From Oscillospiraceae bacterium (lineage in GTDB: Bacteria; Bacillota; Clostridia; Oscillospirales; Acutalibacteraceae): a stretch of 64,000 nt of DNA. The stretch is taken from contig CADAUV010000003.1 in assembly GCA_902791235.1 (NCBI GenBank), positions 9,016 through 73,015 of the forward strand, read 5' to 3'. A program made the position numbers and the translations under genes. Under the pieces are notes generated by a model. The model did no database searches and was not told the DNA's origin. It saw nothing but the letters and a program-made list of their open reading frames with translations. Below are positions 1 to 64,000 of this stretch, one piece after another (within the stretch, counting starts at the first letter, position 1; each line of letters starts with the position of its first letter).

Positions 1-908
1 CTGTTTTGTCAAATCTGGAATATAGTACTGAACCACATTTCGATAGCATACAAGTCGCACTTAGAAAATCATTTGATTATGCCTCAAAGCATCAGATTGA
101 TAAAGCAATTGATATTATTAATGCTGAAATAAACAATACTTCAGATGATGAAACAAAAGGATTGCTGCTTCAGTACAAAGCTGAAGTAACTAACTTTAAA
201 GATTCAGCTGAAGCACAGGAAATTATTCTTAAAGCAAATCAGTTCAATCCTATGATGCTTAATCCAATATCCGGTGCAGTTCCTTCAAAATATGCAAAAA
301 AGATTAGTGACCAAGCAAGTTCCCTTCTTGAATATATAAGTGATAACGCATTAGAGCCAAACTCTTTTATTATTCGAGTTGACTCAATTCTAAATGATTT
401 GAATTTTGTATCAACATCATACAAAAGATTTGAAGCGAGCATTAAAGACCTTGGACTGATTTTAGGGTTAATGTCATCAAGACCAGAAGAAGAAAGCGGT
501 AGAGGTCCAGATAATTTATGGGGATTAAATAACCAGGAATATATGGTTATTGAATGTAAAAACGAAACAACTACTAACCTTATTTCAAAACACGATTGTA
601 ACCAATTAAATGGTTCGATTAATTGGCTTGCCGAAACTTATCCCGGATATGAAAACTGCTATCCAATAATGATTCATAATTCAAATGTTTTCTCTTTTGA
701 ATGCTCTCCAAACGAAAACATAAGAATAATGACTCCGGAGTGTTTAGAAAAATTTAAGGCTTCAGTTAGAGAATTTGCTAATTCCATTACTGCCAAATTC
801 GGTTTCAAAGATGTTATGGCTATTACAAGTTCTCTTAAAACTCACAAGCTTATGGGAAGCATGATTTTTGATAATTATACATATGCTTACAAAAAGCAGG
901 TCAAGTAA
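1..908 (+). CDS. C-terminal part (5' truncated by window) of a probable SF2 helicase-PD-(D/E)xK nuclease, Hna-like defence protein
   Basis: Frame is open to the window edge; GRGPDNLW...VIECKN...Q nuclease motif after a helical region; AT-rich; helicase motifs themselves are not visible. Confidence 0.55.
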   Translation, partial: VLSNLEYSTEPHFDSIQVALRKSFDYASKHQIDKAIDIINAEINNTSDDETKGLLLQYKAEVTNFKDSAEAQEIILKANQFNPMMLNPISGAVPSKYAKKISDQASSLLEYISDNALEPNSFIIRVDSILNDLNFVSTSYKRFEASIKDLGLILGLMSSRPEEESGRGPDNLWGLNNQEYMVIECKNETTTNLISKHDCNQLNGSINWLAETYPGYENCYPIMIHNSNVFSFECSPNENIRIMTPECLEKFKASVREFANSITAKFGFKDVMAITSSLKTHKLMGSMIFDNYTYAYKKQVK

Positions 909-1024
909 TCAGAATTATTATGTAACCACGGGTATGATAGAGTACCTGTGGTTACTTGTTTTGTTGTTGAATAAGTTGTATGGTGTTGTTAATATAATAA
1001 ATATGACATTTTGTAACATTTGTG

Positions 1025-1057
1025 TTGCATTGTTTTGTTCTGTATGTTATAATGCAA
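1025..1057 (+). promoter_or_regulatory. Sigma70-type promoter with overlapping inverted repeat for the AbiE-like operon
   Basis: TTGCAT(1025)-17 bp-TATAAT(1048) with extended TG; inverted repeat TTGCATT(1025-1031)/AATGCAA(1051-1057). Confidence 0.65.
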
Positions 1058-1085
1058 TCATAAAGTTATAATTGAGGTGAAAATC

Positions 1086-2069
1086 GTGAAAAGTGCTATT
1101 CAATATATTCAAAGCGTTTTTACGGATGTAGCAAATATAGAAAATGCGAATTTCAATAATATTCCAATTTATCTTTTTGAAAAGTTTAGTTTTACAAATT
1201 TTGAGTTATTGGGAAACAAATGTATATTAGCTGAATACAAAGAGAAACAGGAATTATTCATTGACACTATTAGCAAAGATCTTAAACAAATAAATAGGTT
1301 TACAAACAGATACCCTGTATTTGTATTTGAAGGGCTTAGATTAAAGCAAAGGGAAAGCTTAATCAGCAGCAAAATCCCTTTTGTAGTCCCTGAAACACAG
1401 ATATATATTCCGTATCCTCCAATATCCTTATCCGAGTTTGAGGCAAGAGAAAGAGTTGAAACAGAAAAGTTCAAAAAATCCACACAGGTAATTTTTGCCT
1501 ATTTGCTTCTCAACGATATTGATACCATAAACGCTCACAGGCTTGCAGAGCAACTTGGTTATTCTGTAACAACTGCTAACCGTGCGTTAAACGAGCTTGT
1601 TGATAAAGGAGTATTGCTTCAAAGTAGTAACGGCACAAGAAAGAAGTACACTATCCCGAGCAAAAAAGAGTATTGGGAGCAGGGCAAGCAATTTCTGTTT
1701 AATCCAATTACAGATTCGTTCTTGCTTTTAAAAAGCAATGTAAGTATTGGCGATGAGCGTTTATTAAAATCGGGAGATACTGCTCTGTGTGAATATTCAG
1801 ACCATTTTGATGAAAATACAAATTATGAAAAGCATTATGCTTGTTATACAAACGATTTCCACGAATTGCACAAGCACGGATATCCGAAAACAATAGAGCT
1901 TTCAATGTCAAGCTTTGTTTGTGTTGAAAGTTTGGTATACAATCCTGCATTATTATCAAAGGATGATAAAATTGATGCTGTTACTTTGTATGCTCAGTAT
2001 CTTGACAAGCATGATGAAAGAGCAGAGATTGCGCTTGATGAAATTATGGAGGAAATAATCAATGGTTAG
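1086..2069 (+). CDS. Winged-HTH protein, probable AbiEi-like type IV antitoxin/regulator
   Basis: wHTH INAHRLAEQLGYSVTTANRALNELVDKG; C-terminal D..TLY...DERAE; overlaps the downstream nucleotidyltransferase; GTG at 1086 follows GAGGTG RBS (ORF track start 1077). Confidence 0.6.
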   Translation: MKSAIQYIQSVFTDVANIENANFNNIPIYLFEKFSFTNFELLGNKCILAEYKEKQELFIDTISKDLKQINRFTNRYPVFVFEGLRLKQRESLISSKIPFVVPETQIYIPYPPISLSEFEARERVETEKFKKSTQVIFAYLLLNDIDTINAHRLAEQLGYSVTTANRALNELVDKGVLLQSSNGTRKKYTIPSKKEYWEQGKQFLFNPITDSFLLLKSNVSIGDERLLKSGDTALCEYSDHFDENTNYEKHYACYTNDFHELHKHGYPKTIELSMSSFVCVESLVYNPALLSKDDKIDAVTLYAQYLDKHDERAEIALDEIMEEIING

Positions 2070-2790
2070 AGGTTTAGATAAATTCAAAGAGTTTTTTGAG
2101 AATTACGGTAGCAATTATGTATTAATAGGTGGTACGGCTTGCTCTATCATCTTTGATGAAATCGGTCTTGATTTTAGAGCTACAAAGGATTTAGATATTG
2201 TTCTTATTATTGAAAATCTGAATGATGATTTTGCAAATCGGCTTTGGGAATTCATAAAGGCAGCGGGATACCAAATTGAAGAAGGCAAGAATAAGAAATT
2301 CTATCGCTTCAATAACCCCAAGGACCGTTCATATCCAAAAATGATTGAATTATTTTCGAGAAATAACAACATCGAACTTGTACCTGACGCTCATTTGGAG
2401 CCGATACATATTTCAGATGATGTTTCAAGCTTATCTGCTATTTTGCTTAATGATGACTATTATAATCTTTTACTTGAAGGAAAAAGAACCATTGACGGAT
2501 ATAGCGTTCTTGATGAAAAGTTTCTTATTCCTTTCAAAGCAAAAGCTTGGTGCGAAATGACCGATAGGCAAGAAAACGGTGAAGAAGGTTTAAGTAAACA
2601 TATTAAAAAGCATTTTAGGGATGTTTACAGACTTTCGCGTATCATTGTCCCAACAGACAAGGTTTCCCTTGACGGAATGGTCCACAGCGATATGGAGCGT
2701 TTTATTAGCAACATTCTCACAACTGAAAACAGATCGGATGATATTAACTATCAGGAAATGTATGATTTACTGACCAATGTTTATCTATAA
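2062..2790 (+). CDS. AbiEii-like nucleotidyltransferase toxin
   Basis: LIGGTAC...RATKDLDIV motif and C-terminal KxKA...KHFRDVY, typical of the AbiEii/DUF1814 superfamily. Confidence 0.7.
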   Translation: MVRGLDKFKEFFENYGSNYVLIGGTACSIIFDEIGLDFRATKDLDIVLIIENLNDDFANRLWEFIKAAGYQIEEGKNKKFYRFNNPKDRSYPKMIELFSRNNNIELVPDAHLEPIHISDDVSSLSAILLNDDYYNLLLEGKRTIDGYSVLDEKFLIPFKAKAWCEMTDRQENGEEGLSKHIKKHFRDVYRLSRIIVPTDKVSLDGMVHSDMERFISNILTTENRSDDINYQEMYDLLTNVYL

Positions 2791-2792
2791 AC

Positions 2793-2834
2793 AAAAAATG
2801 ACGGGGAGAGCCGCAAAGCCCTCTCCGCCTTTCA
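2793..2834. terminator. Hairpin between convergent toxin and hydrolase genes
   Basis: A-run, then imperfect stem CGGGGAGAGC/GCCCTCTCCG, then T residues. Confidence 0.5.
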
Positions 2835-2835
2835 T

Positions 2836-4569
2836 TTAGATTAGTCCACCGACACAGTTGTATTTAGGATTACCGGATAAATTTTTCCCGTTTTCCCAAC
2901 CCCAGCAGACACCTTTGTAATTGTTTACCCAATTGTTGAGTGTCTCTATCTTAACGCCACCGATATTGTGAGCAACCATACCATTACCGATATAGATACC
3001 GACATGACCGTATTGGCTGCTTGAATATCCGTATACAGCAGCGCCGACCTGAATCTGTGACCAGTCTTTTGATACTGACCACATTCTGCCTGCGGCAACT
3101 GCCGATGCTGCGTGACCTCTGTTGCCAACCGCAACCTGATAAACATCCGCAACCCACGCCTGGCAATATCCCTTACTTGCCGGAATACCATATTCAGCAG
3201 AATTTGTTGCAACGACAACCACTTTCTTTTGCGCTTCTATTGCTGTTTCACTACTGAAATCAAGCGTTGAAATATCAATGTTTTTGCCTATTCCAAAGCC
3301 ATATATAAGGGAGTTCCACATTTTATCGTTTTTGGGCGACAAAAGCTCTGCAAGGTATTCCTTCTGTTTGGCAGAGAAATGGTATTGCTCAGCCATTTCA
3401 TCAGCAGATTTGCCGTTAATGGCAAGGTACAGAGTAACTTTGGTAACAGGTTGTTCTTCCTGAACAACATTTCCTTGCTCGTCTGTTGTTTCAACAACGG
3501 TGGTGCTTTCTTCTGTTTCCGTTCTTGACGATATGGAATTCATATCCCAAAAGATGTCACGAAGCATATTCTTCTTGCTCTCATCTATTGTTGCAACCTC
3601 AAGGGGATTATTTGGATCAGTATTCACTTTAACAGAATAGATGGCAAGAACCTCTTTCCAATCGGCTTGATACCCTGACATATCCAATGTGTCATAAGTG
3701 TATTTAGCCTTTTCTTTTTCTGTTTCAGCCCAAAACTCCTCATTGAGTTCAATAACAGCAGACTGAATGGTAATACCCGTTCCACTATCTTCGTTAGAGA
3801 AGAAAATACCGTATACAGAGTATGCAACGGCACCGATCATACAGATAACAATGATAACAATAACTGCTGTCCAACCGCCTGCAATAATAGCAGATACAAG
3901 CGATTTAACTGCTTCAATCGTCAGTTTAGCGATTTTCTTCAAAAACGCTACTGCTTTTTTAGCGAGCTTCGCCGCTTCTTTAGCAGACTCTCTTGTTATT
4001 GCCTCAGCCTTCTTTGCTGCTTTTGCAGATTGCTTCATCGTTTCCTGTGCTAATACTCTGCCGTCGTTAGCAGAACGGATAACCTTTTTGTTACCCTCAA
4101 CGGTTTTAATGGTATCCTTCGACCTTCTGCCAAACAGTTTTATTTTGCTTGTGGTTTCGGTTCCGCTTCTTTGAGTAGCAGTATTAACAATTTTAATGTT
4201 ATCAATCGTTTTGGCGGTATGCTCTCCCGCTTCTTTTATTTCATCTGCTTCAAATTGAAGCGTCCTTTTCTGGGAAACAGGTTCACCGTATTTCAACCTG
4301 TCATGATAATACTTAACATCCTGCTTTGTCTTTTCATAAGCCTTTCTGCCGACTTTATGGGAAACATAGACAGCCGTTCCAACAGCCGCTTCGGTTGAAA
4401 CCTGAGATTTGTTGGTAGCATATTCATTGGGATTGTTTTCATCGGTTTCGGTAACCTTTTTTACATTTTCTTTTGTCTTAATGCCGACATCCTTTATCTT
4501 TTCAGTTGCAATTTTAGCACGGTCAACCGTTTTAATTGTCTGCTTTGCAACCTCTTTAATATCAGCCAT
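2836..4569 (-). CDS. Conjugation-associated peptidoglycan hydrolase (VirB1 analogue, C-terminal CHAP/NlpC-P60-like domain)
   Basis: Lys/Ala-rich N-terminus, TM segment IIAGGWTAVIVIIVIC, C-terminal GYCQAWV...YGHVGIY catalytic Cys/His. Confidence 0.8.
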   Translation of the reverse strand: MADIKEVAKQTIKTVDRAKIATEKIKDVGIKTKENVKKVTETDENNPNEYATNKSQVSTEAAVGTAVYVSHKVGRKAYEKTKQDVKYYHDRLKYGEPVSQKRTLQFEADEIKEAGEHTAKTIDNIKIVNTATQRSGTETTSKIKLFGRRSKDTIKTVEGNKKVIRSANDGRVLAQETMKQSAKAAKKAEAITRESAKEAAKLAKKAVAFLKKIAKLTIEAVKSLVSAIIAGGWTAVIVIIVICMIGAVAYSVYGIFFSNEDSGTGITIQSAVIELNEEFWAETEKEKAKYTYDTLDMSGYQADWKEVLAIYSVKVNTDPNNPLEVATIDESKKNMLRDIFWDMNSISSRTETEESTTVVETTDEQGNVVQEEQPVTKVTLYLAINGKSADEMAEQYHFSAKQKEYLAELLSPKNDKMWNSLIYGFGIGKNIDISTLDFSSETAIEAQKKVVVVATNSAEYGIPASKGYCQAWVADVYQVAVGNRGHAASAVAAGRMWSVSKDWSQIQVGAAVYGYSSSQYGHVGIYIGNGMVAHNIGGVKIETLNNWVNNYKGVCWGWENGKNLSGNPKYNCVGGLI

Positions 4570-4692
4570 AATTCACCTCCGAGGTAAGCATTTAGAAGCC
4601 GTTTTTTAGGGGTAGGCAACAAACAATACCTACCCCTTAAATTTGAACGCTGAAAACCCTTTATTTATGCGGCTTTCAGAACCTCTAAATGC

Positions 4693-5052
4693 TTACTTTT
4701 TTACACGGTTTTTGTGCCTATATTGATACTGTGCGTTTTTCATTGACCGTCTGAGCTTTGCACATTCAGGACAGTACCGATGACGGTTACTTTTCTTGAT
4801 AAACGGTTTGTTACACATAACGCAGCGTTCCTTGCTCGTGCTGCCTGTTAATTCTTTTTCAAGAGCTTCGTCATTGGGTAATACCGAATTTCTGAAATAG
4901 TTACACATCATGTGGTCGCTGATGTTCTGAACACAAACACAGCCCTCGCCCTCATCAAGAGCGACACATTCATTGTCGTGAAAGTTTGCACAATATTTTG
5001 ATATGAGCATTTTAACCTTTCGTTTTTGTTTTCTGGTAAATTCCTTTGACAA
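4693..5052 (-). CDS. Cysteine-rich VLP domain zinc-finger protein
   Basis: CANF...C...CVQ...CNYFRNSVLP plus CxxC...YCxxC. Confidence 0.8.
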   Translation of the reverse strand: MSKEFTRKQKRKVKMLISKYCANFHDNECVALDEGEGCVCVQNISDHMMCNYFRNSVLPNDEALEKELTGSTSKERCVMCNKPFIKKSNRHRYCPECAKLRRSMKNAQYQYRHKNRVKK

Positions 5053-5062
5053 TTACCTCACC

Positions 5063-5785
5063 TCAAATCTGTTTTGCAATAACAACAAACCTTCCGTTAT
5101 TCTGCGTGTATTCACAGGTGGATAATGTCAAAAGTTTATCTCCGTATTCAGCCGTTAAGCCCGTTTCATAAAAAGATAACGCCTTGCATTTTTCAATGTA
5201 GGCGTTAAATTCTTCTTCCGTATTGGCTTTTGTGAAATCATAATAACGGAAGCCGTTATCTGAGTAGGCTCTTGTTTTGAATACGGCAATTACCTCATAG
5301 AGATTGCTTTCGTTCAAGGTGTCAAAGCGAATCAGTTTATGATTGTCATAAAACTCTCTGTCTGAGTAATGCGTTAGGGCATTGAACATTGTTTTGTTCT
5401 TCATATTATGCCCGTAAATGATGATATTGTCATCGGTTTCAATATCGCAGTTTGCCTGAACAAAGGGAACGCCGAAACGGGAATACTCCTTATTGAAATT
5501 ATGCTTGAGATAAAATTCGGGATTGTTCTTGCTCTGCATAACGGGATAATCAATAGGCGTATCATCTATGCGTATCCAACCGACAAAATCATGATTCAGC
5601 TCATAGAGGTCTTTGTATTTGTCCTCATCAACCTCATTACCGTTTGTCTTGACGGTTTCAGCAATCTCCTCAAATTCTGTAATCTGCGCATGATCCTCTT
5701 TGCTTTCTGTGTATATCTCATAACCGCAGTAAATAGCGATACAAGCAAGCAGAATAATAGCGATTATTCTTATTGCATTTCTCAT
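5063..5785 (-). CDS. srtB: Class B sortase
   Basis: N-terminal TM, IDYPVMQ, IIYGHNM, LTLSTC...R motifs. Confidence 0.9.
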   Translation of the reverse strand: MRNAIRIIAIILLACIAIYCGYEIYTESKEDHAQITEFEEIAETVKTNGNEVDEDKYKDLYELNHDFVGWIRIDDTPIDYPVMQSKNNPEFYLKHNFNKEYSRFGVPFVQANCDIETDDNIIIYGHNMKNKTMFNALTHYSDREFYDNHKLIRFDTLNESNLYEVIAVFKTRAYSDNGFRYYDFTKANTEEEFNAYIEKCKALSFYETGLTAEYGDKLLTLSTCEYTQNNGRFVVIAKQI

Positions 5786-5815
5786 TTTGTTTACCTCCGT
5801 AAACCAAAAGAGGCT

Positions 5816-8140
5816 TTACGCCTCTCCTGGTTTTGTTGACATTAATTTGTAAAGTGAGTTGTGCGGGAACTTGTTCTCAAACGGAACAAGTGAGCTACCG
5901 ATTTTAAGCAGTCCGTGTCCGGCATCAACATTGGTAATATATTTCATTTCCTCCTCGGAAATGTTAAGCAGTTTTGCAAGCTCCACTCTGTCCGTTGAAG
6001 CCTGATTCAGCATAACAATAAGCTCGGAGTTTGCAAGCATTGACCTCGCCGTATGGCTCTGTAACAGGTCCTCAACGTTCTGTGTGATACCTGTTGCATA
6101 CGCACCGTACTTACGAACACGCTTCCAAAGAGTAAAAAGGAAATTAGCGCTGTACTCATATTCAAAGAGAAGATAAATCTCATCAATGAAGATATACGTT
6201 TTCTTGCCCTTTGCTCTGTTTGCAGTAATTCTGTTGAGAATACTGTCAAGGATAACAAGCATACCGATAGGCATAAGCTGCTTACCGAGGTCAAGAATAT
6301 CATAGCAGATAAGACGGTTATCCGTATCAACATTGGTATTCTGAGCAAAGGTGTTGAGCGAACCTTCCGTAAACAGTTCAAGAGCAAGTGCTAAATCCTT
6401 TGCTTCAGGTTCCGTTCTCTTAATTAGTTCATTTCTGAAATCAACAAGAGTAGGCGGAGTTCCCTTGTAGCCGTTATTGATATATTCTCTGTAAATCTTT
6501 CTTGCACAGCTATCAATAATTGACTGATGCTTCGGATTGGTATCAAGGTTGCCCATAATCTGCTGACAAAGGGACATAATGAACTGTGATTTAAGTGTAA
6601 TCGGGTTAGCGCTTTCATCATAGTCCTTGTTAATATCAAGAGCATTGATATGATAAGGCGATGTTGCAGAGATAGGAATAACCTCTCCGTTCATTGCCCT
6701 TACAAGTGGCGAATACTCTCTTTCGGGGTCAATGATGATAATATCTGCTTTGCCTGCAAGCATCTGTTCAACAATCTCTCCCTTTGCCGTGAAGGACTTA
6801 CCACCGCCGGGGACACCGAGGATAAAGCCGTTACCGTTAAGCAGTTCCGCACGGTTGATAAGGATAAGGTTTTTGCTGATAGGATTGATACCGTAGTAAA
6901 TACCGTTGTTATGGCGAATATCCTGCACTCTGAACGGCATTAAGACTGCAAGTGACTCGCTCGTTAAGGTTCTCTTGCACTCAATTTCACAAGCGCCGAT
7001 TGGAAGAACTGTGCGAAGTCCCTCATACTGTTGAAAGGTAAGCTTACCCATCTGACAGTTTTCGCTCTGTGCGGTCATCATAATCTGCTTTGTATCAATG
7101 TTTAACTGCTCCATTGAGTCAGCAGTAATAACCATAGTGAGAACGCACATAAACATACGCTGGTCACGGTCATTGATGTCATTGAGCAAGTCCTCAACCT
7201 TTTCCTTTCTTGCAGCCATATCATACGGAACATCTGCGCCGTAGTTACCGTTTGAGGTCTGCTTACGCTTCCAGTTTGTGATTTCCGTGTTTACACCGAG
7301 CAAGGTTTTTTCAACATTCTTTACGGCTTCGTGAGCAGGCACAGGCGAAATGTCAATGGAAAGCATAAGGTTACGGTTAAGGGATGTGAGTTTTGAAACA
7401 AACTTATCGGAAATGCCGGAAGCATAATCACGAAGAAAGATAACCCTTCCGTATTTATCACCCATACGGAAATAGTCCCTTTTGAACTCAAAGGAATCAG
7501 GACAAATACTGTCTTTGAAATCGTGTCCCTTTCTGTCCGTCTGCTTCAGGTCAAAATCAAATGCTTCATCCTCTCCGTTTCTGTAAAAGTCGTGAAGAAT
7601 ATGAAGCCTGTCGTTTGCAGTCAAATCAATGAGCTTGCTATCAAGTTTTTTGAGCCTTGCCGTAAAGTCTGTTTCAATTCTGGAGAAGTATGCTTTTGCT
7701 TCCTCAATATCGTTTTTCTCAACGGTTACGGTAATATACTTTTCCTGAACGATAGAGTCGGCGCTTGCCGCCTTATCCATAAGCATTTCATTATACTCCC
7801 TGCGATAGCCGTCAAGGTTATCCTGACGATAAGGGATAAGCAAACCTCTCTCAAGGTCAGTTTTATTGACTACTCTGTTGTTAATGGTAATCTTTGTGGT
7901 TGCTTCATCATCAAAGGAATTGAGAAACGCTGAGTAATCAAGGAACATATCTCTCTTGTCCTCGTCACTTGCAACAGAGTAGTTAATATCCGTGAATCTG
8001 TAAGTCTTTGAATATCTCTTTTTACCTACCTGAAACACACCGTCAGAATATGCGGTTTCAATAGGGATAGCCTGCTGAACAGATTTCGGAATCTTAAAGC
8101 GTTCCTTGTCCTTTTTGAAAAGCTTCTTAAATATTGACAT
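5816..8140 (-). CDS. VirB4-like conjugation ATPase
   Basis: Walker A GVPGGGKS, IIDPEREY, IFIDEI, RKYG...TQN; probable start ATG 8140 after AAGGAGG. Confidence 0.93.
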   Translation of the reverse strand: MSIFKKLFKKDKERFKIPKSVQQAIPIETAYSDGVFQVGKKRYSKTYRFTDINYSVASDEDKRDMFLDYSAFLNSFDDEATTKITINNRVVNKTDLERGLLIPYRQDNLDGYRREYNEMLMDKAASADSIVQEKYITVTVEKNDIEEAKAYFSRIETDFTARLKKLDSKLIDLTANDRLHILHDFYRNGEDEAFDFDLKQTDRKGHDFKDSICPDSFEFKRDYFRMGDKYGRVIFLRDYASGISDKFVSKLTSLNRNLMLSIDISPVPAHEAVKNVEKTLLGVNTEITNWKRKQTSNGNYGADVPYDMAARKEKVEDLLNDINDRDQRMFMCVLTMVITADSMEQLNIDTKQIMMTAQSENCQMGKLTFQQYEGLRTVLPIGACEIECKRTLTSESLAVLMPFRVQDIRHNNGIYYGINPISKNLILINRAELLNGNGFILGVPGGGKSFTAKGEIVEQMLAGKADIIIIDPEREYSPLVRAMNGEVIPISATSPYHINALDINKDYDESANPITLKSQFIMSLCQQIMGNLDTNPKHQSIIDSCARKIYREYINNGYKGTPPTLVDFRNELIKRTEPEAKDLALALELFTEGSLNTFAQNTNVDTDNRLICYDILDLGKQLMPIGMLVILDSILNRITANRAKGKKTYIFIDEIYLLFEYEYSANFLFTLWKRVRKYGAYATGITQNVEDLLQSHTARSMLANSELIVMLNQASTDRVELAKLLNISEEEMKYITNVDAGHGLLKIGSSLVPFENKFPHNSLYKLMSTKPGEA

Positions 8141-8510
8141 CGTCTGCCTCCTTCTTATTCTTTTTTCTCTTTTTGCCTTTTTCCTCTTCGGGTTTACCGA
8201 GCTTTTCAAAGGCGTTTTCACTACGGAATTTCAGTTCGTAGGGCATAAGAATATCGCATTTAATCCACGCCCATACAATCTGCTCTGCGTTCATTCCGTT
8301 GTATTTCACAAAGCCCAGCGCCGCAAAGGGCGAAGCAATCAGAATACACAGCCAAGAAAGTGTTTCAAGGCTGAAACGCTCTTTCAAAAGAAAGTATGAG
8401 CCGACTGCTGCACCGCAGGCGAGGGCAGAAAAAATGAGCTGACGCATATTCAGCCCAAAGAACAGAGCTTCGCTGTAATCACGAAACTCGTTATTGATTT
8501 GTACTCTCAT
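8127..8510 (-). CDS. PrgI family membrane protein (VirB3-like)
   Basis: Y.E.LFFGLNMRQ motif, two TM helices, directly upstream of VirB4. Confidence 0.85.
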   Translation of the reverse strand: MRVQINNEFRDYSEALFFGLNMRQLIFSALACGAAVGSYFLLKERFSLETLSWLCILIASPFAALGFVKYNGMNAEQIVWAWIKCDILMPYELKFRSENAFEKLGKPEEEKGKKRKKNKKEADDVNI

Positions 8511-8521
8511 TTTTTACCTCC

Positions 8522-9358
8522 TTAAAGTCCCATCATCTCGTGAATAATTCTATCTGACATCTTAACTGTTCCGACAAGAACAAGCATATTAAAGGCAAGC
8601 TCGCCGATATATTTCCAAACCATTGTAACGGCTGCTGCGTTTGCATCCACCTGCGGCGGACTTGACGCATAAAGCGAGAAGATAACGCAGGCAAGAATAA
8701 TAACTGCACCTTCAAGCAATACGCCGCAATATGATTTGAGAAAAGATTTGCCGATATTCTGTGTCGGTTCTCCCGCAAAGGTGGAAAGCGGGATAGGTGC
8801 TAATGCTGTATACATATACAGTTTAAAGAACCTGCCGTAAACGGTAAGGATAAGGATAAAAGATAATACAGTGATTAAAAGACCGCCGATAAGCGTTACT
8901 GCCCATAGGGGTATACTTTCAAGAAAGCTGCAATCCTCAATCGCCGTAACCATTTCACTTGGCAGAGTTGTTGAAGTAGCACCAGACAATCCCGATGTTG
9001 TCATAATGGTTGATATTACACCCTGAATGATATTAAATATTGCAAGCATTAACTCCATGCCGTATGTTACCATGCCTTTTGCAATGGCAAATCGCACAAA
9101 GAGTTTTAATGCGTGCTCAGGCTTCTTAACCTCTGCGAAGGAACCGCAGGTTTTAACCATTCCGACAACGAAAAACAGCACAAGTAAAGCAAGACCGATA
9201 GCCTGCAATGCACCGTTAATGTTGACGATTGTTGTCCAAATGCTTCCGCCTTTAAAGTCTTGTGGAGATTGTGTCAGTAAAGACCAGATTTCATTTAACT
9301 TGTTATTCCAAGTTTCAAGGGCGTTTTCAAGGTTTTGTACTACCCAGTTGTCTGACAT
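8522..9358 (-). CDS. VirB6-like polytopic T4SS membrane protein
   Basis: Multiple TM helices; YGRFFKLYMYTALAPIPLSTF motif; position in the module. Confidence 0.8.
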   Translation of the reverse strand: MSDNWVVQNLENALETWNNKLNEIWSLLTQSPQDFKGGSIWTTIVNINGALQAIGLALLVLFFVVGMVKTCGSFAEVKKPEHALKLFVRFAIAKGMVTYGMELMLAIFNIIQGVISTIMTTSGLSGATSTTLPSEMVTAIEDCSFLESIPLWAVTLIGGLLITVLSFILILTVYGRFFKLYMYTALAPIPLSTFAGEPTQNIGKSFLKSYCGVLLEGAVIILACVIFSLYASSPPQVDANAAAVTMVWKYIGELAFNMLVLVGTVKMSDRIIHEMMGL

Positions 9359-9412
9359 AGTTTACCTCCTTTGATTAGGGCAAGCCTTTTCAGGCCTGCC
9401 CTTTGTTTTTGT

Positions 9413-9763
9413 TCAGCCTGTGATAAGGTTGAGGATTTCCTTTGCAAAGGTAATAACAACACCACCTGCAAGGGTAAGAAGTCCGTTTGCTCTCTGTGAC
9501 GGGTCGTGAGATTTCAGTGATAAGCCGACCTGCACGATACCGAAGCCGAGAATGATAAGACCAATCGCACGGATAAGACCGAAGATAAAGGTGGATAAGT
9601 TGTTTACTACCGAGATAGGATCTCCTGCGGCAAAAGCCGTAATGCTTGTGCAGCAAAGAGTAAATACAATCGCTGCAAAAACTGAAAAGAGAGCCTTTGT
9701 TTTCTTTGACATCGGCTCTCTGCGTGTGTTAAGTCTTTCAGACTTTTTGTTTAACTTTTTCAT
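9413..9763 (-). CDS. VirB2/pilin-like (Maff2-related) membrane protein
   Basis: Signal peptide ending AFA, two TM helices, HDPSQRANG loop; lies between VirD4 and VirB6. Confidence 0.65.
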   Translation of the reverse strand: MKKLNKKSERLNTRREPMSKKTKALFSVFAAIVFTLCCTSITAFAAGDPISVVNNLSTFIFGLIRAIGLIILGFGIVQVGLSLKSHDPSQRANGLLTLAGGVVITFAKEILNLITG

Positions 9764-9777
9764 TAAAGTTACCTCCG

Positions 9778-11568
9778 TTAAATGTTAAAAATGGTTTCAA
9801 GTTCTTCTTCTGTGAGAAGTTCAAGATTGTTCTCGGCTTCGTCTGTATCAGGTAAATCATCAACAGCTGTACCAAGAAAAGAAATAGTGGCGACATCTTT
9901 GTCAACATCGCCGTGAATATATGGTGCTGCACCGCCATCCTCCGTTAAGGCAAAGTTCGGATGGTTTCGTATATTGTATTTAAGGTCAAGAATTGGTCGT
10001 TCGCCACGAATGAATAAAATGCAGTATTTGTTATCAAGCATACGAACCTCATCAGGCGTCATTAACTCTCTGCCCGTTATCTGATAGTTGGTTGAGTAAT
10101 TTCCGTTTCTGCCCATACTCTTGCCGTAGGTATTTGTATCAATCGTTTCCTTTCCGAGCAGTTCCGAAACATACTTGTGTGTTGATTGTTCATTACCGCC
10201 GAGATAAAGAAATTCATCACAGTTACCGACAATGCTCTCCCATTGCTTTTCAAAGAGTGCTTTAAGCTGTGCCATATTCTGAATAATGATTGATACGGAC
10301 ACACCTCTTGAACGCATTACGGACAGTATCTTATCAAAGTCATCGGGTAGCGATATGTTTGCAAACTCGTCCATACAGAAATGAACGGGCATAGGCAACG
10401 CACCCTTGTAGATACTGTCAGCAGCATAAAAAAGCTGTTGGAAGAGCTGGGTATATAGGATTGAAATAAGGAAATTAAAACTTGTATCGTTATCGGGAAT
10501 GACGGCGAATAATGCCACTTTTCTCTCACCGAGCGTTTGTAAGTCAAGCTCGTCATAAGAGGTCATAGAAGCGAGACTGTCAAGATTAAACTTTTCAAGC
10601 CTTGCCGCTAATGTTACCTGAATTGATTTAAGCGTTTTTGCCGAGCCTGAATGGTAAGAACGATAGTATTTAAGAGCAATATGATTTGGGTTGTCAGATT
10701 CCAAATCATCAAAGAGCATATCAAGTGGGCTATCAAAATTGCCCGCTTCTTCATCAATGTCAGCAGCTCTTAACATTTCCATTACCATAGCGAAGTTCTG
10801 TTCATCTTCAGGTGCTTCATAGACAAGGTAGAATATCAAGGCAAGTAAAAGCATTTGAGCAGCCGTATCCCAGAACGGGTCGTTACTCTGTGAGCCTTTT
10901 GGCGTGGTGCTTTTGAAAAGGTTTGTTACAAGCCTTTGCACATCGTTGTCGCTCATCAAATACTTAAAGGGGTTATAGCAATGGCTACGCTCCATATTGA
11001 TTAAATCAACAACGATAACCTCATAGCCGTTAGCCTTTAACATAGCACCTGTGTCCCTGACAATTTCGCCTTTTGGGTCTGTTACCACAAAGGAACAGTT
11101 GCACTGCATAATATTCGGTTTTGCAAAGAAGAAGGTTTTACCTGCACCGGAGCCACCTGCAACAAGTGTGTTGAGGTTTCTCATATGAGCCTTTGCATTA
11201 AGTCCCATACATACCTCATTTGTGAGTATCTTATTATTGGACTTTGGCTTTTGCTCATATTTCTTCCTTATGGTGTTTTTGTTACCCCACTTTGCCGAGC
11301 CGTGTTCCTCGCCCTTACGGTAGTTTCTCATACTTGCAAGAGCAACGCCGATTGATAAAGCGTATATCATCAAAACAATGAGGACAGTTTTTAGGCTGTC
11401 CTCACATAATGATATATTCAGCGGATTTTCCATCGCTTCTGTTAAAGCAGAAAGCATTTCCGGAAGTCCGCCGCTTGTATGCGGCGCTATTACCAAGCCG
11501 AGCCATATGACTGGCAGAATACCGATAAGAGCAAAGATATAAACGGATTTGCGATTGTTATCTCGCAT
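9778..11568 (-). CDS. VirD4/TraG type IV coupling protein
   Basis: Two N-terminal TMs, HGSAKWG, GGSGAGKT, TDPKGE, MDEFAN, RELMTPDE. Confidence 0.93.
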   Translation of the reverse strand: MRDNNRKSVYIFALIGILPVIWLGLVIAPHTSGGLPEMLSALTEAMENPLNISLCEDSLKTVLIVLMIYALSIGVALASMRNYRKGEEHGSAKWGNKNTIRKKYEQKPKSNNKILTNEVCMGLNAKAHMRNLNTLVAGGSGAGKTFFFAKPNIMQCNCSFVVTDPKGEIVRDTGAMLKANGYEVIVVDLINMERSHCYNPFKYLMSDNDVQRLVTNLFKSTTPKGSQSNDPFWDTAAQMLLLALIFYLVYEAPEDEQNFAMVMEMLRAADIDEEAGNFDSPLDMLFDDLESDNPNHIALKYYRSYHSGSAKTLKSIQVTLAARLEKFNLDSLASMTSYDELDLQTLGERKVALFAVIPDNDTSFNFLISILYTQLFQQLFYAADSIYKGALPMPVHFCMDEFANISLPDDFDKILSVMRSRGVSVSIIIQNMAQLKALFEKQWESIVGNCDEFLYLGGNEQSTHKYVSELLGKETIDTNTYGKSMGRNGNYSTNYQITGRELMTPDEVRMLDNKYCILFIRGERPILDLKYNIRNHPNFALTEDGGAAPYIHGDVDKDVATISFLGTAVDDLPDTDEAENNLELLTEEELETIFNI

Positions 11569-11758
11569 CGTTATCCCTTTCGATGACCTTAAACTTTTTT
11601 ACGGGTGCTTTACCAACCTTTACAATGAGTTTGTTTACTGCTTCAATGCAGTCCTCCATATCCTCGCCGTTTTTCAGTTCATCTTTGAGGCTGTCAAGAC
11701 CACGCAGAAGCAGGCTGTGTTCCTCACCGTCAAGGGCAAGATGATAAAGCCTTACCAT
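11558..11758 (-). CDS. Small hypothetical ICE protein
   Basis: GAGGTG RBS; fills the gap between genes and overlaps the virD4 start. Confidence 0.6.
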   Translation of the reverse strand: MVRLYHLALDGEEHSLLLRGLDSLKDELKNGEDMEDCIEAVNKLIVKVGKAPVKKFKVIERDNDAR

Positions 11759-11770
11759 AATGACACCTCA

Positions 11771-12676
11771 TTATCTTTCCATGTCGTCATTGCTTCTGGC
11801 TTCTCTGTCCTTGTTAAGTTCAGAATAAACCTTTGTGCCGATTTCATTAACGCAATCTCTTGACATCGTGAGCTTTTCACGGATACCGTTGTTATCAAGG
11901 TCAGCCCACTCCTTAGGCGGCGAAGCAACATCGATGCCCTTCGTGTCGATACCGTACTTTCTGCAAAGCATATATGCCGCACACTTTGCAGGATAGAGCG
12001 CTTCGCTTCTGCTGTAAGAATCGCTGTTGTAGGCAATCTCTGCAAGAGAGAGTTCCTGTGCAACTGCCTGAAAGAGTTTTGTTGCGTCGCCGACATTCTC
12101 TCTGACAAGAAGCATATTACTTTCAGGCTCATAGTAAGCCGCAGCATTTTCAATCGGAATCTTGTCGGAGATTTCATAGTCAATCTGACTTGTTTCAAGC
12201 ATAGCCGAAACAATTTTTGCCGGATCGTGATTAACAGTAGGAGTATTCCTTCTGCGTGCATTGGTCTGTGAAATATCAAAGACTCTTTTCACATTGTAGG
12301 AAATACCGACAGAACCGTTTTCACGGGAGTATTCCTTCGGTTCAAGAATCATAAGGCTCTTTGAACCACGCTTAACGGTAACGCCCGTTTCGCTCCAATC
12401 CTTATAGTCCTTAAGCTGTGTCGCTTCGGGAAGCTGCTGCATAATGAGAACCGTGTTTGCAACGGAGTATCTGTCAAGTCTTGCCTGAGTATCAAGATAC
12501 TGCATAAAGCTTTCCGGACTCTGAAGAATGTTGTTGAAGCCTTCGTCAATCATTGAGTAGGCGGCATTACGCTCTTCTTCCTTTTTGAGAGCGTATTCCT
12601 CCTTTGTCATCTGCTGACGGGGTTCATTTGATTTGTTTCTGTTGAAGCCGTTACGCTTCGGATGGTAGTTAGCCAT
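11771..12676 (-). CDS. ArdC-N/LtrC-like ssDNA-binding antirestriction-type protein
   Basis: YSVANTVLIMQQ.PEAT...W...G..VKRG...VFDISQT motif; degenerate protease-like segment AVAQELS. Confidence 0.7.
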   Translation of the reverse strand: MANYHPKRNGFNRNKSNEPRQQMTKEEYALKKEEERNAAYSMIDEGFNNILQSPESFMQYLDTQARLDRYSVANTVLIMQQLPEATQLKDYKDWSETGVTVKRGSKSLMILEPKEYSRENGSVGISYNVKRVFDISQTNARRRNTPTVNHDPAKIVSAMLETSQIDYEISDKIPIENAAAYYEPESNMLLVRENVGDATKLFQAVAQELSLAEIAYNSDSYSRSEALYPAKCAAYMLCRKYGIDTKGIDVASPPKEWADLDNNGIREKLTMSRDCVNEIGTKVYSELNKDREARSNDDMER

Positions 12677-12681
12677 AATTT

Positions 12682-13482
12682 TTACCTCTCTTTTTTATCT
12701 TTAATTTTGATGTCGGGTTGCTTATGCTCGATAACCTTCGGCGTGGTTTTCTTCGGCTCATCAACCTCAATGTCAAGCGCTTTCTGCTGTTCCTTCTGCT
12801 TCTTAATCTGTACTCTGTAATGGTCAATCTTTTCCCGTACAGATTCTTTGGCAGCACCCTTATCAGAGAGCGTTCTTGGTTTCTGCGTATTCAACGAATT
12901 TTGCTCGGACAGAGGGCTTTTTTCTGTCTTTGCTAAGGAAGGGTTTTCAGTTTCGTTTTCCTCCCTCTGAATAGGCTTGCCGAGAGCCTGTTCGGTAATC
13001 AAGTCTGCCTTGCTCTTTTCAGGTTTATCTTTTTCCTTTGCTTTACGCTGGGAAAGCTCTTTCTCCGACTCATTGACAATAGTAGCCTTTTCATCATCGG
13101 TAAGATTAAGACCGAAGCGTTCAATAATTCTCTGAATTTTAGAACTGTCCTCGGCTCTTGCGATAATATCAACCTCGGCTGTTTTATCGGTAGAGGTTCT
13201 GTCACGAAGGACTGTATAAAGGACACCGTATTTCTTTGCGTTACGGGTAAACTTTTCCAAGTCCTTTTGTGAGATGGAGAAAACTTTGAGTTCTTTACCT
13301 GATTTGAGCATTTTGGTAAGTCTTGTTTTACCTTTTGTTTTTGAGCTTTTCGGATTTTTAAGGGCGGCAATTAAAAGTCCTGCAATATCACGGGCCGCTT
13401 CGCCCGTAATCTTTGCAGCAACCTCAACGCCCTCAAGCGATAATCTCACAACCTGTTCGGCTGCATCACTTGAGCTGCTCAT
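12682..13482 (-). CDS. PcfB family (DUF3801) protein
   Basis: DAAEQVVRLSLEG...AKKYGVLY motif; ATG 13482 after AAGGAGG. Confidence 0.8.
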   Translation of the reverse strand: MSSSSDAAEQVVRLSLEGVEVAAKITGEAARDIAGLLIAALKNPKSSKTKGKTRLTKMLKSGKELKVFSISQKDLEKFTRNAKKYGVLYTVLRDRTSTDKTAEVDIIARAEDSSKIQRIIERFGLNLTDDEKATIVNESEKELSQRKAKEKDKPEKSKADLITEQALGKPIQREENETENPSLAKTEKSPLSEQNSLNTQKPRTLSDKGAAKESVREKIDHYRVQIKKQKEQQKALDIEVDEPKKTTPKVIEHKQPDIKIKDKKER

Positions 13483-14839
13483 AAGACTTTTCCTCCTTTT
13501 GTTTTGGTGCTCTTTCATCATCTGTTCGGATTTGCTCAACTCGCTTTTCTAACTCTTGGGAACGTGCAGCAATATCCTCACAGAGTGAAATCTCCTTGCG
13601 GAGTTCGCCGAGCCTTTGTGAAATATTAGAAATCTTATCCTTAATCTCTGAGCGTTCAACCTCGCTTATGCCTTTATGCCTTTCATTATTTCTCAGGTGT
13701 TTTCGTTCAGTAGTTAAGGCTTCCATTTCCTTTTCACAAGACTCTTTATACGAAACAAGCTGCTCGGTAGTTTCAATGTGATGCTTACCGAGCAGCCTTG
13801 CTTCTTGTGAATATTTTTCAACCTTCATTAAGTCCTTTCGCAAGAGATAATGAAGTTTATGCGGTGTTTGCCTTTCTTCCGGCTTGTCAAAGTATCCGAG
13901 CCGATAGCAGTAGTAAAGATAAAGGTTGTACAGACTGCCTTTTACTCTGCGAATATCATACTGCGGATGATACGGTGGCGGTGTGTATCCCGTAAAGCCT
14001 TGCAGAAAGGTTCTGTTTCGTGCGTTCTCTTGTATACGCTCTTTAATTCTTCTGTTTGTGTATTCATCGCCAAGGCGGTATAAACGGATTGGTCTGCCGT
14101 CCTCGTTGGGAGTAACTGTCCAATACTTTCGGTTTGGACTCAAGTTGTATCTATATTCCATTGAGCGTAAATGCTGTTGAAATTCGCCAAGCGTTCTGCT
14201 ATATGCAATAGCCTCGTCAACAGCTGCACGGGCGAGATTATATCTTGTCGGCACACCTGCTTTGTCTTTCATTGTTAAATAGCGAGAATCAATATGCGTT
14301 TCAGGATTTTCAATAACTGACACGCCATATTCCTTACAAACATCATCGGCAATGTGGCGAAAACATTTCCAAGACACTTCGTTTCCGTGCATACGTTTTC
14401 CGTCAACAAACGAAACGGAATTTATGACAAAGTGATTATGAAGGCAGTGGGAATTCAGATGTGTTGTAACCACAACCTGAAATCTATCTCCCCAGACTCT
14501 CTCGGCAAATTTAATTCCTATTGCGTGGCAGAGGTCGGGAGTGATTTCATCGGGTTTGAAACTCATATATCCGTGATACGCTTGAATACCGTCTGTCTTG
14601 TTATACAATTCCTTAACCTTTATGAATTGCTCACGGGCAAGAGTTGCATCACAGTTAATGCCGGATACATAAAATTCCTGTTCGGTTTTTTCTTCATCCT
14701 TTGCATAGGTGAGGACATCTTTTAATGCTTGCAATTCATCAACAGAGTATTTATCCTTTTCAGTCTTGTCAGGATTTTTTGCATAATCAAGCACTCGTTT
14801 CAAATTATCTTCAACCTTCCACAGTCTTGTTACCGCCAT
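13466..14839 (-). CDS. Relaxase (MOBP-type relaxase/mobilisation nuclease)
   Basis: YAKNPDKT, AYHGYMSF, HLNSHCLHNHFVINSV histidine triad. Confidence 0.9.
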   Translation of the reverse strand: MAVTRLWKVEDNLKRVLDYAKNPDKTEKDKYSVDELQALKDVLTYAKDEEKTEQEFYVSGINCDATLAREQFIKVKELYNKTDGIQAYHGYMSFKPDEITPDLCHAIGIKFAERVWGDRFQVVVTTHLNSHCLHNHFVINSVSFVDGKRMHGNEVSWKCFRHIADDVCKEYGVSVIENPETHIDSRYLTMKDKAGVPTRYNLARAAVDEAIAYSRTLGEFQQHLRSMEYRYNLSPNRKYWTVTPNEDGRPIRLYRLGDEYTNRRIKERIQENARNRTFLQGFTGYTPPPYHPQYDIRRVKGSLYNLYLYYCYRLGYFDKPEERQTPHKLHYLLRKDLMKVEKYSQEARLLGKHHIETTEQLVSYKESCEKEMEALTTERKHLRNNERHKGISEVERSEIKDKISNISQRLGELRKEISLCEDIAARSQELEKRVEQIRTDDERAPKQKEEKSYEQLK

Positions 14840-14842
14840 ATG

Positions 14843-15172
14843 TTACTCCTCCTTGTCAGGCGCAATATATTTTTCAAATAAAGCGTTCTGCGTTTTCTGC
14901 AAATCCTCTCGGATTTTATTTAGCATAGGAGCGTCAATAAAGTTAAGCGAGTTTGCTTTTACTGCGAGCTGGTTAATGTTGTTACAAGCAGATGACATTT
15001 GCCTCATAAGGATATAAAATTCCGCATCGGGTTTTTCTTTCGGGATGTGTCCTTCAACGAGAGAGCTGATATATCCCGACAATGTCAGACCACATTCTGC
15101 GGCTTTCTTTTTCCATTCCTTTTTCTTTTCGTGAGTAAGGCGAATGTGTATCTCATCTGTTTTGTTTTTCAT
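14843..15172 (-). CDS. mobC: MobC relaxosome accessory protein
   Basis: Ribbon-helix-helix N-terminus, NNINQLA motif, directly upstream of the relaxase. Confidence 0.85.
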   Translation of the reverse strand: MKNKTDEIHIRLTHEKKKEWKKKAAECGLTLSGYISSLVEGHIPKEKPDAEFYILMRQMSSACNNINQLAVKANSLNFIDAPMLNKIREDLQKTQNALFEKYIAPDKEE

Positions 15173-15575
15173 CTTCCTGCTCCATTAAATTCATACAGTA
15201 TTTTGCTAAGACATTAATATCACTCGGCGGGCAGGTATTGATGAACAAAGACTCCTCATCATATTCCGTATTGTTGATAACAATCGGATAATGATTCAGA
15301 TTTTCCATATCATACGCCCAATCAATTACATCTTCATCATAGAGTGCGTCATCATATTCTTCATAGGTATAAACAATATGATAACCGAGCAGCATACAAA
15401 AAATCTTTAAGGAATATCGTTCAATCATAGTCCGTGCGATCACCGACATCACTTTTTCGTGATTGTTATTCTCGGTTTCAAGCACCGCCGACAAATCCAT
15501 CAAAAGTTTCATCATCGGAATATGTTCGGTGACGGTAACATCTGCCTCATCGTTTCGTTTAACACTGATTCTCAT
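15153..15575 (-). CDS. Hypothetical protein
   Basis: 140-aa ORF overlapping both neighbours; RBS GGAGGTG. Confidence 0.6.
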   Translation of the reverse strand: MRISVKRNDEADVTVTEHIPMMKLLMDLSAVLETENNNHEKVMSVIARTMIERYSLKIFCMLLGYHIVYTYEEYDDALYDEDVIDWAYDMENLNHYPIVINNTEYDEESLFINTCPPSDINVLAKYCMNLMEQEDEKQNR

Positions 15576-15699
15576 TTTTCTTCACCTCCTCCCGTCTTAA
15601 TTGTTCTTCGGTATCACGGTTAATCTGAACAAGACACATTGTCATAATTCCTGATGCGCCGCCCAGAATAAAGCCGATTAAAAATATTAAAAGTTTCAT
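15559..15699 (-). CDS. DUF3789-like small membrane protein
   Basis: MKLLIFLIGFILGGASGIMTMCLVQ; ATG 15699 after GAAAGGA. Confidence 0.65.
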   Translation of the reverse strand: MKLLIFLIGFILGGASGIMTMCLVQINRDTEEQLRREEVKKNENQC

Positions 15700-15721
15700 A
15701 GTGATATTGTCCTTTCTTTTC

Positions 15722-15830
15722 AGGGGTATTAGGGGAAGATTTTCCCCTAACGAGAACTGTTTGGAGCCTTTTGTGGCTACAAACAGTCTGCTCGTTAAGA
15801 CAACGCAACGCATTTATGCGTTTCTTCGCA
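15722..15830. other. Putative oriT
   Basis: Cluster of inverted repeats (TTAGGGGAA/TTCCCCTAA; TAACGAG-ACTGTTTG/CAAACAGT-CTCGTTA; AACGCAT/ATGCGTT) in the intergenic gap just upstream of the mobC-relaxase genes. Confidence 0.55.
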
Positions 15831-16814
15831 TTATCTGGAAATCTCCTGATTTGTACTCCTGATTTTTTGTTTTGATGGTATTGAATAGTCCCTCAGATAA
15901 AGTAAAAAAGCGTTGACATCTTTTCCGATAGGAGGGGGATTGTCAATCACTTTTATATCTTTGGGTATTAAGGTTTGGATGGCTTTGGTAGCAAGTCTGC
16001 CCGTTCTGTCATTGTCAAAATGAAGGTAGATTGTATCCGTATGAGGATGCTCCTTCAGGTATTTAACAAGGGTAATTGGTAGCTTGCTTTGGGTAATATC
16101 TTTCTTTGGTTGGTACACACCGGAAAGAGAAATAAGGTTGTAATCTTTCCAATTACTACCCTTAATTTTGAGTAAGGTTGCATAGGATAGCAGGTCTATC
16201 GCACACTCAAAGAGGTGAATTTTATTACTCTGTTCACTACCTATTAAGCGGAAGGAATACTCCTTATTGCTACCCGAGCAGTCACCCATTATGCGTTCTG
16301 AGTTGCTCGCTCTGAACCCTGCGTATCGAGGTATATGATACTCATCATACCCAACGAAAACAGCGTTATGATAGGGTAGGCTTTCAAAGATAAGTCCTTT
16401 ATCAAAGCAGTAGTCAACCACCTCTGAGTCTATTCCTCTGTTATACATAAGGTAGTGAGGAACAGTATCAGGGTAGTCCGTAAGGTCGGGTAAAAGAAGT
16501 TTTTTAGGTTTCTTTTTCGGTTCGGTCTTTACCCAAACGGGTGTGCGCTCGGCAACACTACCGAGTATTTTTTCTACCGCTTCGGGTAAGGATAACTCCC
16601 TCACTTTGACTAAATAATCAAGTGCTGACCTCCCGCCGATGCCCGCCGACCAGCGATACCACATACCGTTTGAAATCTTAACGCTGTCGTGTTCACGGGT
16701 GGAGTAAACACCCGTTGATACCCTGACAAGATTATCAGGCTCATAGTTTTGAAGGTAGGTTAGAAGGTCAAGGTGCTTCGCTTCGTTTAGCTTTTCAGGG
16801 GATATATAGCCCAT
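15831..16814 (-). CDS. DUF3991/toprim domain primase-like protein
   Basis: EHDSVKI...W.RWS..IGG, YL...RGI, LFECAIDLLSY, FDNDRTG toprim motifs. Confidence 0.85.
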   Translation of the reverse strand: MGYISPEKLNEAKHLDLLTYLQNYEPDNLVRVSTGVYSTREHDSVKISNGMWYRWSAGIGGRSALDYLVKVRELSLPEAVEKILGSVAERTPVWVKTEPKKKPKKLLLPDLTDYPDTVPHYLMYNRGIDSEVVDYCFDKGLIFESLPYHNAVFVGYDEYHIPRYAGFRASNSERIMGDCSGSNKEYSFRLIGSEQSNKIHLFECAIDLLSYATLLKIKGSNWKDYNLISLSGVYQPKKDITQSKLPITLVKYLKEHPHTDTIYLHFDNDRTGRLATKAIQTLIPKDIKVIDNPPPIGKDVNAFLLYLRDYSIPSKQKIRSTNQEISR

Positions 16815-17158
16815 TATCTGCTATCCCTTTCTTCCTGTTTCTTGAAGTAATCAATTTGATTTTCAATCGCCAGGTTCACGCTATCACGAAGCGTATCAAC
16901 TACCGAGCCATCAAAATCAAGCCACTCATTATACAGATAATCAAGGGCGTTTTTGGTTTTGAGTATTGCCACACTCTGCTTGTCATTGAAAGCACCCTCG
17001 CACTCAAACATACAAAGGATTTCCTGCTTATAGGTTATCTCATAAGCCGCCTCAACAATTTCTGTGGGCGATTTTGTTTTGATGTCAGCAATATATTCAT
17101 CAAATTCACGCTGAACTTTTTCGTATGCTCTGTCCTCTAACGATTTCCTTTTTGCCAT
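16814..17158 (-). CDS. DUF3848-like protein
   Basis: YEKV..EFD.Y...EIVEAAYEI..K...ALDYLYNEW. Confidence 0.7.
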   Translation of the reverse strand: MAKRKSLEDRAYEKVQREFDEYIADIKTKSPTEIVEAAYEITYKQEILCMFECEGAFNDKQSVAILKTKNALDYLYNEWLDFDGSVVDTLRDSVNLAIENQIDYFKKQEERDSR

Positions 17159-17167
17159 AAATATCAC

Positions 17168-17515
17168 CTACCTTTCAGGTTCTGAATTTTGTTTTGCAAT
17201 TCGATTTGCTTCACGCTCGGCTATTTCGCTGATGGCATAATGAAAGTCCTCAGTACGCAGCTCATCATCCTTTTGCCACTCCTTGTAAAGAAAATCAAGC
17301 GGCTTCTTTTTGTTGCAAACTGACCGCAAGGACTTACCATCGAGGGGAAAGAAATATTCAAATTCAAGCATCATGTCAGACTTTACAGATAATTCTTTTA
17401 CGCTGCTTTTCAGCAACTCTCTATCGCCATTAAGCAGCTTATCAAGAAAGGCGTTATAGTCCTTTTGCAGTTTGGAAAACAGTTTGGCTTTCAGTTGTTC
17501 TTCTGTTAATTTCAT
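17168..17515 (-). CDS. DUF3848-like protein (second, diverged copy)
   Basis: LFSKL..DY..F...PLDFLYKEW; ATG 17515 after AGGAGGT. Confidence 0.6.
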   Translation of the reverse strand: MKLTEEQLKAKLFSKLQKDYNAFLDKLLNGDRELLKSSVKELSVKSDMMLEFEYFFPLDGKSLRSVCNKKKPLDFLYKEWQKDDELRTEDFHYAISEIAEREANRIAKQNSEPER

Positions 17516-17536
17516 AAAGTTACCTCCTAATAACAG

Positions 17537-17571
17537 AAAAAGCCGCCAGATTTTTAAAAAACCTGGCGGCT
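17537..17571 (-). terminator. Intrinsic terminator after the paralog pair
   Basis: Perfect 9-bp stem AGCCGCCAG/CTGGCGGCT followed by a T-run on the minus strand. Confidence 0.7.
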
Positions 17572-17582
17572 GTATTCCATAT

Positions 17583-18224
17583 TTACTCTTCAATGGGACT
17601 AAAAATGAACTTAATAAATCGCTCCCCAAAAGGATTTAAACGGTGTTCTCCGTTGTTTTGCTCATCGTATTTAATTATTCCAAACCTCATTAACTCTGTA
17701 ACTAATGCAAATCTATAGCTTTTATCAACCTCACTCCAATTATTATCAATATATTGGTTGATATTTTTAAATGCTATTTCTTTTTTGCAATCTTTAAGAT
17801 AAATTAAGCGAAGAATTCTCACCTGATCAATAGATAGTTCTTGTAGCAATTTCAAATAAAAATCGACTTCATTAGGAATGAATTCACATACTGCAGCGTT
17901 TAATAAGATGTTTCTAAAACAGTTTATTTTTTCTTTCTTATTTTCCAATAAAACTGAACGAAATGTTTTTATTAAAAGTGTGTGATATTCATCTGATTCT
18001 AGTAATCTCTCAACAGTATTGTCAGGCAAAGATTCCATATCTCTTACAATACTATTTAAAAAATCTTCACGCCGTTTTTGTAGTGTGCTAGGTAAATACT
18101 TATCCAAAAATAATGAAAGAACACCACCTGCAATAGGTATCATACCTATTGAGCCAATTGCAAGATTTCTAATCAATTCATCTCTTTGTACTTCTCTATC
18201 TTTATAAATGTCTTCAATATTCAT
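17583..18224 (-). CDS. DUF4393/Abi-alpha-like cargo protein, copy B
   Basis: AT-rich; IP.AGG.L, RNILLNA, C-terminal wHTH-like L.PFGERF. Confidence 0.5.
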   Translation of the reverse strand: MNIEDIYKDREVQRDELIRNLAIGSIGMIPIAGGVLSLFLDKYLPSTLQKRREDFLNSIVRDMESLPDNTVERLLESDEYHTLLIKTFRSVLLENKKEKINCFRNILLNAAVCEFIPNEVDFYLKLLQELSIDQVRILRLIYLKDCKKEIAFKNINQYIDNNWSEVDKSYRFALVTELMRFGIIKYDEQNNGEHRLNPFGERFIKFIFSPIEE

Positions 18225-18270
18225 TGTGTATCCCTCGTTTTAATTTATTTTTCTTTTTTGATATATTAAC

Positions 18271-18927
18271 TCACAATTCAATGGGTGAAAAAATATATAG
18301 GATAAAACGCTTACCAAAGTTCGTTAAGTGATAACCATCTCCGAACTCTCTTTTTGACTCTATGGAATTAGTAATAATACCATATCTCATCATTTCAGGA
18401 ATAATAACTTTACAATAATTTGAATCAAATTCTTTCCATTTAGAATAAATATAATCATAAATATCAGTAAACCATATTGTTTCTTTACAATCTCTTAAAT
18501 AGAAAAGATGCAATATTTTTATTTGGTCTACAACTAACTCTCCAAGCAATTTATAGAAATAATCTATCTCATTGAAGTTTGGAGCTTCGTCATTAGCTGC
18601 ATTAATGAGTATATTTCTATATCCATTAATTCTTTCTGTTTTATCTTCCTCTAATATTGATTTAAATGTTTTAAGCAAAATATTATGATACTCTTCTGAA
18701 TTTAATATTCTTTGTGTAATCAAGTTTGGAAGTGATTCTAAGTCATTCGACAAATCATTTAAAAATTTGTCTCTTCTTTTTTGTTCTGTACTTGGAAGGT
18801 ACTTATCAAACAGTAAGGAAAGCGTCCCACCCGCAACAGGAATCATGCTTACGGAGGCGGCGATAGTATTTCTTATAAGTTCATCTCTAACAACTTTATG
18901 ATCATACAAATTGCTATCTATACACAT
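18271..18927 (-). CDS. DUF4393/Abi-alpha-like cargo protein, copy A
   Basis: Aligns end to end with 17583..18224; LTNFGKRF motif; extended -10 TGTTATAAT upstream at ~18979-18987. Confidence 0.5.
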   Translation of the reverse strand: MCIDSNLYDHKVVRDELIRNTIAASVSMIPVAGGTLSLLFDKYLPSTEQKRRDKFLNDLSNDLESLPNLITQRILNSEEYHNILLKTFKSILEEDKTERINGYRNILINAANDEAPNFNEIDYFYKLLGELVVDQIKILHLFYLRDCKETIWFTDIYDYIYSKWKEFDSNYCKVIIPEMMRYGIITNSIESKREFGDGYHLTNFGKRFILYIFSPIEL

Positions 18928-19013
18928 AAAACCACATCCCCTAGTTATAAAAATAATTATATGACTTTAGTATAATCTATTATAACATAAAACTGATGGA
19001 ATTGCGATTGGTT

Positions 19014-22000
19014 TTATCGTTCATCTCTGTCCTTGTCATCTCTGACGGGTGTGCTTTCATCCTGTTCGGGCTCCTCATCAACCATTTCGTTTTCACGCTT
19101 GTCAACATTAAGAAGGGCGTTAAGTTCACGGAGCCTTGCTTCCTTTTGCTTTAACTCCTCATCCTTTGCAAAGGGCTTTTCAAGCTGTTCCTTTGCGTTT
19201 GCAAGCTGCGTTTCGGTGGTATCACGAAGTGCTTTTGTCCTTGTGAGCATATCCTCCAAGCCGTCAATCACATTATCAATACGGGTAATGTTACCGATTG
19301 CGTCAGTACCGAGGATACCTTCGTGAGAAATTGTACCCTTAATCGTTACCCTGTGCTGATGTGAGAACGGCTCATAATGCACCGAGAGTTTGAAACCTCT
19401 GTACTCGCCAAGAGGATAAATCTGTGTGTCGGGAAGCGTTTTACAAACATCAATGATTGCCTGACCTGCGTCTGCTTTTTCGGAATAAGGAACACCGTTT
19501 ACTACCATACCGACAAAGGTATCGCCGATAGATTTCGGGTTTTTCTTGGCAGTAACAATATCCTTTTCAAGCCCTGCAATACGCTCGTCATATTCGGCAA
19601 TCTTCTGCGGAAATTCCTTTAACACTTTGTCCTCAAGGGAGTAACGCTCCGAAAGATAATTTGATTTAAGCAGGCGTAATTTCTGCACCTGAATATCCAA
19701 ATCCATCTTCTCTTTGATATACGGATTACCCGTAGCAAGCATTTTGATTTCAGCATAAGACAGAGCCGTTTCGTCAATATCCTCTGCGGAACGCACCGGA
19801 GATTTAGAACTCATTATCTGACTTGCGAATTTTTGCTTACCCTCAACAAGCTGATAAAGGTATGCGTCAAAGGTCTGTTCGGTTACATAGCGGAAGATTT
19901 CAACCTCTTCGTTGCTGTTGCCCTGACGGATAATTCTGCCTGAACGCTGTTCCAAATCGGAAGGACGCCAAGGACAATCAAGGTCGTGCAGAGCAATTAA
20001 TCTGTCCTGAACATTGGTACCTGCACCCATCTTTTGCGTTGAGCCGAGCAGCACTCGGATTTCACCTTTACGCACTTTCTTAAACATTTCCGCTTTCTGC
20101 ACCTCCGTTTTAGCATCGTGTATAAAGGCAATCTCGCTTTCGGGAATACCTTTTGCAATCAGCTTATCTCGGATGTCAGTATAGACGGAAAAGGTGTCAG
20201 ACTTCGGCGTTGAGAGGTCGCAGAATACTAACTGCGCTGATTTCTTGTCTGCGTTATCCTGCCATATCTGGAAGATGTTATCGGTACAAGCATTAACCTT
20301 GCTGCCGTCAAAGTCGGGAAGCAGGGGGTCAATCATACGCTGGTCAAGTGCAAGCTTTCTGCCGTCATTGGTGATAACGAGCATATTGTCATCCCACGAT
20401 TTAACAACGCCGCTTCGCACCTTTTCTGCTCTTTCGGATAGTGATTCAACCATCTTTTGCTGTATCTCTGACGGCTTAACAGCGACATTATGGTAGTTTG
20501 CTTTCGGAACCGTAATACTGTCAGTAAGCATATCGGCTGTTTTAATATCCGCAACCTCTTTGAACATTGACATCAGTTCGGGGAGATTGTAGAAACGAGC
20601 AAAGCGGGTTTTCGCTCTGTATCCCGTTCCTTCGGGCGTTAATTCAACTGCTGTTACGGTTTCGCCAAAGGTGGATGCCCACGCATCAAAGTGCTGCAAA
20701 TCGTGACGGCGCAGGGTTTCATACTGCAAGTATCTCTGTATGGTATATAACTCAACCATAGAGTTTGAGATGGGAGTTCCCGTTGCAAACACGGTGCCTT
20801 TGCCGCCCGTGATTTCGTCAAGATAGCGGCACTTCATAAACAGGTCGCTTGACTTTTGTGCTTCTGTTTGAGCAATACCTCCGACATTTCTCATCTTGGT
20901 ATAAAGGAAAAGGTTTTTGTAGTAATGGCTCTCGTCAATGAAAAGACGGTCAACGCCGAGTTCCTCAAAGGTAACAACGTCATCCTTGCGGGTCTGGTCG
21001 TTGAGCTTTTTGAGCCTTGCTTCAAGACTCTTTTGTGTCTTTTTCATCTGCTTGACGGTAAAGTTTTCAGCATTGTTCCGCTTTGCTTCTTCAATACCTC
21101 TGACAATATCGTTAATCTGTTCCTCAATGAGATATATCTGCCGTCCAACGCTAACAGGTATCTTTTCAAACTGCGAATGACCGATGATAACTGCATCGTA
21201 ATCGCCCGTAGCAATCTTACCGCAGAAGGTCTTTCTGTTCTTTGTTTCAAAGTCCTTTTTGGTAGCGACAAGGATATTAGCAGACGGATACAGCGTTAAA
21301 TATTCCGCCGCCCATTGCTCTGTTAAATGATTCGGGACAACAAATAAAGACTTGGTACATAAGCCAAGTCTTTTGCTCTCCTGTGCTGCAGCGACCATTT
21401 CAAAGGTTTTGCCTGCACCGACTGCGTGTGCAAGGAGTGTATTGCCGCCGTAAAGTATATGAGCAACAGCGTTTTTCTGATGCGGTCTTAAAGAGATTTC
21501 GGGATTCATACCGCTAAAGGTAATATGGCTTCCGTCATATTCACGAGGTCGGATAGAATTGAATTTGTCATTGTAAAGACGGGTGAGTTCCGTTCGCCTG
21601 TCAGGGTCGTTCCATATCCAATCCTTAAACGCCTGCTTAATGAGTTCCTGCTTTGCCTGTGCGATAGCCGTTTCCTTTTTGTTAAGGACCGGCGTTCGCT
21701 TTCCGTTATCGTCAATCTCATAATCAAAGATACGCACATCCTTCAGGTTGAGGGTTTGTTCAATGATTTTGTAAGCATTGATACGGGTAGTACCGTAGGT
21801 GCTGTTTGCTTTAACATTACTCTTATCGGAGGACTTACCCGTAATGTTCCACTCACCTGTATAGTGCGAATAGTTCACTTTGATTTTGTAGGAGTAATAA
21901 TACGGCGGGTCAAGCAGTTCAAAGATGAATTGCTGAATATATTTTGTCGGCAGCCAAGTAGCGCCAAGTCTGACATCAATCTCGCTTGCCGTTAAGTCCT

Positions 22001-25000
22001 TCGGCTGCACCTTGCGTAGTGCTTCTGCATTAACCTCAAAGGCAGGATTAACCTTTGCCATATTTTCAGCCACACGCAGTTTAGCACGGACATCACCTGA
22101 CAGATATTCGTCAGCCATAAGATATTTCTTTTCGGCTGGTCTGTCCTCGGAATACATCGGGTTAAGAAAGATAATGCCTGTTAAGTCATCTGCGATTTTT
22201 TCCTCTGTTTTACCCGTAAGCTGCATCATATATTCTACGTCAAGTTCTGCCTTTTCGCCCATTGAAACTGCAACTGCTTCAATAGAGGTGTCAACGCTTG
22301 TAACAGGAATATGGGGTTTGATAGTTCGCTTTGTGAACATATCCGCCTTGCGTTCGAGGTTGCCCTCATCATCAAGCACCTCTAATGCAGTAAGCAGATA
22401 GTAGGAGCCGTCATCGGCAAAAGCGCTCTTGTTAGCACGGGAATTGATAAGTCCGTACTTTGCTGTAAACCCGTCGTATAGCTCGTTTAAGTTCTGCTGT
22501 TCGGACTGTATTTCTTCTTCGGGATAGTCCTCGGTTTGCAGTTCTATGAGCCGTCTGACGCTCTGCCTGATATTGATTAAGCCTTTGATACGGTTTTCAG
22601 CAGTCGCCGACACCTTAACCTCTTTCATCATAGAGTTTTCACGATAAAAGATTGTGCCGTCAACAACGGTATATGAGAAATTGCGTACTGTCGGGTCAGC
22701 AGGTAAATACTGACGGTCATCCTCAATTTCTTCCTCGTCGATTTCATACTCTGTAATTTCACCCTTAATATTACGGATGGCAATATTGAGTTGCTCCTCA
22801 AGCGTTCTGTCCTCAAACGGCTCACAAGTCGGTTCGGGACCGAATCTGCCTGATTTCATTACCATATTACCCATAATCATTTCAGGGTGGTCAACAAAGT
22901 ATTTATTCATACGGATACCGTCTTCTGTATTATCAAGCATTAACCAGTCGGGTTCCTCGTTGACAATTCTATCTCTTTTCTGAAGGATAAGAATATCCGA
23001 GGTAACATCTGTTCCGGCATTACCCTTAAAGGTATCGTTAGGAAGTCTGATAGCGCCGAGCAGGTCTGCTCTCTGTGCGATATATCTTCGCACATTGGAG
23101 TTTTCCTTATCCATTGTACCCATTGAGGTAACAAGCAGCATTACGCCGCCCGTTCTTAACTTATCAAGGGACTTTGCGAAAAAGTAATCGTGAATAAGGA
23201 AATTGTTTTTATCGTACCGCTTATCCGCAACCTTAAAATCACCGAAGGGTACATTGCCGACAACTGCGTCAAAGAATGAGTCGGGCAAGATTGCTTCCTC
23301 AAACGGCGAAGCAAGCACCGATGATTTCTGATATAACTGCTGTGCAATCTGTGCAGAAATACTGTCAAGCTCAATACCGTACATCTTGCTGTCCTTCATT
23401 GAGTCGGGAAGCATACCGATAAAGTTACCGATACCGCACGAAGGCTCAAGGATATTGCCCTGCTTAAATCCCAAGTTTTGAAGTGCCTTATACATCGCTG
23501 CAATAACTGTTTGAGGGGTATAGAAGGCGGTTAAGGTGCTTTCCATTGCTGCGTCATATTCTTCGGGAGAAAGAGCAACAATGAGTTCCTTGTATTCATC
23601 TGCCCAAGCGGAATTGTTCGGGTCAAACGCCTCTGGTATTCCGCCCCAACCGACATATTGCGACAAGATTTCCTGTTCTTCAGGCGTTGCAAATCTGCCT
23701 TCAAACTCACACTCTTTCAGCACATTAATCGCTTCCATATTTCTGCGGAAGCGTTCTTTTTTGCCTACACTCTCAATATCCTTTTCGGCAAAGTTGTAAT
23801 TGTGCCTTGCTTCAAGTGGTATTTCAGGGTGAAGGTCAAAGGTACGCACCTTTGATTTCGGCTGCTGCGGTGGTGCAGGGAGTATTTCAACAACAGGTTC
23901 TTCCTTTTCGGGCAGTAACGGGAATATATCCTCAATACGCTCTCTGCGAAAGATAGGAAAGCCTGCGTTTTCTGCAAAGGTAACATCACGCATTGAAACA
24001 TAGTCGCCCTTAACTTCTTCAATGATAAAGTGCGAGCCGTCAATGACAATTTCATCGCCAATCATATCCGAATGGTCAGGCTCCGCCTTATCTTCAAGCG
24101 TAGCCGTATGCTCCGTTAAGTCGTGAATCAGACTTTGTATTTCTTCAACACGGCTATAATCGGGAGTGTCAAAGGTCTGCTGTGCTTCGTGTGCGTCAAT
24201 GCTTCGTTCTGCAGCATAGTCTGAAAGATAACTGATAACGCCCTCACAAAAGGTTTTATCGTTAAGATGTTCAGACATAATTCTGATAGCATCTTCGTCT
24301 GTTTCGCCGATTTCAAGGTTATCAGCATAATCATAAAAGTCGGTATCCTTTGCAAAGGCAACAAGGCGCCCTGCAAGAGTGACCTCTTTATCTAACCCAA
24401 GACTTTCAAGATACTCAACTGCTTCTGCTTTGGTATCAAAGGCATGAACAAGGTTGTCGCTGTCAATATAGAAATCGTGCGTTTCATTATCAACGATTGC
24501 CCACTTTGTCCCTTCGCCCGAACTTTCATAACCGTAGTGAACAGTATAACGTCCGTAGTCTGCATCGCTGAATGTTTTGTTAAGACTTTCAACTATTTTT
24601 TCTAAATCTTTTGTAAAAACAAGATCGTCAAAGGAAATGTTTTCTAACACTTCATTGATTAACTCCTCAAGGCTGTCATAAGTGGTAACCTCCACTCTGT
24701 TACCGTCAAGAAACTGAACGACCTCAAAATGAACCAAATCAACATTAACATCAATCGTGTGCTTTCCATCCTCAGTTTCGGTTGTAGCCAGATTAACATT
24801 TGATAAGTTGCTGAAATCAGCACTGTCATCATAACCGAATTCTTCGTGTCGGTACTCATTGATTAACTGCTTTGCTCTTTCAAGGGGAGGAAGCTCCTGC
24901 GTTCTGCCTGGAGCGACAACCCTGTTGACTTCCTGACTTTCGGCAATCGCAACCTTATGACCATTAGCGACAAGGCGGGAAATATATGAATCAACAGCGT

Positions 25001-28000
25001 GAGCAGGTACACCACACATCGGGGTACGCTCTCCCGTTGCAGTATTAATTGTTCTGCCTGTCAGCACAAGGTCAAGTTCCTCTGCAACAACCTTTGCATT
25101 TTCGCCCATAACCTCATAGAAATCGCCGAGTCTTGAAAAGATAATGACATCGGGATACTGTGCTTTAAGCTGCGTATATGACTTCCATATCGGTGATATA
25201 CCGTCATCAACAAGTTCAGGCTCAACACCGTATTTCTTTGCATAGTCAAGCACACTATTGATAATGCGTTCATCAACGCTTAATCCCTCAACAAGTTTAC
25301 CGTCTGCACCGAAGGTTAGCGCCTCGTTAAGAAGAAACTGATACAATTCAGCGCCTTTCCACTTATTGCCGTCACTATCAGAAGCGACAATCGTATCACC
25401 TTCAAATTCAACAACCATATCGTCAATCTTACAAGCAGCAAGAAGGTTGTTTACGGCAATAAGTTCGGTTTCATCGGGATACATCAACTTATCAAGTTCA
25501 GCAACCACCTCGTTGTATGAGGGATACTGACGGAGAAAGTCAATGACGCCGCCATCGCCGTCACCAATATCCTGCCTTTCGGTATATGATTTACCGTCAG
25601 GCATATACAGAGTGAATTTCGTTTTAGCATAGCCTTGGTGAGCGTAATCATCATTTTCAAGAGCCTTTTCAAAGGAACCGTTACGCTCGATTTCGGCAGC
25701 CTTTTTCCGTATCCATTCTTCGTCTGCTTCTCTCATTAAGCGGTCAAATTCTGGAACGGTATAGCGTTTTCCGTCCTCAAAGCCTTCGTGTTCACTCCAT
25801 TCGCAGATGATATACGGCTCTGTTTCTTTAGGCGTTTCTTTTTCGGTTGGTTGTGAGAATTTAGTCGGTCTTGGTAACGATGCTTTCTGTTCAGGAACAG
25901 CATAGGGATGATACTCGCCGTTTTTGAAAGCAACAAAGTTGTCATATTGTTCCTGATGCCATTTGTAATCACGCTCGTTGCTCTTATCCATTAAGGTAAG
26001 TGCGTCAGACATCATACGGTCAATATCGTCAAGCGCCTGCGGATTATCAAGTTGCGCCTTAACCACCTTTTCTCTGTTATACGGCTCCGTGTCTGCTGAA
26101 AATGGCTTTGCGTATTCTTCGGGTGCAAGTTCAAAGAAATTCACAATCTCACTTGCAATAATATCCTTTTCAATGTCAGGTATCCTTTCAATTTCTTCGG
26201 GATAATAGTAGGTGTTTGCCTTTATCATCGTATCTATTCGCTTTGCAATATCGTTCCATTTCAGGAACACCTTTGCATAAGGCTCCATACTGTTACCGTG
26301 GCTGAACGAAATACCTTTGGCATCGTGATTTTCGCTGTCATTTCCATCACCAAAGCCGCCCGTTCCGTATTCATCCTTAAGCATTTTTATCCTATCCTGC
26401 AAATCGGGATGATTAACAAAATAGGTGTAAATTCTGTATTTACCGTACTGAACGGAAGAACCTCTACGGAGCAGCTTATTTATTTCATCGTTAGTAATGA
26501 AATACTGTCTGTCGGGGTTAAAGCCTGCCTGTGCTTTGAACGGCACTTTTTCAAGCGACATACCCTGCATTATTTCATATACATATTCGGGAGAATACTT
26601 GAAAGAATAACGAGGTAGTCCACTGATAGTTCCACGCCTGCGGTCATCCATAAACTCGATATAGTCGTTGTCAAGGTCATTAAAGGTATCGGGATTTGAT
26701 AATGCACCCTTAACGATTTCAACCTGATCAGGATAGCCATAAACTCCGTTTAATGCTTCGTATAAAGACGGGAAGCAACGCTCCTTACTGTCCTTATCCA
26801 TATCACGAAGGAAAAAGACTATTCTTTCGGCAACATACGAAAGTTCATAGTCATCAATCTTATCAAGCTGATATTGCGGCATAAATCTTCCGAGGTCAAG
26901 CAGTTCGCGAATACGCTTCGCCGCCTGTTTCCAAGTCAGATGTGTTGCAGATGACTTTTGAGCTGTATTGCCTTTGGCGATATTGATACCGTTCTCGTCA
27001 TACCAAACGGACATTTGCTCTCCGTCAAAGAAGAAGCCTGCGCCGTTGGTACCGTAATGGGACTTAAGGAATTTAGCATTGTATTCCGTTCCTCTGTCCC
27101 TGCGGAAGAACATAGCAATATCAAGCGTGCTGTTTCTGTCATTTGCACCGATACATAACGCTTCATCAATAATTTGCTGTGAAATACCAAAGTCTGCAAA
27201 AAAGGATACCTGTTCAGGCTCTGCTACTGTCTGTTCGGCTGGTACTGCATTATCAATAAAATCGAAAAAACCAATCTGTGCAGATTCAGGCTCTTTCTTT
27301 TCGGGCTGATAGTATTTGCCTTCCTTGATGAGTTGGTCTATAAGTTCAGCGACTAAATTCCACGAAAAAAGGGACTCCTTTGTACGAGATTTATAAGTTC
27401 CCTCGTATAAATAAAGTCCCTCTGGTTCATAGTGGTATCCCACTTCAACGCCGTCAACATTAAACTGTTTCAGTAATCCTCCGTAAACGGTTGAGATATA
27501 TCTTCCTTTTTCATCAGTATTCCTTAATTCGCTCCAACGCTGTACCAAAAATTCCTTTCGATGCGCCAAATCGTCGTTAGGATTTTGAAGCATAAACAGA
27601 ATTTTATCTTCATCTGTAAACGGCGGTAATTCTTTGCTTACCTCTGATAAATCACTTCGTTCATGACTATCTCCTGAACTCTCTGCTTCAGGTTGTTCAT
27701 GCCCTGTACCCAAGTCATCGGATTTTCCGCTTTCAGTTTCTCCGTCAAGCCCTCTTGAGCTGCCATCGTTGTCATCAACTGTTCCTCCATCTGCTCGGCT
27801 CTGTCCTGAGCCTCTTTCAGATGTTGGTCGAGCTGGCATTGCAGTTTCAGGCTCGTGTAATACGGCTTGTGGTGGTTCATCAGAAATTCTCTGCGAGCTT
27901 CTGCGTAACGACCAAAACGAATCGTCTTGTCCTGTGGGAGAAGCAGGTTCGGAATCTGAACTCCACCTACCGTCGTGTAACTGATTGGCTGTGTCATAGT

Positions 28001-28829
28001 CAGCACTCCTTTCAATATTTTTTTCGCTTTCAGTATATTCATCTTTGCTTTTTTCTGCAATTATGCGATTTTCTTTTTGCAGAGTAAGAACGGTTTTTCC
28101 TATTTCAGTCAGTCCCATTTCTGCAATATCGCTTGTTGCTTCGCCAAGAACGGAAAGTGCTTCGGGTGTGTTGAAATTAACAATGCCCTGAAAATCCTCT
28201 CTGTCAAAAAGATTTGAGGTTTCAACTCCCAAACGGGTAAGCATCATATATGCTACGCTGTTTTGAACAAGCACTCTCAATTCTTTCTCAATGGCGTCAT
28301 CACCTAAATCCTCAAGAAAGCTATCTGCTTTTGCATAATTGGTGAGTTCGGAGATATAGTCGGGAAGATTATCCATAGCCATATTCTCGGCAGCAGAAAA
28401 GACGGCATTAATAATATCTTCTTTCCTTTCAAGTTCGCCGAAGTTATCCTCTAAAACGGATATGACCTCTGCTTCATATTCCGCTTTGTATTCCCACATA
28501 GGAACAGGCTTTGAAAACTCTGTTTCGTGTGTATCGGAAATATCAAAGTAGTATTTAAGCCGCTGGTTTTCTCCTCTGACATTATCAAAAACGGCGATAC
28601 CCTTTGCACCGCCGTTTACCCATCTGCCAAAGCGGTTATTCCATTTGTCAAATTCAAGAACAGCGGTTGCATCCGGTCTTTGAGCAAAGATTAAAAGCTG
28701 CTCGTCAAACGGGAGTTTGAAGTTTCTGCAAGCCGAAAAAAGAAAGGACTGCCAGTTTTCAGGCGATTTTGTGATTTCTTTTAAGGTATCATCAAAGACG
28801 AATTTAATAAATTCATATTTGTTTGCCAT
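19014..28829 (-). CDS. Giant polyvalent DarB-like protein: ArdC-N-like, LPD25-like, MutS domain I, N6-adenine methyltransferase and SNF2 helicase
   Basis: ILEPSCGIGNF and VGNVPFG methylase motifs; HAVGAGKT, DESH, TGTP, QRSGRIIRQGN helicase motifs; RLGDFYE MutS-I motif; CEWSEH...GYAKTKF. Confidence 0.9.
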   Translation of the reverse strand: MANKYEFIKFVFDDTLKEITKSPENWQSFLFSACRNFKLPFDEQLLIFAQRPDATAVLEFDKWNNRFGRWVNGGAKGIAVFDNVRGENQRLKYYFDISDTHETEFSKPVPMWEYKAEYEAEVISVLEDNFGELERKEDIINAVFSAAENMAMDNLPDYISELTNYAKADSFLEDLGDDAIEKELRVLVQNSVAYMMLTRLGVETSNLFDREDFQGIVNFNTPEALSVLGEATSDIAEMGLTEIGKTVLTLQKENRIIAEKSKDEYTESEKNIERSADYDTANQLHDGRWSSDSEPASPTGQDDSFWSLRRSSQRISDEPPQAVLHEPETAMPARPTSERGSGQSRADGGTVDDNDGSSRGLDGETESGKSDDLGTGHEQPEAESSGDSHERSDLSEVSKELPPFTDEDKILFMLQNPNDDLAHRKEFLVQRWSELRNTDEKGRYISTVYGGLLKQFNVDGVEVGYHYEPEGLYLYEGTYKSRTKESLFSWNLVAELIDQLIKEGKYYQPEKKEPESAQIGFFDFIDNAVPAEQTVAEPEQVSFFADFGISQQIIDEALCIGANDRNSTLDIAMFFRRDRGTEYNAKFLKSHYGTNGAGFFFDGEQMSVWYDENGINIAKGNTAQKSSATHLTWKQAAKRIRELLDLGRFMPQYQLDKIDDYELSYVAERIVFFLRDMDKDSKERCFPSLYEALNGVYGYPDQVEIVKGALSNPDTFNDLDNDYIEFMDDRRRGTISGLPRYSFKYSPEYVYEIMQGMSLEKVPFKAQAGFNPDRQYFITNDEINKLLRRGSSVQYGKYRIYTYFVNHPDLQDRIKMLKDEYGTGGFGDGNDSENHDAKGISFSHGNSMEPYAKVFLKWNDIAKRIDTMIKANTYYYPEEIERIPDIEKDIIASEIVNFFELAPEEYAKPFSADTEPYNREKVVKAQLDNPQALDDIDRMMSDALTLMDKSNERDYKWHQEQYDNFVAFKNGEYHPYAVPEQKASLPRPTKFSQPTEKETPKETEPYIICEWSEHEGFEDGKRYTVPEFDRLMREADEEWIRKKAAEIERNGSFEKALENDDYAHQGYAKTKFTLYMPDGKSYTERQDIGDGDGGVIDFLRQYPSYNEVVAELDKLMYPDETELIAVNNLLAACKIDDMVVEFEGDTIVASDSDGNKWKGAELYQFLLNEALTFGADGKLVEGLSVDERIINSVLDYAKKYGVEPELVDDGISPIWKSYTQLKAQYPDVIIFSRLGDFYEVMGENAKVVAEELDLVLTGRTINTATGERTPMCGVPAHAVDSYISRLVANGHKVAIAESQEVNRVVAPGRTQELPPLERAKQLINEYRHEEFGYDDSADFSNLSNVNLATTETEDGKHTIDVNVDLVHFEVVQFLDGNRVEVTTYDSLEELINEVLENISFDDLVFTKDLEKIVESLNKTFSDADYGRYTVHYGYESSGEGTKWAIVDNETHDFYIDSDNLVHAFDTKAEAVEYLESLGLDKEVTLAGRLVAFAKDTDFYDYADNLEIGETDEDAIRIMSEHLNDKTFCEGVISYLSDYAAERSIDAHEAQQTFDTPDYSRVEEIQSLIHDLTEHTATLEDKAEPDHSDMIGDEIVIDGSHFIIEEVKGDYVSMRDVTFAENAGFPIFRRERIEDIFPLLPEKEEPVVEILPAPPQQPKSKVRTFDLHPEIPLEARHNYNFAEKDIESVGKKERFRRNMEAINVLKECEFEGRFATPEEQEILSQYVGWGGIPEAFDPNNSAWADEYKELIVALSPEEYDAAMESTLTAFYTPQTVIAAMYKALQNLGFKQGNILEPSCGIGNFIGMLPDSMKDSKMYGIELDSISAQIAQQLYQKSSVLASPFEEAILPDSFFDAVVGNVPFGDFKVADKRYDKNNFLIHDYFFAKSLDKLRTGGVMLLVTSMGTMDKENSNVRRYIAQRADLLGAIRLPNDTFKGNAGTDVTSDILILQKRDRIVNEEPDWLMLDNTEDGIRMNKYFVDHPEMIMGNMVMKSGRFGPEPTCEPFEDRTLEEQLNIAIRNIKGEITEYEIDEEEIEDDRQYLPADPTVRNFSYTVVDGTIFYRENSMMKEVKVSATAENRIKGLINIRQSVRRLIELQTEDYPEEEIQSEQQNLNELYDGFTAKYGLINSRANKSAFADDGSYYLLTALEVLDDEGNLERKADMFTKRTIKPHIPVTSVDTSIEAVAVSMGEKAELDVEYMMQLTGKTEEKIADDLTGIIFLNPMYSEDRPAEKKYLMADEYLSGDVRAKLRVAENMAKVNPAFEVNAEALRKVQPKDLTASEIDVRLGATWLPTKYIQQFIFELLDPPYYYSYKIKVNYSHYTGEWNITGKSSDKSNVKANSTYGTTRINAYKIIEQTLNLKDVRIFDYEIDDNGKRTPVLNKKETAIAQAKQELIKQAFKDWIWNDPDRRTELTRLYNDKFNSIRPREYDGSHITFSGMNPEISLRPHQKNAVAHILYGGNTLLAHAVGAGKTFEMVAAAQESKRLGLCTKSLFVVPNHLTEQWAAEYLTLYPSANILVATKKDFETKNRKTFCGKIATGDYDAVIIGHSQFEKIPVSVGRQIYLIEEQINDIVRGIEEAKRNNAENFTVKQMKKTQKSLEARLKKLNDQTRKDDVVTFEELGVDRLFIDESHYYKNLFLYTKMRNVGGIAQTEAQKSSDLFMKCRYLDEITGGKGTVFATGTPISNSMVELYTIQRYLQYETLRRHDLQHFDAWASTFGETVTAVELTPEGTGYRAKTRFARFYNLPELMSMFKEVADIKTADMLTDSITVPKANYHNVAVKPSEIQQKMVESLSERAEKVRSGVVKSWDDNMLVITNDGRKLALDQRMIDPLLPDFDGSKVNACTDNIFQIWQDNADKKSAQLVFCDLSTPKSDTFSVYTDIRDKLIAKGIPESEIAFIHDAKTEVQKAEMFKKVRKGEIRVLLGSTQKMGAGTNVQDRLIALHDLDCPWRPSDLEQRSGRIIRQGNSNEEVEIFRYVTEQTFDAYLYQLVEGKQKFASQIMSSKSPVRSAEDIDETALSYAEIKMLATGNPYIKEKMDLDIQVQKLRLLKSNYLSERYSLEDKVLKEFPQKIAEYDERIAGLEKDIVTAKKNPKSIGDTFVGMVVNGVPYSEKADAGQAIIDVCKTLPDTQIYPLGEYRGFKLSVHYEPFSHQHRVTIKGTISHEGILGTDAIGNITRIDNVIDGLEDMLTRTKALRDTTETQLANAKEQLEKPFAKDEELKQKEARLRELNALLNVDKRENEMVDEEPEQDESTPVRDDKDRDER
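27638..27997 (-). CDS. TnpV-family protein nested out of frame within the giant helicase gene
   Basis: Y..VGGVQIPNL...GRYA..R..FL..H...Y..L...AQEGLTEKLKAENPMTWVQGMNN...EIV..EVIY; RBS GAAAGGAG 8 nt before ATG 27997. Confidence 0.75.
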   Translation of the reverse strand: MTQPISYTTVGGVQIPNLLLPQDKTIRFGRYAEARREFLMNHHKPYYTSLKLQCQLDQHLKEAQDRAEQMEEQLMTTMAAQEGLTEKLKAENPMTWVQGMNNLKQRVQEIVMNEVIYQR

Positions 28830-28837
28830 AGAAGCAC

Positions 28838-29794
28838 CTACCTTTCGTAATCATCTCTGTTGCGATTGTTATGGCTTTTCCCTCCGTTAAAACTTCTTGG
28901 GTCAGCATCCTTGTCAGCCCAACCGAACATAGCTGCCATTGTCATAGCGCCGACCTGCTTATCGGTAACGCCAAGTTCCCTGTTGAGTTTAGCAACATAC
29001 TCACGGTTCCTTTCCTTATCAGGATATTTTGCCTGCTCAAAAGGTTCATAACCGTCTTTGCCTTTGGTAACGATGGCGTAAATATCGTGAGTGTCAACAT
29101 AGACATAGCATTTTTCGGGTAGTGAATCACGGTAAGGAATAACGGTTGCTCTGTTTCTTTCAATAAGCTCCGCAAACTGACAGATGTGATAGATGCTGCC
29201 ACCGATTTGTGTGTGGTATTCGTCAATATATCTGCACTCCTGCGTCTTGGTTTCGCCGTCGGAATACTTAATCATAATCTTATCGCCATCTTCAAGTTTG
29301 AACTTCAGTGAATAATCCGAGCGAATAAACTTAATATCCTTTGCCGCCTTTTTCATATGGCGGTCAAGCAAACGCTTGTCATAAGCAAAAACATAAAAAT
29401 CATAATCACCCTTTTGATGCGGCTCCATACGAATAAAATATGAGTATCTCTCAGTATCAAGACGAAAACCGTACTCTTCGCTGAAATTACCTTTCATTGC
29501 AGCATTGCGGTTTTGTAGGCAAAAGGCACTCATTGCCTTTCTGTCTGCAAAGGGATGAACTGCCTTGCTTTCGTTGCCGAACTCCTCCATAACTTCAGCT
29601 AAATCATTGCGAAAATCATCGGTCATTTCAGTATTGCTGTTACCGAACCAGACAGCGTTATAATCCACGCCGCTTTCACCGAAATCGCCGTGATAATATC
29701 CAAAGCAGCCCGTTTGACCTGCAATCTGCTGGCTCTGCTTGTACGCATAGAGTTGTTCTGCTCTTGAAAGAGGTTTTAATGTGTATTCTCTCAT
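28838..29794 (-). CDS. Conserved multi-domain ICE hypothetical protein
   Basis: 318 aa; QSQQIAGQTGC..Y.HGDFG, CRYIDEYH...HICQFAE, GVT..Q..AM...MFGW motifs; coupled to neighbours. Confidence 0.75.
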   Translation of the reverse strand: MREYTLKPLSRAEQLYAYKQSQQIAGQTGCFGYYHGDFGESGVDYNAVWFGNSNTEMTDDFRNDLAEVMEEFGNESKAVHPFADRKAMSAFCLQNRNAAMKGNFSEEYGFRLDTERYSYFIRMEPHQKGDYDFYVFAYDKRLLDRHMKKAAKDIKFIRSDYSLKFKLEDGDKIMIKYSDGETKTQECRYIDEYHTQIGGSIYHICQFAELIERNRATVIPYRDSLPEKCYVYVDTHDIYAIVTKGKDGYEPFEQAKYPDKERNREYVAKLNRELGVTDKQVGAMTMAAMFGWADKDADPRSFNGGKSHNNRNRDDYER

Positions 29795-30033
29795 TTCTTT
29801 TCCTCCTTCTTCGGTGGGGTAAGGTCAACATTCGGGTCGGCAAGGTAAGCAATAAGGACTTTGTTTTTTGCTGCTTCCTTCATCTGAACAACAACGATAA
29901 GCTCATCCCTTGTAAAAGATTTGTCATATATGATTTTTTCATCAATACTCATAATGCTCTTTTCATCGGTGTAACCTGCCTTGTTGAGCTTTTCAAAAAC
30001 CCTTAATTTATTAACCGTCGGTTTTGTTGGCAT
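29791..30033 (-). CDS. Small hypothetical ICE protein
   Basis: RBS AAGGAGG; overlaps both neighbours. Confidence 0.7.
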   Translation of the reverse strand: MPTKPTVNKLRVFEKLNKAGYTDEKSIMSIDEKIIYDKSFTRDELIVVVQMKEAAKNKVLIAYLADPNVDLTPPKKEEKK

Positions 30034-30277
30034 TGCTTTTTTCCTCCTTATTCATTAAATATTCAAGCATAGGGATTTCTCTGTATGCTCTGTCAACAAT
30101 ATCCTTTTGAGCAGAGAAGCGGTCATCAAAAAAGCGTATCCAAGAGTAATTCTTTTCTTCGTTACGGCGAAAGCAGGTAGCATATTTGCTTTTACTGTAT
30201 TTGTTATAGCCGATAAAGAAAGTGATATTACCAATGGATAACTTTTGAATAACCTTGTATCCGAAAAAGCGCTTCAT
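30011..30277 (-). CDS. Small hypothetical protein, paralog of 30274..30564
   Basis: ATGA overlap with the upstream gene; shared GYxVI...YxT...W..F.DR..A..D...R pattern. Confidence 0.65.
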   Translation of the reverse strand: MKRFFGYKVIQKLSIGNITFFIGYNKYSKSKYATCFRRNEEKNYSWIRFFDDRFSAQKDIVDRAYREIPMLEYLMNKEEKSNANKTDG

Positions 30278-30564
30278 CTTTCATCACGCTCCGTCTGCTG
30301 TTTGTGAAAGCCGGTAATTCGATCAAAATAGCGAACCTTCTCCATACCACGCTTTGCCAAGTCACGCTCGGCAGCATATCTGTCCTTGAAATAATGTCCC
30401 CAATAAAAGTCCTTCTTTTCGGAATCACATTCCCAAGTTACATACGGGGTAGTGTACTTCTTGTCAACAAGGTCGGGATTTACGCCAAGAACAATCGTGG
30501 CATTACTGATATGGAGTTCCTGTTCAATAACATAACCTGCATTAACGATTTTATCGTCAGCCAT
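30274..30564 (-). CDS. Small ICE protein with YVTW...YWGHY motif
   Basis: ATG 30564 after GAGGAGG; NAGYVI...PYVTWEC...FYWGHYF. Confidence 0.7.
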   Translation of the reverse strand: MADDKIVNAGYVIEQELHISNATIVLGVNPDLVDKKYTTPYVTWECDSEKKDFYWGHYFKDRYAAERDLAKRGMEKVRYFDRITGFHKQQTERDER

Positions 30565-30565
30565 A

Positions 30566-31150
30566 TTACCGTGCCTCCTCTCTGCTTCTGTCCGCAATCA
30601 TTTTCTTGACTTCGGCAAGACCTTCTTTTGCCCACTCGGGCATCTCGTCCTTTTTGATAACGCCGAGTAGGTCATAGCGTTCCCAACGGGTATGCTCTTT
30701 TGTTGCAAGGTTATAGCAGAAAACGGCATTGCCCATTGAATTGATTTTTGTACCGTTACCGCTTACAGCATAATAGAGCTGATTTCTCTCGTTCTGGTAC
30801 TCTCTTTTAAGGCTTTTAGGCGAAACGACCACAACCATTCCTGCAATGTTGTTGAAATCATTTACAGACATACACTGCTCGGCTGTAATAACCTTTTCGG
30901 TTTGCGGCGCTTCCTTTTCGAGTTCGGTAACTCTGTCTGAAATTCTGTTACTGAATTCCCTCATGATTTTGAGATAGCTTCTCTCATAAACGTCATTCTG
31001 CGGCAACTGTAACAGATTGGTATGCTGAATATCACAGCAAACATATCTCGGCTCTTTGTAATCACATTCGCCGACAATCATTTCTGTTTTGCCGAGTGTT
31101 ATGGAGTGAATCACCTCATAATCACCGAATTTTCTTTTTTCTGTATTCAT
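30566..31150 (-). CDS. Conserved ICE hypothetical protein
   Basis: RBS GGAGGT; GDYEVI N-domain plus L.REY....QLYY..SG.G...RWERYD.LG...PEWA domain. Confidence 0.75.
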   Translation of the reverse strand: MNTEKRKFGDYEVIHSITLGKTEMIVGECDYKEPRYVCCDIQHTNLLQLPQNDVYERSYLKIMREFSNRISDRVTELEKEAPQTEKVITAEQCMSVNDFNNIAGMVVVVSPKSLKREYQNERNQLYYAVSGNGTKINSMGNAVFCYNLATKEHTRWERYDLLGVIKKDEMPEWAKEGLAEVKKMIADRSREEAR

Positions 31151-31482
31151 TAAATACCTCCATCGTTTTTAGTCATAAGGGCAAGTCCGTATTCCGTAAA
31201 GGCATACCAATTTGTATGGTCAAAACGGTTCTTGTCAAACGGCTTCTTTTTCAGGACTTTGCCCTCAATCAAGATGTCAATAGCATCGCTGATTTGGTGT
31301 CTTGAATAGAACGGGAAAACGCTGGTTAAATGCACCTTTGAACATCTGCACCAAGCCTTGCCCTCTCTTTTTGCGATACAGCAGCCTTCATTCAGTACAA
31401 AAATGTTGTCAAAAAGGTACTGTGCGACAACCGCACTTTTCACACCAAAGAGCGATGCTATATTGTTTTTAAAATAGGTCAT
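31150..31482 (-). CDS. Stand-alone wHTH resembling the N-terminus of phage/ICE replication initiators
   Basis: IA..FGV.SAVV.QY...FPFYS..QI..AI..L...NRFDHTNWY; only 110 aa. Confidence 0.55.
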   Translation of the reverse strand: MTYFKNNIASLFGVKSAVVAQYLFDNIFVLNEGCCIAKREGKAWCRCSKVHLTSVFPFYSRHQISDAIDILIEGKVLKKKPFDKNRFDHTNWYAFTEYGLALMTKNDGGI

Positions 31483-31507
31483 TTGTTTTCCTCCTTAAAT
31501 AAAAACA

Positions 31508-31536
31508 GGGCGGTCAGTTTTTCAACATGGCCGCCC
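31508..31536. repeat. 29-bp hairpin direct repeat, copy 1
   Basis: GGGCGGTCAGTTTTTCAACATGGCCGCCC; 28/29 identical to 34250-34278. Confidence 0.9.
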
Positions 31537-31638
31537 AGCGTGTTATTTGATAAGGTTATTTGCAACTCTTATCTTTTATAATTGCAACGCCCGTATCATC
31601 ATACCTTTTTTTAGTTAACTGTTGTTAGATAATTGTTG

Positions 31639-33300
31639 TTAATTAATTGATAATGTTACTGTGCCTTTAAACGCCATCGGAGTATTCTCTTTAGCTGCGA
31701 TGAGTTCCATCATGAGGTCATATCCTCTCTGGCTCTTGCAGATAACATCAACATCCGAGTAATTACCAAAGACATTATTTCCCATTTCATTCAGTGTTGA
31801 CGGAAGAGTAAGAGAATCCATCTTCTTCTGGAACACACCATTATTAATGGTTTCAACACCTTCACGAACAACAAGATCGCTTGAGGAATCTTTGGTTAAG
31901 CCGTGAAGAGTTTTTCCGTCCTTGGTATAAATTACGCCGTCTTCAATGAAATAGTACGGGTTTGCAGGATCAATCTCCATCTTCTTATACGCAAATGCTA
32001 CGGAACCGGCAAGTTCTTTTACGCTTGCAGGAACATTTATAACGTCAATTTTGTGTGTTACATTAAACGCATCTCCGATTTTTTCGCAACCATCGGGAAT
32101 AGTGATTCCTTCAATGTTATAGCAGTTGGTGAAAGCAAAGTTTTCAATTGATTTAATGGTGTTGCCAAGGTCAACTTCTGTAAGGAACGTACAACTATTG
32201 AATGCGCTTTCTGAAATGTTGGTTACACCATCCATAACAATTACTCTCTTGGGAACGTATAACATATAGTCGTTAGCAGATACTCTGCGCATTGCATAAT
32301 CTTCCGCATCCCTAAACTTCTTCACAATATCGCTTGCAGTAGTATAGTCTGAAAGATTGGAGTTGAGCACATGCGCTGCAGTATAATACCAAGTCTGTGC
32401 GCCTTCGGGCACAATGTCGGTGATTGCATTGTATTCATCATTGGAGAGATTCTCTTCTAAATACTCCCAGATGAGAATATTGAGCTGCTTGGTCATTCCT
32501 TCAAGATCAAAGAAGTGCTTGTTTACAGCGTCTTCCATTTTGCCTGTGCCGGAAACAACAACTGTGCCATCTTCGTATTTCTCAATGGTTGTGCCGCCTC
32601 TGGTGGGGGCGGTTGCCTGTCTGGTGTTTGCCTGATAATATGACATCCAAACATTGTCTTCGTCTGTTGCAGAGACATTCCACGAAGTTACTCTGTTGCC
32701 GAGTGCGGCAACAGTTGTATTAACAACAGAGATGTTATAGTTGAAAGAGCCTGACCAAGTACCTGCAGAGAGGTCCTTTGTCTTAATCGTTACATCAAAG
32801 ACTGCCTTGTCATTGAAATTCGGTGTAACGAACTTATTGACTTTTGAACCTGAATACTCTGATGTTGAAACAACAAACTGTGTATAGTCCTGTTCGATAG
32901 GTGCGACAACATCTGTTTTGCCCTGTGAAGTAAGGGTTACTTCGTCATCAGGTACAACGCTGATTACAGTTGCACCTGAAATGTTGCCCTTTACCTTACC
33001 TGATGCTGAACCTACATAATATCCGTTTGCATCGGTAGTGCCGTTAATTGTGATTGATGTGGGTACGCCTACCTGAATCTTACCATTAACGAAGCCGTCA
33101 TCGCCGGCATCGGGGTTTTCAGGATCGTACACGTCCGAACCATCTGCAATAGTGGCTGTTACATTAACGGAACTGATAATATCGTTACCGTCATAAGTGT
33201 AAATCTCCATGTCTGCAGCAAAAGCAGGGATTGCAGATGAGATAATAGTAAGCATTGCGAGTACAATCGCAATAACTCTTGAATTGGTTTTATTTTTCAT
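31639..33300 (-). CDS. Secreted protein: WxL/fimbrial-like beta domain plus BspA-type leucine-rich repeats
   Basis: Signal peptide ..IPAFA; LSAGTWSGSFNYNI strand; repeats GVTNISESAF..C..L..V.L, IKSIENFAF.NC..I..I.IP; no LPxTG. Confidence 0.7.
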   Translation of the reverse strand: MKNKTNSRVIAIVLAMLTIISSAIPAFAADMEIYTYDGNDIISSVNVTATIADGSDVYDPENPDAGDDGFVNGKIQVGVPTSITINGTTDANGYYVGSASGKVKGNISGATVISVVPDDEVTLTSQGKTDVVAPIEQDYTQFVVSTSEYSGSKVNKFVTPNFNDKAVFDVTIKTKDLSAGTWSGSFNYNISVVNTTVAALGNRVTSWNVSATDEDNVWMSYYQANTRQATAPTRGGTTIEKYEDGTVVVSGTGKMEDAVNKHFFDLEGMTKQLNILIWEYLEENLSNDEYNAITDIVPEGAQTWYYTAAHVLNSNLSDYTTASDIVKKFRDAEDYAMRRVSANDYMLYVPKRVIVMDGVTNISESAFNSCTFLTEVDLGNTIKSIENFAFTNCYNIEGITIPDGCEKIGDAFNVTHKIDVINVPASVKELAGSVAFAYKKMEIDPANPYYFIEDGVIYTKDGKTLHGLTKDSSSDLVVREGVETINNGVFQKKMDSLTLPSTLNEMGNNVFGNYSDVDVICKSQRGYDLMMELIAAKENTPMAFKGTVTLSIN

Positions 33301-33315
33301 AGTAAAAATCCTTTC

Positions 33316-34224
33316 TTATTTTGAAATAATTAGTGTTGTACTTAAGGTGTGATGAACGGGCATTGTTGCCTCGTTTAACAGCGATTGGTATTCTTTCTCG
33401 CTGTATTTATCTTTGTTTTCATTAAGCTCGGTTAAAATGCTATAATCATAATCAGTAGCTTTAACTTCAAGCTGATAATTGCCAGCATCAAGTTGATTCC
33501 AAAGGTTAATGTTAACCTGTCTGTTTGGAGGAATTGCTCCTGTTGAAAAAGCCTTACCGCTTTCATCTTTCATCTGAACACCGTTGATATATATTTCATA
33601 CGAAACATAGTAAGTCTTATCGTTCGTTGCAACATTTACCAACGAGATTTCAGGGCTTTCTTTTGTGAGTGTAGTAATCTCCTGAAAAGGTTCATAGTAA
33701 CACATTGGGCTCGGCTCGCTTTTTTCCTGTGCTTCGGTTATTTCATCACCTGTGATAATTGAAACGGGATCAACATTGGAACACGAATGAAAAAACAGAG
33801 GAATAAGAGCCAGCAGAAGCAGCAGGATAATAAACATAAATCTTATATCGACCTTTACAAGCCTTACAAATTTATGGCTTTCAAGCTCTGCATAACCAAT
33901 GGTTCTGCGCCACTTCTTTTTTGATTTATAAAGAGGATATTCCTTATCAGATGCATCATAGTGACTGCGAAGATAAGCATAGGAGTACGGAACATTTACT
34001 GTTCCAATAACCTCTCCGTTTTTTGTGGTGTCCTTCTGTGTTTTTCGGTTAATAAAAACATCACCGATAACATCGATTGAACCTTCTGTTTCTTCGGATA
34101 ATTCCTTAAAGCCCTTTTTAGTCAGATAAAAGAACGGGGAAATGTCCTTTTTGCTGTATTTTGAAGCATCATATTCCAACGCTTCTAAGCTAATAACTCT
34201 GTTTGAATTTTCATAATTACTCAT
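33316..34224 (-). CDS. Membrane-anchored protein with C-terminal Ig-like domain (possible WxL-partner/chaperone)
   Basis: Single central TM; N...N...Y..YEI...FSTGAIPP...LDAGNY pattern. Confidence 0.55.
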   Translation of the reverse strand: MSNYENSNRVISLEALEYDASKYSKKDISPFFYLTKKGFKELSEETEGSIDVIGDVFINRKTQKDTTKNGEVIGTVNVPYSYAYLRSHYDASDKEYPLYKSKKKWRRTIGYAELESHKFVRLVKVDIRFMFIILLLLLALIPLFFHSCSNVDPVSIITGDEITEAQEKSEPSPMCYYEPFQEITTLTKESPEISLVNVATNDKTYYVSYEIYINGVQMKDESGKAFSTGAIPPNRQVNINLWNQLDAGNYQLEVKATDYDYSILTELNENKDKYSEKEYQSLLNEATMPVHHTLSTTLIISK

Positions 34225-34249
34225 ATAGCATTCCTTTCTTAATGAAATA

Positions 34250-34278
34250 GGGCGGTTAGTTTTTCAACATGGCCGCCC
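34250..34278. repeat. 29-bp hairpin direct repeat, copy 2
   Basis: GGGCGGTTAGTTTTTCAACATGGCCGCCC. Confidence 0.9.
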
Positions 34279-34290
34279 TGATAGGTTTGT

Positions 34291-34380
34291 TTACTTTTTT
34301 CTGTTTTTAATCTGCATTACTGCAATAGCAGCGATAACAGCGACAACGATTACGATGCCGATAATTGCCTTAACACTCAT
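34291..34380 (-). CDS. 29-aa single-TM micropeptide MSVKAIIGIVIVVAVIAAIAVMQIKNRKK (below ORF-track cutoff)
   Basis: AAGGAGG RBS within the adhesin 3' end; hydrophobic helix plus basic tail; overlaps the adhesin stop. Confidence 0.65.
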   Translation of the reverse strand: MSVKAIIGIVIVVAVIAAIAVMQIKNRKK

Positions 34381-37300
34381 TGTCATTATCCTCCTTTACA
34401 TTCTTTTTCTTGCGAAGGAAGGTATAGGCAAGGCAGAGCATACCGAAAAGCGAAGCACCGAGAATTGTTGCAAGCGTTCTTCTGTTGCTTTCATCGCCTG
34501 TTTTCGGGGTGCTTGTCTTTGTGGGAGTATCGGGCTTTTCGGGTACGGTAATTCTTACTGTCTGTCCCTTATCTTTGAGGTCTGCGTGTGTTGCAATCTC
34601 AACGCCCTCACGGTAAAGTGTTTCAAAGACTACGACCTCGGTTTCATCGGTAATGCCGCTTCCGTCAAAGGTAAAGGTTACGTCAACGATTCCGTCACTC
34701 TTTTCGGTTGTGAATTTAACCTTTGCGGTTATTTCCTTGCCCTTTACTGAGAACGGCTTGCCCGTTTTCTTATCCATAAGAACGCCTTTAATGACGTACT
34801 CCTTGCCGACAGTAAGGTTCTTGTAGGTTACGGTATCAACAATCGTGATTTTCTTACTTGCCTCAACCTCGCTCTTGCCATCAGCCTTTGCAGAAGTCTT
34901 GATTTCAGGCACATTGACTGTTATCGTCTGTCCTTCATCGTTGATGTCAGCGTGAACAGCAAGCTCTTTGCCGTCTTTGTAAAGGCTTTCAAATACGACA
35001 ATATTGGTTTCGGTGGTAATGTTCTTACCGTCAAAGGTAAAGAGAACATCAACAGAGCCGTTTGGAGCTTCGGGAGTAAAGGTTACTTCGCTTTTGAAAG
35101 TATCACCATTGATAACAAGTTGCTTACCTGTGGACTTATCCATAAGGACGCCGACTACCTTGTATTCTTTGCCGGGGATAAGGTGCTGATATTCAACCGT
35201 ATCTGTAAGCGTAAAGGTTTCCGTTGCACATACCGTCTTTTCGCCGTCAATGGTAGCGGTTGTTTTCATTTCGGGAACACGGTCATTGACGATGTTCATC
35301 TCAATAACCTTTTCGTTTCTCTCAACATCAAAGTGATGAAGGTCTGCGTTTTCAAGATAGTTTTCAGCAGGCTTCAGCTCACGAATAATCCAAGCGCCGT
35401 AAGGTACATTGATAAATTCAAATACGCCGTTTTCATCGGTGGTGGCGGTTGTAATCGCCGTCTTTTCGGTGTATTCGGTTTCATCGCCCTTAAAGATACC
35501 GAAAACAACATCCTTAATCGGCTTTTCGGTTTCACGGTCAATCTTGTATCCCGTTACCTTGCCGTAAATCAGGTTGTTTGCGATAGGCTCGCCGTCATTG
35601 AGATTAATGTCAATAACTGCCGTTTCCTGTCCTGCATATTCCGTATCAAAGAAATGCTGTTCATCGGAGAGGATATAGTGCTTATCGGTAGCAATTTCCT
35701 TTGCGTACCACTTGAAGCCGATAGGCAGATCGCAATCAAAGGCAATGTTGCCGTCCTTATCGCAATTAGCAAGTGTGATTAAACCATCGGCAGGGATAAC
35801 CGAGCCGTCAGCCGCTTTTACATCTTCGGCAGCATAGATACCAAACTGAACGGAAAGGATTTCATCGTTCATTCCGAGCTTATAGGTTTCATCCTTCTGC
35901 ATTTCCTTTGAAAGAGAAGTTGTAACCTTCTGCCTTTCGTTGTAAACAGAAAGAGCCGTACTCGTTACTGCAATATTCTGTCCTGCATAGACAAGCTCAA
36001 CATCGTACTGCTGATTTGCATTGACAAAATTAACAGGTGCTGTCTTTTCAACTACGGTGTACTTACCGAGATAAAGCTGCTTTGTTTTAGCGATACCGTC
36101 ATTTCCCGTAGTGATTTCATCAACCTGTTCGCCCTGCTGATAACGGAGTGTTCCGTCAGGTGTCTTAATATCCTCTGCGGCAAATACCTGATACACTGCG
36201 CCTTTAAGGTTCTGCACCTCATAAACGGGTGTGTAGATATTGTCCGTGTTCTCAACACTTGCGAATACCTCGCCCGATTTTGTCACCTCAATAATACCTT
36301 TCTGAGCGATATTATCACGCTTTACCTTAATGAGCGTGAGAGCATCTTCAAGTTCTGAATTATCTCTGGTAACATCGAACTTGATAGGTGTACTGTCAAG
36401 CACATAGCCATACGGAGCCTGCACCTCAACAAGAGAATATCCCTTGCCATAATCGAGTTTTTCAGGTGTAATGAGGTAGCCCTCTGAATTGGTGTAATAG
36501 GTGCTGATGGTTGTCTTTTTCGGGTAAGTGAAGGTCTGTGATACCTTCTTGCCGTTTGAATCATAGATTTCAAAACCGGCACCCGCATACGGGACAACCT
36601 TACCTGTTTCTCTGTCAACCTTTGTGATTTTCAGATAAGCAGTGAACGGAGCGTTGTTAATCAGATACTTGTAGGTCTTACCGTTCTCGGAAATGAACAC
36701 ATCAAAGTCTGACATTTTGTCCTTGCCTTCTTTGCCCTTTGTCTGATGAACGGTATAAACGCCGTAGGGCAAATTCTTTGTTTTCGCATAGCCGTCCTCG
36801 TTACAATCAAGAATATCTCTTTCGTCCTTGTCCGCCTTATCATAAGAGCCGGAGGATTTGAGATAGACCTGAAATTCAGCTTCGGGTTCAGGTGTTTCAA
36901 TCTGTGTTGAGCCGTCATCGCTATGCTTAATAATTGAGATGTTACCCTTGATAACAGGCTCGGTAACGGTATTGGCGGTATCGTTAAACTCAACCGTGTA
37001 GAGCTTTGCTTCTGCACCTACATGGTATTCCGTATCATTGAGCAAATAACCCTCGCTGGGTTTAATCTCACGGATTGACCAGTGATCGCCGCAGATATAA
37101 TACTTGGTGGTAAAGGAAGCGTTTTCATCGGTTACATAAGTGTCAATGAGTTTGCCGTTATCATAGATGCCGTAGGTGGCACCTGCAAGCGTTGCGTCGC
37201 CCTGTGCCTTTTTCTTTTCGGCATCCTCTTTGGTAACAGTAACACGGAATTTCTTGAGCTTATTCGTGAAGCTCGCTTTAGTTACCTCATTCCACTTGAT

Positions 37301-38599
37301 AGAAGTGGTCTGACTGTCAGGGATTACATAACGGATAGCCGTATCAACCTCCTCAACGGTATATCCTGTACCGATAAGAATATTCTTAAAGGTAGCCACG
37401 CCGCTTGCGTTAGTAGTGGCATATTCGTTAATCTTTGCACCTGAAAGCGATGTTCCTGTTAAATGGAATTTAACACCTTCAACAAGTCCATCCTCGCAGG
37501 TTTTCGTAATCTGCAAATCGCCCTTTTTAAGAACATTCCCGAAGGACACGGATGCTGTTTCGCCTGATTTAACGGTAATGGTTTTACTGCTCTGCGGTTG
37601 GTATCTGTCAATACTTTCCTCAGTAATGGTGTATTTACCGGGAACAAGATAATTCAGTTCCCATTCGCCGTTACTGTCGGTAGTCATTGTTTTTGAATAG
37701 CCATCGCCTGTCACGGTAAACTTAATGCCGCTGACCTTGCCATCCTCCGAAGTCTTTTTCAGTTTGGCAGAGCCGAGCACCTCAATATTGCCGTCAAGAG
37801 CAAACGAAATTGGATCGTAGTAGGCAGAATATACGAGTTTCTGATAATCCTCACTGCCGTAGGGATAAAAGAGCAGTAGCTCGTCATCATCGCCCGTGTT
37901 TTCCTTGTAGTAATCGCCGTTGTTAATCTTAAACGAGGTTTTCGTACAAGTCTTATCAATGGTAATTACAAGTTTGTTGGTACCCGCTTCGTGTACCATT
38001 TTAATACCGTTCTTGTTGATGGTGAAAGCGGGATAGTCCTTGAACACCTTGTTGGAGTCAGTAATGGTTTTGCTTGTGCCTGCCGTAATCGTGCCTACAT
38101 TCGTGTTATGAAACGACGGCTTTGTGTCAAGACTTTCCATATTCTTTTCAGCGTTGGAAACCCACTTGTCATAGTCGCTGCTTGAAAAGTCCCAAGAGGT
38201 ACTGTCGCCCATAATGCTCCAGACCTTCTTTTGACACATCGCCATGTCTTTCCAATCAATAGAATTGCCGTGTTCCATATAGTAGCCGGCAAAAATCCAT
38301 TTGGCTGCCTTGATTACATTGGCGTTTGCACCTGCTTTTCTCGCCTTAAGATACGACTTTGATGGACTTGTTGTACCGTACTCAATACAGAAAATAGGAT
38401 ATGTTGTTCCGCCTTTTGTAGTTGTGTGAAGTTGATGTCCGTAATGCCACGAAACATCAATATCCATATCGCTACCGCCGACAACTTTTCCTAAATTTTC
38501 GCTTGCAGCAAATACTGAAAGCGGCGTGATTGAAAGAATAATCAGAAGCGATAACAAGAATGCTATCATTCTTTTACTCTGCATTTTGATTTTTTCCAT
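34370..38599 (-). CDS. Sortase-anchored adhesin: thioester domain, SpaA/CnaB isopeptide repeats, two VaFE/T-Q ester repeats, TPKTG anchor
   Basis: YPIFCIEYG; repeated K.D...GA.F/Y...G.Y...E..AP; VVFESLY...HADINDEGQT and VVFETLY...HADLKDKGQT; TPKTG + TM + basic tail. Confidence 0.88.
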   Translation of the reverse strand: MEKIKMQSKRMIAFLLSLLIILSITPLSVFAASENLGKVVGGSDMDIDVSWHYGHQLHTTTKGGTTYPIFCIEYGTTSPSKSYLKARKAGANANVIKAAKWIFAGYYMEHGNSIDWKDMAMCQKKVWSIMGDSTSWDFSSSDYDKWVSNAEKNMESLDTKPSFHNTNVGTITAGTSKTITDSNKVFKDYPAFTINKNGIKMVHEAGTNKLVITIDKTCTKTSFKINNGDYYKENTGDDDELLLFYPYGSEDYQKLVYSAYYDPISFALDGNIEVLGSAKLKKTSEDGKVSGIKFTVTGDGYSKTMTTDSNGEWELNYLVPGKYTITEESIDRYQPQSSKTITVKSGETASVSFGNVLKKGDLQITKTCEDGLVEGVKFHLTGTSLSGAKINEYATTNASGVATFKNILIGTGYTVEEVDTAIRYVIPDSQTTSIKWNEVTKASFTNKLKKFRVTVTKEDAEKKKAQGDATLAGATYGIYDNGKLIDTYVTDENASFTTKYYICGDHWSIREIKPSEGYLLNDTEYHVGAEAKLYTVEFNDTANTVTEPVIKGNISIIKHSDDGSTQIETPEPEAEFQVYLKSSGSYDKADKDERDILDCNEDGYAKTKNLPYGVYTVHQTKGKEGKDKMSDFDVFISENGKTYKYLINNAPFTAYLKITKVDRETGKVVPYAGAGFEIYDSNGKKVSQTFTYPKKTTISTYYTNSEGYLITPEKLDYGKGYSLVEVQAPYGYVLDSTPIKFDVTRDNSELEDALTLIKVKRDNIAQKGIIEVTKSGEVFASVENTDNIYTPVYEVQNLKGAVYQVFAAEDIKTPDGTLRYQQGEQVDEITTGNDGIAKTKQLYLGKYTVVEKTAPVNFVNANQQYDVELVYAGQNIAVTSTALSVYNERQKVTTSLSKEMQKDETYKLGMNDEILSVQFGIYAAEDVKAADGSVIPADGLITLANCDKDGNIAFDCDLPIGFKWYAKEIATDKHYILSDEQHFFDTEYAGQETAVIDINLNDGEPIANNLIYGKVTGYKIDRETEKPIKDVVFGIFKGDETEYTEKTAITTATTDENGVFEFINVPYGAWIIRELKPAENYLENADLHHFDVERNEKVIEMNIVNDRVPEMKTTATIDGEKTVCATETFTLTDTVEYQHLIPGKEYKVVGVLMDKSTGKQLVINGDTFKSEVTFTPEAPNGSVDVLFTFDGKNITTETNIVVFESLYKDGKELAVHADINDEGQTITVNVPEIKTSAKADGKSEVEASKKITIVDTVTYKNLTVGKEYVIKGVLMDKKTGKPFSVKGKEITAKVKFTTEKSDGIVDVTFTFDGSGITDETEVVVFETLYREGVEIATHADLKDKGQTVRITVPEKPDTPTKTSTPKTGDESNRRTLATILGASLFGMLCLAYTFLRKKKNVKEDNDNEC

Positions 38600-38683
38600 G
38601 CATTTTCCTTTCCCTGAAACAAAAAAGAGAGAAGATTTTTCGTTGTGAATTATCTTCCCTCAAATCTATTTCAGTATTTAGTT

Positions 38684-39283
38684 TTAGTATTTGAAATTTC
38701 CTGTCCACTTGCTGCAATAAGCACAAGACCAACATTCATAACCCGACGGGCATTTCTTGTAGTATTCTTCACGAGTAATCTGTCCGCTTTCCTCCAAGTC
38801 AGCCCAATATTTCATTTCCCTGTCAACATAGGCTTTTACATCATTTTTGGAATTAAACCATCTGCCCATATTTCCACAGGCTTGGCTGTGATTGCCATTG
38901 TTCGTGCAAGTTGCCGCTTTTGTCGTAGTCGGCTTTTTTGTGGTTGTTTCCTTTTTCGTTGTTGCCGCCTTCGTTGTGCTCGGCTTCGTTGTGGTTTGCT
39001 TTTGCGTAGTGGTGTTTTGTTTGGTAGTGGTTTGTTTTTGTGTTGTTGTTTGCTTTGATGTCGTTTGCTCTTTTTTCTCGGTTGTTGTTACGGTTATTTC
39101 GGGCTCGGTTGTCGTTTCTTCAACCGTTGCAGTTTCTGTTGTTAAAGGAACGGTTGTTTCGGTTGTAATTTCTGTTTTACCAGCCGAAGAAGGAAGATCC
39201 TGTTTTTTTACTATTGCACTCTTTCCGCAAGCTGTGAGCATAACGATTATTACCGTCAAAACAATTATTGCGATTCTTTTCAT
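38684..39283 (-). CDS. Lipoprotein with Thr-rich stalk and Cys-rich C-terminal domain
   Basis: Lipobox LTAC; KQTTT-type repeats; C...H..ACG...CPSGYECWSCAYC. Confidence 0.75.
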   Translation of the reverse strand: MKRIAIIVLTVIIVMLTACGKSAIVKKQDLPSSAGKTEITTETTVPLTTETATVEETTTEPEITVTTTEKKEQTTSKQTTTQKQTTTKQNTTTQKQTTTKPSTTKAATTKKETTTKKPTTTKAATCTNNGNHSQACGNMGRWFNSKNDVKAYVDREMKYWADLEESGQITREEYYKKCPSGYECWSCAYCSKWTGNFKY

Positions 39284-39492
39284 AATATCGCCTCCTTTGC
39301 CTACATCGTACTACCAAAAACCGATTTAGACAAAGATGCGAATCAGCCCATCAGAACCACCTCCTTTTCTTAATTTTGTAAGACCTTATGTGTGTAGTTG
39401 ATTACTAACACATACTTATCTTTCGGTTGGTATTGTTGGTTAATAAATGGGGTTAGATTGTAAGGAAGGGGTGTGTAAAATTTGTAGCCACA

Positions 39493-40371
39493 CTACCTTT
39501 CATCACGGTTTCTCTGCCTTTGCAAAAAACGATTGTAATATTCAAGCGCTTTGCAGACATATTCTTCCGTTCTTTCGGCGGGTAAGGTCTTGGGCAATAA
39601 TTTTCTGACTCTGTCCCCACGAAAAACAAGCTTTTCGTGCTGATTGCCTTTTTCTTCCGAGAGAATTTCACTGATAACATTTGTGTCAAGTTTGCCATCG
39701 TTAAACAGTTTTCGTAACTGAATCGTTTGAGCGTGTGACGGGAAGCACTCGTTTTCATCAATGAAATCAACAATATCTCTTTGTGCATCCTCGTCAAGAT
39801 AGGACATCTCAACCGCAGGTCGCATACCGATTTTCCCTTCATCAACAAATTCAAGCAGTTCAGGAACGAGATTCGTTAAACGGATATATCGTTTTATTTG
39901 GCTTACGCTATCATTAGATTGACTTGCCAATTCTTCATTTGAGCGACTTCCGATTAAATTCGGTCCCAGTGGGTCCGAATTTTTTAACGGTCTGCCAACC
40001 TTGTGTTTCATAGCTTCCAACTTGATTTGATACGCAAACGCTTTTTCGCTCGGTGGAATGTTCTTTCGCTGTTGTAAATTGGTATCCACCATAACGATAG
40101 CGGCAGTATCGTCATCATAATTACATACCATACATTTTATTGTAGGTATGTTTGCCATTTCGCTTGCTCGCTTACGGCGATGACCGGAAATCATTTCAAA
40201 TCTGCCGTTGTCCTTTGGTCTGACAAGCGCAGGAAGAAGCACACCGTTATTCGCAACGCTATCCGCCAGTTCCAACATCTCCTCATCGTCCTTAACCTTA
40301 AACGGATGATTAGGAAAGTCATCAATAAGGGTAAGGTCAATATCTTTTATTTCCATTGGCTCACTATTCAA
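39493..40371 (-). CDS. ParB/RepB/Spo0J family protein
   Basis: HPFKV...GVL.P.LVRP...EMISGHRR..A, NLQ.R...PSEKA.AY, HTH QIKRYIRL. Confidence 0.9.
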   Translation of the reverse strand: MNSEPMEIKDIDLTLIDDFPNHPFKVKDDEEMLELADSVANNGVLLPALVRPKDNGRFEMISGHRRKRASEMANIPTIKCMVCNYDDDTAAIVMVDTNLQQRKNIPPSEKAFAYQIKLEAMKHKVGRPLKNSDPLGPNLIGSRSNEELASQSNDSVSQIKRYIRLTNLVPELLEFVDEGKIGMRPAVEMSYLDEDAQRDIVDFIDENECFPSHAQTIQLRKLFNDGKLDTNVISEILSEEKGNQHEKLVFRGDRVRKLLPKTLPAERTEEYVCKALEYYNRFLQRQRNRDER

Positions 40372-40457
40372 ATTAACACCTCCTTGCTTTTGGAAATAAA
40401 AAAAGCCACCTGCTTATTTTCATAAACAAGTGGCTATGTATATATTAATAGGTATAT

Positions 40458-41015
40458 TTAATTGTTTGCTTCAAGGATTTCTTCAAGCGTTCTGGGTTGG
40501 TAATTCATATATTTCATCATACAGCCGACATTATACATCTGGCTTTTCTTTTGATGCTGCTCTCGCATTTGATTTTGAAAGTCCTCTATCATAGTCCATT
40601 CAAAAGTGGCGTGAACATGACCATACAGATGATACCAGTTGTAGAAGTGCTTATTGTAGCAAGGGATAGGGTAATGACAAAGAACTAAGCCTGTGCCGTC
40701 GCCGAAGGATATTTCCTTGTAGTCAACTATTTCAACAAATTGCTGTTGAAAGTCAGCACTCTTAACGAGCTTGTGATCGTGATTACCAATGCACAAATGC
40801 TTTTTACCGTTCAACCTTTTCAGAATGTTTACGGTTTTCAATGCTGAATACCAACTTATATCACCGAGTATCCAAACATCGTCATCAGTGCCGACAGTAT
40901 CATTCCATTGGCTAATGAGATATTCATCGTGTTCCTCTATCGTTGAGAATGGGCGACAATCAAATCTGAGTATATTTCTATGACCGAAGTGTAGGTCTGA
41001 TATGAAGTATGTCAT
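40458..41015 (-). CDS. Calcineurin-like metallophosphoesterase
   Basis: SDLHFGH, LGD, GNHD, CHYP, GHVH, NVG motifs; ATG 41015 after AAAGGAGGT. Confidence 0.88.
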   Translation of the reverse strand: MTYFISDLHFGHRNILRFDCRPFSTIEEHDEYLISQWNDTVGTDDDVWILGDISWYSALKTVNILKRLNGKKHLCIGNHDHKLVKSADFQQQFVEIVDYKEISFGDGTGLVLCHYPIPCYNKHFYNWYHLYGHVHATFEWTMIEDFQNQMREQHQKKSQMYNVGCMMKYMNYQPRTLEEILEANN

Positions 41016-41195
41016 TTTTGCACCTCCTTTTTGCAACAGTATATCCGATATGGAATTATCTGTTAATTATGCGTTAAATAGAAATCCTTTGTCATACAAC
41101 CTAAAAAAGCCACCAACAGTTTTGATTAACAGTTGATGGCATATATATTGCTATTAAATTGTATCGGTATTGAGGTATAATCTAAGTATTTTTCA

Positions 41196-41235
41196 TACCC
41201 CATTTAGTACCCCTTGTACCCCTCAAATCTACCCC
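41196..41235. repeat. Four TACCCC direct repeats, candidate integrase arm-type sites
   Basis: TACCCC at 41196, 41208, 41217 and 41230, ~140-180 bp from the tRNA 3' end. Confidence 0.55.
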
Positions 41236-41340
41236 AAAATTTTCATTTTGAGCATTGTTTGAGTGAGTCTGTGTCAGTTTGAAAACAAAATCTTAAAGTG
41301 CCGCAAACGCCCTGTTTAAGCCAAAATCGGCGTAAAACAA

Positions 41341-41373
41341 AGGCATTGAAAGCTTTTTAGACTTTCAATGCCT
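41341..41373 (-). terminator. Hairpin immediately 3' of tRNA-Pro
   Basis: Perfect 12-bp stem AGGCATTGAAAG/CTTTCAATGCCT followed by TTGTTTT on the minus strand. Confidence 0.75.
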
Positions 41374-41375
41374 CG

Positions 41376-41452
41376 TGGTCGAGGTGACAGGATTTGAACC
41401 TGCGGCCCCTACGTCCCGAACGTAGTGCTCTACCAAACTGAGCCACACCTCG
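41376..41452 (-). tRNA. tRNA-Pro (anticodon CGG)
   Basis: CGAGGTG...CACCTCG-ACCA acceptor stem, D arm GCTCAGTTTGGTAGAGC, anticodon arm CTACG-TTCGGGA-CGTAG, T loop GGTTCAAATCC. Confidence 0.97.
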
Positions 41453-41520
41453 ATTGCGTGTTATATTATTACACATTCCACGCTGTTTTGCAAGTGTTTT
41501 TTTATTTTTTTAAAAAGGCG

Positions 41521-42318
41521 TCAATTATACCAGATATTAAGGTCAACATATTTGCTTTGTATTTCCTCAAGCTCCCCTGTTTTACTGTACTGCCATATTG
41601 TATAATCAACCGAATATGTAACCGATGAATTATAGTCTGCAACCCAAACAAGTGTATTTTCGCCGAATTTGCTCTGATTAAGCTTATGCGCAAGCATACT
41701 TGATGAAGCGTAAACACCCGAAAGGTAATCCGCTTTCTCAACCTTCTGGCAGAAGGCATTTACTATATCGGTTGCCTTTGCTCTTGAAAGTCCTTTTTCA
41801 TAAAGCCTGCCTGTAAGGCTGCCGCCCGAATCCGCGGCGTATTCAAAATCAATAAATACGGGAAGCTGTGGATTTCTGTCCTTGATTAGTGTTAATGTGA
41901 ACTTCGCCTCAGCCTGTGCCTCAGCCTCGGTTATTGCCTGTGAATAAAAATACACGCCGTAGGGTATTCCTGCCTTCTCGCAGGCATCCATATTTTTCTC
42001 GGCATTTACATCCTTACGGATAACGCCGTTACCGTAAGCACGGTAACCCGCGCGGATGAAGGCAAAATCAATCTTTCCGCTAAGCGCCTCCCAGTCGATT
42101 TCACCGTTATGCTCGGACACATCAATACCCTGTGCCTCAGCCTTGCCGAAATCAAAAACCTGCTGCGGCTGTCTATCGGGCTTTGAAGTAACAACAAACA
42201 CGCTTACGACAAGCGCAAGCGAAAGGCAAAGCGCTACAACGGCGGAAACCATACCGGTTCTGACCGGTTTCTGCCTGATTTTTCTATTCTTTTTACGGGC
42301 TGTTTTTTTCTGCGCCAT
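41521..42318 (-). CDS. Membrane-anchored GH25 muramidase (lysozyme)
   Basis: GIDVSEHNG.IDW, FAFIRAGYR, GVYFYS, IDFE, WQYS, VDLN. Confidence 0.9.
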   Translation of the reverse strand: MAQKKTARKKNRKIRQKPVRTGMVSAVVALCLSLALVVSVFVVTSKPDRQPQQVFDFGKAEAQGIDVSEHNGEIDWEALSGKIDFAFIRAGYRAYGNGVIRKDVNAEKNMDACEKAGIPYGVYFYSQAITEAEAQAEAKFTLTLIKDRNPQLPVFIDFEYAADSGGSLTGRLYEKGLSRAKATDIVNAFCQKVEKADYLSGVYASSSMLAHKLNQSKFGENTLVWVADYNSSVTYSVDYTIWQYSKTGELEEIQSKYVDLNIWYN

Positions 42319-42386
42319 AATAATTCCTTAATAATATGATTTAAATAATATTATCATACATAAAGAAAAAAATCCATATTAAAGTG

Positions 42387-42443
42387 TTGACAATTAAATT
42401 TTACTCTGCTATAATTCTTTTAACGCTTTAACAATTTAAAGTG
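42387..42443 (+). promoter_or_regulatory. Consensus sigma70 promoter plus palindromic operator for DAHP synthase
   Basis: TTGACA(42387)-17 bp-TATAAT(42410) with extended TG; CGCTTTA-N6-TAAAGTG at 42424-42443. Confidence 0.8.
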
Positions 42444-42512
42444 TAACACTTTAAAAAGCAGGATTGCAAATCCTTTTACTTTATACTATTATACTTAGTC
42501 AGAGGTGATTTT

Positions 42513-43553
42513 ATGGACAATATGGCTAACACGGATTTCAAGAGAAAGCTCCCTGTACCCAAGGATATAAAGGCGGAGATGCCGCTTTCCGAGAGAGCGG
42601 TGAAAATCAAGGAGGCAAGGGACGCCGAGATTACAAAGGTGTTCACAGGCGAGAGCGACAAATTTGTTCTTGTTATAGGTCCCTGCTCTGCTGACAGAGC
42701 GGACAGCGTGCTTGATTATATTGAAAGGCTTGTACCCGTTCAGGAAGAGGTTAAGGACAAAATCATTATTATACCCAGAATATATACAGGTAAGCCGAGG
42801 ACGACGGGCGCAGGATACAAGGGTATGCTTCACCAGCCCGACCCTGACAAGGCGCCGGATATGCTCGAGGGTATCAAGGCTATAAGAGCGCTCCATCAGC
42901 AAGCGATTGAAAATACAGGTCTTACCTGCGCGGATGAAATGCTCTATCCCGAAAATCACCGCTATCTTTCCGATATTCTTTCATATGTTGCAGTCGGAGC
43001 GCGCTCGGTTGAAAATCAGGAGCACAGGCTCGTGTCATCAGGTCTTACAATCCCTGTCGGTATGAAGAACCCGACAAGCGGCGACTTCACGATTATGCTT
43101 AACTCAATCAAAGCTGCGCAGGGCGACCACCTGTTCCTTTACAGAGGATGGGAGGTTGAGTCGCACGGTAATCCGCTTGCGCACGCAATACTGAGAGGAA
43201 GCGTAGACAAATACGGCAAGAATCACCAGAACTATCACTATGAGGATTTAAGATTTTTACACGATATGTACTGCACAGGCGGTTATAAAAACCCTGCTGT
43301 TATCGTTGACACAAATCACTCGAACAGCGGCAAGCGCTACCTTGAGCAGATTAGAATTGCAAACGAGGTACTCCACGCAATGCGCCACAGCGATGATATT
43401 CACAAGATGGTTAAGGGCTTTATGATTGAGTCATACATTGAGGACGGCGCTCAATCCGTTGACGAGGGCATTTACGGAAAATCCATTACCGACCCCTGCC
43501 TCGGCTGGGAGAAGTCAAAGGATTTGATTTACTCAATCGCGGACCAGTTATAA
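42513..43553 (+). CDS. aroF: DAHP synthase (class I-alpha, AroF/G/H type)
   Basis: IGPCS, KPRT, VGAR, VGMKN, ILRG, HSNS, MIES, SITDPCLGW. Confidence 0.93.
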   Translation: MDNMANTDFKRKLPVPKDIKAEMPLSERAVKIKEARDAEITKVFTGESDKFVLVIGPCSADRADSVLDYIERLVPVQEEVKDKIIIIPRIYTGKPRTTGAGYKGMLHQPDPDKAPDMLEGIKAIRALHQQAIENTGLTCADEMLYPENHRYLSDILSYVAVGARSVENQEHRLVSSGLTIPVGMKNPTSGDFTIMLNSIKAAQGDHLFLYRGWEVESHGNPLAHAILRGSVDKYGKNHQNYHYEDLRFLHDMYCTGGYKNPAVIVDTNHSNSGKRYLEQIRIANEVLHAMRHSDDIHKMVKGFMIESYIEDGAQSVDEGIYGKSITDPCLGWEKSKDLIYSIADQL

Positions 43554-43595
43554 ATGAAAGAGAACCTCACTTTTAGGTGAGGTTCTCTTTCATTT
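43552..43595 (+). terminator. Intrinsic terminator
   Basis: 19-bp perfect inverted repeat AAATGAAAGAGAACCTCAC/GTGAGGTTCTCTTTCATTT. Confidence 0.85.
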
Positions 43596-43662
43596 CAATT
43601 TATTTATTGAACTCCTGTAATTTTTTATATATAATAGTAATATAATATTTCGGAGGCGGATT

Positions 43663-44820
43663 ATGGAAAAGCCTGTTAATAAAAAAGCCGTAGGGGCAAT
43701 ATCCGCGCTTGCGGTGCTTATAATCATTGCCGTCGCGGTATTTCTCGGCATCAGCGCAAACAGCGGCCTTAATATGAAAAACTACATAAAAAGCGATGTA
43801 ACCTTCAGTGGATACGAGGGCTACGGCACTATCAGCGAATATGACTGCGTTGATATATTCTCACTTGTATACGACCTCGAAAACAGCTCGGAGGAACGGG
43901 AGAAATTCGCCGCGGAATATGCTCAGGTACTCAAAGAAGGCAGCGGTGAAGGCTACATTGCCGACTATATTGATGTGAGCTTTGACAAATGCGAATATCT
44001 GAAAAACGGGGACACCGTTACTGCGACGATAAAAGTGAATTATAACTACATAAACGATATGGGCTTTGCAAAAAAGCTCAGAGGCGAGGAGAGCTACACC
44101 CTGAGCTACACCGTATCGGGACTTGAAAGCGCAGATGTTTTTGACCCCTTTGAGCTTGTAAGCGAGGTTATTTACGACCGCCAGTACGGCAGCAGCTATG
44201 TCTGTCTTGACAGCTCATATGAAAAGACCGTCGGCGATTATTCGGCTTCGTCGTCGGGCGAAGAATACTATGCGAATCTTGTAATAACCGACAAAGAGGG
44301 CAACACCGCCGCTGAAATATATTACTACACCGATATGAGCAGCTTTGAAACAGACGGCACGGTGAAGGTCAGCGTAAGCTGTAAAGAAACACAGTATGCT
44401 GACGACTACGGCTTTATAATCACCCCCGTCGAAAAGGAAATAAAGCCGACAGTGCTGAGCTTTCTCACAAAAAGCACCGTAACAGAGGCTGATTACGACA
44501 GCCTTAAAGCGCTTGCCGACGAATACACAGAGCGCTACGACGGCACGGAATATGTCAAGGCGTATTTTGCGTATAACGGCGAGGACGGCTACAAGGTAAA
44601 CTCGCTGATTTTTGTATACACTCGCGACGAATACTACGAGGACGAGAGGGTTTACACAGCGGTTTGCTTTGACGATGTCAAGGTAAACGAGGCTGACGGA
44701 AGTATTCCCGACATAAATAAACTGCACCTTTACACGGGATATTACAGCTATCCCTATGCGGCGCAGTTAATTGAAGCTATGAACGAAGATTTCAGCAGTC
44801 TTGCAGTGCTTAATTACTGA
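43663..44820 (+). CDS. Membrane-anchored acidic extracellular hypothetical protein
   Basis: N-terminal TM; FSGYEGYG...LKNGDTVT...YTVSGL; RBS GGAGG. Confidence 0.75.
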   Translation: MEKPVNKKAVGAISALAVLIIIAVAVFLGISANSGLNMKNYIKSDVTFSGYEGYGTISEYDCVDIFSLVYDLENSSEEREKFAAEYAQVLKEGSGEGYIADYIDVSFDKCEYLKNGDTVTATIKVNYNYINDMGFAKKLRGEESYTLSYTVSGLESADVFDPFELVSEVIYDRQYGSSYVCLDSSYEKTVGDYSASSSGEEYYANLVITDKEGNTAAEIYYYTDMSSFETDGTVKVSVSCKETQYADDYGFIITPVEKEIKPTVLSFLTKSTVTEADYDSLKALADEYTERYDGTEYVKAYFAYNGEDGYKVNSLIFVYTRDEYYEDERVYTAVCFDDVKVNEADGSIPDINKLHLYTGYYSYPYAAQLIEAMNEDFSSLAVLNY

Positions 44821-45022
44821 TTTTCTGAAATCTTCTGACGGTTTTACCGTTTACCGAAACCTCTTCGTTCCACATATGTGCAGGACGCGCCCACACCTTT
44901 TCAGGTGAATTTACATCACGGTAAATCACCATATCCTCAAGCGTTTCACTATGCTTTGCAAGAGCTATGACCTCATACTCATTGCCCTTGTAATGGCGGT
45001 ATCTGCAATATTCAATATCCAT
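44810..45022 (-). CDS. DUF1653 domain protein
   Basis: YRHYKGNEYEV...AKHSETLE.MVIY...WARP..M...RF. Confidence 0.85.
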   Translation of the reverse strand: MDIEYCRYRHYKGNEYEVIALAKHSETLEDMVIYRDVNSPEKVWARPAHMWNEEVSVNGKTVRRFQKISN

Positions 45023-45050
45023 AACCTTTCTCCTTTTCATTATTGATATA

Positions 45051-45109
45051 ATAATATATCACGGCGGAGAAACTGTCAAATTGACAAGAAAAAAATTTTA
45101 GTATATAAT
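45051..45109. promoter_or_regulatory. Back-to-back divergent sigma70 promoters
   Basis: Plus: TTGACA(45081)-17-TATAAT(45104); minus: TTGACA(45079-45074)-17-TATTAT(45056-45051). Confidence 0.7.
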
Positions 45110-45131
45110 ACAGATTTAAGGGGGAGTTTTT

Positions 45132-45890
45132 ATGAAGGATAATTTAACTAAAGGCAGAATTTTCTGTATTATTTCTGCAGTAATAGTTTTTGGCTCGTAT
45201 GTAGCTGAGCGCTGTATTAACCTCGTTGCCGACCCTACAAAAGCGGGTTGGATTATTGAGGCGCTTATATTCAGTGTGCTCACTCTGATTATGTATATCT
45301 TTATGACAAATACAAACAATACATACTACGGGCTTTTAGTCGCAGCCTTCGGCTACAGAATGATGCCGCCAGACATATGGGCAAGCGTTAATGCAGTTTC
45401 GCGCTCGGCAGGCGTAGTTTACTTTGTGGTACAGAAAATGGCGATAGTTATTTTTGTATTTGTAATGATTAAGCTGTTCAGACATCAGACTAAGGAAAGA
45501 TTTGTTGAGCTGCTTCCCATACTTTCGATACTCTTTATCGTTCCGTTTTTCAACAGTCTGTACCCTGTTATCTCAAGCTATCTCAAGGATTTCACAGGAA
45601 CAATGCTTTACAGCTTCTTTGCCGGTTACGCTCTTTACGCAGCGGCAATGCTTGCGCTTCTTTTCATAGGCAATCAAGCTTCCAAGTACGGCGGAATGTA
45701 TATCGCCGATTTCCAGATTGTTGCGCTGCTTCTTAATCTCGGAAGGAAGGCAGCCGCAATCATTATCAATGTTGTAAACGGCACGCACATCAGCAGAAGC
45801 TACTACGGCTGGATTATTGTTTACGCAATCTTTATCGTTGCATTCGGACTTCTTAAAAAGAAAAAATCAGCGGAGCTTATCGCTGAATAA
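45132..45890 (+). CDS. Polytopic membrane protein of unknown function
   Basis: About eight hydrophobic segments; RBS and promoter present. Confidence 0.75.
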   Translation: MKDNLTKGRIFCIISAVIVFGSYVAERCINLVADPTKAGWIIEALIFSVLTLIMYIFMTNTNNTYYGLLVAAFGYRMMPPDIWASVNAVSRSAGVVYFVVQKMAIVIFVFVMIKLFRHQTKERFVELLPILSILFIVPFFNSLYPVISSYLKDFTGTMLYSFFAGYALYAAAMLALLFIGNQASKYGGMYIADFQIVALLLNLGRKAAAIIINVVNGTHISRSYYGWIIVYAIFIVAFGLLKKKKSAELIAE

Positions 45891-45900
45891 ATTAAACAAC

Positions 45901-45943
45901 AAAAAGACCGCAACTTGCTTTTAAGCAAAGTGCGGTCTTTCTT
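45901..45943. terminator. Bidirectional terminator
   Basis: AAAGACCGCA...TGCGGTCTTT between convergent genes. Confidence 0.75.
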
Positions 45944-45952
45944 TATACCTGT

Positions 45953-47386
45953 TTATACATTAATCTCTACGCTTACACCGAGGAGGTCCTTCTCCTTCTC
46001 AAGTATCGGAGCGATAACCTCACTGAGAAAATCAGCCGTCTGCTCAGGCGCTCTGCCCACGAAGTTCTCAGGCTTGAGCACCGCAAGGATTTCCTCCTTC
46101 GTTGTCATAAACGCAGGGTCGTTTGCAATCCTGTCCACAAGGTCATTCTTGCCGCCTTCAACCTTTACGACTGCACCTGCAGCCATTGAATGCTGACGAA
46201 TTCTCTCATGAAGCTCCTGACGGTCGCCGCCTTTTTTAACTGCGTCCATCATAATATTCTCAGTTGCCATAAACGGAAGCTCGCTCATAAGCCTTGCCTC
46301 GATAACCTTGGGATAAACAACAAGTCCCGAGGTTACATTTATATAAAGGTCAAGTATTCCGTCCGTTGCAAGAAATGCCTCAGCGACCGAAATTCTCTTG
46401 TTTGCAGAGTCGTCAAGCGTCCTCTCAAACCACTGAGCCGAAGCCGTCCATGCAGGATTGAGCGCGTCAATCATAACATATCTTGAAAGCGAAGCAATCC
46501 TCTCACTTCTCATCGGATTTCTCTTATAAGCCATAGCCGATGAACCAATCTGATTTTTCTCAAACGGCTCCTCAATTTCCTTTAAGTTCTGAAGAAGCCT
46601 TAAATCGTTTGAAAACTTACAGCAGGACTGCGCGATAAGACCGAGGCAGTTGCAGACGATTGTGTCAAGCTTTCTTGCGTAGGTCTGTCCGCTCACCGGG
46701 AAACAGGCTTTGAAGCCCATTTTCTCAGCTATTTTTTTATCAAGCTCCTTGCACTTTTCGTGGTCGCCCTCAAAAAGCTCAAGGAAGGAAGCCTGCGTAC
46801 CCGTCGTACCCTTTGAGCCGAGAAGCATAAGCGTGTCGATTACATGGCAGATTTCCTCATAGTCGAGTACCAAATCCATAAGCCATAAGGTCGCGCGCTT
46901 ACCCACAGTTGTCGGCTGTGCCGGCTGGAAATGCGTGAAGCCGAGACAAGGCATATCCTTGTACTCGTCAGCGAATTTCGCAACGCCTGCAATAGCATTT
47001 ACAAGCTTTTTCTTGATAAGAAGCAGAGCCTCCCTCATTGTGATAACATCCGTATTGTCGCCGACATAACAGCTCGTAGCGCCGAGGTGGATAATTCCCT
47101 TTGCGTTAGGGCACTGCTCGCCGTAGGCGTGAACATGGCTCATAACATCGTGACGGAATTTCTTTTCATACTCCTGCGCAACCTCATAATTGATGTTGTC
47201 GGCGTTAGCTTTAAGCTCGTCAATCTGCTCCTGCGTTACATTGAGTCCAAGCTCATGCTCAGCCTCAGCAAGCGCTATCCAAAGCCTCCTCCAAGTCTTG
47301 AACTTGAAATCGGGCGAATAGATATACTGCATTTCTTTAGAAGCGTAACGGGCGTTAAAGGGTGAGTTATATGTATTGCTCTGCAT
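45953..47386 (-). CDS. purB: Adenylosuccinate lyase
   Basis: RHDVMSH, IHLGATS, THFQPAQ, GSSAMAYKRNP signature. Confidence 0.96.
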   Translation of the reverse strand: MQSNTYNSPFNARYASKEMQYIYSPDFKFKTWRRLWIALAEAEHELGLNVTQEQIDELKANADNINYEVAQEYEKKFRHDVMSHVHAYGEQCPNAKGIIHLGATSCYVGDNTDVITMREALLLIKKKLVNAIAGVAKFADEYKDMPCLGFTHFQPAQPTTVGKRATLWLMDLVLDYEEICHVIDTLMLLGSKGTTGTQASFLELFEGDHEKCKELDKKIAEKMGFKACFPVSGQTYARKLDTIVCNCLGLIAQSCCKFSNDLRLLQNLKEIEEPFEKNQIGSSAMAYKRNPMRSERIASLSRYVMIDALNPAWTASAQWFERTLDDSANKRISVAEAFLATDGILDLYINVTSGLVVYPKVIEARLMSELPFMATENIMMDAVKKGGDRQELHERIRQHSMAAGAVVKVEGGKNDLVDRIANDPAFMTTKEEILAVLKPENFVGRAPEQTADFLSEVIAPILEKEKDLLGVSVEINV

Positions 47387-48096
47387 TAGTCAAGACCCAC
47401 TCTCTTCATCATTTCGGCATATGCGTCCTCAACGCCGCCAAGGTCCCTTCTGAAACGGTCCTTGTCAAGCTTCTCATGAGTCTTGATATCCCAGAAACGA
47501 CAGGTGTCGGGGCTAATTTCATCAGCAAGAACAATTGTACCGTCGGCAGTCTTGCCAAACTCAAGCTTGAAGTCGATAAGCTCAACGCCGATTGAAGCAA
47601 AATACTCCTTGAGTACATCGTTTACCTTGAAGGCATAAGTTTTGATTGTGTCGATGTCCTCCTGTGTTGCGAAGCCGCAGGATACAGCGTGATAACCGTT
47701 GATAAGCGGGTCGCCGAGGTCATCGTCCTTATATGAAAATTCAATTGAGGGGCATACAAAATTCATACCCTCCTCAAGACCCAATCTCTTACAGATAGAG
47801 CCTGCAGCGCGGTTACGGATAATAACCTCAAGCGGTACGATGCTAACCTTCTTCACTGCGGTTTCCCTGTCGGAAAGCTCCTCAACGAAGTGAGTCGGTA
47901 CGCCGTGCTTTTCAAGAAGCTGCATAAGGTAATTTGACATCTTGTTATTAACAACGCCCTTACCTACAATTGTGCCCTTCTTGAGTCCGTTGAAGGCAGT
48001 TGCGTCATCCTTATAGTCAACAATAACGATATTCTCATCGTCGGTTGCCCATACCTTCTTTGCCTTGCCTTCGTAAAGCTGCTTTGTTTTTGTCAT
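47386..48096 (-). CDS. purC: SAICAR synthetase
   Basis: [34 protein letters not shown]. Confidence 0.97.
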
Positions 48097-48127
48097 ATTT
48101 TTATCCTCCTGTGAGTATTAATTGTAA

Positions 48128-49108
48128 TTATAAGAGTGTCTTTCTCAGCTCCTCGTCCGAGAGAGCGGAGAGATATGAAACGGGAATGTCAAAAATTGTC
48201 TTACAGCCGGTTGCGCCTTCATTATTAAGTCTGAAAGCAGCTCTTGCATACGCCGCAATTACAGCGCCCGTAAACTCGGGATTTGACTCAAGCTTCAGAT
48301 TGAACTCAACAATATGCTTTGTGCCCTCGCCTGTTTCGCCGCTTCTGATAACAAAGCCGCCGTGAGGAAGTCCCTTGTGATTTTTGTCAAGCTCCTCCTG
48401 AGAAATGAAGTTTACGGTGGTGTCATACTCGTCAAAGTAATTCGGCATCTCCTTGATTTCCTTCTCAATTCTTGCAAGGTCAGCGCCCTCCTTTGCAACA
48501 ACGAAGCACTCCCTTGTGTGCTTCTGTCTTGTTGTGAGGTCGGGGTTTTCACCGTTTCTTACGGAATTAACGGAGCTTTCAACAGGCACCGTATACTGTC
48601 TTGCGTCCTGCACGCCTTCAATTCTCCTGATTGCGTCCGAATGACCCTGACTTACACCGCGTCCCCAGAAAGTATAATTTTTACCTACGGGAAGAACAGC
48701 TGTTGAGAGCATTCTCATAAGCGAGAAAAGTCCGGGGTCCCAGCCGATGGAAATAACGCCGAGCTTACCGCTTTCCTTCGCGGCAGCGTCAACATTTGCA
48801 AAATGCTCGGGGATTCTTGCGTGAGTGTCAAAGCTGTCAACGACATTGAAAAGCTTTGCATACTTAGGCGTCTGCCCGGGAAGGTCGGTAGCGCTGCCGC
48901 CGCCGAGAACAAGAACATCAATTTTGTCAGTCCAAGCCTCGATTTCACCTTCACTCAAAACAGGCACGCCCTCAGTCTTAACCTTGACTGACGAGGGGTC
49001 CCTTCGCGTAAATACGGCAACAAGCTCGAGGTCGTCGCTCTGCTTAATAGCAGCCTCAACACCTCTTGAAAGATTACCGTAACCCATAAGTCCGATTCTG
49101 ATACTCAT
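48128..49108 (-). CDS. ddh: meso-diaminopimelate D-dehydrogenase
   Basis: GYGNL, DSFDTH, GWDPG, TFWGRGVSQGHSDA, PHGG, SNPEFT. Confidence 0.95.
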   Translation of the reverse strand: MSIRIGLMGYGNLSRGVEAAIKQSDDLELVAVFTRRDPSSVKVKTEGVPVLSEGEIEAWTDKIDVLVLGGGSATDLPGQTPKYAKLFNVVDSFDTHARIPEHFANVDAAAKESGKLGVISIGWDPGLFSLMRMLSTAVLPVGKNYTFWGRGVSQGHSDAIRRIEGVQDARQYTVPVESSVNSVRNGENPDLTTRQKHTRECFVVAKEGADLARIEKEIKEMPNYFDEYDTTVNFISQEELDKNHKGLPHGGFVIRSGETGEGTKHIVEFNLKLESNPEFTGAVIAAYARAAFRLNNEGATGCKTIFDIPVSYLSALSDEELRKTLL

Positions 49109-49128
49109 AATAGTGTCCTCCCGTAATT

Positions 49129-49971
49129 TTATAAATCAATTTCACCGTCGAAAACAGTTACCGCAGGACCGCTCATAATCACGCTGTCCTCACGCCTGCC
49201 CGACCAGTGAATATCAATATCTCCGCCAAGCACATGTACGGTGATGTCATTGTCGGCTCTGCCCGTAACAATCGCCGCAACGGCAGTTGCGCAGCAGCCC
49301 GTACCGCAGGCAAGAGTTTCGCCCGTGCCTCTCTCCCATACACGCATATCTATATTATTCCTGTCCGTTACCCTTGCGAATTCAACATTCATCCTGTTCG
49401 GGAAACGGCAGTGCTTTTCAAGCTTTTTACCGATTTTTTTCACAGGGAATTTACTAACCTCGCCGTCAATAAAAATCACCGCGTGGGGATTTCCCATTGA
49501 AACACAGGTCATTTTATACTCCGCGCCGTCAACCTCAATTACATCCTCAACAGCCTCAGCCATATCGGATATAACGGGTACAAGCTCAGCCTTCAGCTCG
49601 GGCTTACCCATATCGACCTTAACATAGGACACCTTGCCGTCCTTTCCGACGGTAAGCTCGATGTATTTAATCTTACCCATCGACTCGATTGTAAGCGAGG
49701 TATTGTCGGTAAGACCGTAATCGTAAACATATTTTGCAACGCAGCGTATACCGTTGCCGCACATCTCGGAGCGCGAACCGTCGGCATTGTACATACACAT
49801 CTCGAAATCGGCAATCCCGCTCGGCTTTATGACAATCATACCGTCTCCGCCTATTCCGAAATGCCTGTCGGATACGAGCCTTGCCGCCGCTGCTTCATCT
49901 TCAAATTTCTCTGTAAAGCCGTTTACATAAACATAGTCGTTTCCACAGCCCTGCATTTTTGTAAATTTCAT
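49129..49971 (-). CDS. dapF: Diaminopimelate epimerase
   Basis: KMQGCGND, EMCGNGIRC, MGNPH, ERGTGETLACGTG. Confidence 0.95.
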   Translation of the reverse strand: MKFTKMQGCGNDYVYVNGFTEKFEDEAAAARLVSDRHFGIGGDGMIVIKPSGIADFEMCMYNADGSRSEMCGNGIRCVAKYVYDYGLTDNTSLTIESMGKIKYIELTVGKDGKVSYVKVDMGKPELKAELVPVISDMAEAVEDVIEVDGAEYKMTCVSMGNPHAVIFIDGEVSKFPVKKIGKKLEKHCRFPNRMNVEFARVTDRNNIDMRVWERGTGETLACGTGCCATAVAAIVTGRADNDITVHVLGGDIDIHWSGRREDSVIMSGPAVTVFDGEIDL

Positions 49972-49972
49972 T

Positions 49973-50494
49973 TTACTGCTCCGTAAATCCGTCAACAATT
50001 TCCTGTGCGAGAGCGCTTATAGCCTTTCGCATTCTCATACTTTCCTTTTGAAGATATCTGTGCGCCTGCCCTTCGCTCATACCGCTGTCCTGCATAAGTA
50101 TCAGCTTCGCCTGTGAAATCAGCTGCGCCTCGCTTTTTTCTCTCTGTGTGAAGGAGGAGCGCGTGCTTACCAGAACCGCAAGCGTTTCAAGAAATTCCTC
50201 CCTGTGTATCGGCAGGGAAAGGCAGATAAGATTACCCATATAATCCGTCCTGCCGTTTTTGCTCAGCGCAAGCACATCGTATCCCCTTGGCAGAAGCTCC
50301 GCAAGAGTACCTGCGCTCATATCGCCGAGATGCTCCGCGCACACTACCACGCCTTCGTTAACCATCTGCGCCGAGGAAAGCACGCCCGCGCCGTGAGAGC
50401 GCACCGCAAAAATCGTGTACCCCTCGCCCTCAAGCATACGGGCAAGTCCGACAGCCGACGCTCTTTCGGGATGAGCAATGATTATGCTCTTCAT
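49973..50494 (-). CDS. ANTAR domain protein with degenerate receiver-like domain
   Basis: C-terminal ISQAKLILM...MSE.QAHRYLQKESM. Confidence 0.85.
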   Translation of the reverse strand: MKSIIIAHPERASAVGLARMLEGEGYTIFAVRSHGAGVLSSAQMVNEGVVVCAEHLGDMSAGTLAELLPRGYDVLALSKNGRTDYMGNLICLSLPIHREEFLETLAVLVSTRSSFTQREKSEAQLISQAKLILMQDSGMSEGQAHRYLQKESMRMRKAISALAQEIVDGFTEQ

Positions 50495-50897
50495 TATTTC
50501 ACCCTTTATATCGCTTTAGTGTAATAGCTTCCTAAATTAAAGTTATTATATCACAACGAATATTAAATCTTCAATATAAAATATCACTAAATATATTTAA
50601 GGATTATATAAAGAATTTGTAATCATTATTTACAAATTCGGCATTTCGGAGCAAAATTTTCTATAATTCTGAAATTAATAATTACCAAAATTTTCAGGAC
50701 TTCCTTGTTAATAATAAACAAAAATTCGTTGATTTTGTAACAAAATACACAGATTTGCAAAAAAAATAATGATTTGTTTGTAACAAACTATACAAATCAC
50801 ACTTGATTATTCATCTCAATAATGGTAATATAAGATTGTAAAAGTATAGGTATCGGGATTTAAGACCCGAAACCTCTTGTAAAAAGGAGATGAATCA

Positions 50898-53048
50898 ATG
50901 AGTAAGCTTAAAAAGGAATATGAATTTCCTCTCTACCTGTTCCACGGCGGAACGAACTACAAGGCGTATGAGTTTTTCGGCGCTCACAGAGTTAACGGGG
51001 ACAAATTCGTTTTCAGACTCTGGGCTCCTCACGCAGAGGCCGTAAGCGTAGTCGGCGATTTCAACGGCTGGGATTCAGGTGCCGGCAATATGGACAAAAT
51101 CAAGGACGGTATCTGGGAGATTGAAATTGACAATGTTCATATCTACGACTGCTACAAATATGCTATTACCACGCCGAGCGGTAATGTAAATATGAAGGCC
51201 GACCCGTATGCTTTCCACGCTGAAACAAGACCGGGCACCGCTTCAAAGATTTACGACTGCGATTACACCTGGAATGATGCAGGCTGGTATAAAAAGGTAA
51301 GAAATCAGAATGTGCTTGAACAGCCCGTAAATATCTACGAGGTACACTTCGGCTCATGGAAGCAGCACGAAAACGGCGACTTCCTTTCTTACAGACAGAT
51401 GGCTGAGGAGCTTGTACCCTATGCAAAGGATATGGGCTACACGCATATTGAGCTTTTACCTGTTATGGAGTATCCGTTTGACGGCTCCTGGGGTTATCAG
51501 GTAACAGGCTATTTTGCCCCGACATCAAGGTATGGCACGCCTGAGGATTTAATGTACTTCGTTGATAGCTGTCATAAGGCAGGAATCGGCGTAATTCTCG
51601 ACTGGGTTCCCGCTCATTTCCCGAAGGATGCGCACGGACTTTACGAATTTGACGGAAGATGCACATATGAGTATTCCGATATGCGCAAGGGCGAGCATAA
51701 GGAATGGGGTACAAGAGTATTTGACTACGGCAAGCCCGAGGTTAAATCCTTCCTCATCTCCTCCGCTATGTACTGGGTTGACAAATTCCATTTCGACGGT
51801 CTGCGTGTTGACGCGGTTGCCTCGATGCTTTACCTCGACTACGGAAGGGATAACGGACAGTGGGTTGCAAACAAGCACGGCGGCAGAGAGAACCTCGAAG
51901 CAGTTGAATTTTTCAAAACCCTTAACTGCGCAATGTTCAGGGAGCATCCTGAGGTTATGATGATTGCCGAGGAGTCAACGGCATGGCCGATGATTACAAT
52001 GCCTACTGACATCGGCGGTCTCGGCTTCAACTTCAAGTGGAATATGGGATGGATGAACGATATGCTCCGTTACACATCCATGGACCCGCTTTTCCGCAAG
52101 GGTAATCACAACTGTATCACCTTCAGCTTCTTCTATGCTTTCAGCGAGAATTTCATCCTGCCGATAAGCCATGACGAGGTTGTACACGGCAAGTGCAGTC
52201 TTATAAACAAAATGCCGGGCGACTACGATATGAAGTTTGACGGCATGAGGCTGTTCCTCGCATATATGATGGCTCACCCCGGCAAGAAGCTTCTATTTAT
52301 GGGAAGTGAATTCGGTCAGTTCATTGAGTGGAATTACAAGCAGGGGCTTGACTGGTTGCTTCTCGGCTATGATAAGCACAGAGCTTTACAGGGCTTTACA
52401 AGAGAGCTTAATAATTTCTACAAAAACACCCCTGCTCTCTGGCAGGTTGATTACAGCTGGGACGGCTTCCAGTGGATTTCAAGCGAGGACAACGCCAACT
52501 CAATTATCGCCTTCAGGCGTATTGACAAAAACGGCGACGACCTTATCACAGTATTTAACTTCACGCCAAACAGCTTTGACGAATATCGCATAGGCGTTCC
52601 CGAGCTTGCAAGCTACAAGGTTGTATTTGATACATCACTTGAAAAATACGGCGGAAGCAAGCCAAGGCTTTCAGGCACCTACAAGGCTAAGCCCGAGGGT
52701 ATGCACGGCTTTGAACAAAGCATCGGCTTAAAGCTCAGCGGCCTTTCCGCTATATATCTCAAGAAAGTAAAAAAGGCGGAAAAGAAAGCTGAAAAAAAGC
52801 CCGCTAGGGCTAAGGAAGACCCTAAGGCTGAAATAAAAACCGAGCCGAAAAAGGCTGAGAAAAAGCCTGTAAAGAAGTCTGAGCCAAAGGCGGAAAAGAA
52901 ACCTGCCAAGGCTAAGGAAGCTCCTAAGGCTGAAATAAAAGCCGAGCCGAAAAAGGCTGAGAAAAAGCCTGCAAAGCAGGAGAAAAATACAAGCAAAGCA
53001 AAAACTGCTAAGAATAATAAGGAGATAAAAAATGGCAAGAAAAAGTAA
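50898..53048 (+). CDS. glgB: 1,4-alpha-glucan branching enzyme with K/A/E/P-rich C-terminal tail
   Basis: [42 protein letters not shown]. Confidence 0.96.
52786..52975 (+). repeat. Tandem duplication with 102-bp (34-aa) period in the glgB tail
   Basis: GGCTAAGGAAG...CCGAGCCGAAAAAGGCTGAGAAAAAGCCTG starting at 52808 and 52910. Confidence 0.85.
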
Positions 53049-54240
53049 TGTTGTAGCAATGCTTCTTGCAGGCGGTCAGGGCAGCCGTCTCGGTGTACTC
53101 ACAAAGAACATTGCAAAGCCTGCTGTACCGTACGGCGGAAATTACAGAATTATAGATTTTCCGCTTTCAAACTGCGTTAACAGCGGCATTTACACGGTGG
53201 GCGTACTCACGCAGTATCAGCCTCTTGAGCTCAACGACTATCTCGGAAACGGTCAGCCGTGGGACCTTGACAGGCAGAACGGCGGCGTTCATGTTCTTTC
53301 ACCGTATGAGGCTATCGGCGGCGCAGAATGGTATAAGGGTACTGCGAACGCAATCTATCAGAATATCAATTTCATTGAGAAGTATGACCCTGAATATGTT
53401 GTAATTCTTTCAGGCGACCACATCTATAAGATGAACTATGCAAAGATGATTGACTTCCACAAGAAAAACGACGCTGCCTGCACAATCGCAGTGCTTGAGG
53501 TTCCGTGGGAGGAGGCTTCGCGTTTCGGCATCCTTGCAACAAATGATGACGACAGGATTTACGAATTTGCCGAGAAGCCTGCTGAGCCTAAGAGCAACAA
53601 GGCTTCAATGGGCGTATATGTATTCAGTTGGGATAAGCTTAAAAAATATCTTATTCAGGATGAGAATACCGAGGGCTCAGCAAATGACTTCGGTAAGAAC
53701 ATCATCCCTACAATGCTTGACGCAGGCGAGAGAATGTTCGCCTTCCCGTTCAAGGGCTACTGGAAGGATGTAGGTACAATTGACTCCCTCTGGGAAGCAA
53801 ACCTTGATATCATCAATCCGAATGTTGACCTTGACTTAAGCGATTCAAGCTGGAGAATCTACTCAAGAAATCCCGAGGCGCCGCCTCACTATATCGGCAA
53901 GAACGCAGTTGTTGAAAACTCATCAATCAGCGAAGGCTGTGAGATTGAGGGCAATGTTGATTACAGCGTAATCTCCTCAAATGTTATAATTGAAGAGGAC
54001 GCGGATGTGCGTTACAGCGTGATTATGCCGGGTGCGACAATCAAAAAGGGCGCAAAGGTTTACTATGCAATCATCGCTGAAAACGCTGTTATTGAGGAGA
54101 ACGCCAAGGTCGGCGAAATCCCCGAGCAGCTTGAAAATCCCGAGGACTGGGGTATCCCCGTTGTCGGCGCCGGTGCAAAAATCACAAAGGGCAAGTATGT
54201 TGAGCCCGGCGTGATGATTAAATCAGGAGAGGAGGTATAA
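53032..54240 (+). CDS. glgC: Glucose-1-phosphate adenylyltransferase
   Basis: [11 protein letters not shown]...AKPAVP, GTANA, LSGDHIY, YWKDVGT. Confidence 0.96.
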
Positions 54241-54244
54241 GACA

Positions 54245-55363
54245 ATGAACGGAAACAGAGTATTAGGAATAGTATTTGCAAACATTCACGAAGAGGCGCT
54301 TGACTCTCTGACTGCAATGAGAACTATGGGTTCGGTACCGTTTTGTTCACGCTTCCGTCTTATTGACTTCCCTCTCTCAAATATGGTTGAAAGCGGCGTT
54401 TCCAAAATCGGCGTTGTTACAAACGCCAACTTCCGGTCGCTTATGGACCATGTCGGCACAGGAAAGCCATGGGATTTAAGCAGGAAAAACGACGGTCTTT
54501 ATCTCCTTCCGCCCTTCTCTCTCGGCACAGCTAAGATGTGGGGCAACAGGATTGACGCTATCTACGGCAACATCGGCTTCTTACAACAGTCAAAGCAGAC
54601 CTATGTGCTTATGAGCGACTGCAATAATGTACTCAATATAGATTACACAAAGCTCTTTGACGCGCACGAGGAAAGCGGCGCAGATATCACAATTGTCGGC
54701 GTTAAGGCTAAAATGCCTAAGAACATCGGCTCGGTGCTTAGCTTCGACACGGTTGAAGCCGACGGCAGAATTACCGAGATGTCGCTTGACAAGTCAACCG
54801 ACGGCGAGGTTTTCTACTCCTGCAATATCATGATTATGAAGAAGTATCTTCTTGAGTCGCTCGTTACAACAGCTCACTCAAAGAACGAAATCTCATATCA
54901 GCGCAATATTCTTATGGCTAATATCGACAAGCTCAAGATTCACGCCTTCGACGCTACCGACAGCTTTGTAGGCACAATTGATTCAATCCAGAGCTACTAC
55001 GATATTTCAATGTCAATCCTTGAAAAAGAGAACAGGGAAAAGCTTTTCGCAGCTCCTGTATCCACCAAGGAGCGCGACGATATGCCGACTATCTACGGTC
55101 CGGAATCATCGCTTAAAAATTCACTTGTAGCAGACGGCTGTATCATCGAAGGCACGGTTGAAAACTGTATCATATTCAAGGGTGTAAAAATCGGTAAAGG
55201 AACAGTCGTTAAGGACTCCATTCTTATGCAGGATACCGTTGTCGGCGACAACGCAAAAATAAGCTGTATAATTGCCGATAAGGATGTTACAATCAAGGAT
55301 AATGTGGAGCTTGCAGGCGCCAAGACCTTCCCTATTTGCCTTGCTAAAGAAACGAGGGTATAA
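54245..55363 (+). CDS. glgD: ADP-glucose pyrophosphorylase GlgD subunit
   Basis: PF.SRFRLIDF.LSN, DHVGTGKPWDL, C-terminal beta-helix; follows glgC. Confidence 0.93.
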   Translation: MNGNRVLGIVFANIHEEALDSLTAMRTMGSVPFCSRFRLIDFPLSNMVESGVSKIGVVTNANFRSLMDHVGTGKPWDLSRKNDGLYLLPPFSLGTAKMWGNRIDAIYGNIGFLQQSKQTYVLMSDCNNVLNIDYTKLFDAHEESGADITIVGVKAKMPKNIGSVLSFDTVEADGRITEMSLDKSTDGEVFYSCNIMIMKKYLLESLVTTAHSKNEISYQRNILMANIDKLKIHAFDATDSFVGTIDSIQSYYDISMSILEKENREKLFAAPVSTKERDDMPTIYGPESSLKNSLVADGCIIEGTVENCIIFKGVKIGKGTVVKDSILMQDTVVGDNAKISCIIADKDVTIKDNVELAGAKTFPICLAKETRV

Positions 55364-55366
55364 AGT

Positions 55367-56785
55367 ATGAAAGTTTTATATGTTGCCTCTGAGGCGCTGC
55401 CGTTTATGGCTTCGGGCGGACTCGGCGATGTTGCAGGTTCGCTTCCCGTTGCGCTCAGAAAAAGATTAATCGGCTGTCGTGTGGTTATGCCGCTTTATGA
55501 CAGCATCAAGCAGGAATACAAGGACAAGATGAAGTTCATCACCTCAATCTCCGTCCCTGTTTCGTGGAGACGCCAGTACTGCGGTATTTTTGAGGCTAAA
55601 GCAAACGGCGTTATCTACTACTTCCTTGACAACCAGTACTATTTCAAGAGGGACGGTATCTACGGCCACTACGATGACGCGGAGAGATTTGCTTTCTTCG
55701 CAAGAGCCGTGCTTGAGATAATCCCTGCAATTGACTGGAAGCCCGATATCATCCACTGTAACGACTGGCAGAGTGCGCTTACGCCTCTTTATTACAGTTG
55801 TTACTATGCTAACAGAATGGGCTATGAAAACATCAAGACTGTTTTCACAATTCACAATATTCAGTATCAGGGCAAATACGGCGATGAGCTCCTCAATGAT
55901 GTTCTCGGAATTGCTCCCGAGCATAACAATCTCATTCTTTACGACGGTCTTGTTAACTTTATGAAGGCGGGTATTGAATGTGCCAATATGGTTACGACAG
56001 TATCTCCGACTTATGCAAAGGAAATACTTGACCCATGGTACAGCCACGGTCTTGACCCGATTCTTAATCAGAGGAGCTGGAAGCTCTGCGGTATCTTAAA
56101 CGGTATCGACACAGTCAGCTATGACCCTGAAACAGATAAGGATATCTGGTATAATTACAATGCAGAGGACTTCTCAAACAAGGCTAAAAACAAGGCTGAG
56201 CTTCAGAAGCATCTTGGTCTTGCCGTAAGACCCGAGGTTCCCGTTATCGGCATTGTTTCAAGGCTTGTCGGTCATAAGGGCGTTGACCTTATGAAAGAGG
56301 TGCTTGAAAAGAGCCTTTGCGAAAGGGATTTACAGTATGTTGTTCTCGGCAGCGGCGAATGGGAGTATGAAAACTTCTTCCGCTATCTCCATGACAAATA
56401 TCCCGACAAGGTGGGCGTTACAATCGGCTTCGTTCCCGACCTTGCAAGAAAGATTTACGCAGGCGCGGATATGTTCTTAATGCCGAGTAAGTCAGAGCCC
56501 TGCGGACTTTCGCAGATGGTTGCTCTTCGCTACGGCACAGTTCCGATTGTCCGTGAAACAGGCGGTCTTAAGGACTCAATCACTGACAGCGGCGACGGCG
56601 TTGGCAACGGCTTCACCTTCCAGTCATATGACGCATACGATATGCTCGGCGCGATTTACAGAGCTGACGACGCTTACCACAGCGGAAGCTGGGATATTCT
56701 TGTAAAGCGTGCGCTTGACTGCGATATGAGCTGGGGCAAGAGTGCAAATGAATACATCAAAATGTACCGCTCCCTTCTCAAATAA
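55367..56785 (+). CDS. glgA: Glycogen synthase
   Basis: SGGLGDV, HCNDWQ, TIHN, PSKSEPCGLSQM, TGGLKD. Confidence 0.96.
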   Translation: MKVLYVASEALPFMASGGLGDVAGSLPVALRKRLIGCRVVMPLYDSIKQEYKDKMKFITSISVPVSWRRQYCGIFEAKANGVIYYFLDNQYYFKRDGIYGHYDDAERFAFFARAVLEIIPAIDWKPDIIHCNDWQSALTPLYYSCYYANRMGYENIKTVFTIHNIQYQGKYGDELLNDVLGIAPEHNNLILYDGLVNFMKAGIECANMVTTVSPTYAKEILDPWYSHGLDPILNQRSWKLCGILNGIDTVSYDPETDKDIWYNYNAEDFSNKAKNKAELQKHLGLAVRPEVPVIGIVSRLVGHKGVDLMKEVLEKSLCERDLQYVVLGSGEWEYENFFRYLHDKYPDKVGVTIGFVPDLARKIYAGADMFLMPSKSEPCGLSQMVALRYGTVPIVRETGGLKDSITDSGDGVGNGFTFQSYDAYDMLGAIYRADDAYHSGSWDILVKRALDCDMSWGKSANEYIKMYRSLLK

Positions 56786-56822
56786 AGCTAACAATAAGGG
56801 CATAAACGCGACAGATTATTAC

Positions 56823-56972
56823 GGTTATATGCCTGCTTGTAGGGGCATCGGGGTCCCCGAAAAGTCGTAAGACTTTTTGGGGAGAGGAGAAACATATGTA
56901 GTAGTCATTAGCAATACGCTTGCGTGTTGCTTCGACTGCGGAATGTGTTTGGACGAATCCGCCGGTATAACT
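56823..56972. repeat. Structured intergenic element (MITE/REP-like or ncRNA candidate)
   Basis: Hairpin TCCCCGAAAAGTC-GTAA-GACTTTTTGGGGA, a second long hairpin AAACAT..GTAGTC..AGCAATACG/CGTGTTGCT..GACTGC..ATGTGTTT, and terminal GTTATA/TATAAC. Confidence 0.5.
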
Positions 56973-56990
56973 ACAACAAACCAACCATTT

Positions 56991-57023
56991 AAAAACGCAG
57001 AGGGTAAAACCTCTGCGTTTTTT
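56991..57023. terminator. Bidirectional terminator
   Basis: AAAAACGCAGAGG/CCTCTGCGTTTTT. Confidence 0.85.
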
Positions 57024-57042
57024 ACTTAGATATACTTGGATG

Positions 57043-58206
57043 TTATAGCTCTTTTTCGATTATTTTTCTTGCCTGTGCGAGGGTTATTTTTTTCTCAAGC
57101 GCAAGGGCTCTGAGAGAGTCAAATTCGATTTTGCTTTTCTCCGTTTCAAAACCCTTCGAGCGTTTTATAACCGCATTTTCCGTTTCAATAAACTCGCGCT
57201 CAAGGGTATAACGGCTCGGCTTATACCTTCTTATTCCTATGCTTGAGGTATGAAGGAAAATCAGCCGCGCAAATTTCTCCTCGTCCGCATTTTTACAGAG
57301 GACCGTGAAAAGATATGCAGGTCTGCCCTTTTTCATAATTATCGGTGAAATAAAGCAGTCAAGCGCGCCCTCGCTCATCATAACCTCCGCGGCAAAGCCT
57401 GCCTCCTCGCCTGTCATATCGTCGATATTACAGGAAAGCTCAGTTATACTGTCGTCGCTGTAAAGAAAAGCCCTGAGAATGTTTGCCTGCGAAAGCTCCT
57501 TCGTGCCTGCGCCCACACCGATTTTCTGAGCTCTGTCAAGGCTCGGCGCGGCTGTAAACTCATCCGTAAAATACTTTAACACAGCAGCGCCCGTCGGTGT
57601 GCAAAGCTCCGTTTTAATTTCGCTTTTATAATACGGCACGCCTGTCAGAATATTCGCCGTTGCAGGCGCAGGAACGGGAAGAACGCCGTGCGCACAGTCT
57701 ACCGTACCGCTGCCGACATTAATCGGAGAGCAAAGAATTTTTTCGGGAGAAAGCTTGTTAATCAGATAGGCTGACATTGTGATATCGGCAATTGCATCAA
57801 GCATACCGAGCTCATGAAAATGTATTTCACTGACCTCCCTGCCGTGCGCCTTCGCCTCAGCCTCAGCCACGATTTTATATATGGCTTTGACATCATTTGC
57901 GACCTTTTTGTCAATGTTAAGAGCGTCAATAATTTCTTCAATCTCCGCCGTATTTCTGCCGTGGTGATGGTGATGATGGTGGTGGTGATGCGAGTCATCG
58001 CCCTCCTCCTCGCCGTCTACAATCACGCTCAGGTGAGTGCCGGGAATACCGCTTTGCTCCTTCACACCGTATTTTATTTCAGTATGAGGAAGACCGAGCG
58101 CATTAAGCTCAGCCGTGATTTCCTCCTTGTTTTCAAACAAATCCACAAGTGCCGACGCAAGCATATCGCCTGCGGCGCCCGTTTCACATTCAAAAAACAG
58201 ATTCAT
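57043..58206 (-). CDS. larC: Nickel insertase for the NPN cofactor
   Basis: GAAGDM, poly-His tract, AEA.AHG..IHFHE, CAHG.LPVPAPAT, TPTGAA, NIDDMTGE, MKKGRP. Confidence 0.92.
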   Translation of the reverse strand: MNLFFECETGAAGDMLASALVDLFENKEEITAELNALGLPHTEIKYGVKEQSGIPGTHLSVIVDGEEEGDDSHHHHHHHHHHGRNTAEIEEIIDALNIDKKVANDVKAIYKIVAEAEAKAHGREVSEIHFHELGMLDAIADITMSAYLINKLSPEKILCSPINVGSGTVDCAHGVLPVPAPATANILTGVPYYKSEIKTELCTPTGAAVLKYFTDEFTAAPSLDRAQKIGVGAGTKELSQANILRAFLYSDDSITELSCNIDDMTGEEAGFAAEVMMSEGALDCFISPIIMKKGRPAYLFTVLCKNADEEKFARLIFLHTSSIGIRRYKPSRYTLEREFIETENAVIKRSKGFETEKSKIEFDSLRALALEKKITLAQARKIIEKEL

Positions 58207-58213
58207 AATAACC

Positions 58214-58960
58214 TCACATTTTATTAATCATACTTGCGAGATAGCCTGCGCCGAAGCCGTTGTCGATATTAACAACGCTTACGCCGCTTGCGCAGGAATT
58301 GAGCATTGACAGAAGCGCTGACAGTCCGCCGAAATTCGCACCGTAGCCAACGCTCGTCGGCACCGCTATAACAGGACAGTCAACCATACCGCCGATTACA
58401 CTTGCAAGAGCGCCCTCCATACCTGCGACAGCCACAACAACGCGCGCGTCGGCAAGAAGCTCTGCATTGTCAAAAAGTCTGTGAACGCCCGATACGCCGA
58501 CATCATAAAGGCGCGAAACCTTATTGCCGTAGTATTCGGCGGTCAGCGCCGCCTCCTCGGCAACGGGTATATCGCTTGTGCCGCCCGTGGCAATTACGAT
58601 ATTCCCCCTGTTTGTACCTTCGGGCTTCTCTCCGGCAATACCGATTTGTGAAAGGCTATCGTAAAAAATAGGAATATCCGTTTTAAGATAATCCGCGCTC
58701 TCGGGCGAAAGCCTCGTAACGAGAACGCTTTTCACGCCCGATGAAAGCATATGATTTACAATTCCTTTTATCTGCTCCTTAGTCTTGCCTGCGCCGTAAA
58801 TGACCTCATTTTCGCCCTGACGCACACCCCTGTGAGTATCAATCTTGGCATAACCAAGGTCATCATAAGGCATAAGCTTTATTTTTGACATAGCCTCCTC
58901 GGGCGACACACTGCCATCCTTAACTTCATTCAGAAGCGCCTGAAGCTCCTCCTTATTCAT
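58214..58960 (-). CDS. larB: NPN cofactor biosynthesis carboxylase/hydrolase
   Basis: GTSDIPVAEEA, DVGVSG.HRL, AGMEGAL, PTSVGYG, VVNIDNGFGA. Confidence 0.94.
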   Translation of the reverse strand: MNKEELQALLNEVKDGSVSPEEAMSKIKLMPYDDLGYAKIDTHRGVRQGENEVIYGAGKTKEQIKGIVNHMLSSGVKSVLVTRLSPESADYLKTDIPIFYDSLSQIGIAGEKPEGTNRGNIVIATGGTSDIPVAEEAALTAEYYGNKVSRLYDVGVSGVHRLFDNAELLADARVVVAVAGMEGALASVIGGMVDCPVIAVPTSVGYGANFGGLSALLSMLNSCASGVSVVNIDNGFGAGYLASMINKM

Positions 58961-58977
58961 CGGCTCTCTCCTTTTCA

Positions 58978-59706
58978 TCAACAGTGATTTTTTTTATAGT
59001 AACGCGACAACACTGAAAAAACAGCGTCCCTGTCGCTGACGAGCATTTCTGCTTCCTTTTTTCCAAGCTCAAGCCTGCAGCCCTCGCCGTTATTCCTCAC
59101 GCGAAAATTACGGTAGCCGCGAGCGCGAAGCTCATTTTCCGCTCCTTCGGTTTTATCAAGGAGCTCCCCGGTAATCTCAGTACCCGTCGGCACTCTTGTG
59201 GCAAGGCAGGCATAGGACGGCTTATCGAAAACAGGAAGTCCGTTTTCCCTTGCTATCCGCCTTATATCGCCTTTAGTATAGGAGCAAAGACGAAGCGGCG
59301 AATAAACGCCGAGCTCGCCAAGAGCGCGAAAGCCCGGTCTGTCCGATATGTCGTCGCTTGCGTTCGTGCCGTCAAGCACCGTGCCAAAGCCGTCAGCCCT
59401 CGCCGCTGAAATTATACTTTTAAAAACTCTGTTCTTACAGTGATAGCACCTGTCGGCAGGATTTGCGCTTATCGTCTTATCGCTGAGGATATCCGTATAA
59501 AGCACCTCAAGCTCAGCGCCGAGAAATGCTGAAACCGTCCTTGCGTCCTCAAGCTCAAACTCAGGCTGGAACTGCGATTTCACAAAATACGCCTTAACGC
59601 GCTTTGCATATTTTTTTGCAAAAAGCAGCAAAACGCAGGAGTCTACACCGCCCGAAAAAGCGACCGCTACCTCGCTGTGCTTTTCAAAAAATTCCGATAT
59701 GTCCAT
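58978..59706 (-). CDS. larE: ATP-dependent sulfur transferase (C-terminus probably frameshifted in an A8 run)
   Basis: AFSGGVDS PP-loop, RCYHCK, DGTNASD...RPG, KPSYACLATR. Confidence 0.9.
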   Translation of the reverse strand: MDISEFFEKHSEVAVAFSGGVDSCVLLLFAKKYAKRVKAYFVKSQFQPEFELEDARTVSAFLGAELEVLYTDILSDKTISANPADRCYHCKNRVFKSIISAARADGFGTVLDGTNASDDISDRPGFRALGELGVYSPLRLCSYTKGDIRRIARENGLPVFDKPSYACLATRVPTGTEITGELLDKTEGAENELRARGYRNFRVRNNGEGCRLELGKKEAEMLVSDRDAVFSVLSRYYKKNHC

Positions 59707-59876
59707 ACTATCACCGAATTAATAATAGCAGAAATCAGCCCGATTATAAAGATTTTTCTTAAAATTTTAAGACAGATAAACAAAACACTACGATTACAGA
59801 GGCATATGTTGTATATAATCAGCAGTATTGAAATACGCCGCGCTGTCATTTATAATGTACTAAACGGGGTGATAAT

Positions 59877-60848
59877 ATGAGAAAATATAACTGGGCTTGT
59901 ATCGGCTGCGGCCACATTGCAGGCGAAATGGCGGAGGCTCTTGAACAAAAGGGTATGAATTTTTACGCCCTTTACAGCAGGACTCAGAAAAAGGCGGAGG
60001 CCTTCGCAAGACGCTTCGGTATAGAGAAGGTTTACGGCAGTATCGGGGAAATGCTCGGTGATAAGAGCATTGACATAGTGTACATTGCCACGCCTCACAA
60101 CAGACATCTTGAATACATAATAAAGGCTGCGCAGGCAGGCAAGCACATACTCTGTGAAAAGGCAATCACCTTAAACAGCTACGAGCTTGCGCTTGCGAAA
60201 AAGGTATGTGAGGAAAACGGTGTTATTCTTGCTGAAGCGATGACGATTTACCATATGCCGATATTCAAAGAGGCTGAAAAAATCATCAAAAACCAAAGCC
60301 TCGGCAGGCTGAAACTAATCGAAGTAAATCTCGGCACAAGCAAGGAATACGATATGACAAACAGGTTTTTTGCCAAGGAGCTTGCAGGAGGCGCAATGCT
60401 TGATATCGGCGTTTACGCGCTTTCCTTTGCGAGATTTTTTATGAGCGAAAACCCGACTGAAATAAAATCCGTATACACTCTCGCACCGACGGGTGTTGAC
60501 GAGCAGGCGGTAATTCTTCTGAATAACGGCGCTAATGAGATGGCAAGTGTTACGCTCTCCCTGACGGCAAAGCTTCCGCGAAGAGGTACCGCTTCATTTG
60601 AAAACGGATATATCGACTTTGAAAGCTATAACCGCTCGACAGCGGCAACGATATATTTTAACGACGGCAGAAAGCCTTTAAGACTTGAAAGTAATCCTGA
60701 CCTCTCGCCGCTCACCTATGAGATTGAGGATATGGAGGCGGCTTTAAGCGGAGAAAACATAATGCGCCTTAACCTCACAAAAGATGTTATGGAAATAATG
60801 ACAAGGCTCAGAAGCGAATGGAAGGTGCGCTATCCCGAGGAGGAATAA
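59877..60848 (+). CDS. Gfo/Idh/MocA family oxidoreductase
   Basis: IGCGHIA, DIVYIATPH, GKHILCEK, GGAMLDIGVY. Confidence 0.92.
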   Translation: MRKYNWACIGCGHIAGEMAEALEQKGMNFYALYSRTQKKAEAFARRFGIEKVYGSIGEMLGDKSIDIVYIATPHNRHLEYIIKAAQAGKHILCEKAITLNSYELALAKKVCEENGVILAEAMTIYHMPIFKEAEKIIKNQSLGRLKLIEVNLGTSKEYDMTNRFFAKELAGGAMLDIGVYALSFARFFMSENPTEIKSVYTLAPTGVDEQAVILLNNGANEMASVTLSLTAKLPRRGTASFENGYIDFESYNRSTAATIYFNDGRKPLRLESNPDLSPLTYEIEDMEAALSGENIMRLNLTKDVMEIMTRLRSEWKVRYPEEE

Positions 60849-60874
60849 CAGTCAAAGCTTTATATGTAATAAGT

Positions 60875-60909
60875 AAAGGGTTATATCTGAAATTCAGATA
60901 TAACCCTTT
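60875..60909. terminator. Terminator between convergent genes
   Basis: AAAGGGTTATATCTGAA/TTCAGATATAACCCTTT. Confidence 0.85.
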
Positions 60910-60911
60910 GT

Positions 60912-61859
60912 TTACATAACATCGTTAATAACTGTCCTGAGCATTTCAGCGGATTTATTCAAATCCTCGGACTCCTTCCTGTTAAGCTCAATCGGCACAA
61001 GCGCCTCAACGCCGTGCTTGCCGACGATTGCAGGCATACTCAGGCAAACGCCGTCAATTCCGTAATTGCCCTTCTGAAGACTTGAAACGGGCAGAATTGA
61101 CTTTTCATCACGGACAATCGCCTCACAGATTCGCTTAACGCTCATAGCGATTCCGTAATAGGTTGCGCTCTTTTTCTCAATAATTTCGTAAGCGCTGTTT
61201 TTAACATCCTCGGCAATCTCGTGCATTGCCTTATTGTGATGATAATGTCCCCTCATTTCGCAGAAGCTCTGAAGCGGAATTCCCGAAACATTTGCGCTTG
61301 ACCACGCGGCAATCTCGCTGTCGCCGTGCTCCCCGATGATAAAGGCGTGAACGCTTCTCGGGTCAACCCCGAGATGCTCTCCGAGGAGGTATTTAAGCCT
61401 TGCGCTGTCAAGCACCGTACCCGAGCCGAACACTCTGTTTGACGGAAAGCCACTGAGCTTGAGAGCCGCATATGTCAGTATGTCAACAGGATTTGCGACA
61501 ATCAGGAGTATACCGTCCCTGTTATATTTTGCAATCTCGGGAATAATACTTTTAAAAATACCCACATTCTTTTTTACAAGGTCAAGCCTTGTTTCACCCG
61601 GCTTCTGTCCTGCGCCTGCGGTAACAATAACAATCGACGCGTCGGAGATGTCAGCGTAATCGCCTGCGTAAATCTGCATAGGTTTGGCAAAGGGCAGACC
61701 GTGGCTGATATCAAGCGCCTCGCCCTCAGCCTTACTTGTATTTGAATCAATCAGCACAATCTCGGAAAAAAGTCCGCTTTCCATAAGCGCGAACGCCGAC
61801 GCCGAGCCGACGAAGCCGCAGCCCACAATCGCCGCCTTCCTGCTGTTAAGTTCTACCAT
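60912..61859 (-). CDS. ldh: L-lactate dehydrogenase
   Basis: VGCGFVG, QKPGETRLDL, NPVD, LDSAR, GEHGDS, ATYYGI. Confidence 0.94.
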   Translation of the reverse strand: MVELNSRKAAIVGCGFVGSASAFALMESGLFSEIVLIDSNTSKAEGEALDISHGLPFAKPMQIYAGDYADISDASIVIVTAGAGQKPGETRLDLVKKNVGIFKSIIPEIAKYNRDGILLIVANPVDILTYAALKLSGFPSNRVFGSGTVLDSARLKYLLGEHLGVDPRSVHAFIIGEHGDSEIAAWSSANVSGIPLQSFCEMRGHYHHNKAMHEIAEDVKNSAYEIIEKKSATYYGIAMSVKRICEAIVRDEKSILPVSSLQKGNYGIDGVCLSMPAIVGKHGVEALVPIELNRKESEDLNKSAEMLRTVINDVM

Positions 61860-62081
61860 AATACCACTTCCTTTTTGTATTATACCCTGAATACGCTCAG
61901 GCATTTATTTCAGCTAATTATAACATATATATTACACTTTGTCATCATATGTATTTTAAAAACTAAAAGCCATATAATTTCTGGCAAGTTTAATATAATA
62001 CAATTGTAAATTAACTCATAAAATGTTATAATAAAAATAAAGCAGAAGGCTTATAAAAAAGCCTGATTAGGGGGAAAAGTT

Positions 62082-63512
62082 ATGTATGATGTTCTGATTA
62101 TCGGCTGCGGAATAATGGGCGCTTCCTGCGCTTATTATCTGAGCAGGTACGATATCAAGCTCGCAGTGCTTGAAAAGCACAACGATGTCTGTATGGAAAC
62201 GACGAGGGCTAACAGCGCAATCATCCACGCAGGCTACGACCCTGAGCCCGGTACCTTGTGCGCAAAATACAATGTAAGGGGTAATGAGCTTGCAAAGGAA
62301 ATATGCGAAAAGCTCGATATTTCATACAAGCAGATAGGCTCGCTTGTCGTTGCATTTTCAAATGCGGAGCTTGAAACGGTAAACAAGCTTTATGACAGGG
62401 GTATAAAAAACGGCGTGCCTGATATGAGGGTTATCGACAAAGATGAGCTCAGACAGCTTGAGCCGATGATTTCAGATGAGGCATGCGGTGCGCTTTACGC
62501 GCCGAGCGCGGCTATTGTCAATCCGTGGGAATACGGTATTGCAATGGCTGAAACGGCAGTGAGAAACGGCGCAAAGCTCTTTCTTGACACCGAGGTTGTC
62601 GGCATTACGAAAACCGAGGAGGGCTGGAGCGTCAAAACTCAGGACTGCGAATTTGAAACAAAATTTGTAATAAACGCCGCAGGCGTATGGGCGGACGATA
62701 TTCACGCCTATGTAGCAGAGCCGACCTTTAAAATTACACCGAGTGCAGGAGAATACTACCTGCTTGACAAGAGCGAGGGCAGCCGTGCAAACCATGTTAT
62801 TTTCCAGTGCCCCAACGAGCTTGGAAAGGGCGTTCTCGTTTCACCGACGGTTCACGGCAATCTGATAGTCGGTCCTAACGCAATTAAATCCGAAAAGGAC
62901 GACACGACCACAAAAACCTCCTCCCTTGATTTTATAAGGAAGGCTGCCTCTAAATCCGTCCCTTCGATAAATTACAGGGAAAACATCCGTAATTTCACAG
63001 GCGTGAGAGCGAACACCGAATCGGGAGATTTCGTTGTTGACTTCCCTGCCGAAAACTTCCTTGACCTTGCAGGCATCAAGTCGCCGGGTCTTTCCGCCGC
63101 GCCTGCTATCGCTGAGGACGCGGTAAAGCTCCTTTCGGAAAAAGGGCTTTACCTCAGGGAAAAGGAGAGCTTCACCGATACAAGAAAAAAGATACGCTTC
63201 AAGCATCTGCAGAAGGAGGAGCAAAACGAGCTTATCGCAAAAAACTCCGCTTACGGAAGAGTTGTATGCAGATGCGAAACTATCACCGAGGGTGAAATCC
63301 TTGACGCACTTGCGTCGCCGATTCCTCCCGTTTCACTCGACGGCATAAAGCGCCGCGCAGGCACGGGTATGGGCAGATGTCAGGGCGGCTTCTGCGGTCC
63401 TAAAGTTCTTGAAATTATGGCGAAATACAAGGGCGTACCGTACGAAGCAATACTTCAGGACGACGACGGAAGCTTCATCTTAACAGGCGAAACAAAGACG
63501 GGAGGCGCTTAA
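62082..63512 (+). CDS. FAD-dependent oxidoreductase with C-terminal BFD-like [2Fe-2S] domain (glycerol-3-phosphate dehydrogenase/LhgO-like)
   Basis: IGCGIMG, NSAIIHAG, GIKSPGL, CRCE...GRCQGGFC. Confidence 0.88.
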   Translation: MYDVLIIGCGIMGASCAYYLSRYDIKLAVLEKHNDVCMETTRANSAIIHAGYDPEPGTLCAKYNVRGNELAKEICEKLDISYKQIGSLVVAFSNAELETVNKLYDRGIKNGVPDMRVIDKDELRQLEPMISDEACGALYAPSAAIVNPWEYGIAMAETAVRNGAKLFLDTEVVGITKTEEGWSVKTQDCEFETKFVINAAGVWADDIHAYVAEPTFKITPSAGEYYLLDKSEGSRANHVIFQCPNELGKGVLVSPTVHGNLIVGPNAIKSEKDDTTTKTSSLDFIRKAASKSVPSINYRENIRNFTGVRANTESGDFVVDFPAENFLDLAGIKSPGLSAAPAIAEDAVKLLSEKGLYLREKESFTDTRKKIRFKHLQKEEQNELIAKNSAYGRVVCRCETITEGEILDALASPIPPVSLDGIKRRAGTGMGRCQGGFCGPKVLEIMAKYKGVPYEAILQDDDGSFILTGETKTGGA

Positions 63513-63513
63513 T

Positions 63514-64000
63514 ATGACATATGATTTAATCGTAGTCGGCGGAGGACCTGCAGGTCTTGCGGCAGCGCTTGCCGCACACGAAAAGGGACTTACCGATATA
63601 CTTATTATCGAGAGGGACAGGGAGCTTGGCGGTATACTTAATCAGTGTATACACAACGGCTTCGGACTCCACTATTTCAAGGAGGAGCTTACAGGACCCG
63701 AGTACGCAGGCAGATTTATAAAGATGCTTGAGGGTACGGGTATAAAATATATCTGCGACACAATGGTGCTTGATGTAACGCAGAACAGAGAGGTCCACTG
63801 TATTAACCCCAAGGAGGGCTACCGTATTCTGAAAGCCAAGTCAATTGTGCTTGCAATGGGCTGCCGTGAGCGCACGAGGGGCGCTATCTCAATCCCCGGC
63901 ACCCGTCCTGCAGGCGTACTGACAGCAGGCGCCGCTCAGAGATTTGTCAATATCGAGGGGCATATGGTAGGAAAGAGAGTTGTTATTTTAGGCTCGGGCG
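63514..64000 (+). CDS. Pyridine nucleotide-disulfide family oxidoreductase, 3' truncated by window (absent from ORF track)
   Basis: MTYDLIVVGGGPAGLAAA...GGILNQCIHNGFGLH...LTGPEYA; RBS GGAGG. Confidence 0.88.
   Translation, partial: MTYDLIVVGGGPAGLAAALAAHEKGLTDILIIERDRELGGILNQCIHNGFGLHYFKEELTGPEYAGRFIKMLEGTGIKYICDTMVLDVTQNREVHCINPKEGYRILKAKSIVLAMGCRERTRGAISIPGTRPAGVLTAGAAQRFVNIEGHMVGKRVVILGSG

Follow-up and report, generated by a model that had tools for sequence, protein, structure and literature searches.

A C-terminal arginine tail shared by cytosolic proteins of a conjugative element from an Oscillospiraceae bacterium, a candidate tag for its VirD4-type coupling protein

The conjugative element and its arginine-ended proteins

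The window, i.e. the whole stretch of 64,000 nucleotides analysed here (Oscillospiraceae bacterium, GCA_902791235.1, CADAUV010000003.1:9016-73015), carries a conjugative element (ICE) on its minus strand (Table 1). The element has the gene set of the Tn1549/pCF10-like ICEs, namely a VirD4 of the CD1115 family, a VirB4 of the CD1110 family, PrgI, PcfB, and a MOB_P-type relaxase, together with which MobC is also encoded. The tRNA-Pro(CGG) gene on the right flank is likely the integration site of the element; an attachment-site repeat beside it was looked for and was not found, and an integrase-like gene, assigned by eye from the sequence, is found on the same contig beyond the left end of the window.

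Table 1 Features of the element in the window, with the C-terminal tails of the encoded proteins and the Arg-ended fraction of each family
Feature	Position	Strand	C-terminal tail	Arg-ended in family	Remarks
T4SS block: pilin, VirB6(-like), PrgI, VirB4 (CD1110 family), sortase, NlpC/P60 hydrolase	2836..9763	-			all without the tail
VirD4-like coupling protein, CD1115 family	9778..11568	-			NF045973, 537 bits (cut-off 250); without the tail
66-aa protein before VirD4	11558..11758	-	ERDNDAR	14/18	
ArdC-N-like ssDNA-binding protein	11771..12676	-	RSNDDMER	13/16	PF08401 at cut-off
PcfB/DUF3801 protein	12682..13482	-	KIKDKKER	10/18	PF12687
MOB_P-type relaxase	13466..14839	-	EQLK (no Arg)		PF03432
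DUF3991-Toprim primase-like protein	15831..16814	-	RSTNQEISR	14/15	uncoupled
DUF3848 protein	16814..17158	-	QEERDSR	10/10	
Second DUF3848 protein	17168..17515	-	KQNSEPER		
3,271-aa polyvalent protein (LPD25, MutS-I, methylase, SNF2 helicase)	19014..28829	-	DDKDRDER	13/15	
318-aa protein	28838..29794	-	NRNRDDYER	7/8	no Pfam family
96-aa protein	30274..30564	-	QQTERDER		
194-aa unknown protein	30566..31150	-	DRSREEAR	3/3	CGG codon
Element-type ParB	39493..40371	-	RQRNRDER		uncoupled
tRNA-Pro(CGG)	41376..41452	-			flanks element on the right; aragorn

All eleven C-terminal tails listed in a first-pass annotation of this DNA, which had proposed them as a protein-translocation signal, were found as written on the minus strand. 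The proteins bearing them had been described as unrelated, and this holds for most of them; however, the products of the genes at 16814 and 17168 are paralogues, both belonging to DUF3848, and the 11 genes therefore represent 10 families. The T4SS proteins, adhesin, sortase, and hydrolase had been described as lacking the tail, which is the case in the window.

The 66-aa protein is the weakest member of the set because its last codons overlap the start of the VirD4 gene, and the PcfB tail doubles as the RBS of the next gene. The gene of the 3,271-aa helicase-methylase is uncoupled and has CGA as its terminal Arg codon. The 96-aa protein has a tandem paralogue (30011-30277) without the tail. 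A twelfth Arg-ended ICE gene, at 15153-15575 (tail QNR), was set aside since its family keeps Arg in 1/5. The 318-aa protein has a weak likeness to domains of large polyvalent proteins, which is taken as a lead, and an atlas search with the 194-aa protein likewise gave leads.

Genes were called with our own script, which gives exact stops and approximate starts, and the ends of the ICE genes (2836 to 41015) were compared with those of the genes elsewhere in the genome. An (E/A/S)R-stop end occurs in 11/33 ICE genes as against 13/1,534 genes elsewhere, so that the predicted enrichment over host proteins was observed (binomial p 3e-15, although p-values of this kind overstate the case because kin are not independent). 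Arg of any context ends 12/33 ICE proteins and 69/1,534 host proteins; host ends in Lys are far more frequent (288/1,534). Since genes with and without the tail are interleaved (those at 29791, 30011, 31150, 17583, and 18271 are without it), the enrichment does not reflect a regional base bias. The host's chromosomal ParB and ParA homologues do not carry the tail.

Conservation of the tail in related elements

VirD4 matches were present in 67/301 genomes of the bacterial family. We took 29 regions around VirD4 matches on longer contigs and 14 relaxase loci, some of which overlap, and sorted the 1,570 proteins from these regions into families. The count was made for the ten families first named, with the window removed and with tails less than 8/15 identical. 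In this dereplicated set, 92 of the 112 members of the named families ended in Arg as against 12 of the 107 transfer machinery proteins, and the (E/A/S)R end was found in 73/112 and 1/107, respectively. Among other element proteins (MobC, DUF3789, a serine recombinase, an HTH regulator, a cytosine methylase, a topoisomerase, and two small families), which were picked as controls after the family table had been seen, 5/67 were Arg-ended; MobC itself carried the tail in 3/19. For ParB, 62/81 colinear homologues from 50%-identity clusters ended in Arg, after removal of 69/150 matches that were fusions, truncations, or not colinear (Arg-ended in 9 cases). Further families carrying the tail in the relatives are ArdA, YodL/DUF3846, DUF4314, DUF3560, amidoligase, GGACT, and a MOB_V relaxase; YodL/DUF3846 was kept out of the clean test because it had been found by the feature itself.

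A profile of 143 Arg-ended tails showed Glu (49%), Ala (23%), or Ser (10%) at position -2, Asp/Glu (31-37%) at -3 and -4, and Lys/Arg (30-45%) at -5 to -9, with few hydrophobic residues. The feature is terminal and lies on unrelated proteins encoded with a T4SS, as expected of a C-terminal translocation signal.

A motif conserved at the DNA level alone, as AGG/AGA codons beside coupled starts, would speak against such a role, and this is not what was found. Arg is kept in 34/45 uncoupled genes, in 28/30 genes with the next start in RBS range, in 15/18 with a stop/start overlap, and in 15/19 that are dual-coded. The terminal Arg codon is CGN in 41/92 cases, including 17/34 of the uncoupled genes, and close relatives show the synonymous swaps AGA/CGA (toprim) and CGA/CGC (helicase). 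The CGN codons, the Arg of uncoupled genes, and the synonymous swaps together therefore indicate selection on the peptide. Coupled genes of other kinds seldom end in Arg (6/56 for machinery and 33/635 for the host). As judged from these sequences, the tail is kept at the protein level and is not an RBS by-product, and for the helicase, toprim, ParB, and DUF3848 families an origin in the RBS or in coupling is largely refuted.

Traces of DNA-level constraint are also present. An SD-like word falls within the last codons of 52/143 tails, and terminal codons lean to AGA/CGA (91/143); where host genes end in Arg, AGA is likewise favoured. Dual coding with the start of the following gene affects ParA and the 66-aa protein (Arg in both) as well as many relaxases (RR). 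ParA (7/8 dual-coded ends) was dropped as evidence, its Arg being dual-coded with the ParB start.

The tail on relaxases and the variants of its tip

Relaxases are established substrates of conjugation machines (PMC12857230) and, for this reason, were sampled by Pfam domain alone. The first-pass annotation had noted that the relaxase lacks the terminal Arg. This is true of the window copy, the end of which overlaps the PcfB start; it does not hold for the family, since 16 of 24 dereplicated MOB_P relatives are Arg-ended (6/8 when uncoupled). MOB_V and MOB_Q relaxases were chosen irrespective of whether their element has a coupling protein of its own. For MOB_V, 30/44 matches were taken as loci, one with an internal stop was removed, and a few near-duplicates remain in the sample; 21/29 ended in Arg and a further 4 in SL/GL. 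The 120 closest MOB_V homologues are more than 80% identical and were not scored as independent. For MOB_Q, from which one open locus was removed, 11/18 ended in Arg and 4 more in MEL/LSM, the other 3 being short, likely broken frames. As controls, serine recombinases were Arg-ended in 2/28 (30 loci out of several hundred matches, less two duplicates), and Rep_trans/MOB_T proteins, which use another machine class, in 1/5.

The MOB_V and MOB_Q counts give independent support to the link with conjugative transfer that had been proposed for the tail. As expected of a transfer signal, the tail is found on relaxases and is absent from machinery; the exception is the window's own relaxase with its Lys end. 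In one relative (G218), the tail is present on a MOB_V relaxase and on a ParB, which look like parts of a small element lying within the helicase gene as an insertion, and is missing from the recombinase of that element.

More distant elements have an Arg- or Leu/Ile-tipped version of the tail. Their hydrophobic tips (MEL, ESL, QSL) often stand beside ER within one region, and single Tn1549-like regions contain both Arg and Leu tips. On a quick VirD4 tree, most tips are Arg in the 23-row clade to which the window belongs. A correspondence between tip type and VirD4 clade was borne out in part, the match being loose on a quick tree with long branches; with both Arg and Leu tips present in the Tn1549-like clade, VirD4 clades are not cleanly separated by tip.

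Six plasmid regions were also compared. The relaxase and PcfB had the same tip class in all four regions having both, with Arg tips in three and hydrophobic tips in one, in which PcfB was assigned by position. ArdC-labelled proteins of two plasmids were without any such tail, one of them being interrupted by an IS, and no common tail was seen in the plasmid region L098, which has a more distant machine. In the Streptococcus suis region among the six, with no relaxase in view, the tip common to PcfB, the helicase, and an SSB-annotated protein is hydrophobic.

A candidate recognition tag, its alternatives, and known systems

Based on these comparisons, we consider it reasonably probable that the VirD4-type coupling protein recognises the tail as a tag, probably one by which establishment and anti-restriction proteins are exported with the DNA. 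The free C-terminal Arg would be bound by VirD4, or by a partner protein where the channel begins, with the acidic pair and the Lys/Arg-rich linker lying just upstream of the tip. A flexible charged tail with a (Glu/Ala/Ser)-Arg tip would in this way commit a protein to the channel. The relaxase-DNA complex would be fed to the recipient with ParB, the primase-like protein, the ArdC/ArdA anti-restriction proteins, and the helicase-methylase, and this cargo would protect and establish the incoming single-stranded DNA. Relaxases of small mobilisable elements may carry the same tip and so borrow the machine. A search of solved structures with VirD4 returned distant coupling proteins only (Cag5 and TrwB), and nothing bearing on the tail was found in these matches.

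Both PcfB and the 66-aa protein may act as partners of VirD4 in the donor and not be cargo; PcfB, which carries the tail in 10/18 and adjoins VirD4, could equally be such a partner or cargo. Extending this to the whole set, the tail would be a docking peptide at a donor-side coupling complex (VirD4, PcfB, or another protein), and most proteins carrying it would not be exported. This we regard as unlikely. PcfB and the 66-aa protein do carry the tail beside VirD4, and 3,271 aa would be a large cargo; however, MobC, a donor-side relaxosome helper, mostly lacks the tail, and it is present on ArdA and ArdC-N, which are expected to act on incoming DNA. For the F system, ParA and ParB1 have been proposed as couplers in the donor (PMC8406263), which would fit docking.

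Less probable still is that the tail is a protease-avoiding or termination-friendly end, serving the stability or expression of proteins that are needed quickly or persist in many hosts. Lys and Arg are reported to be enriched at bacterial C-termini and to shift protein levels up to fourfold (PMC7246954), and the lean to AGA/CGA codons could be read in the same way. On the other hand, the host uses Arg ends sparingly and Lys ends far more, the other element proteins, controls picked after the family table had been seen, share few of them, and other elements swap to a hydrophobic tip, which is linked to lower expression (PMC7246954). A by-product of translational coupling, i.e. of the RBS and overlap with the next gene, is highly improbable: the SD-like words count in its favour and dual coding can account for the ends of ParA and the 66-aa protein and for the RR of many relaxases, but uncoupled genes keep Arg, often with CGN codons, coupled machinery and host genes seldom have it, and close relatives swap codons synonymously.

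Several known systems come close to the one proposed here. The F system exports ParA, ParB, SSB, PsiA, and PsiB (PMC8406263); the same cargo classes are seen in F-type co-transfer (ParA, ParB1/2, SSB, and PsiA/B for pED208, and the F conjutome), and this co-transfer depends on the coupling protein (PMC8406263, PMC11288057). Unlike the single motif found here, the F signals vary in kind, lie at the terminus or internally, and have no common terminal motif in the accessible part of the report (PMC11288057). Polyvalent proteins of Tn1549-like elements have been proposed as co-transferred effectors (Iyer et al. 2017, PMC5512222), and the helicase-methylase and ArdC-N proteins of the window are of this kind; in contrast to the present tail, no export signal is described for them in the accessible text of that paper. 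The Enterococcus plasmid pCF10 has a machine of the same CD1115/CD1110 family. Its PcfB, relaxase, and ArdC-like protein have basic tails in common, and its relaxase and PcfB share a tip class (Leu); unlike those of the window, its tips are Leu/Phe (GRKL, KPKL, PTRF) and not Arg.

A broader proposal, which we put forward tentatively, is that CD1115-family machines of the Gram-positive type read one short C-terminal code (a basic linker, an acidic pair, and an Arg/Leu tip) and inject an establishment and anti-defence kit, and that unrelated relaxases, those of parasitic mobilisable elements, converged on this code to hijack the machine. The kit proteins would enter ahead of or with the DNA. If this were true, the cargo carried by thousands of gut ICEs would be predictable from the last few residues.

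A 2025 review describes the experimental evidence on substrate choice by Gram-positive conjugation machines as limited (PMC12857230, accessible part), and a targeted literature search, with subscription journals largely outside its reach, found no description of this tag. With a motif of few residues, substrate choice becomes directly testable with point mutants. The tag would also single out candidates for co-transfer from many unknown families, could account for the use of ICE machinery by mobilisable elements, and would indicate a pocket in the coupling protein, the blocking of which might limit the spread of genes among gut bacteria.

The tails of the window are of mixed charge, and their median net charge, taken over the last 10 residues, is 0; the family tails have a median of +2 over 10 residues as against 0 for machinery. 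The Arg signal of the Agrobacterium VirB/D4 system is a spaced multi-Arg consensus. A pattern of this kind matched 0/11 window tails and 1/172 family tails, and a likeness to the positive-charge signal of Agrobacterium is not supported in the form stated. What the two have in common is a short Arg-containing C-terminal tail, as in VirF and other VirB/VirD4 substrates and in the last 48 aa of MobA, that is found on unrelated proteins and a relaxase (PMC10025392, accessible part). They differ in that here the residue at the extreme C-terminus is the fixed feature, preceded by Glu/Ala/Ser, and in that the machine is of a Gram-positive type acting from bacterium to bacterium, with about neutral tails in the window; the helicase tail has a net charge of -6 over 20 residues.

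Tag distribution in paralogous and interrupted genes

The charged C-terminal tag tipped with (E/A/S)R was present on only the upstream copy of one set of tandem paralogues in the window, and the same restriction to the upstream member was observed in G253, a relative. The tagged and untagged copies in the window thus provide a natural pair on which the tag could be tested. In G218, another relative, the helicase gene was split into pieces by an apparently inserted element carrying genes for a MOB_V relaxase, a ParB and a serine recombinase (loci L021-L022), and the tail was retained on the 3' piece.

Neighbouring genes and the ParB gene

The surface-protein block sits amid tagged genes. Both AT-rich paralogues, located between the helicase gene and the DUF3848 genes, lacked the Arg tail. 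The other AT-rich pair resembles cargo of the type IV toxin-antitoxin kind.

Features of the window
Feature	Position	Strand	Evidence
HTH protein gene and weak AbiEii nucleotidyltransferase match, AT-rich pair	1077-2790	+	Pfam, below cut-off
Two AT-rich tandem paralogues, weak Abi_alpha match	17583-18927	-	Pfam
Tandem paralogues, tag on the upstream copy only	30011-30564
Surface-protein block: LRR_5 protein and SpaA/TQ adhesin (1,409 aa)	31639-38599		Pfam
ParB	39493-40371	-

The N-terminal end of the window ParB was ca. 20 aa shorter than those of relatives. No ParA gene was found upstream of it, unlike in many relatives, which have a ParA-ParB pair.

A host gene with a short MOB_V match

One host gene (G000:C1:56956-57906) showed a short match, under the Pfam search threshold, to the MOB_V protein; its last residue is Arg.

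Follow-up and report, generated by a model that had tools for sequence, protein, structure and literature searches.

The window analysed here, a 64,000-nt stretch of an Oscillospiraceae contig, carries on its minus strand a 9.8-kb gene for a giant helicase-methylase, and within this gene lies a second open frame that resembles tnpV, a small gene of mobile elements. The locus raises the question of whether the same bases encode two proteins and, if so, which of the two frames is constrained, how the arrangement arose and what the small protein does. The features on which the answer turns are the following.

19014..28829, minus strand: giant polyvalent DarB-like gene, 3,271 aa, the host frame (Pfam LPD25, MutS_I, Eco57I (weak), ResIII, SNF2-rel and Helicase_C)
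28006..28013, minus strand: Shine-Dalgarno sequence GAAAGGAG, located 8 nt ahead of the ATG; the host frame reads it as E-R-S
27638..27997, minus strand: nested tnpV, 119 aa, +1 frame (Pfam match, purifying selection, folded model with pLDDT 84)
27636..27998, minus strand: host-frame reading of the tnpV bases, residues 278-398, a G/D/R/S/E-rich linker that is stop-free and apparently unconstrained in its amino acids

The nested ORF runs from an ATG at 27997 to a TAA at 27640-27638 on the minus strand and contains 119 codons. It is completely enclosed, on the same strand, by the giant ORF of 3,271 codons (19014-28829) and begins 832 nt into it, which places it in the +1 frame relative to the host. 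Across tnpV, the host frame has no stops and the third frame has 15. A preliminary description, made from the sequence without database searches, had reported a 119-codon same-strand ORF in another frame with a ribosome-binding site (RBS) and full-length TnpV-family motifs. Both statements were borne out: GAAAGGAG precedes ATG 27997 by 8 nt, and the motifs IPNL, GRYA, AQEGLTEKLKAENPMTWVQGMNN and EVIY were all found in the 119-aa product. The Pfam search that it had proposed matched TnpV (PF14198) at E 8.2e-34 over profile positions 2-111 of 111, and the score of 116.4 bits, against a curated cut-off of 27, places the product in the family. The locus thus shows the full enclosure, the different frame and the intact host frame of same-strand nested genes of the comS type.

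An open +1 frame alone is unremarkable, because resampling of codons with the host protein fixed leaves it open in 24% of cases at the window locus. Stop-free +1 runs of at least 110 codons numbered 25 among 97,261 downstream host codons, in the host genes of loci L086 (6 runs), L088, L117, L121 and others. Three features of the locus do go beyond chance, namely its match to the TnpV family, its conservation and its start signals.

The relatives used to assess conservation were gathered by the start of the giant protein, not by TnpV, and came from 5 close loci, 151 family genomes and 401 class genomes; the family and class query partly included the linker and may favour linker-bearing loci, and weak matches were fetched too. 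Removal of 7 duplicate fetches and of 7 matches confined to the first 90 residues or fewer left 108 loci, of which 4 were cut at contig ends and 6 had a broken host frame. Among the 98 loci that remained, 94 contained a full-length tnpV with an RBS in the +1 frame; the other four were two 92-aa forms without the N-terminal hairpin, one locus broken in both frames and one without tnpV and linker. After 4 identical proteins had been removed, 90 nested proteins were aligned (alignment A1). All 90 ORFs matched Pfam TnpV, their lengths ranged from 113 to 157 codons, and the 90 distinct full-length loci span about 30 family labels. The nested frame therefore stays open in relatives, a point on which the preliminary description had staked its case. 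Outside the window's class, 11 of 21 TnpV loci were nested likewise, in 8 families. Plasmids from Streptococcus suis and Listeria monocytogenes are named cases, annotated in the host frame only.

Some loci depart from the common arrangement. L099 (and L098) has an intact 2,740-codon giant gene without tnpV or linker, in which the N-terminal domain abuts the next domain; since this intact gene lost both together, the linker looks dispensable. L074 has a truncated nested tnpV, at which the host frame ends, and a second copy some 150 nt beyond it. In L053, L124 and L125, tnpV is intact despite a stop in the giant frame within or soon after the overlap.

The two frames are under different kinds of selection. 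In close pairs, base variability at TnpV codon positions 1, 2 and 3 was 0.066, 0.052 and 0.160, respectively; that is, the TnpV third position is the most variable and the second position, which coincides with the host wobble position, the least. We sorted the substitutions of 27 disjoint close pairs by their effect on each frame. Those silent for TnpV only occurred at 0.187 per site (324 changes) and those silent for the host only at 0.022 per site (47 changes); doubly silent changes occurred at 0.179 per site, a rate resting on 15 changes only, and changes silent in neither frame at 0.017 per site (80 changes). TnpV-altering substitutions were about 8-fold rarer than silent ones. These rates (0.022 vs 0.179-0.187) indicate strong purifying selection on TnpV, as looked for in a nested gene, and host amino acids that are close to neutral. 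Codon conservation, compared in both frames as the preliminary description had suggested, follows the TnpV frame and not the helicase frame.

The host frame, for its part, contains no stop in the overlap, where 8.6 are expected when TnpV is fixed and codons are resampled, and the probability of zero stops is at most 0.01 in each of the 90 loci. The host-equivalent frame of 41 stand-alone tnpV genes (the set after dropping 5 broken or partial copies) contains 2-14 stops; in the source genome itself, three further tnpV genes, all stand-alone, have 6-8 stops in that frame vs 0 in the nested copy. G, D, R, S and E abound in the host reading, which has almost no aromatic residues, a pattern expected for a disordered linker. 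By these comparisons, the host frame appears to be selected only to remain stop-free. This fits the earlier view of the helicase frame as an open linker, and the wider proposal, dual coding in which the off-frame reading of tnpV serves as that linker, is supported by the sequence comparison and met no contrary result. We consider it nearly certain, on the sequence evidence, that the tnpV locus is dual coding.

Public annotation treats such loci in two ways. The expectation that gene callers drop the nested gene holds for one RefSeq record, which has the giant gene only; it fails for another, from Monoglobus, in which the annotation includes tnpV but cuts the giant gene short, placing its start over 1,000 codons inside an open frame of 2,554 codons. 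Taken at face value, the Monoglobus record would mean that tnpV is the sole gene here and that the giant ORF consists of two genes separated by a stretch that is open by chance. However, this record has the whole 2,554-aa frame open, and the probability of at most 0.01 for zero stops in each of the 90 loci largely refutes such a split, to which we give next to no credence.

The nested gene also has candidate initiation signals of its own, namely GAAAGGAG, the ATG and a predicted promoter pattern (TTGCAG-17-TATACT, 28060-28032).

28055..28060, minus strand: hexamer TTGCAG, predicted to be the -35 element of an internal promoter for tnpV, with TTG at the exact 17-nt spacing in relatives
28032..28037, minus strand: predicted -10 hexamer TATACT

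The pattern, defined as a TTG-led -35 plus a -10 within one mismatch of TATAAT, was found ahead of tnpV in 45 of 90 loci and in 18 of 39 sequence clusters, the other half being without it, vs 44 of 1,800 and 16 of 1,760 control windows (1-2%). Where a -10 was present (54 loci), a spacer of exactly 17 nt with TTG occurred in 43. An extended -10 was not enriched ahead of tnpV (1 of 90 loci), and a consensus promoter scanner, which needs 4 of 6 matches at -35, found no minus-strand promoter or terminator. The nested start codon was ATG in 88 of 90 loci. An RBS precedes the nested start in 89 of 90 loci, a count that is partly circular because starts were chosen partly by their RBS; a comparable RBS stands ahead of 244 of 5,269 other +1-frame ATGs. 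Three metatranscriptome runs contained only 5-6% of the sequence words, and a few short RNA contigs covered parts of tnpV and the following DNA; these are unstranded and give no level, and DNA is possibly present in them, so that they count for nothing as a sign of expression.

The enclosing protein is composed of several recognisable parts.

28038..28829, minus strand: conserved N-terminal domain, residues 1-264, putatively ArdC-N-like (profile match to a Listeria gene)
25509..25829, minus strand: LPD25 domain, residues 1001-1107 (Pfam)
24927..25193, minus strand: MutS-I domain, residues 1213-1301 (Pfam)
22605..23816, minus strand: LPD36 and adenine methyltransferase, residues 1672-2075, with GWGG at 1727 and NVPF at 1859
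19920..21497, minus strand: SNF2-type helicase core, residues 2445-2970 (Pfam)

The N-terminal domain (residues 1-264) had no Pfam match at E<=1, and its profile scored 98 bits on a Listeria plasmid gene with the RefSeq name ArdC-like ssDNA-binding. The protein has the marks of the DarB-like group: the LPD36 GXGU motif (GWGG at 1727), an NPP(Y/F)-type methylase motif (NVPF at 1859) and an SNF2 helicase (DESH at 2632). Downstream of the giant gene lie relaxase, VirD4-like, VirB4-like, PrgI and pilin genes, which indicate a conjugative element, so that the gene is encoded beside a conjugation system, as DarB-like genes are beside conjugation or packaging systems. The DarB-like methylase-SNF2 proteins described previously likewise combine LPD36, an adenine methylase and an SNF2 helicase with further fused domains (PMC5512222); the window copy stands beside a type IV secretion system. 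The main text of that paper contains no TnpV, DUF1896 or 'overlap'. Elsewhere in the window, we observed a second ArdC-N gene of the conjugative element (11771-12676, minus strand), a weak Abi_alpha-like gene directly after the giant gene (18271-18927, minus strand) and an HTH plus AbiEii-like pair (1077-2790, plus strand).

The alignment-based model of TnpV consists of a beta-hairpin followed by five helices (pLDDT 84, pTM 0.62) and supersedes a single-sequence fold (pLDDT 71, pTM 0.32). Foldseek found no match to this model in the PDB at E<=0.001, a PDB sequence search returned nothing meaningful, a protein atlas search returned nothing beyond TnpV, and the PHROGs search gave one family, of unknown function. 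The top match of a wide fold search was PG0816 (2apl; Z 6.5, rmsd 1.9, 61 aligned), which is within the background for helical models and which we take to be the DUF1896 structure. Comparison by hhalign of TnpV with a profile of 22 DUF1896 proteins gave a probability of 9% and E 0.004; a shallow DUF1896 alignment gave no signal against TnpV, none of the 90 nested proteins matched PF08989 (DUF1896), and DUF1896 was not found among the 301 Bacillota genomes searched.

The genomic position of DUF1896 is similar. In two of five Bacteroidota records, the Emticicia and Runella plasmids, a separate DUF1896 gene lies directly upstream of the methylase-helicase gene, and two other Bacteroidota methylase-helicase genes of the five had no small gene directly upstream. 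DUF1896 of Bacteroidota conjugative elements is thus, like TnpV, small, helical and directly upstream of the same module (2 of 5 records); however, it is a separate gene with an 11-nt overlap with the next gene and an extra C-terminal half, whereas TnpV is nested. On these comparisons the link between the two families is weak, and their homology is at most putative. On the Flavobacterium plasmid, a 120-aa gene without a Pfam family and with a faint TnpV-like motif (L176:5455-5817) lies directly ahead of the methylase-helicase; profile comparison gave a probability of 1%.

The best match to TnpV among viral models (probability 0.99, TM 0.49, E 0.4) is presumably orf33 of phage PBC5, to judge by its length. 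The best match of the TnpV profile in 50 kb of the PBC5 record was the end of orf33, a region in which a DarB-like frame already runs open in the same relative frame. The overlap of orf33 with the DarB-like frame in PBC5 (L214:26155-26731) extends over about 190 codons, and the latter frame is open well upstream of its annotated start; either a sequencing slip or a real split may account for this. The TnpV-like stretch of PBC5 retrieved 21 phage records, most of the matches lying beneath giant DarB-like, methylase or PLxRFG genes. In all three proteobacterial phages that we checked, the TnpV look-alike was a separate, unannotated, +1-nested ORF with its own start, located 164-341 host residues before the LPD36 motif. 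The similarity of the look-alike to TnpV is remote (probability 33%, E 4e-4).

The PBC5 stretch, as the in-frame end of an upstream giant ORF, is what would be expected if the +1 frame were reached by ribosomal frameshifting, giving a fusion of the N-terminal domain with TnpV instead of or besides free TnpV. The conserved RBS, the ATG (88 of 90 loci) and the promoter pattern point to independent initiation, however, and in the relative Atu_ph08 one continuous giant gene contains a small ORF with its own start; we therefore regard frameshifting as very improbable.

Stand-alone copies bear on the history of tnpV. Of the 52 TnpV matches examined, a set from which the nested copies fetched earlier were excluded, 46 were not surrounded by a giant gene and had mixed neighbours, so TnpV often travels without its proposed partner. 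A large serine recombinase was near 3 of 17 stand-alone loci screened. DUF6809 genes directly adjoined tnpV in 3 of the 17 (L155, L160 and L167), and a pPIWI-RE gene also neighboured the L155 copy. In a quick, unrooted tree of 123 columns, nested and stand-alone forms clustered, with 6 changes vs 32 in shuffles. Two stand-alone copies (L166:566-913 and L168:4995-5342), with a TTGACA-17-TAAAAT pattern of their own and a decayed host frame, fell within a nested clade (support 98), a sign that at least one copy has escaped from nesting.

This escape, together with the widest tree divergence being covered by nested copies, fits a de novo origin, in which the giant gene already had its linker, tnpV was overprinted on that linker and every stand-alone copy derives from the nested gene. 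We think such an origin unlikely. TnpV is folded in the model and conserved, whereas the host reading is unconstrained; some Bacteroidota have a separate small gene at the same position; and the tree is unrooted, short (123 columns) and quick.

The stand-alone copies also suit a different possibility, in which both frames are coding but TnpV has a role unconnected with the giant protein, such as regulating excision, transfer or host defence, and the nesting is a relic of the gene fusion. Many of these copies lie away from giant genes, 3 of 17 screened are near a large serine recombinase, the gene has its own predicted promoter, and the two copies in the nested clade, with their own -35/-10 pattern, show that a copy can leave and persist. 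TnpV has moreover been postulated to be an Xis-like excision factor (PMC3158075). On the other hand, a review has the Tn4451 recombinase excising without a directionality factor (PMC5704250), and Bacillota elements, proteobacterial phages and some Bacteroidota plasmids all keep such a small gene before the methylase module despite differing N-terminal domains. With regard to an Xis-like winged helix, the model is a beta-hairpin plus five helices, and no excisionase was among the fold matches listed, which does not exclude one. We consider an independent TnpV the main alternative, serious but somewhat doubtful.

Pairwise TnpV identity tracks that of the N-terminal domain (rho 0.80) and of the methylase (rho 0.74) in 25 loci, as expected for long joint descent; relatedness alone yields such a correlation, so it shows no binding. 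A stop can arise in the host frame only where a TnpV codon ends in T, and every such codon has a synonym. The host frame can thus be opened by silent changes alone, and its use in both elements and phages does not by itself imply a common origin.

The account that we prefer for the observed nesting, its conservation and the two kinds of selection is that tnpV is the older gene, that the giant gene grew through it, and that TnpV is a partner of the giant protein; judged from sequence, we give this account as a whole a probability of roughly 0.55. The tnpV gene would originally have been an ordinary gene immediately upstream of an LPD36-methylase-SNF2 module. The module would then have acquired its N-terminal domain by read-through of tnpV in the sole alternative frame that could be opened without altering TnpV, and the off-frame reading would have turned into a floppy linker. 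TnpV, produced in the donor cell from its own predicted promoter, would bind the giant protein and keep it inactive or competent for delivery until the giant protein reaches the new cell together with the transferred DNA, and stand-alone copies on mobilisable elements may act in trans on the giant protein of a helper element.

DarB-like proteins are thought to travel with DNA and to protect it against restriction (PMC5512222), as is known for DarB of P1, and in P1 a small neighbour, Ulx, is required together with DarB against EcoB and EcoK, according to PMC12810830. The ulx gene lies downstream of darB, and the analogy is functional only; as a sequence relative of TnpV, Ulx was rejected (hhalign probability 0.2%). 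For a small helical protein that is kept with the module whether delivery is by virion or by conjugation, the best reading is a chaperone or regulator, and TnpV is likely to be such a small helper of a giant anti-restriction-type enzyme. More tentatively, TnpV, DUF1896 and the hidden phage ORFs may form one ancient partner family of DarB-like anti-restriction enzymes, nested across Bacillota elements and proteobacterial phages, from which parasitic mobilisable elements would repeatedly have taken the gene.

TnpV of the Tn4451/Tn6104 type is, like the window copy, a full-length PF14198 member on Bacillota mobile elements. Its gene is described in the relevant passages as a separate gene (PMC3158075, PMC9815147), whereas the window copy lies wholly inside another gene, out of frame. 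Excerpts of the literature call TnpV a transposase on elements inserted into snf2 (PMC9815147) or give it as of unknown function (PMC10782964). Our literature search, with supplements and subscription journals outside its scope, returned no description of tnpV nesting. Few same-strand nested bacterial genes have been characterised, according to the consulted part of PMC11230408; they include comS in srfA of Bacillus subtilis and gndA in gnd of E. coli, which are likewise out of frame, and GndA has 36 aa and a proposed de novo origin (same source). Unlike GndA, tnpV has 113-157 codons, stand-alone homologues, a predicted promoter of its own, an apparently older frame and a spread over about 30 families. 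Rz1 of lambdoid phages is a small +1-frame gene embedded in the larger Rz, and the products, both similarly small membrane lysis proteins, cooperate. Compared with Rz/Rz1, the tnpV host gene is 9.8 kb, and a partnership of the two products would be only a proposal.

The nesting of tnpV is unusual in its length, its spread and which frame is constrained. It is long, conserved over the whole phylum and subject to measurable selection, and the constrained frame is the nested one, while the big gene supplies a throw-away reading; the locus is a natural model for dual coding that arises via gene fusion. In public annotation, either tnpV is missing or the giant gene is cut short, and insertions or knock-outs in such snf2 genes may affect two proteins. 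The proposed partnership offers a testable role for TnpV, an orphan of many mobilisable elements. If the single ancient family is real, tnpV and its relatives would be among the most widespread nested genes in prokaryotes, and mobilisable elements would have taken the gene to borrow or control the anti-restriction enzyme of their helper.
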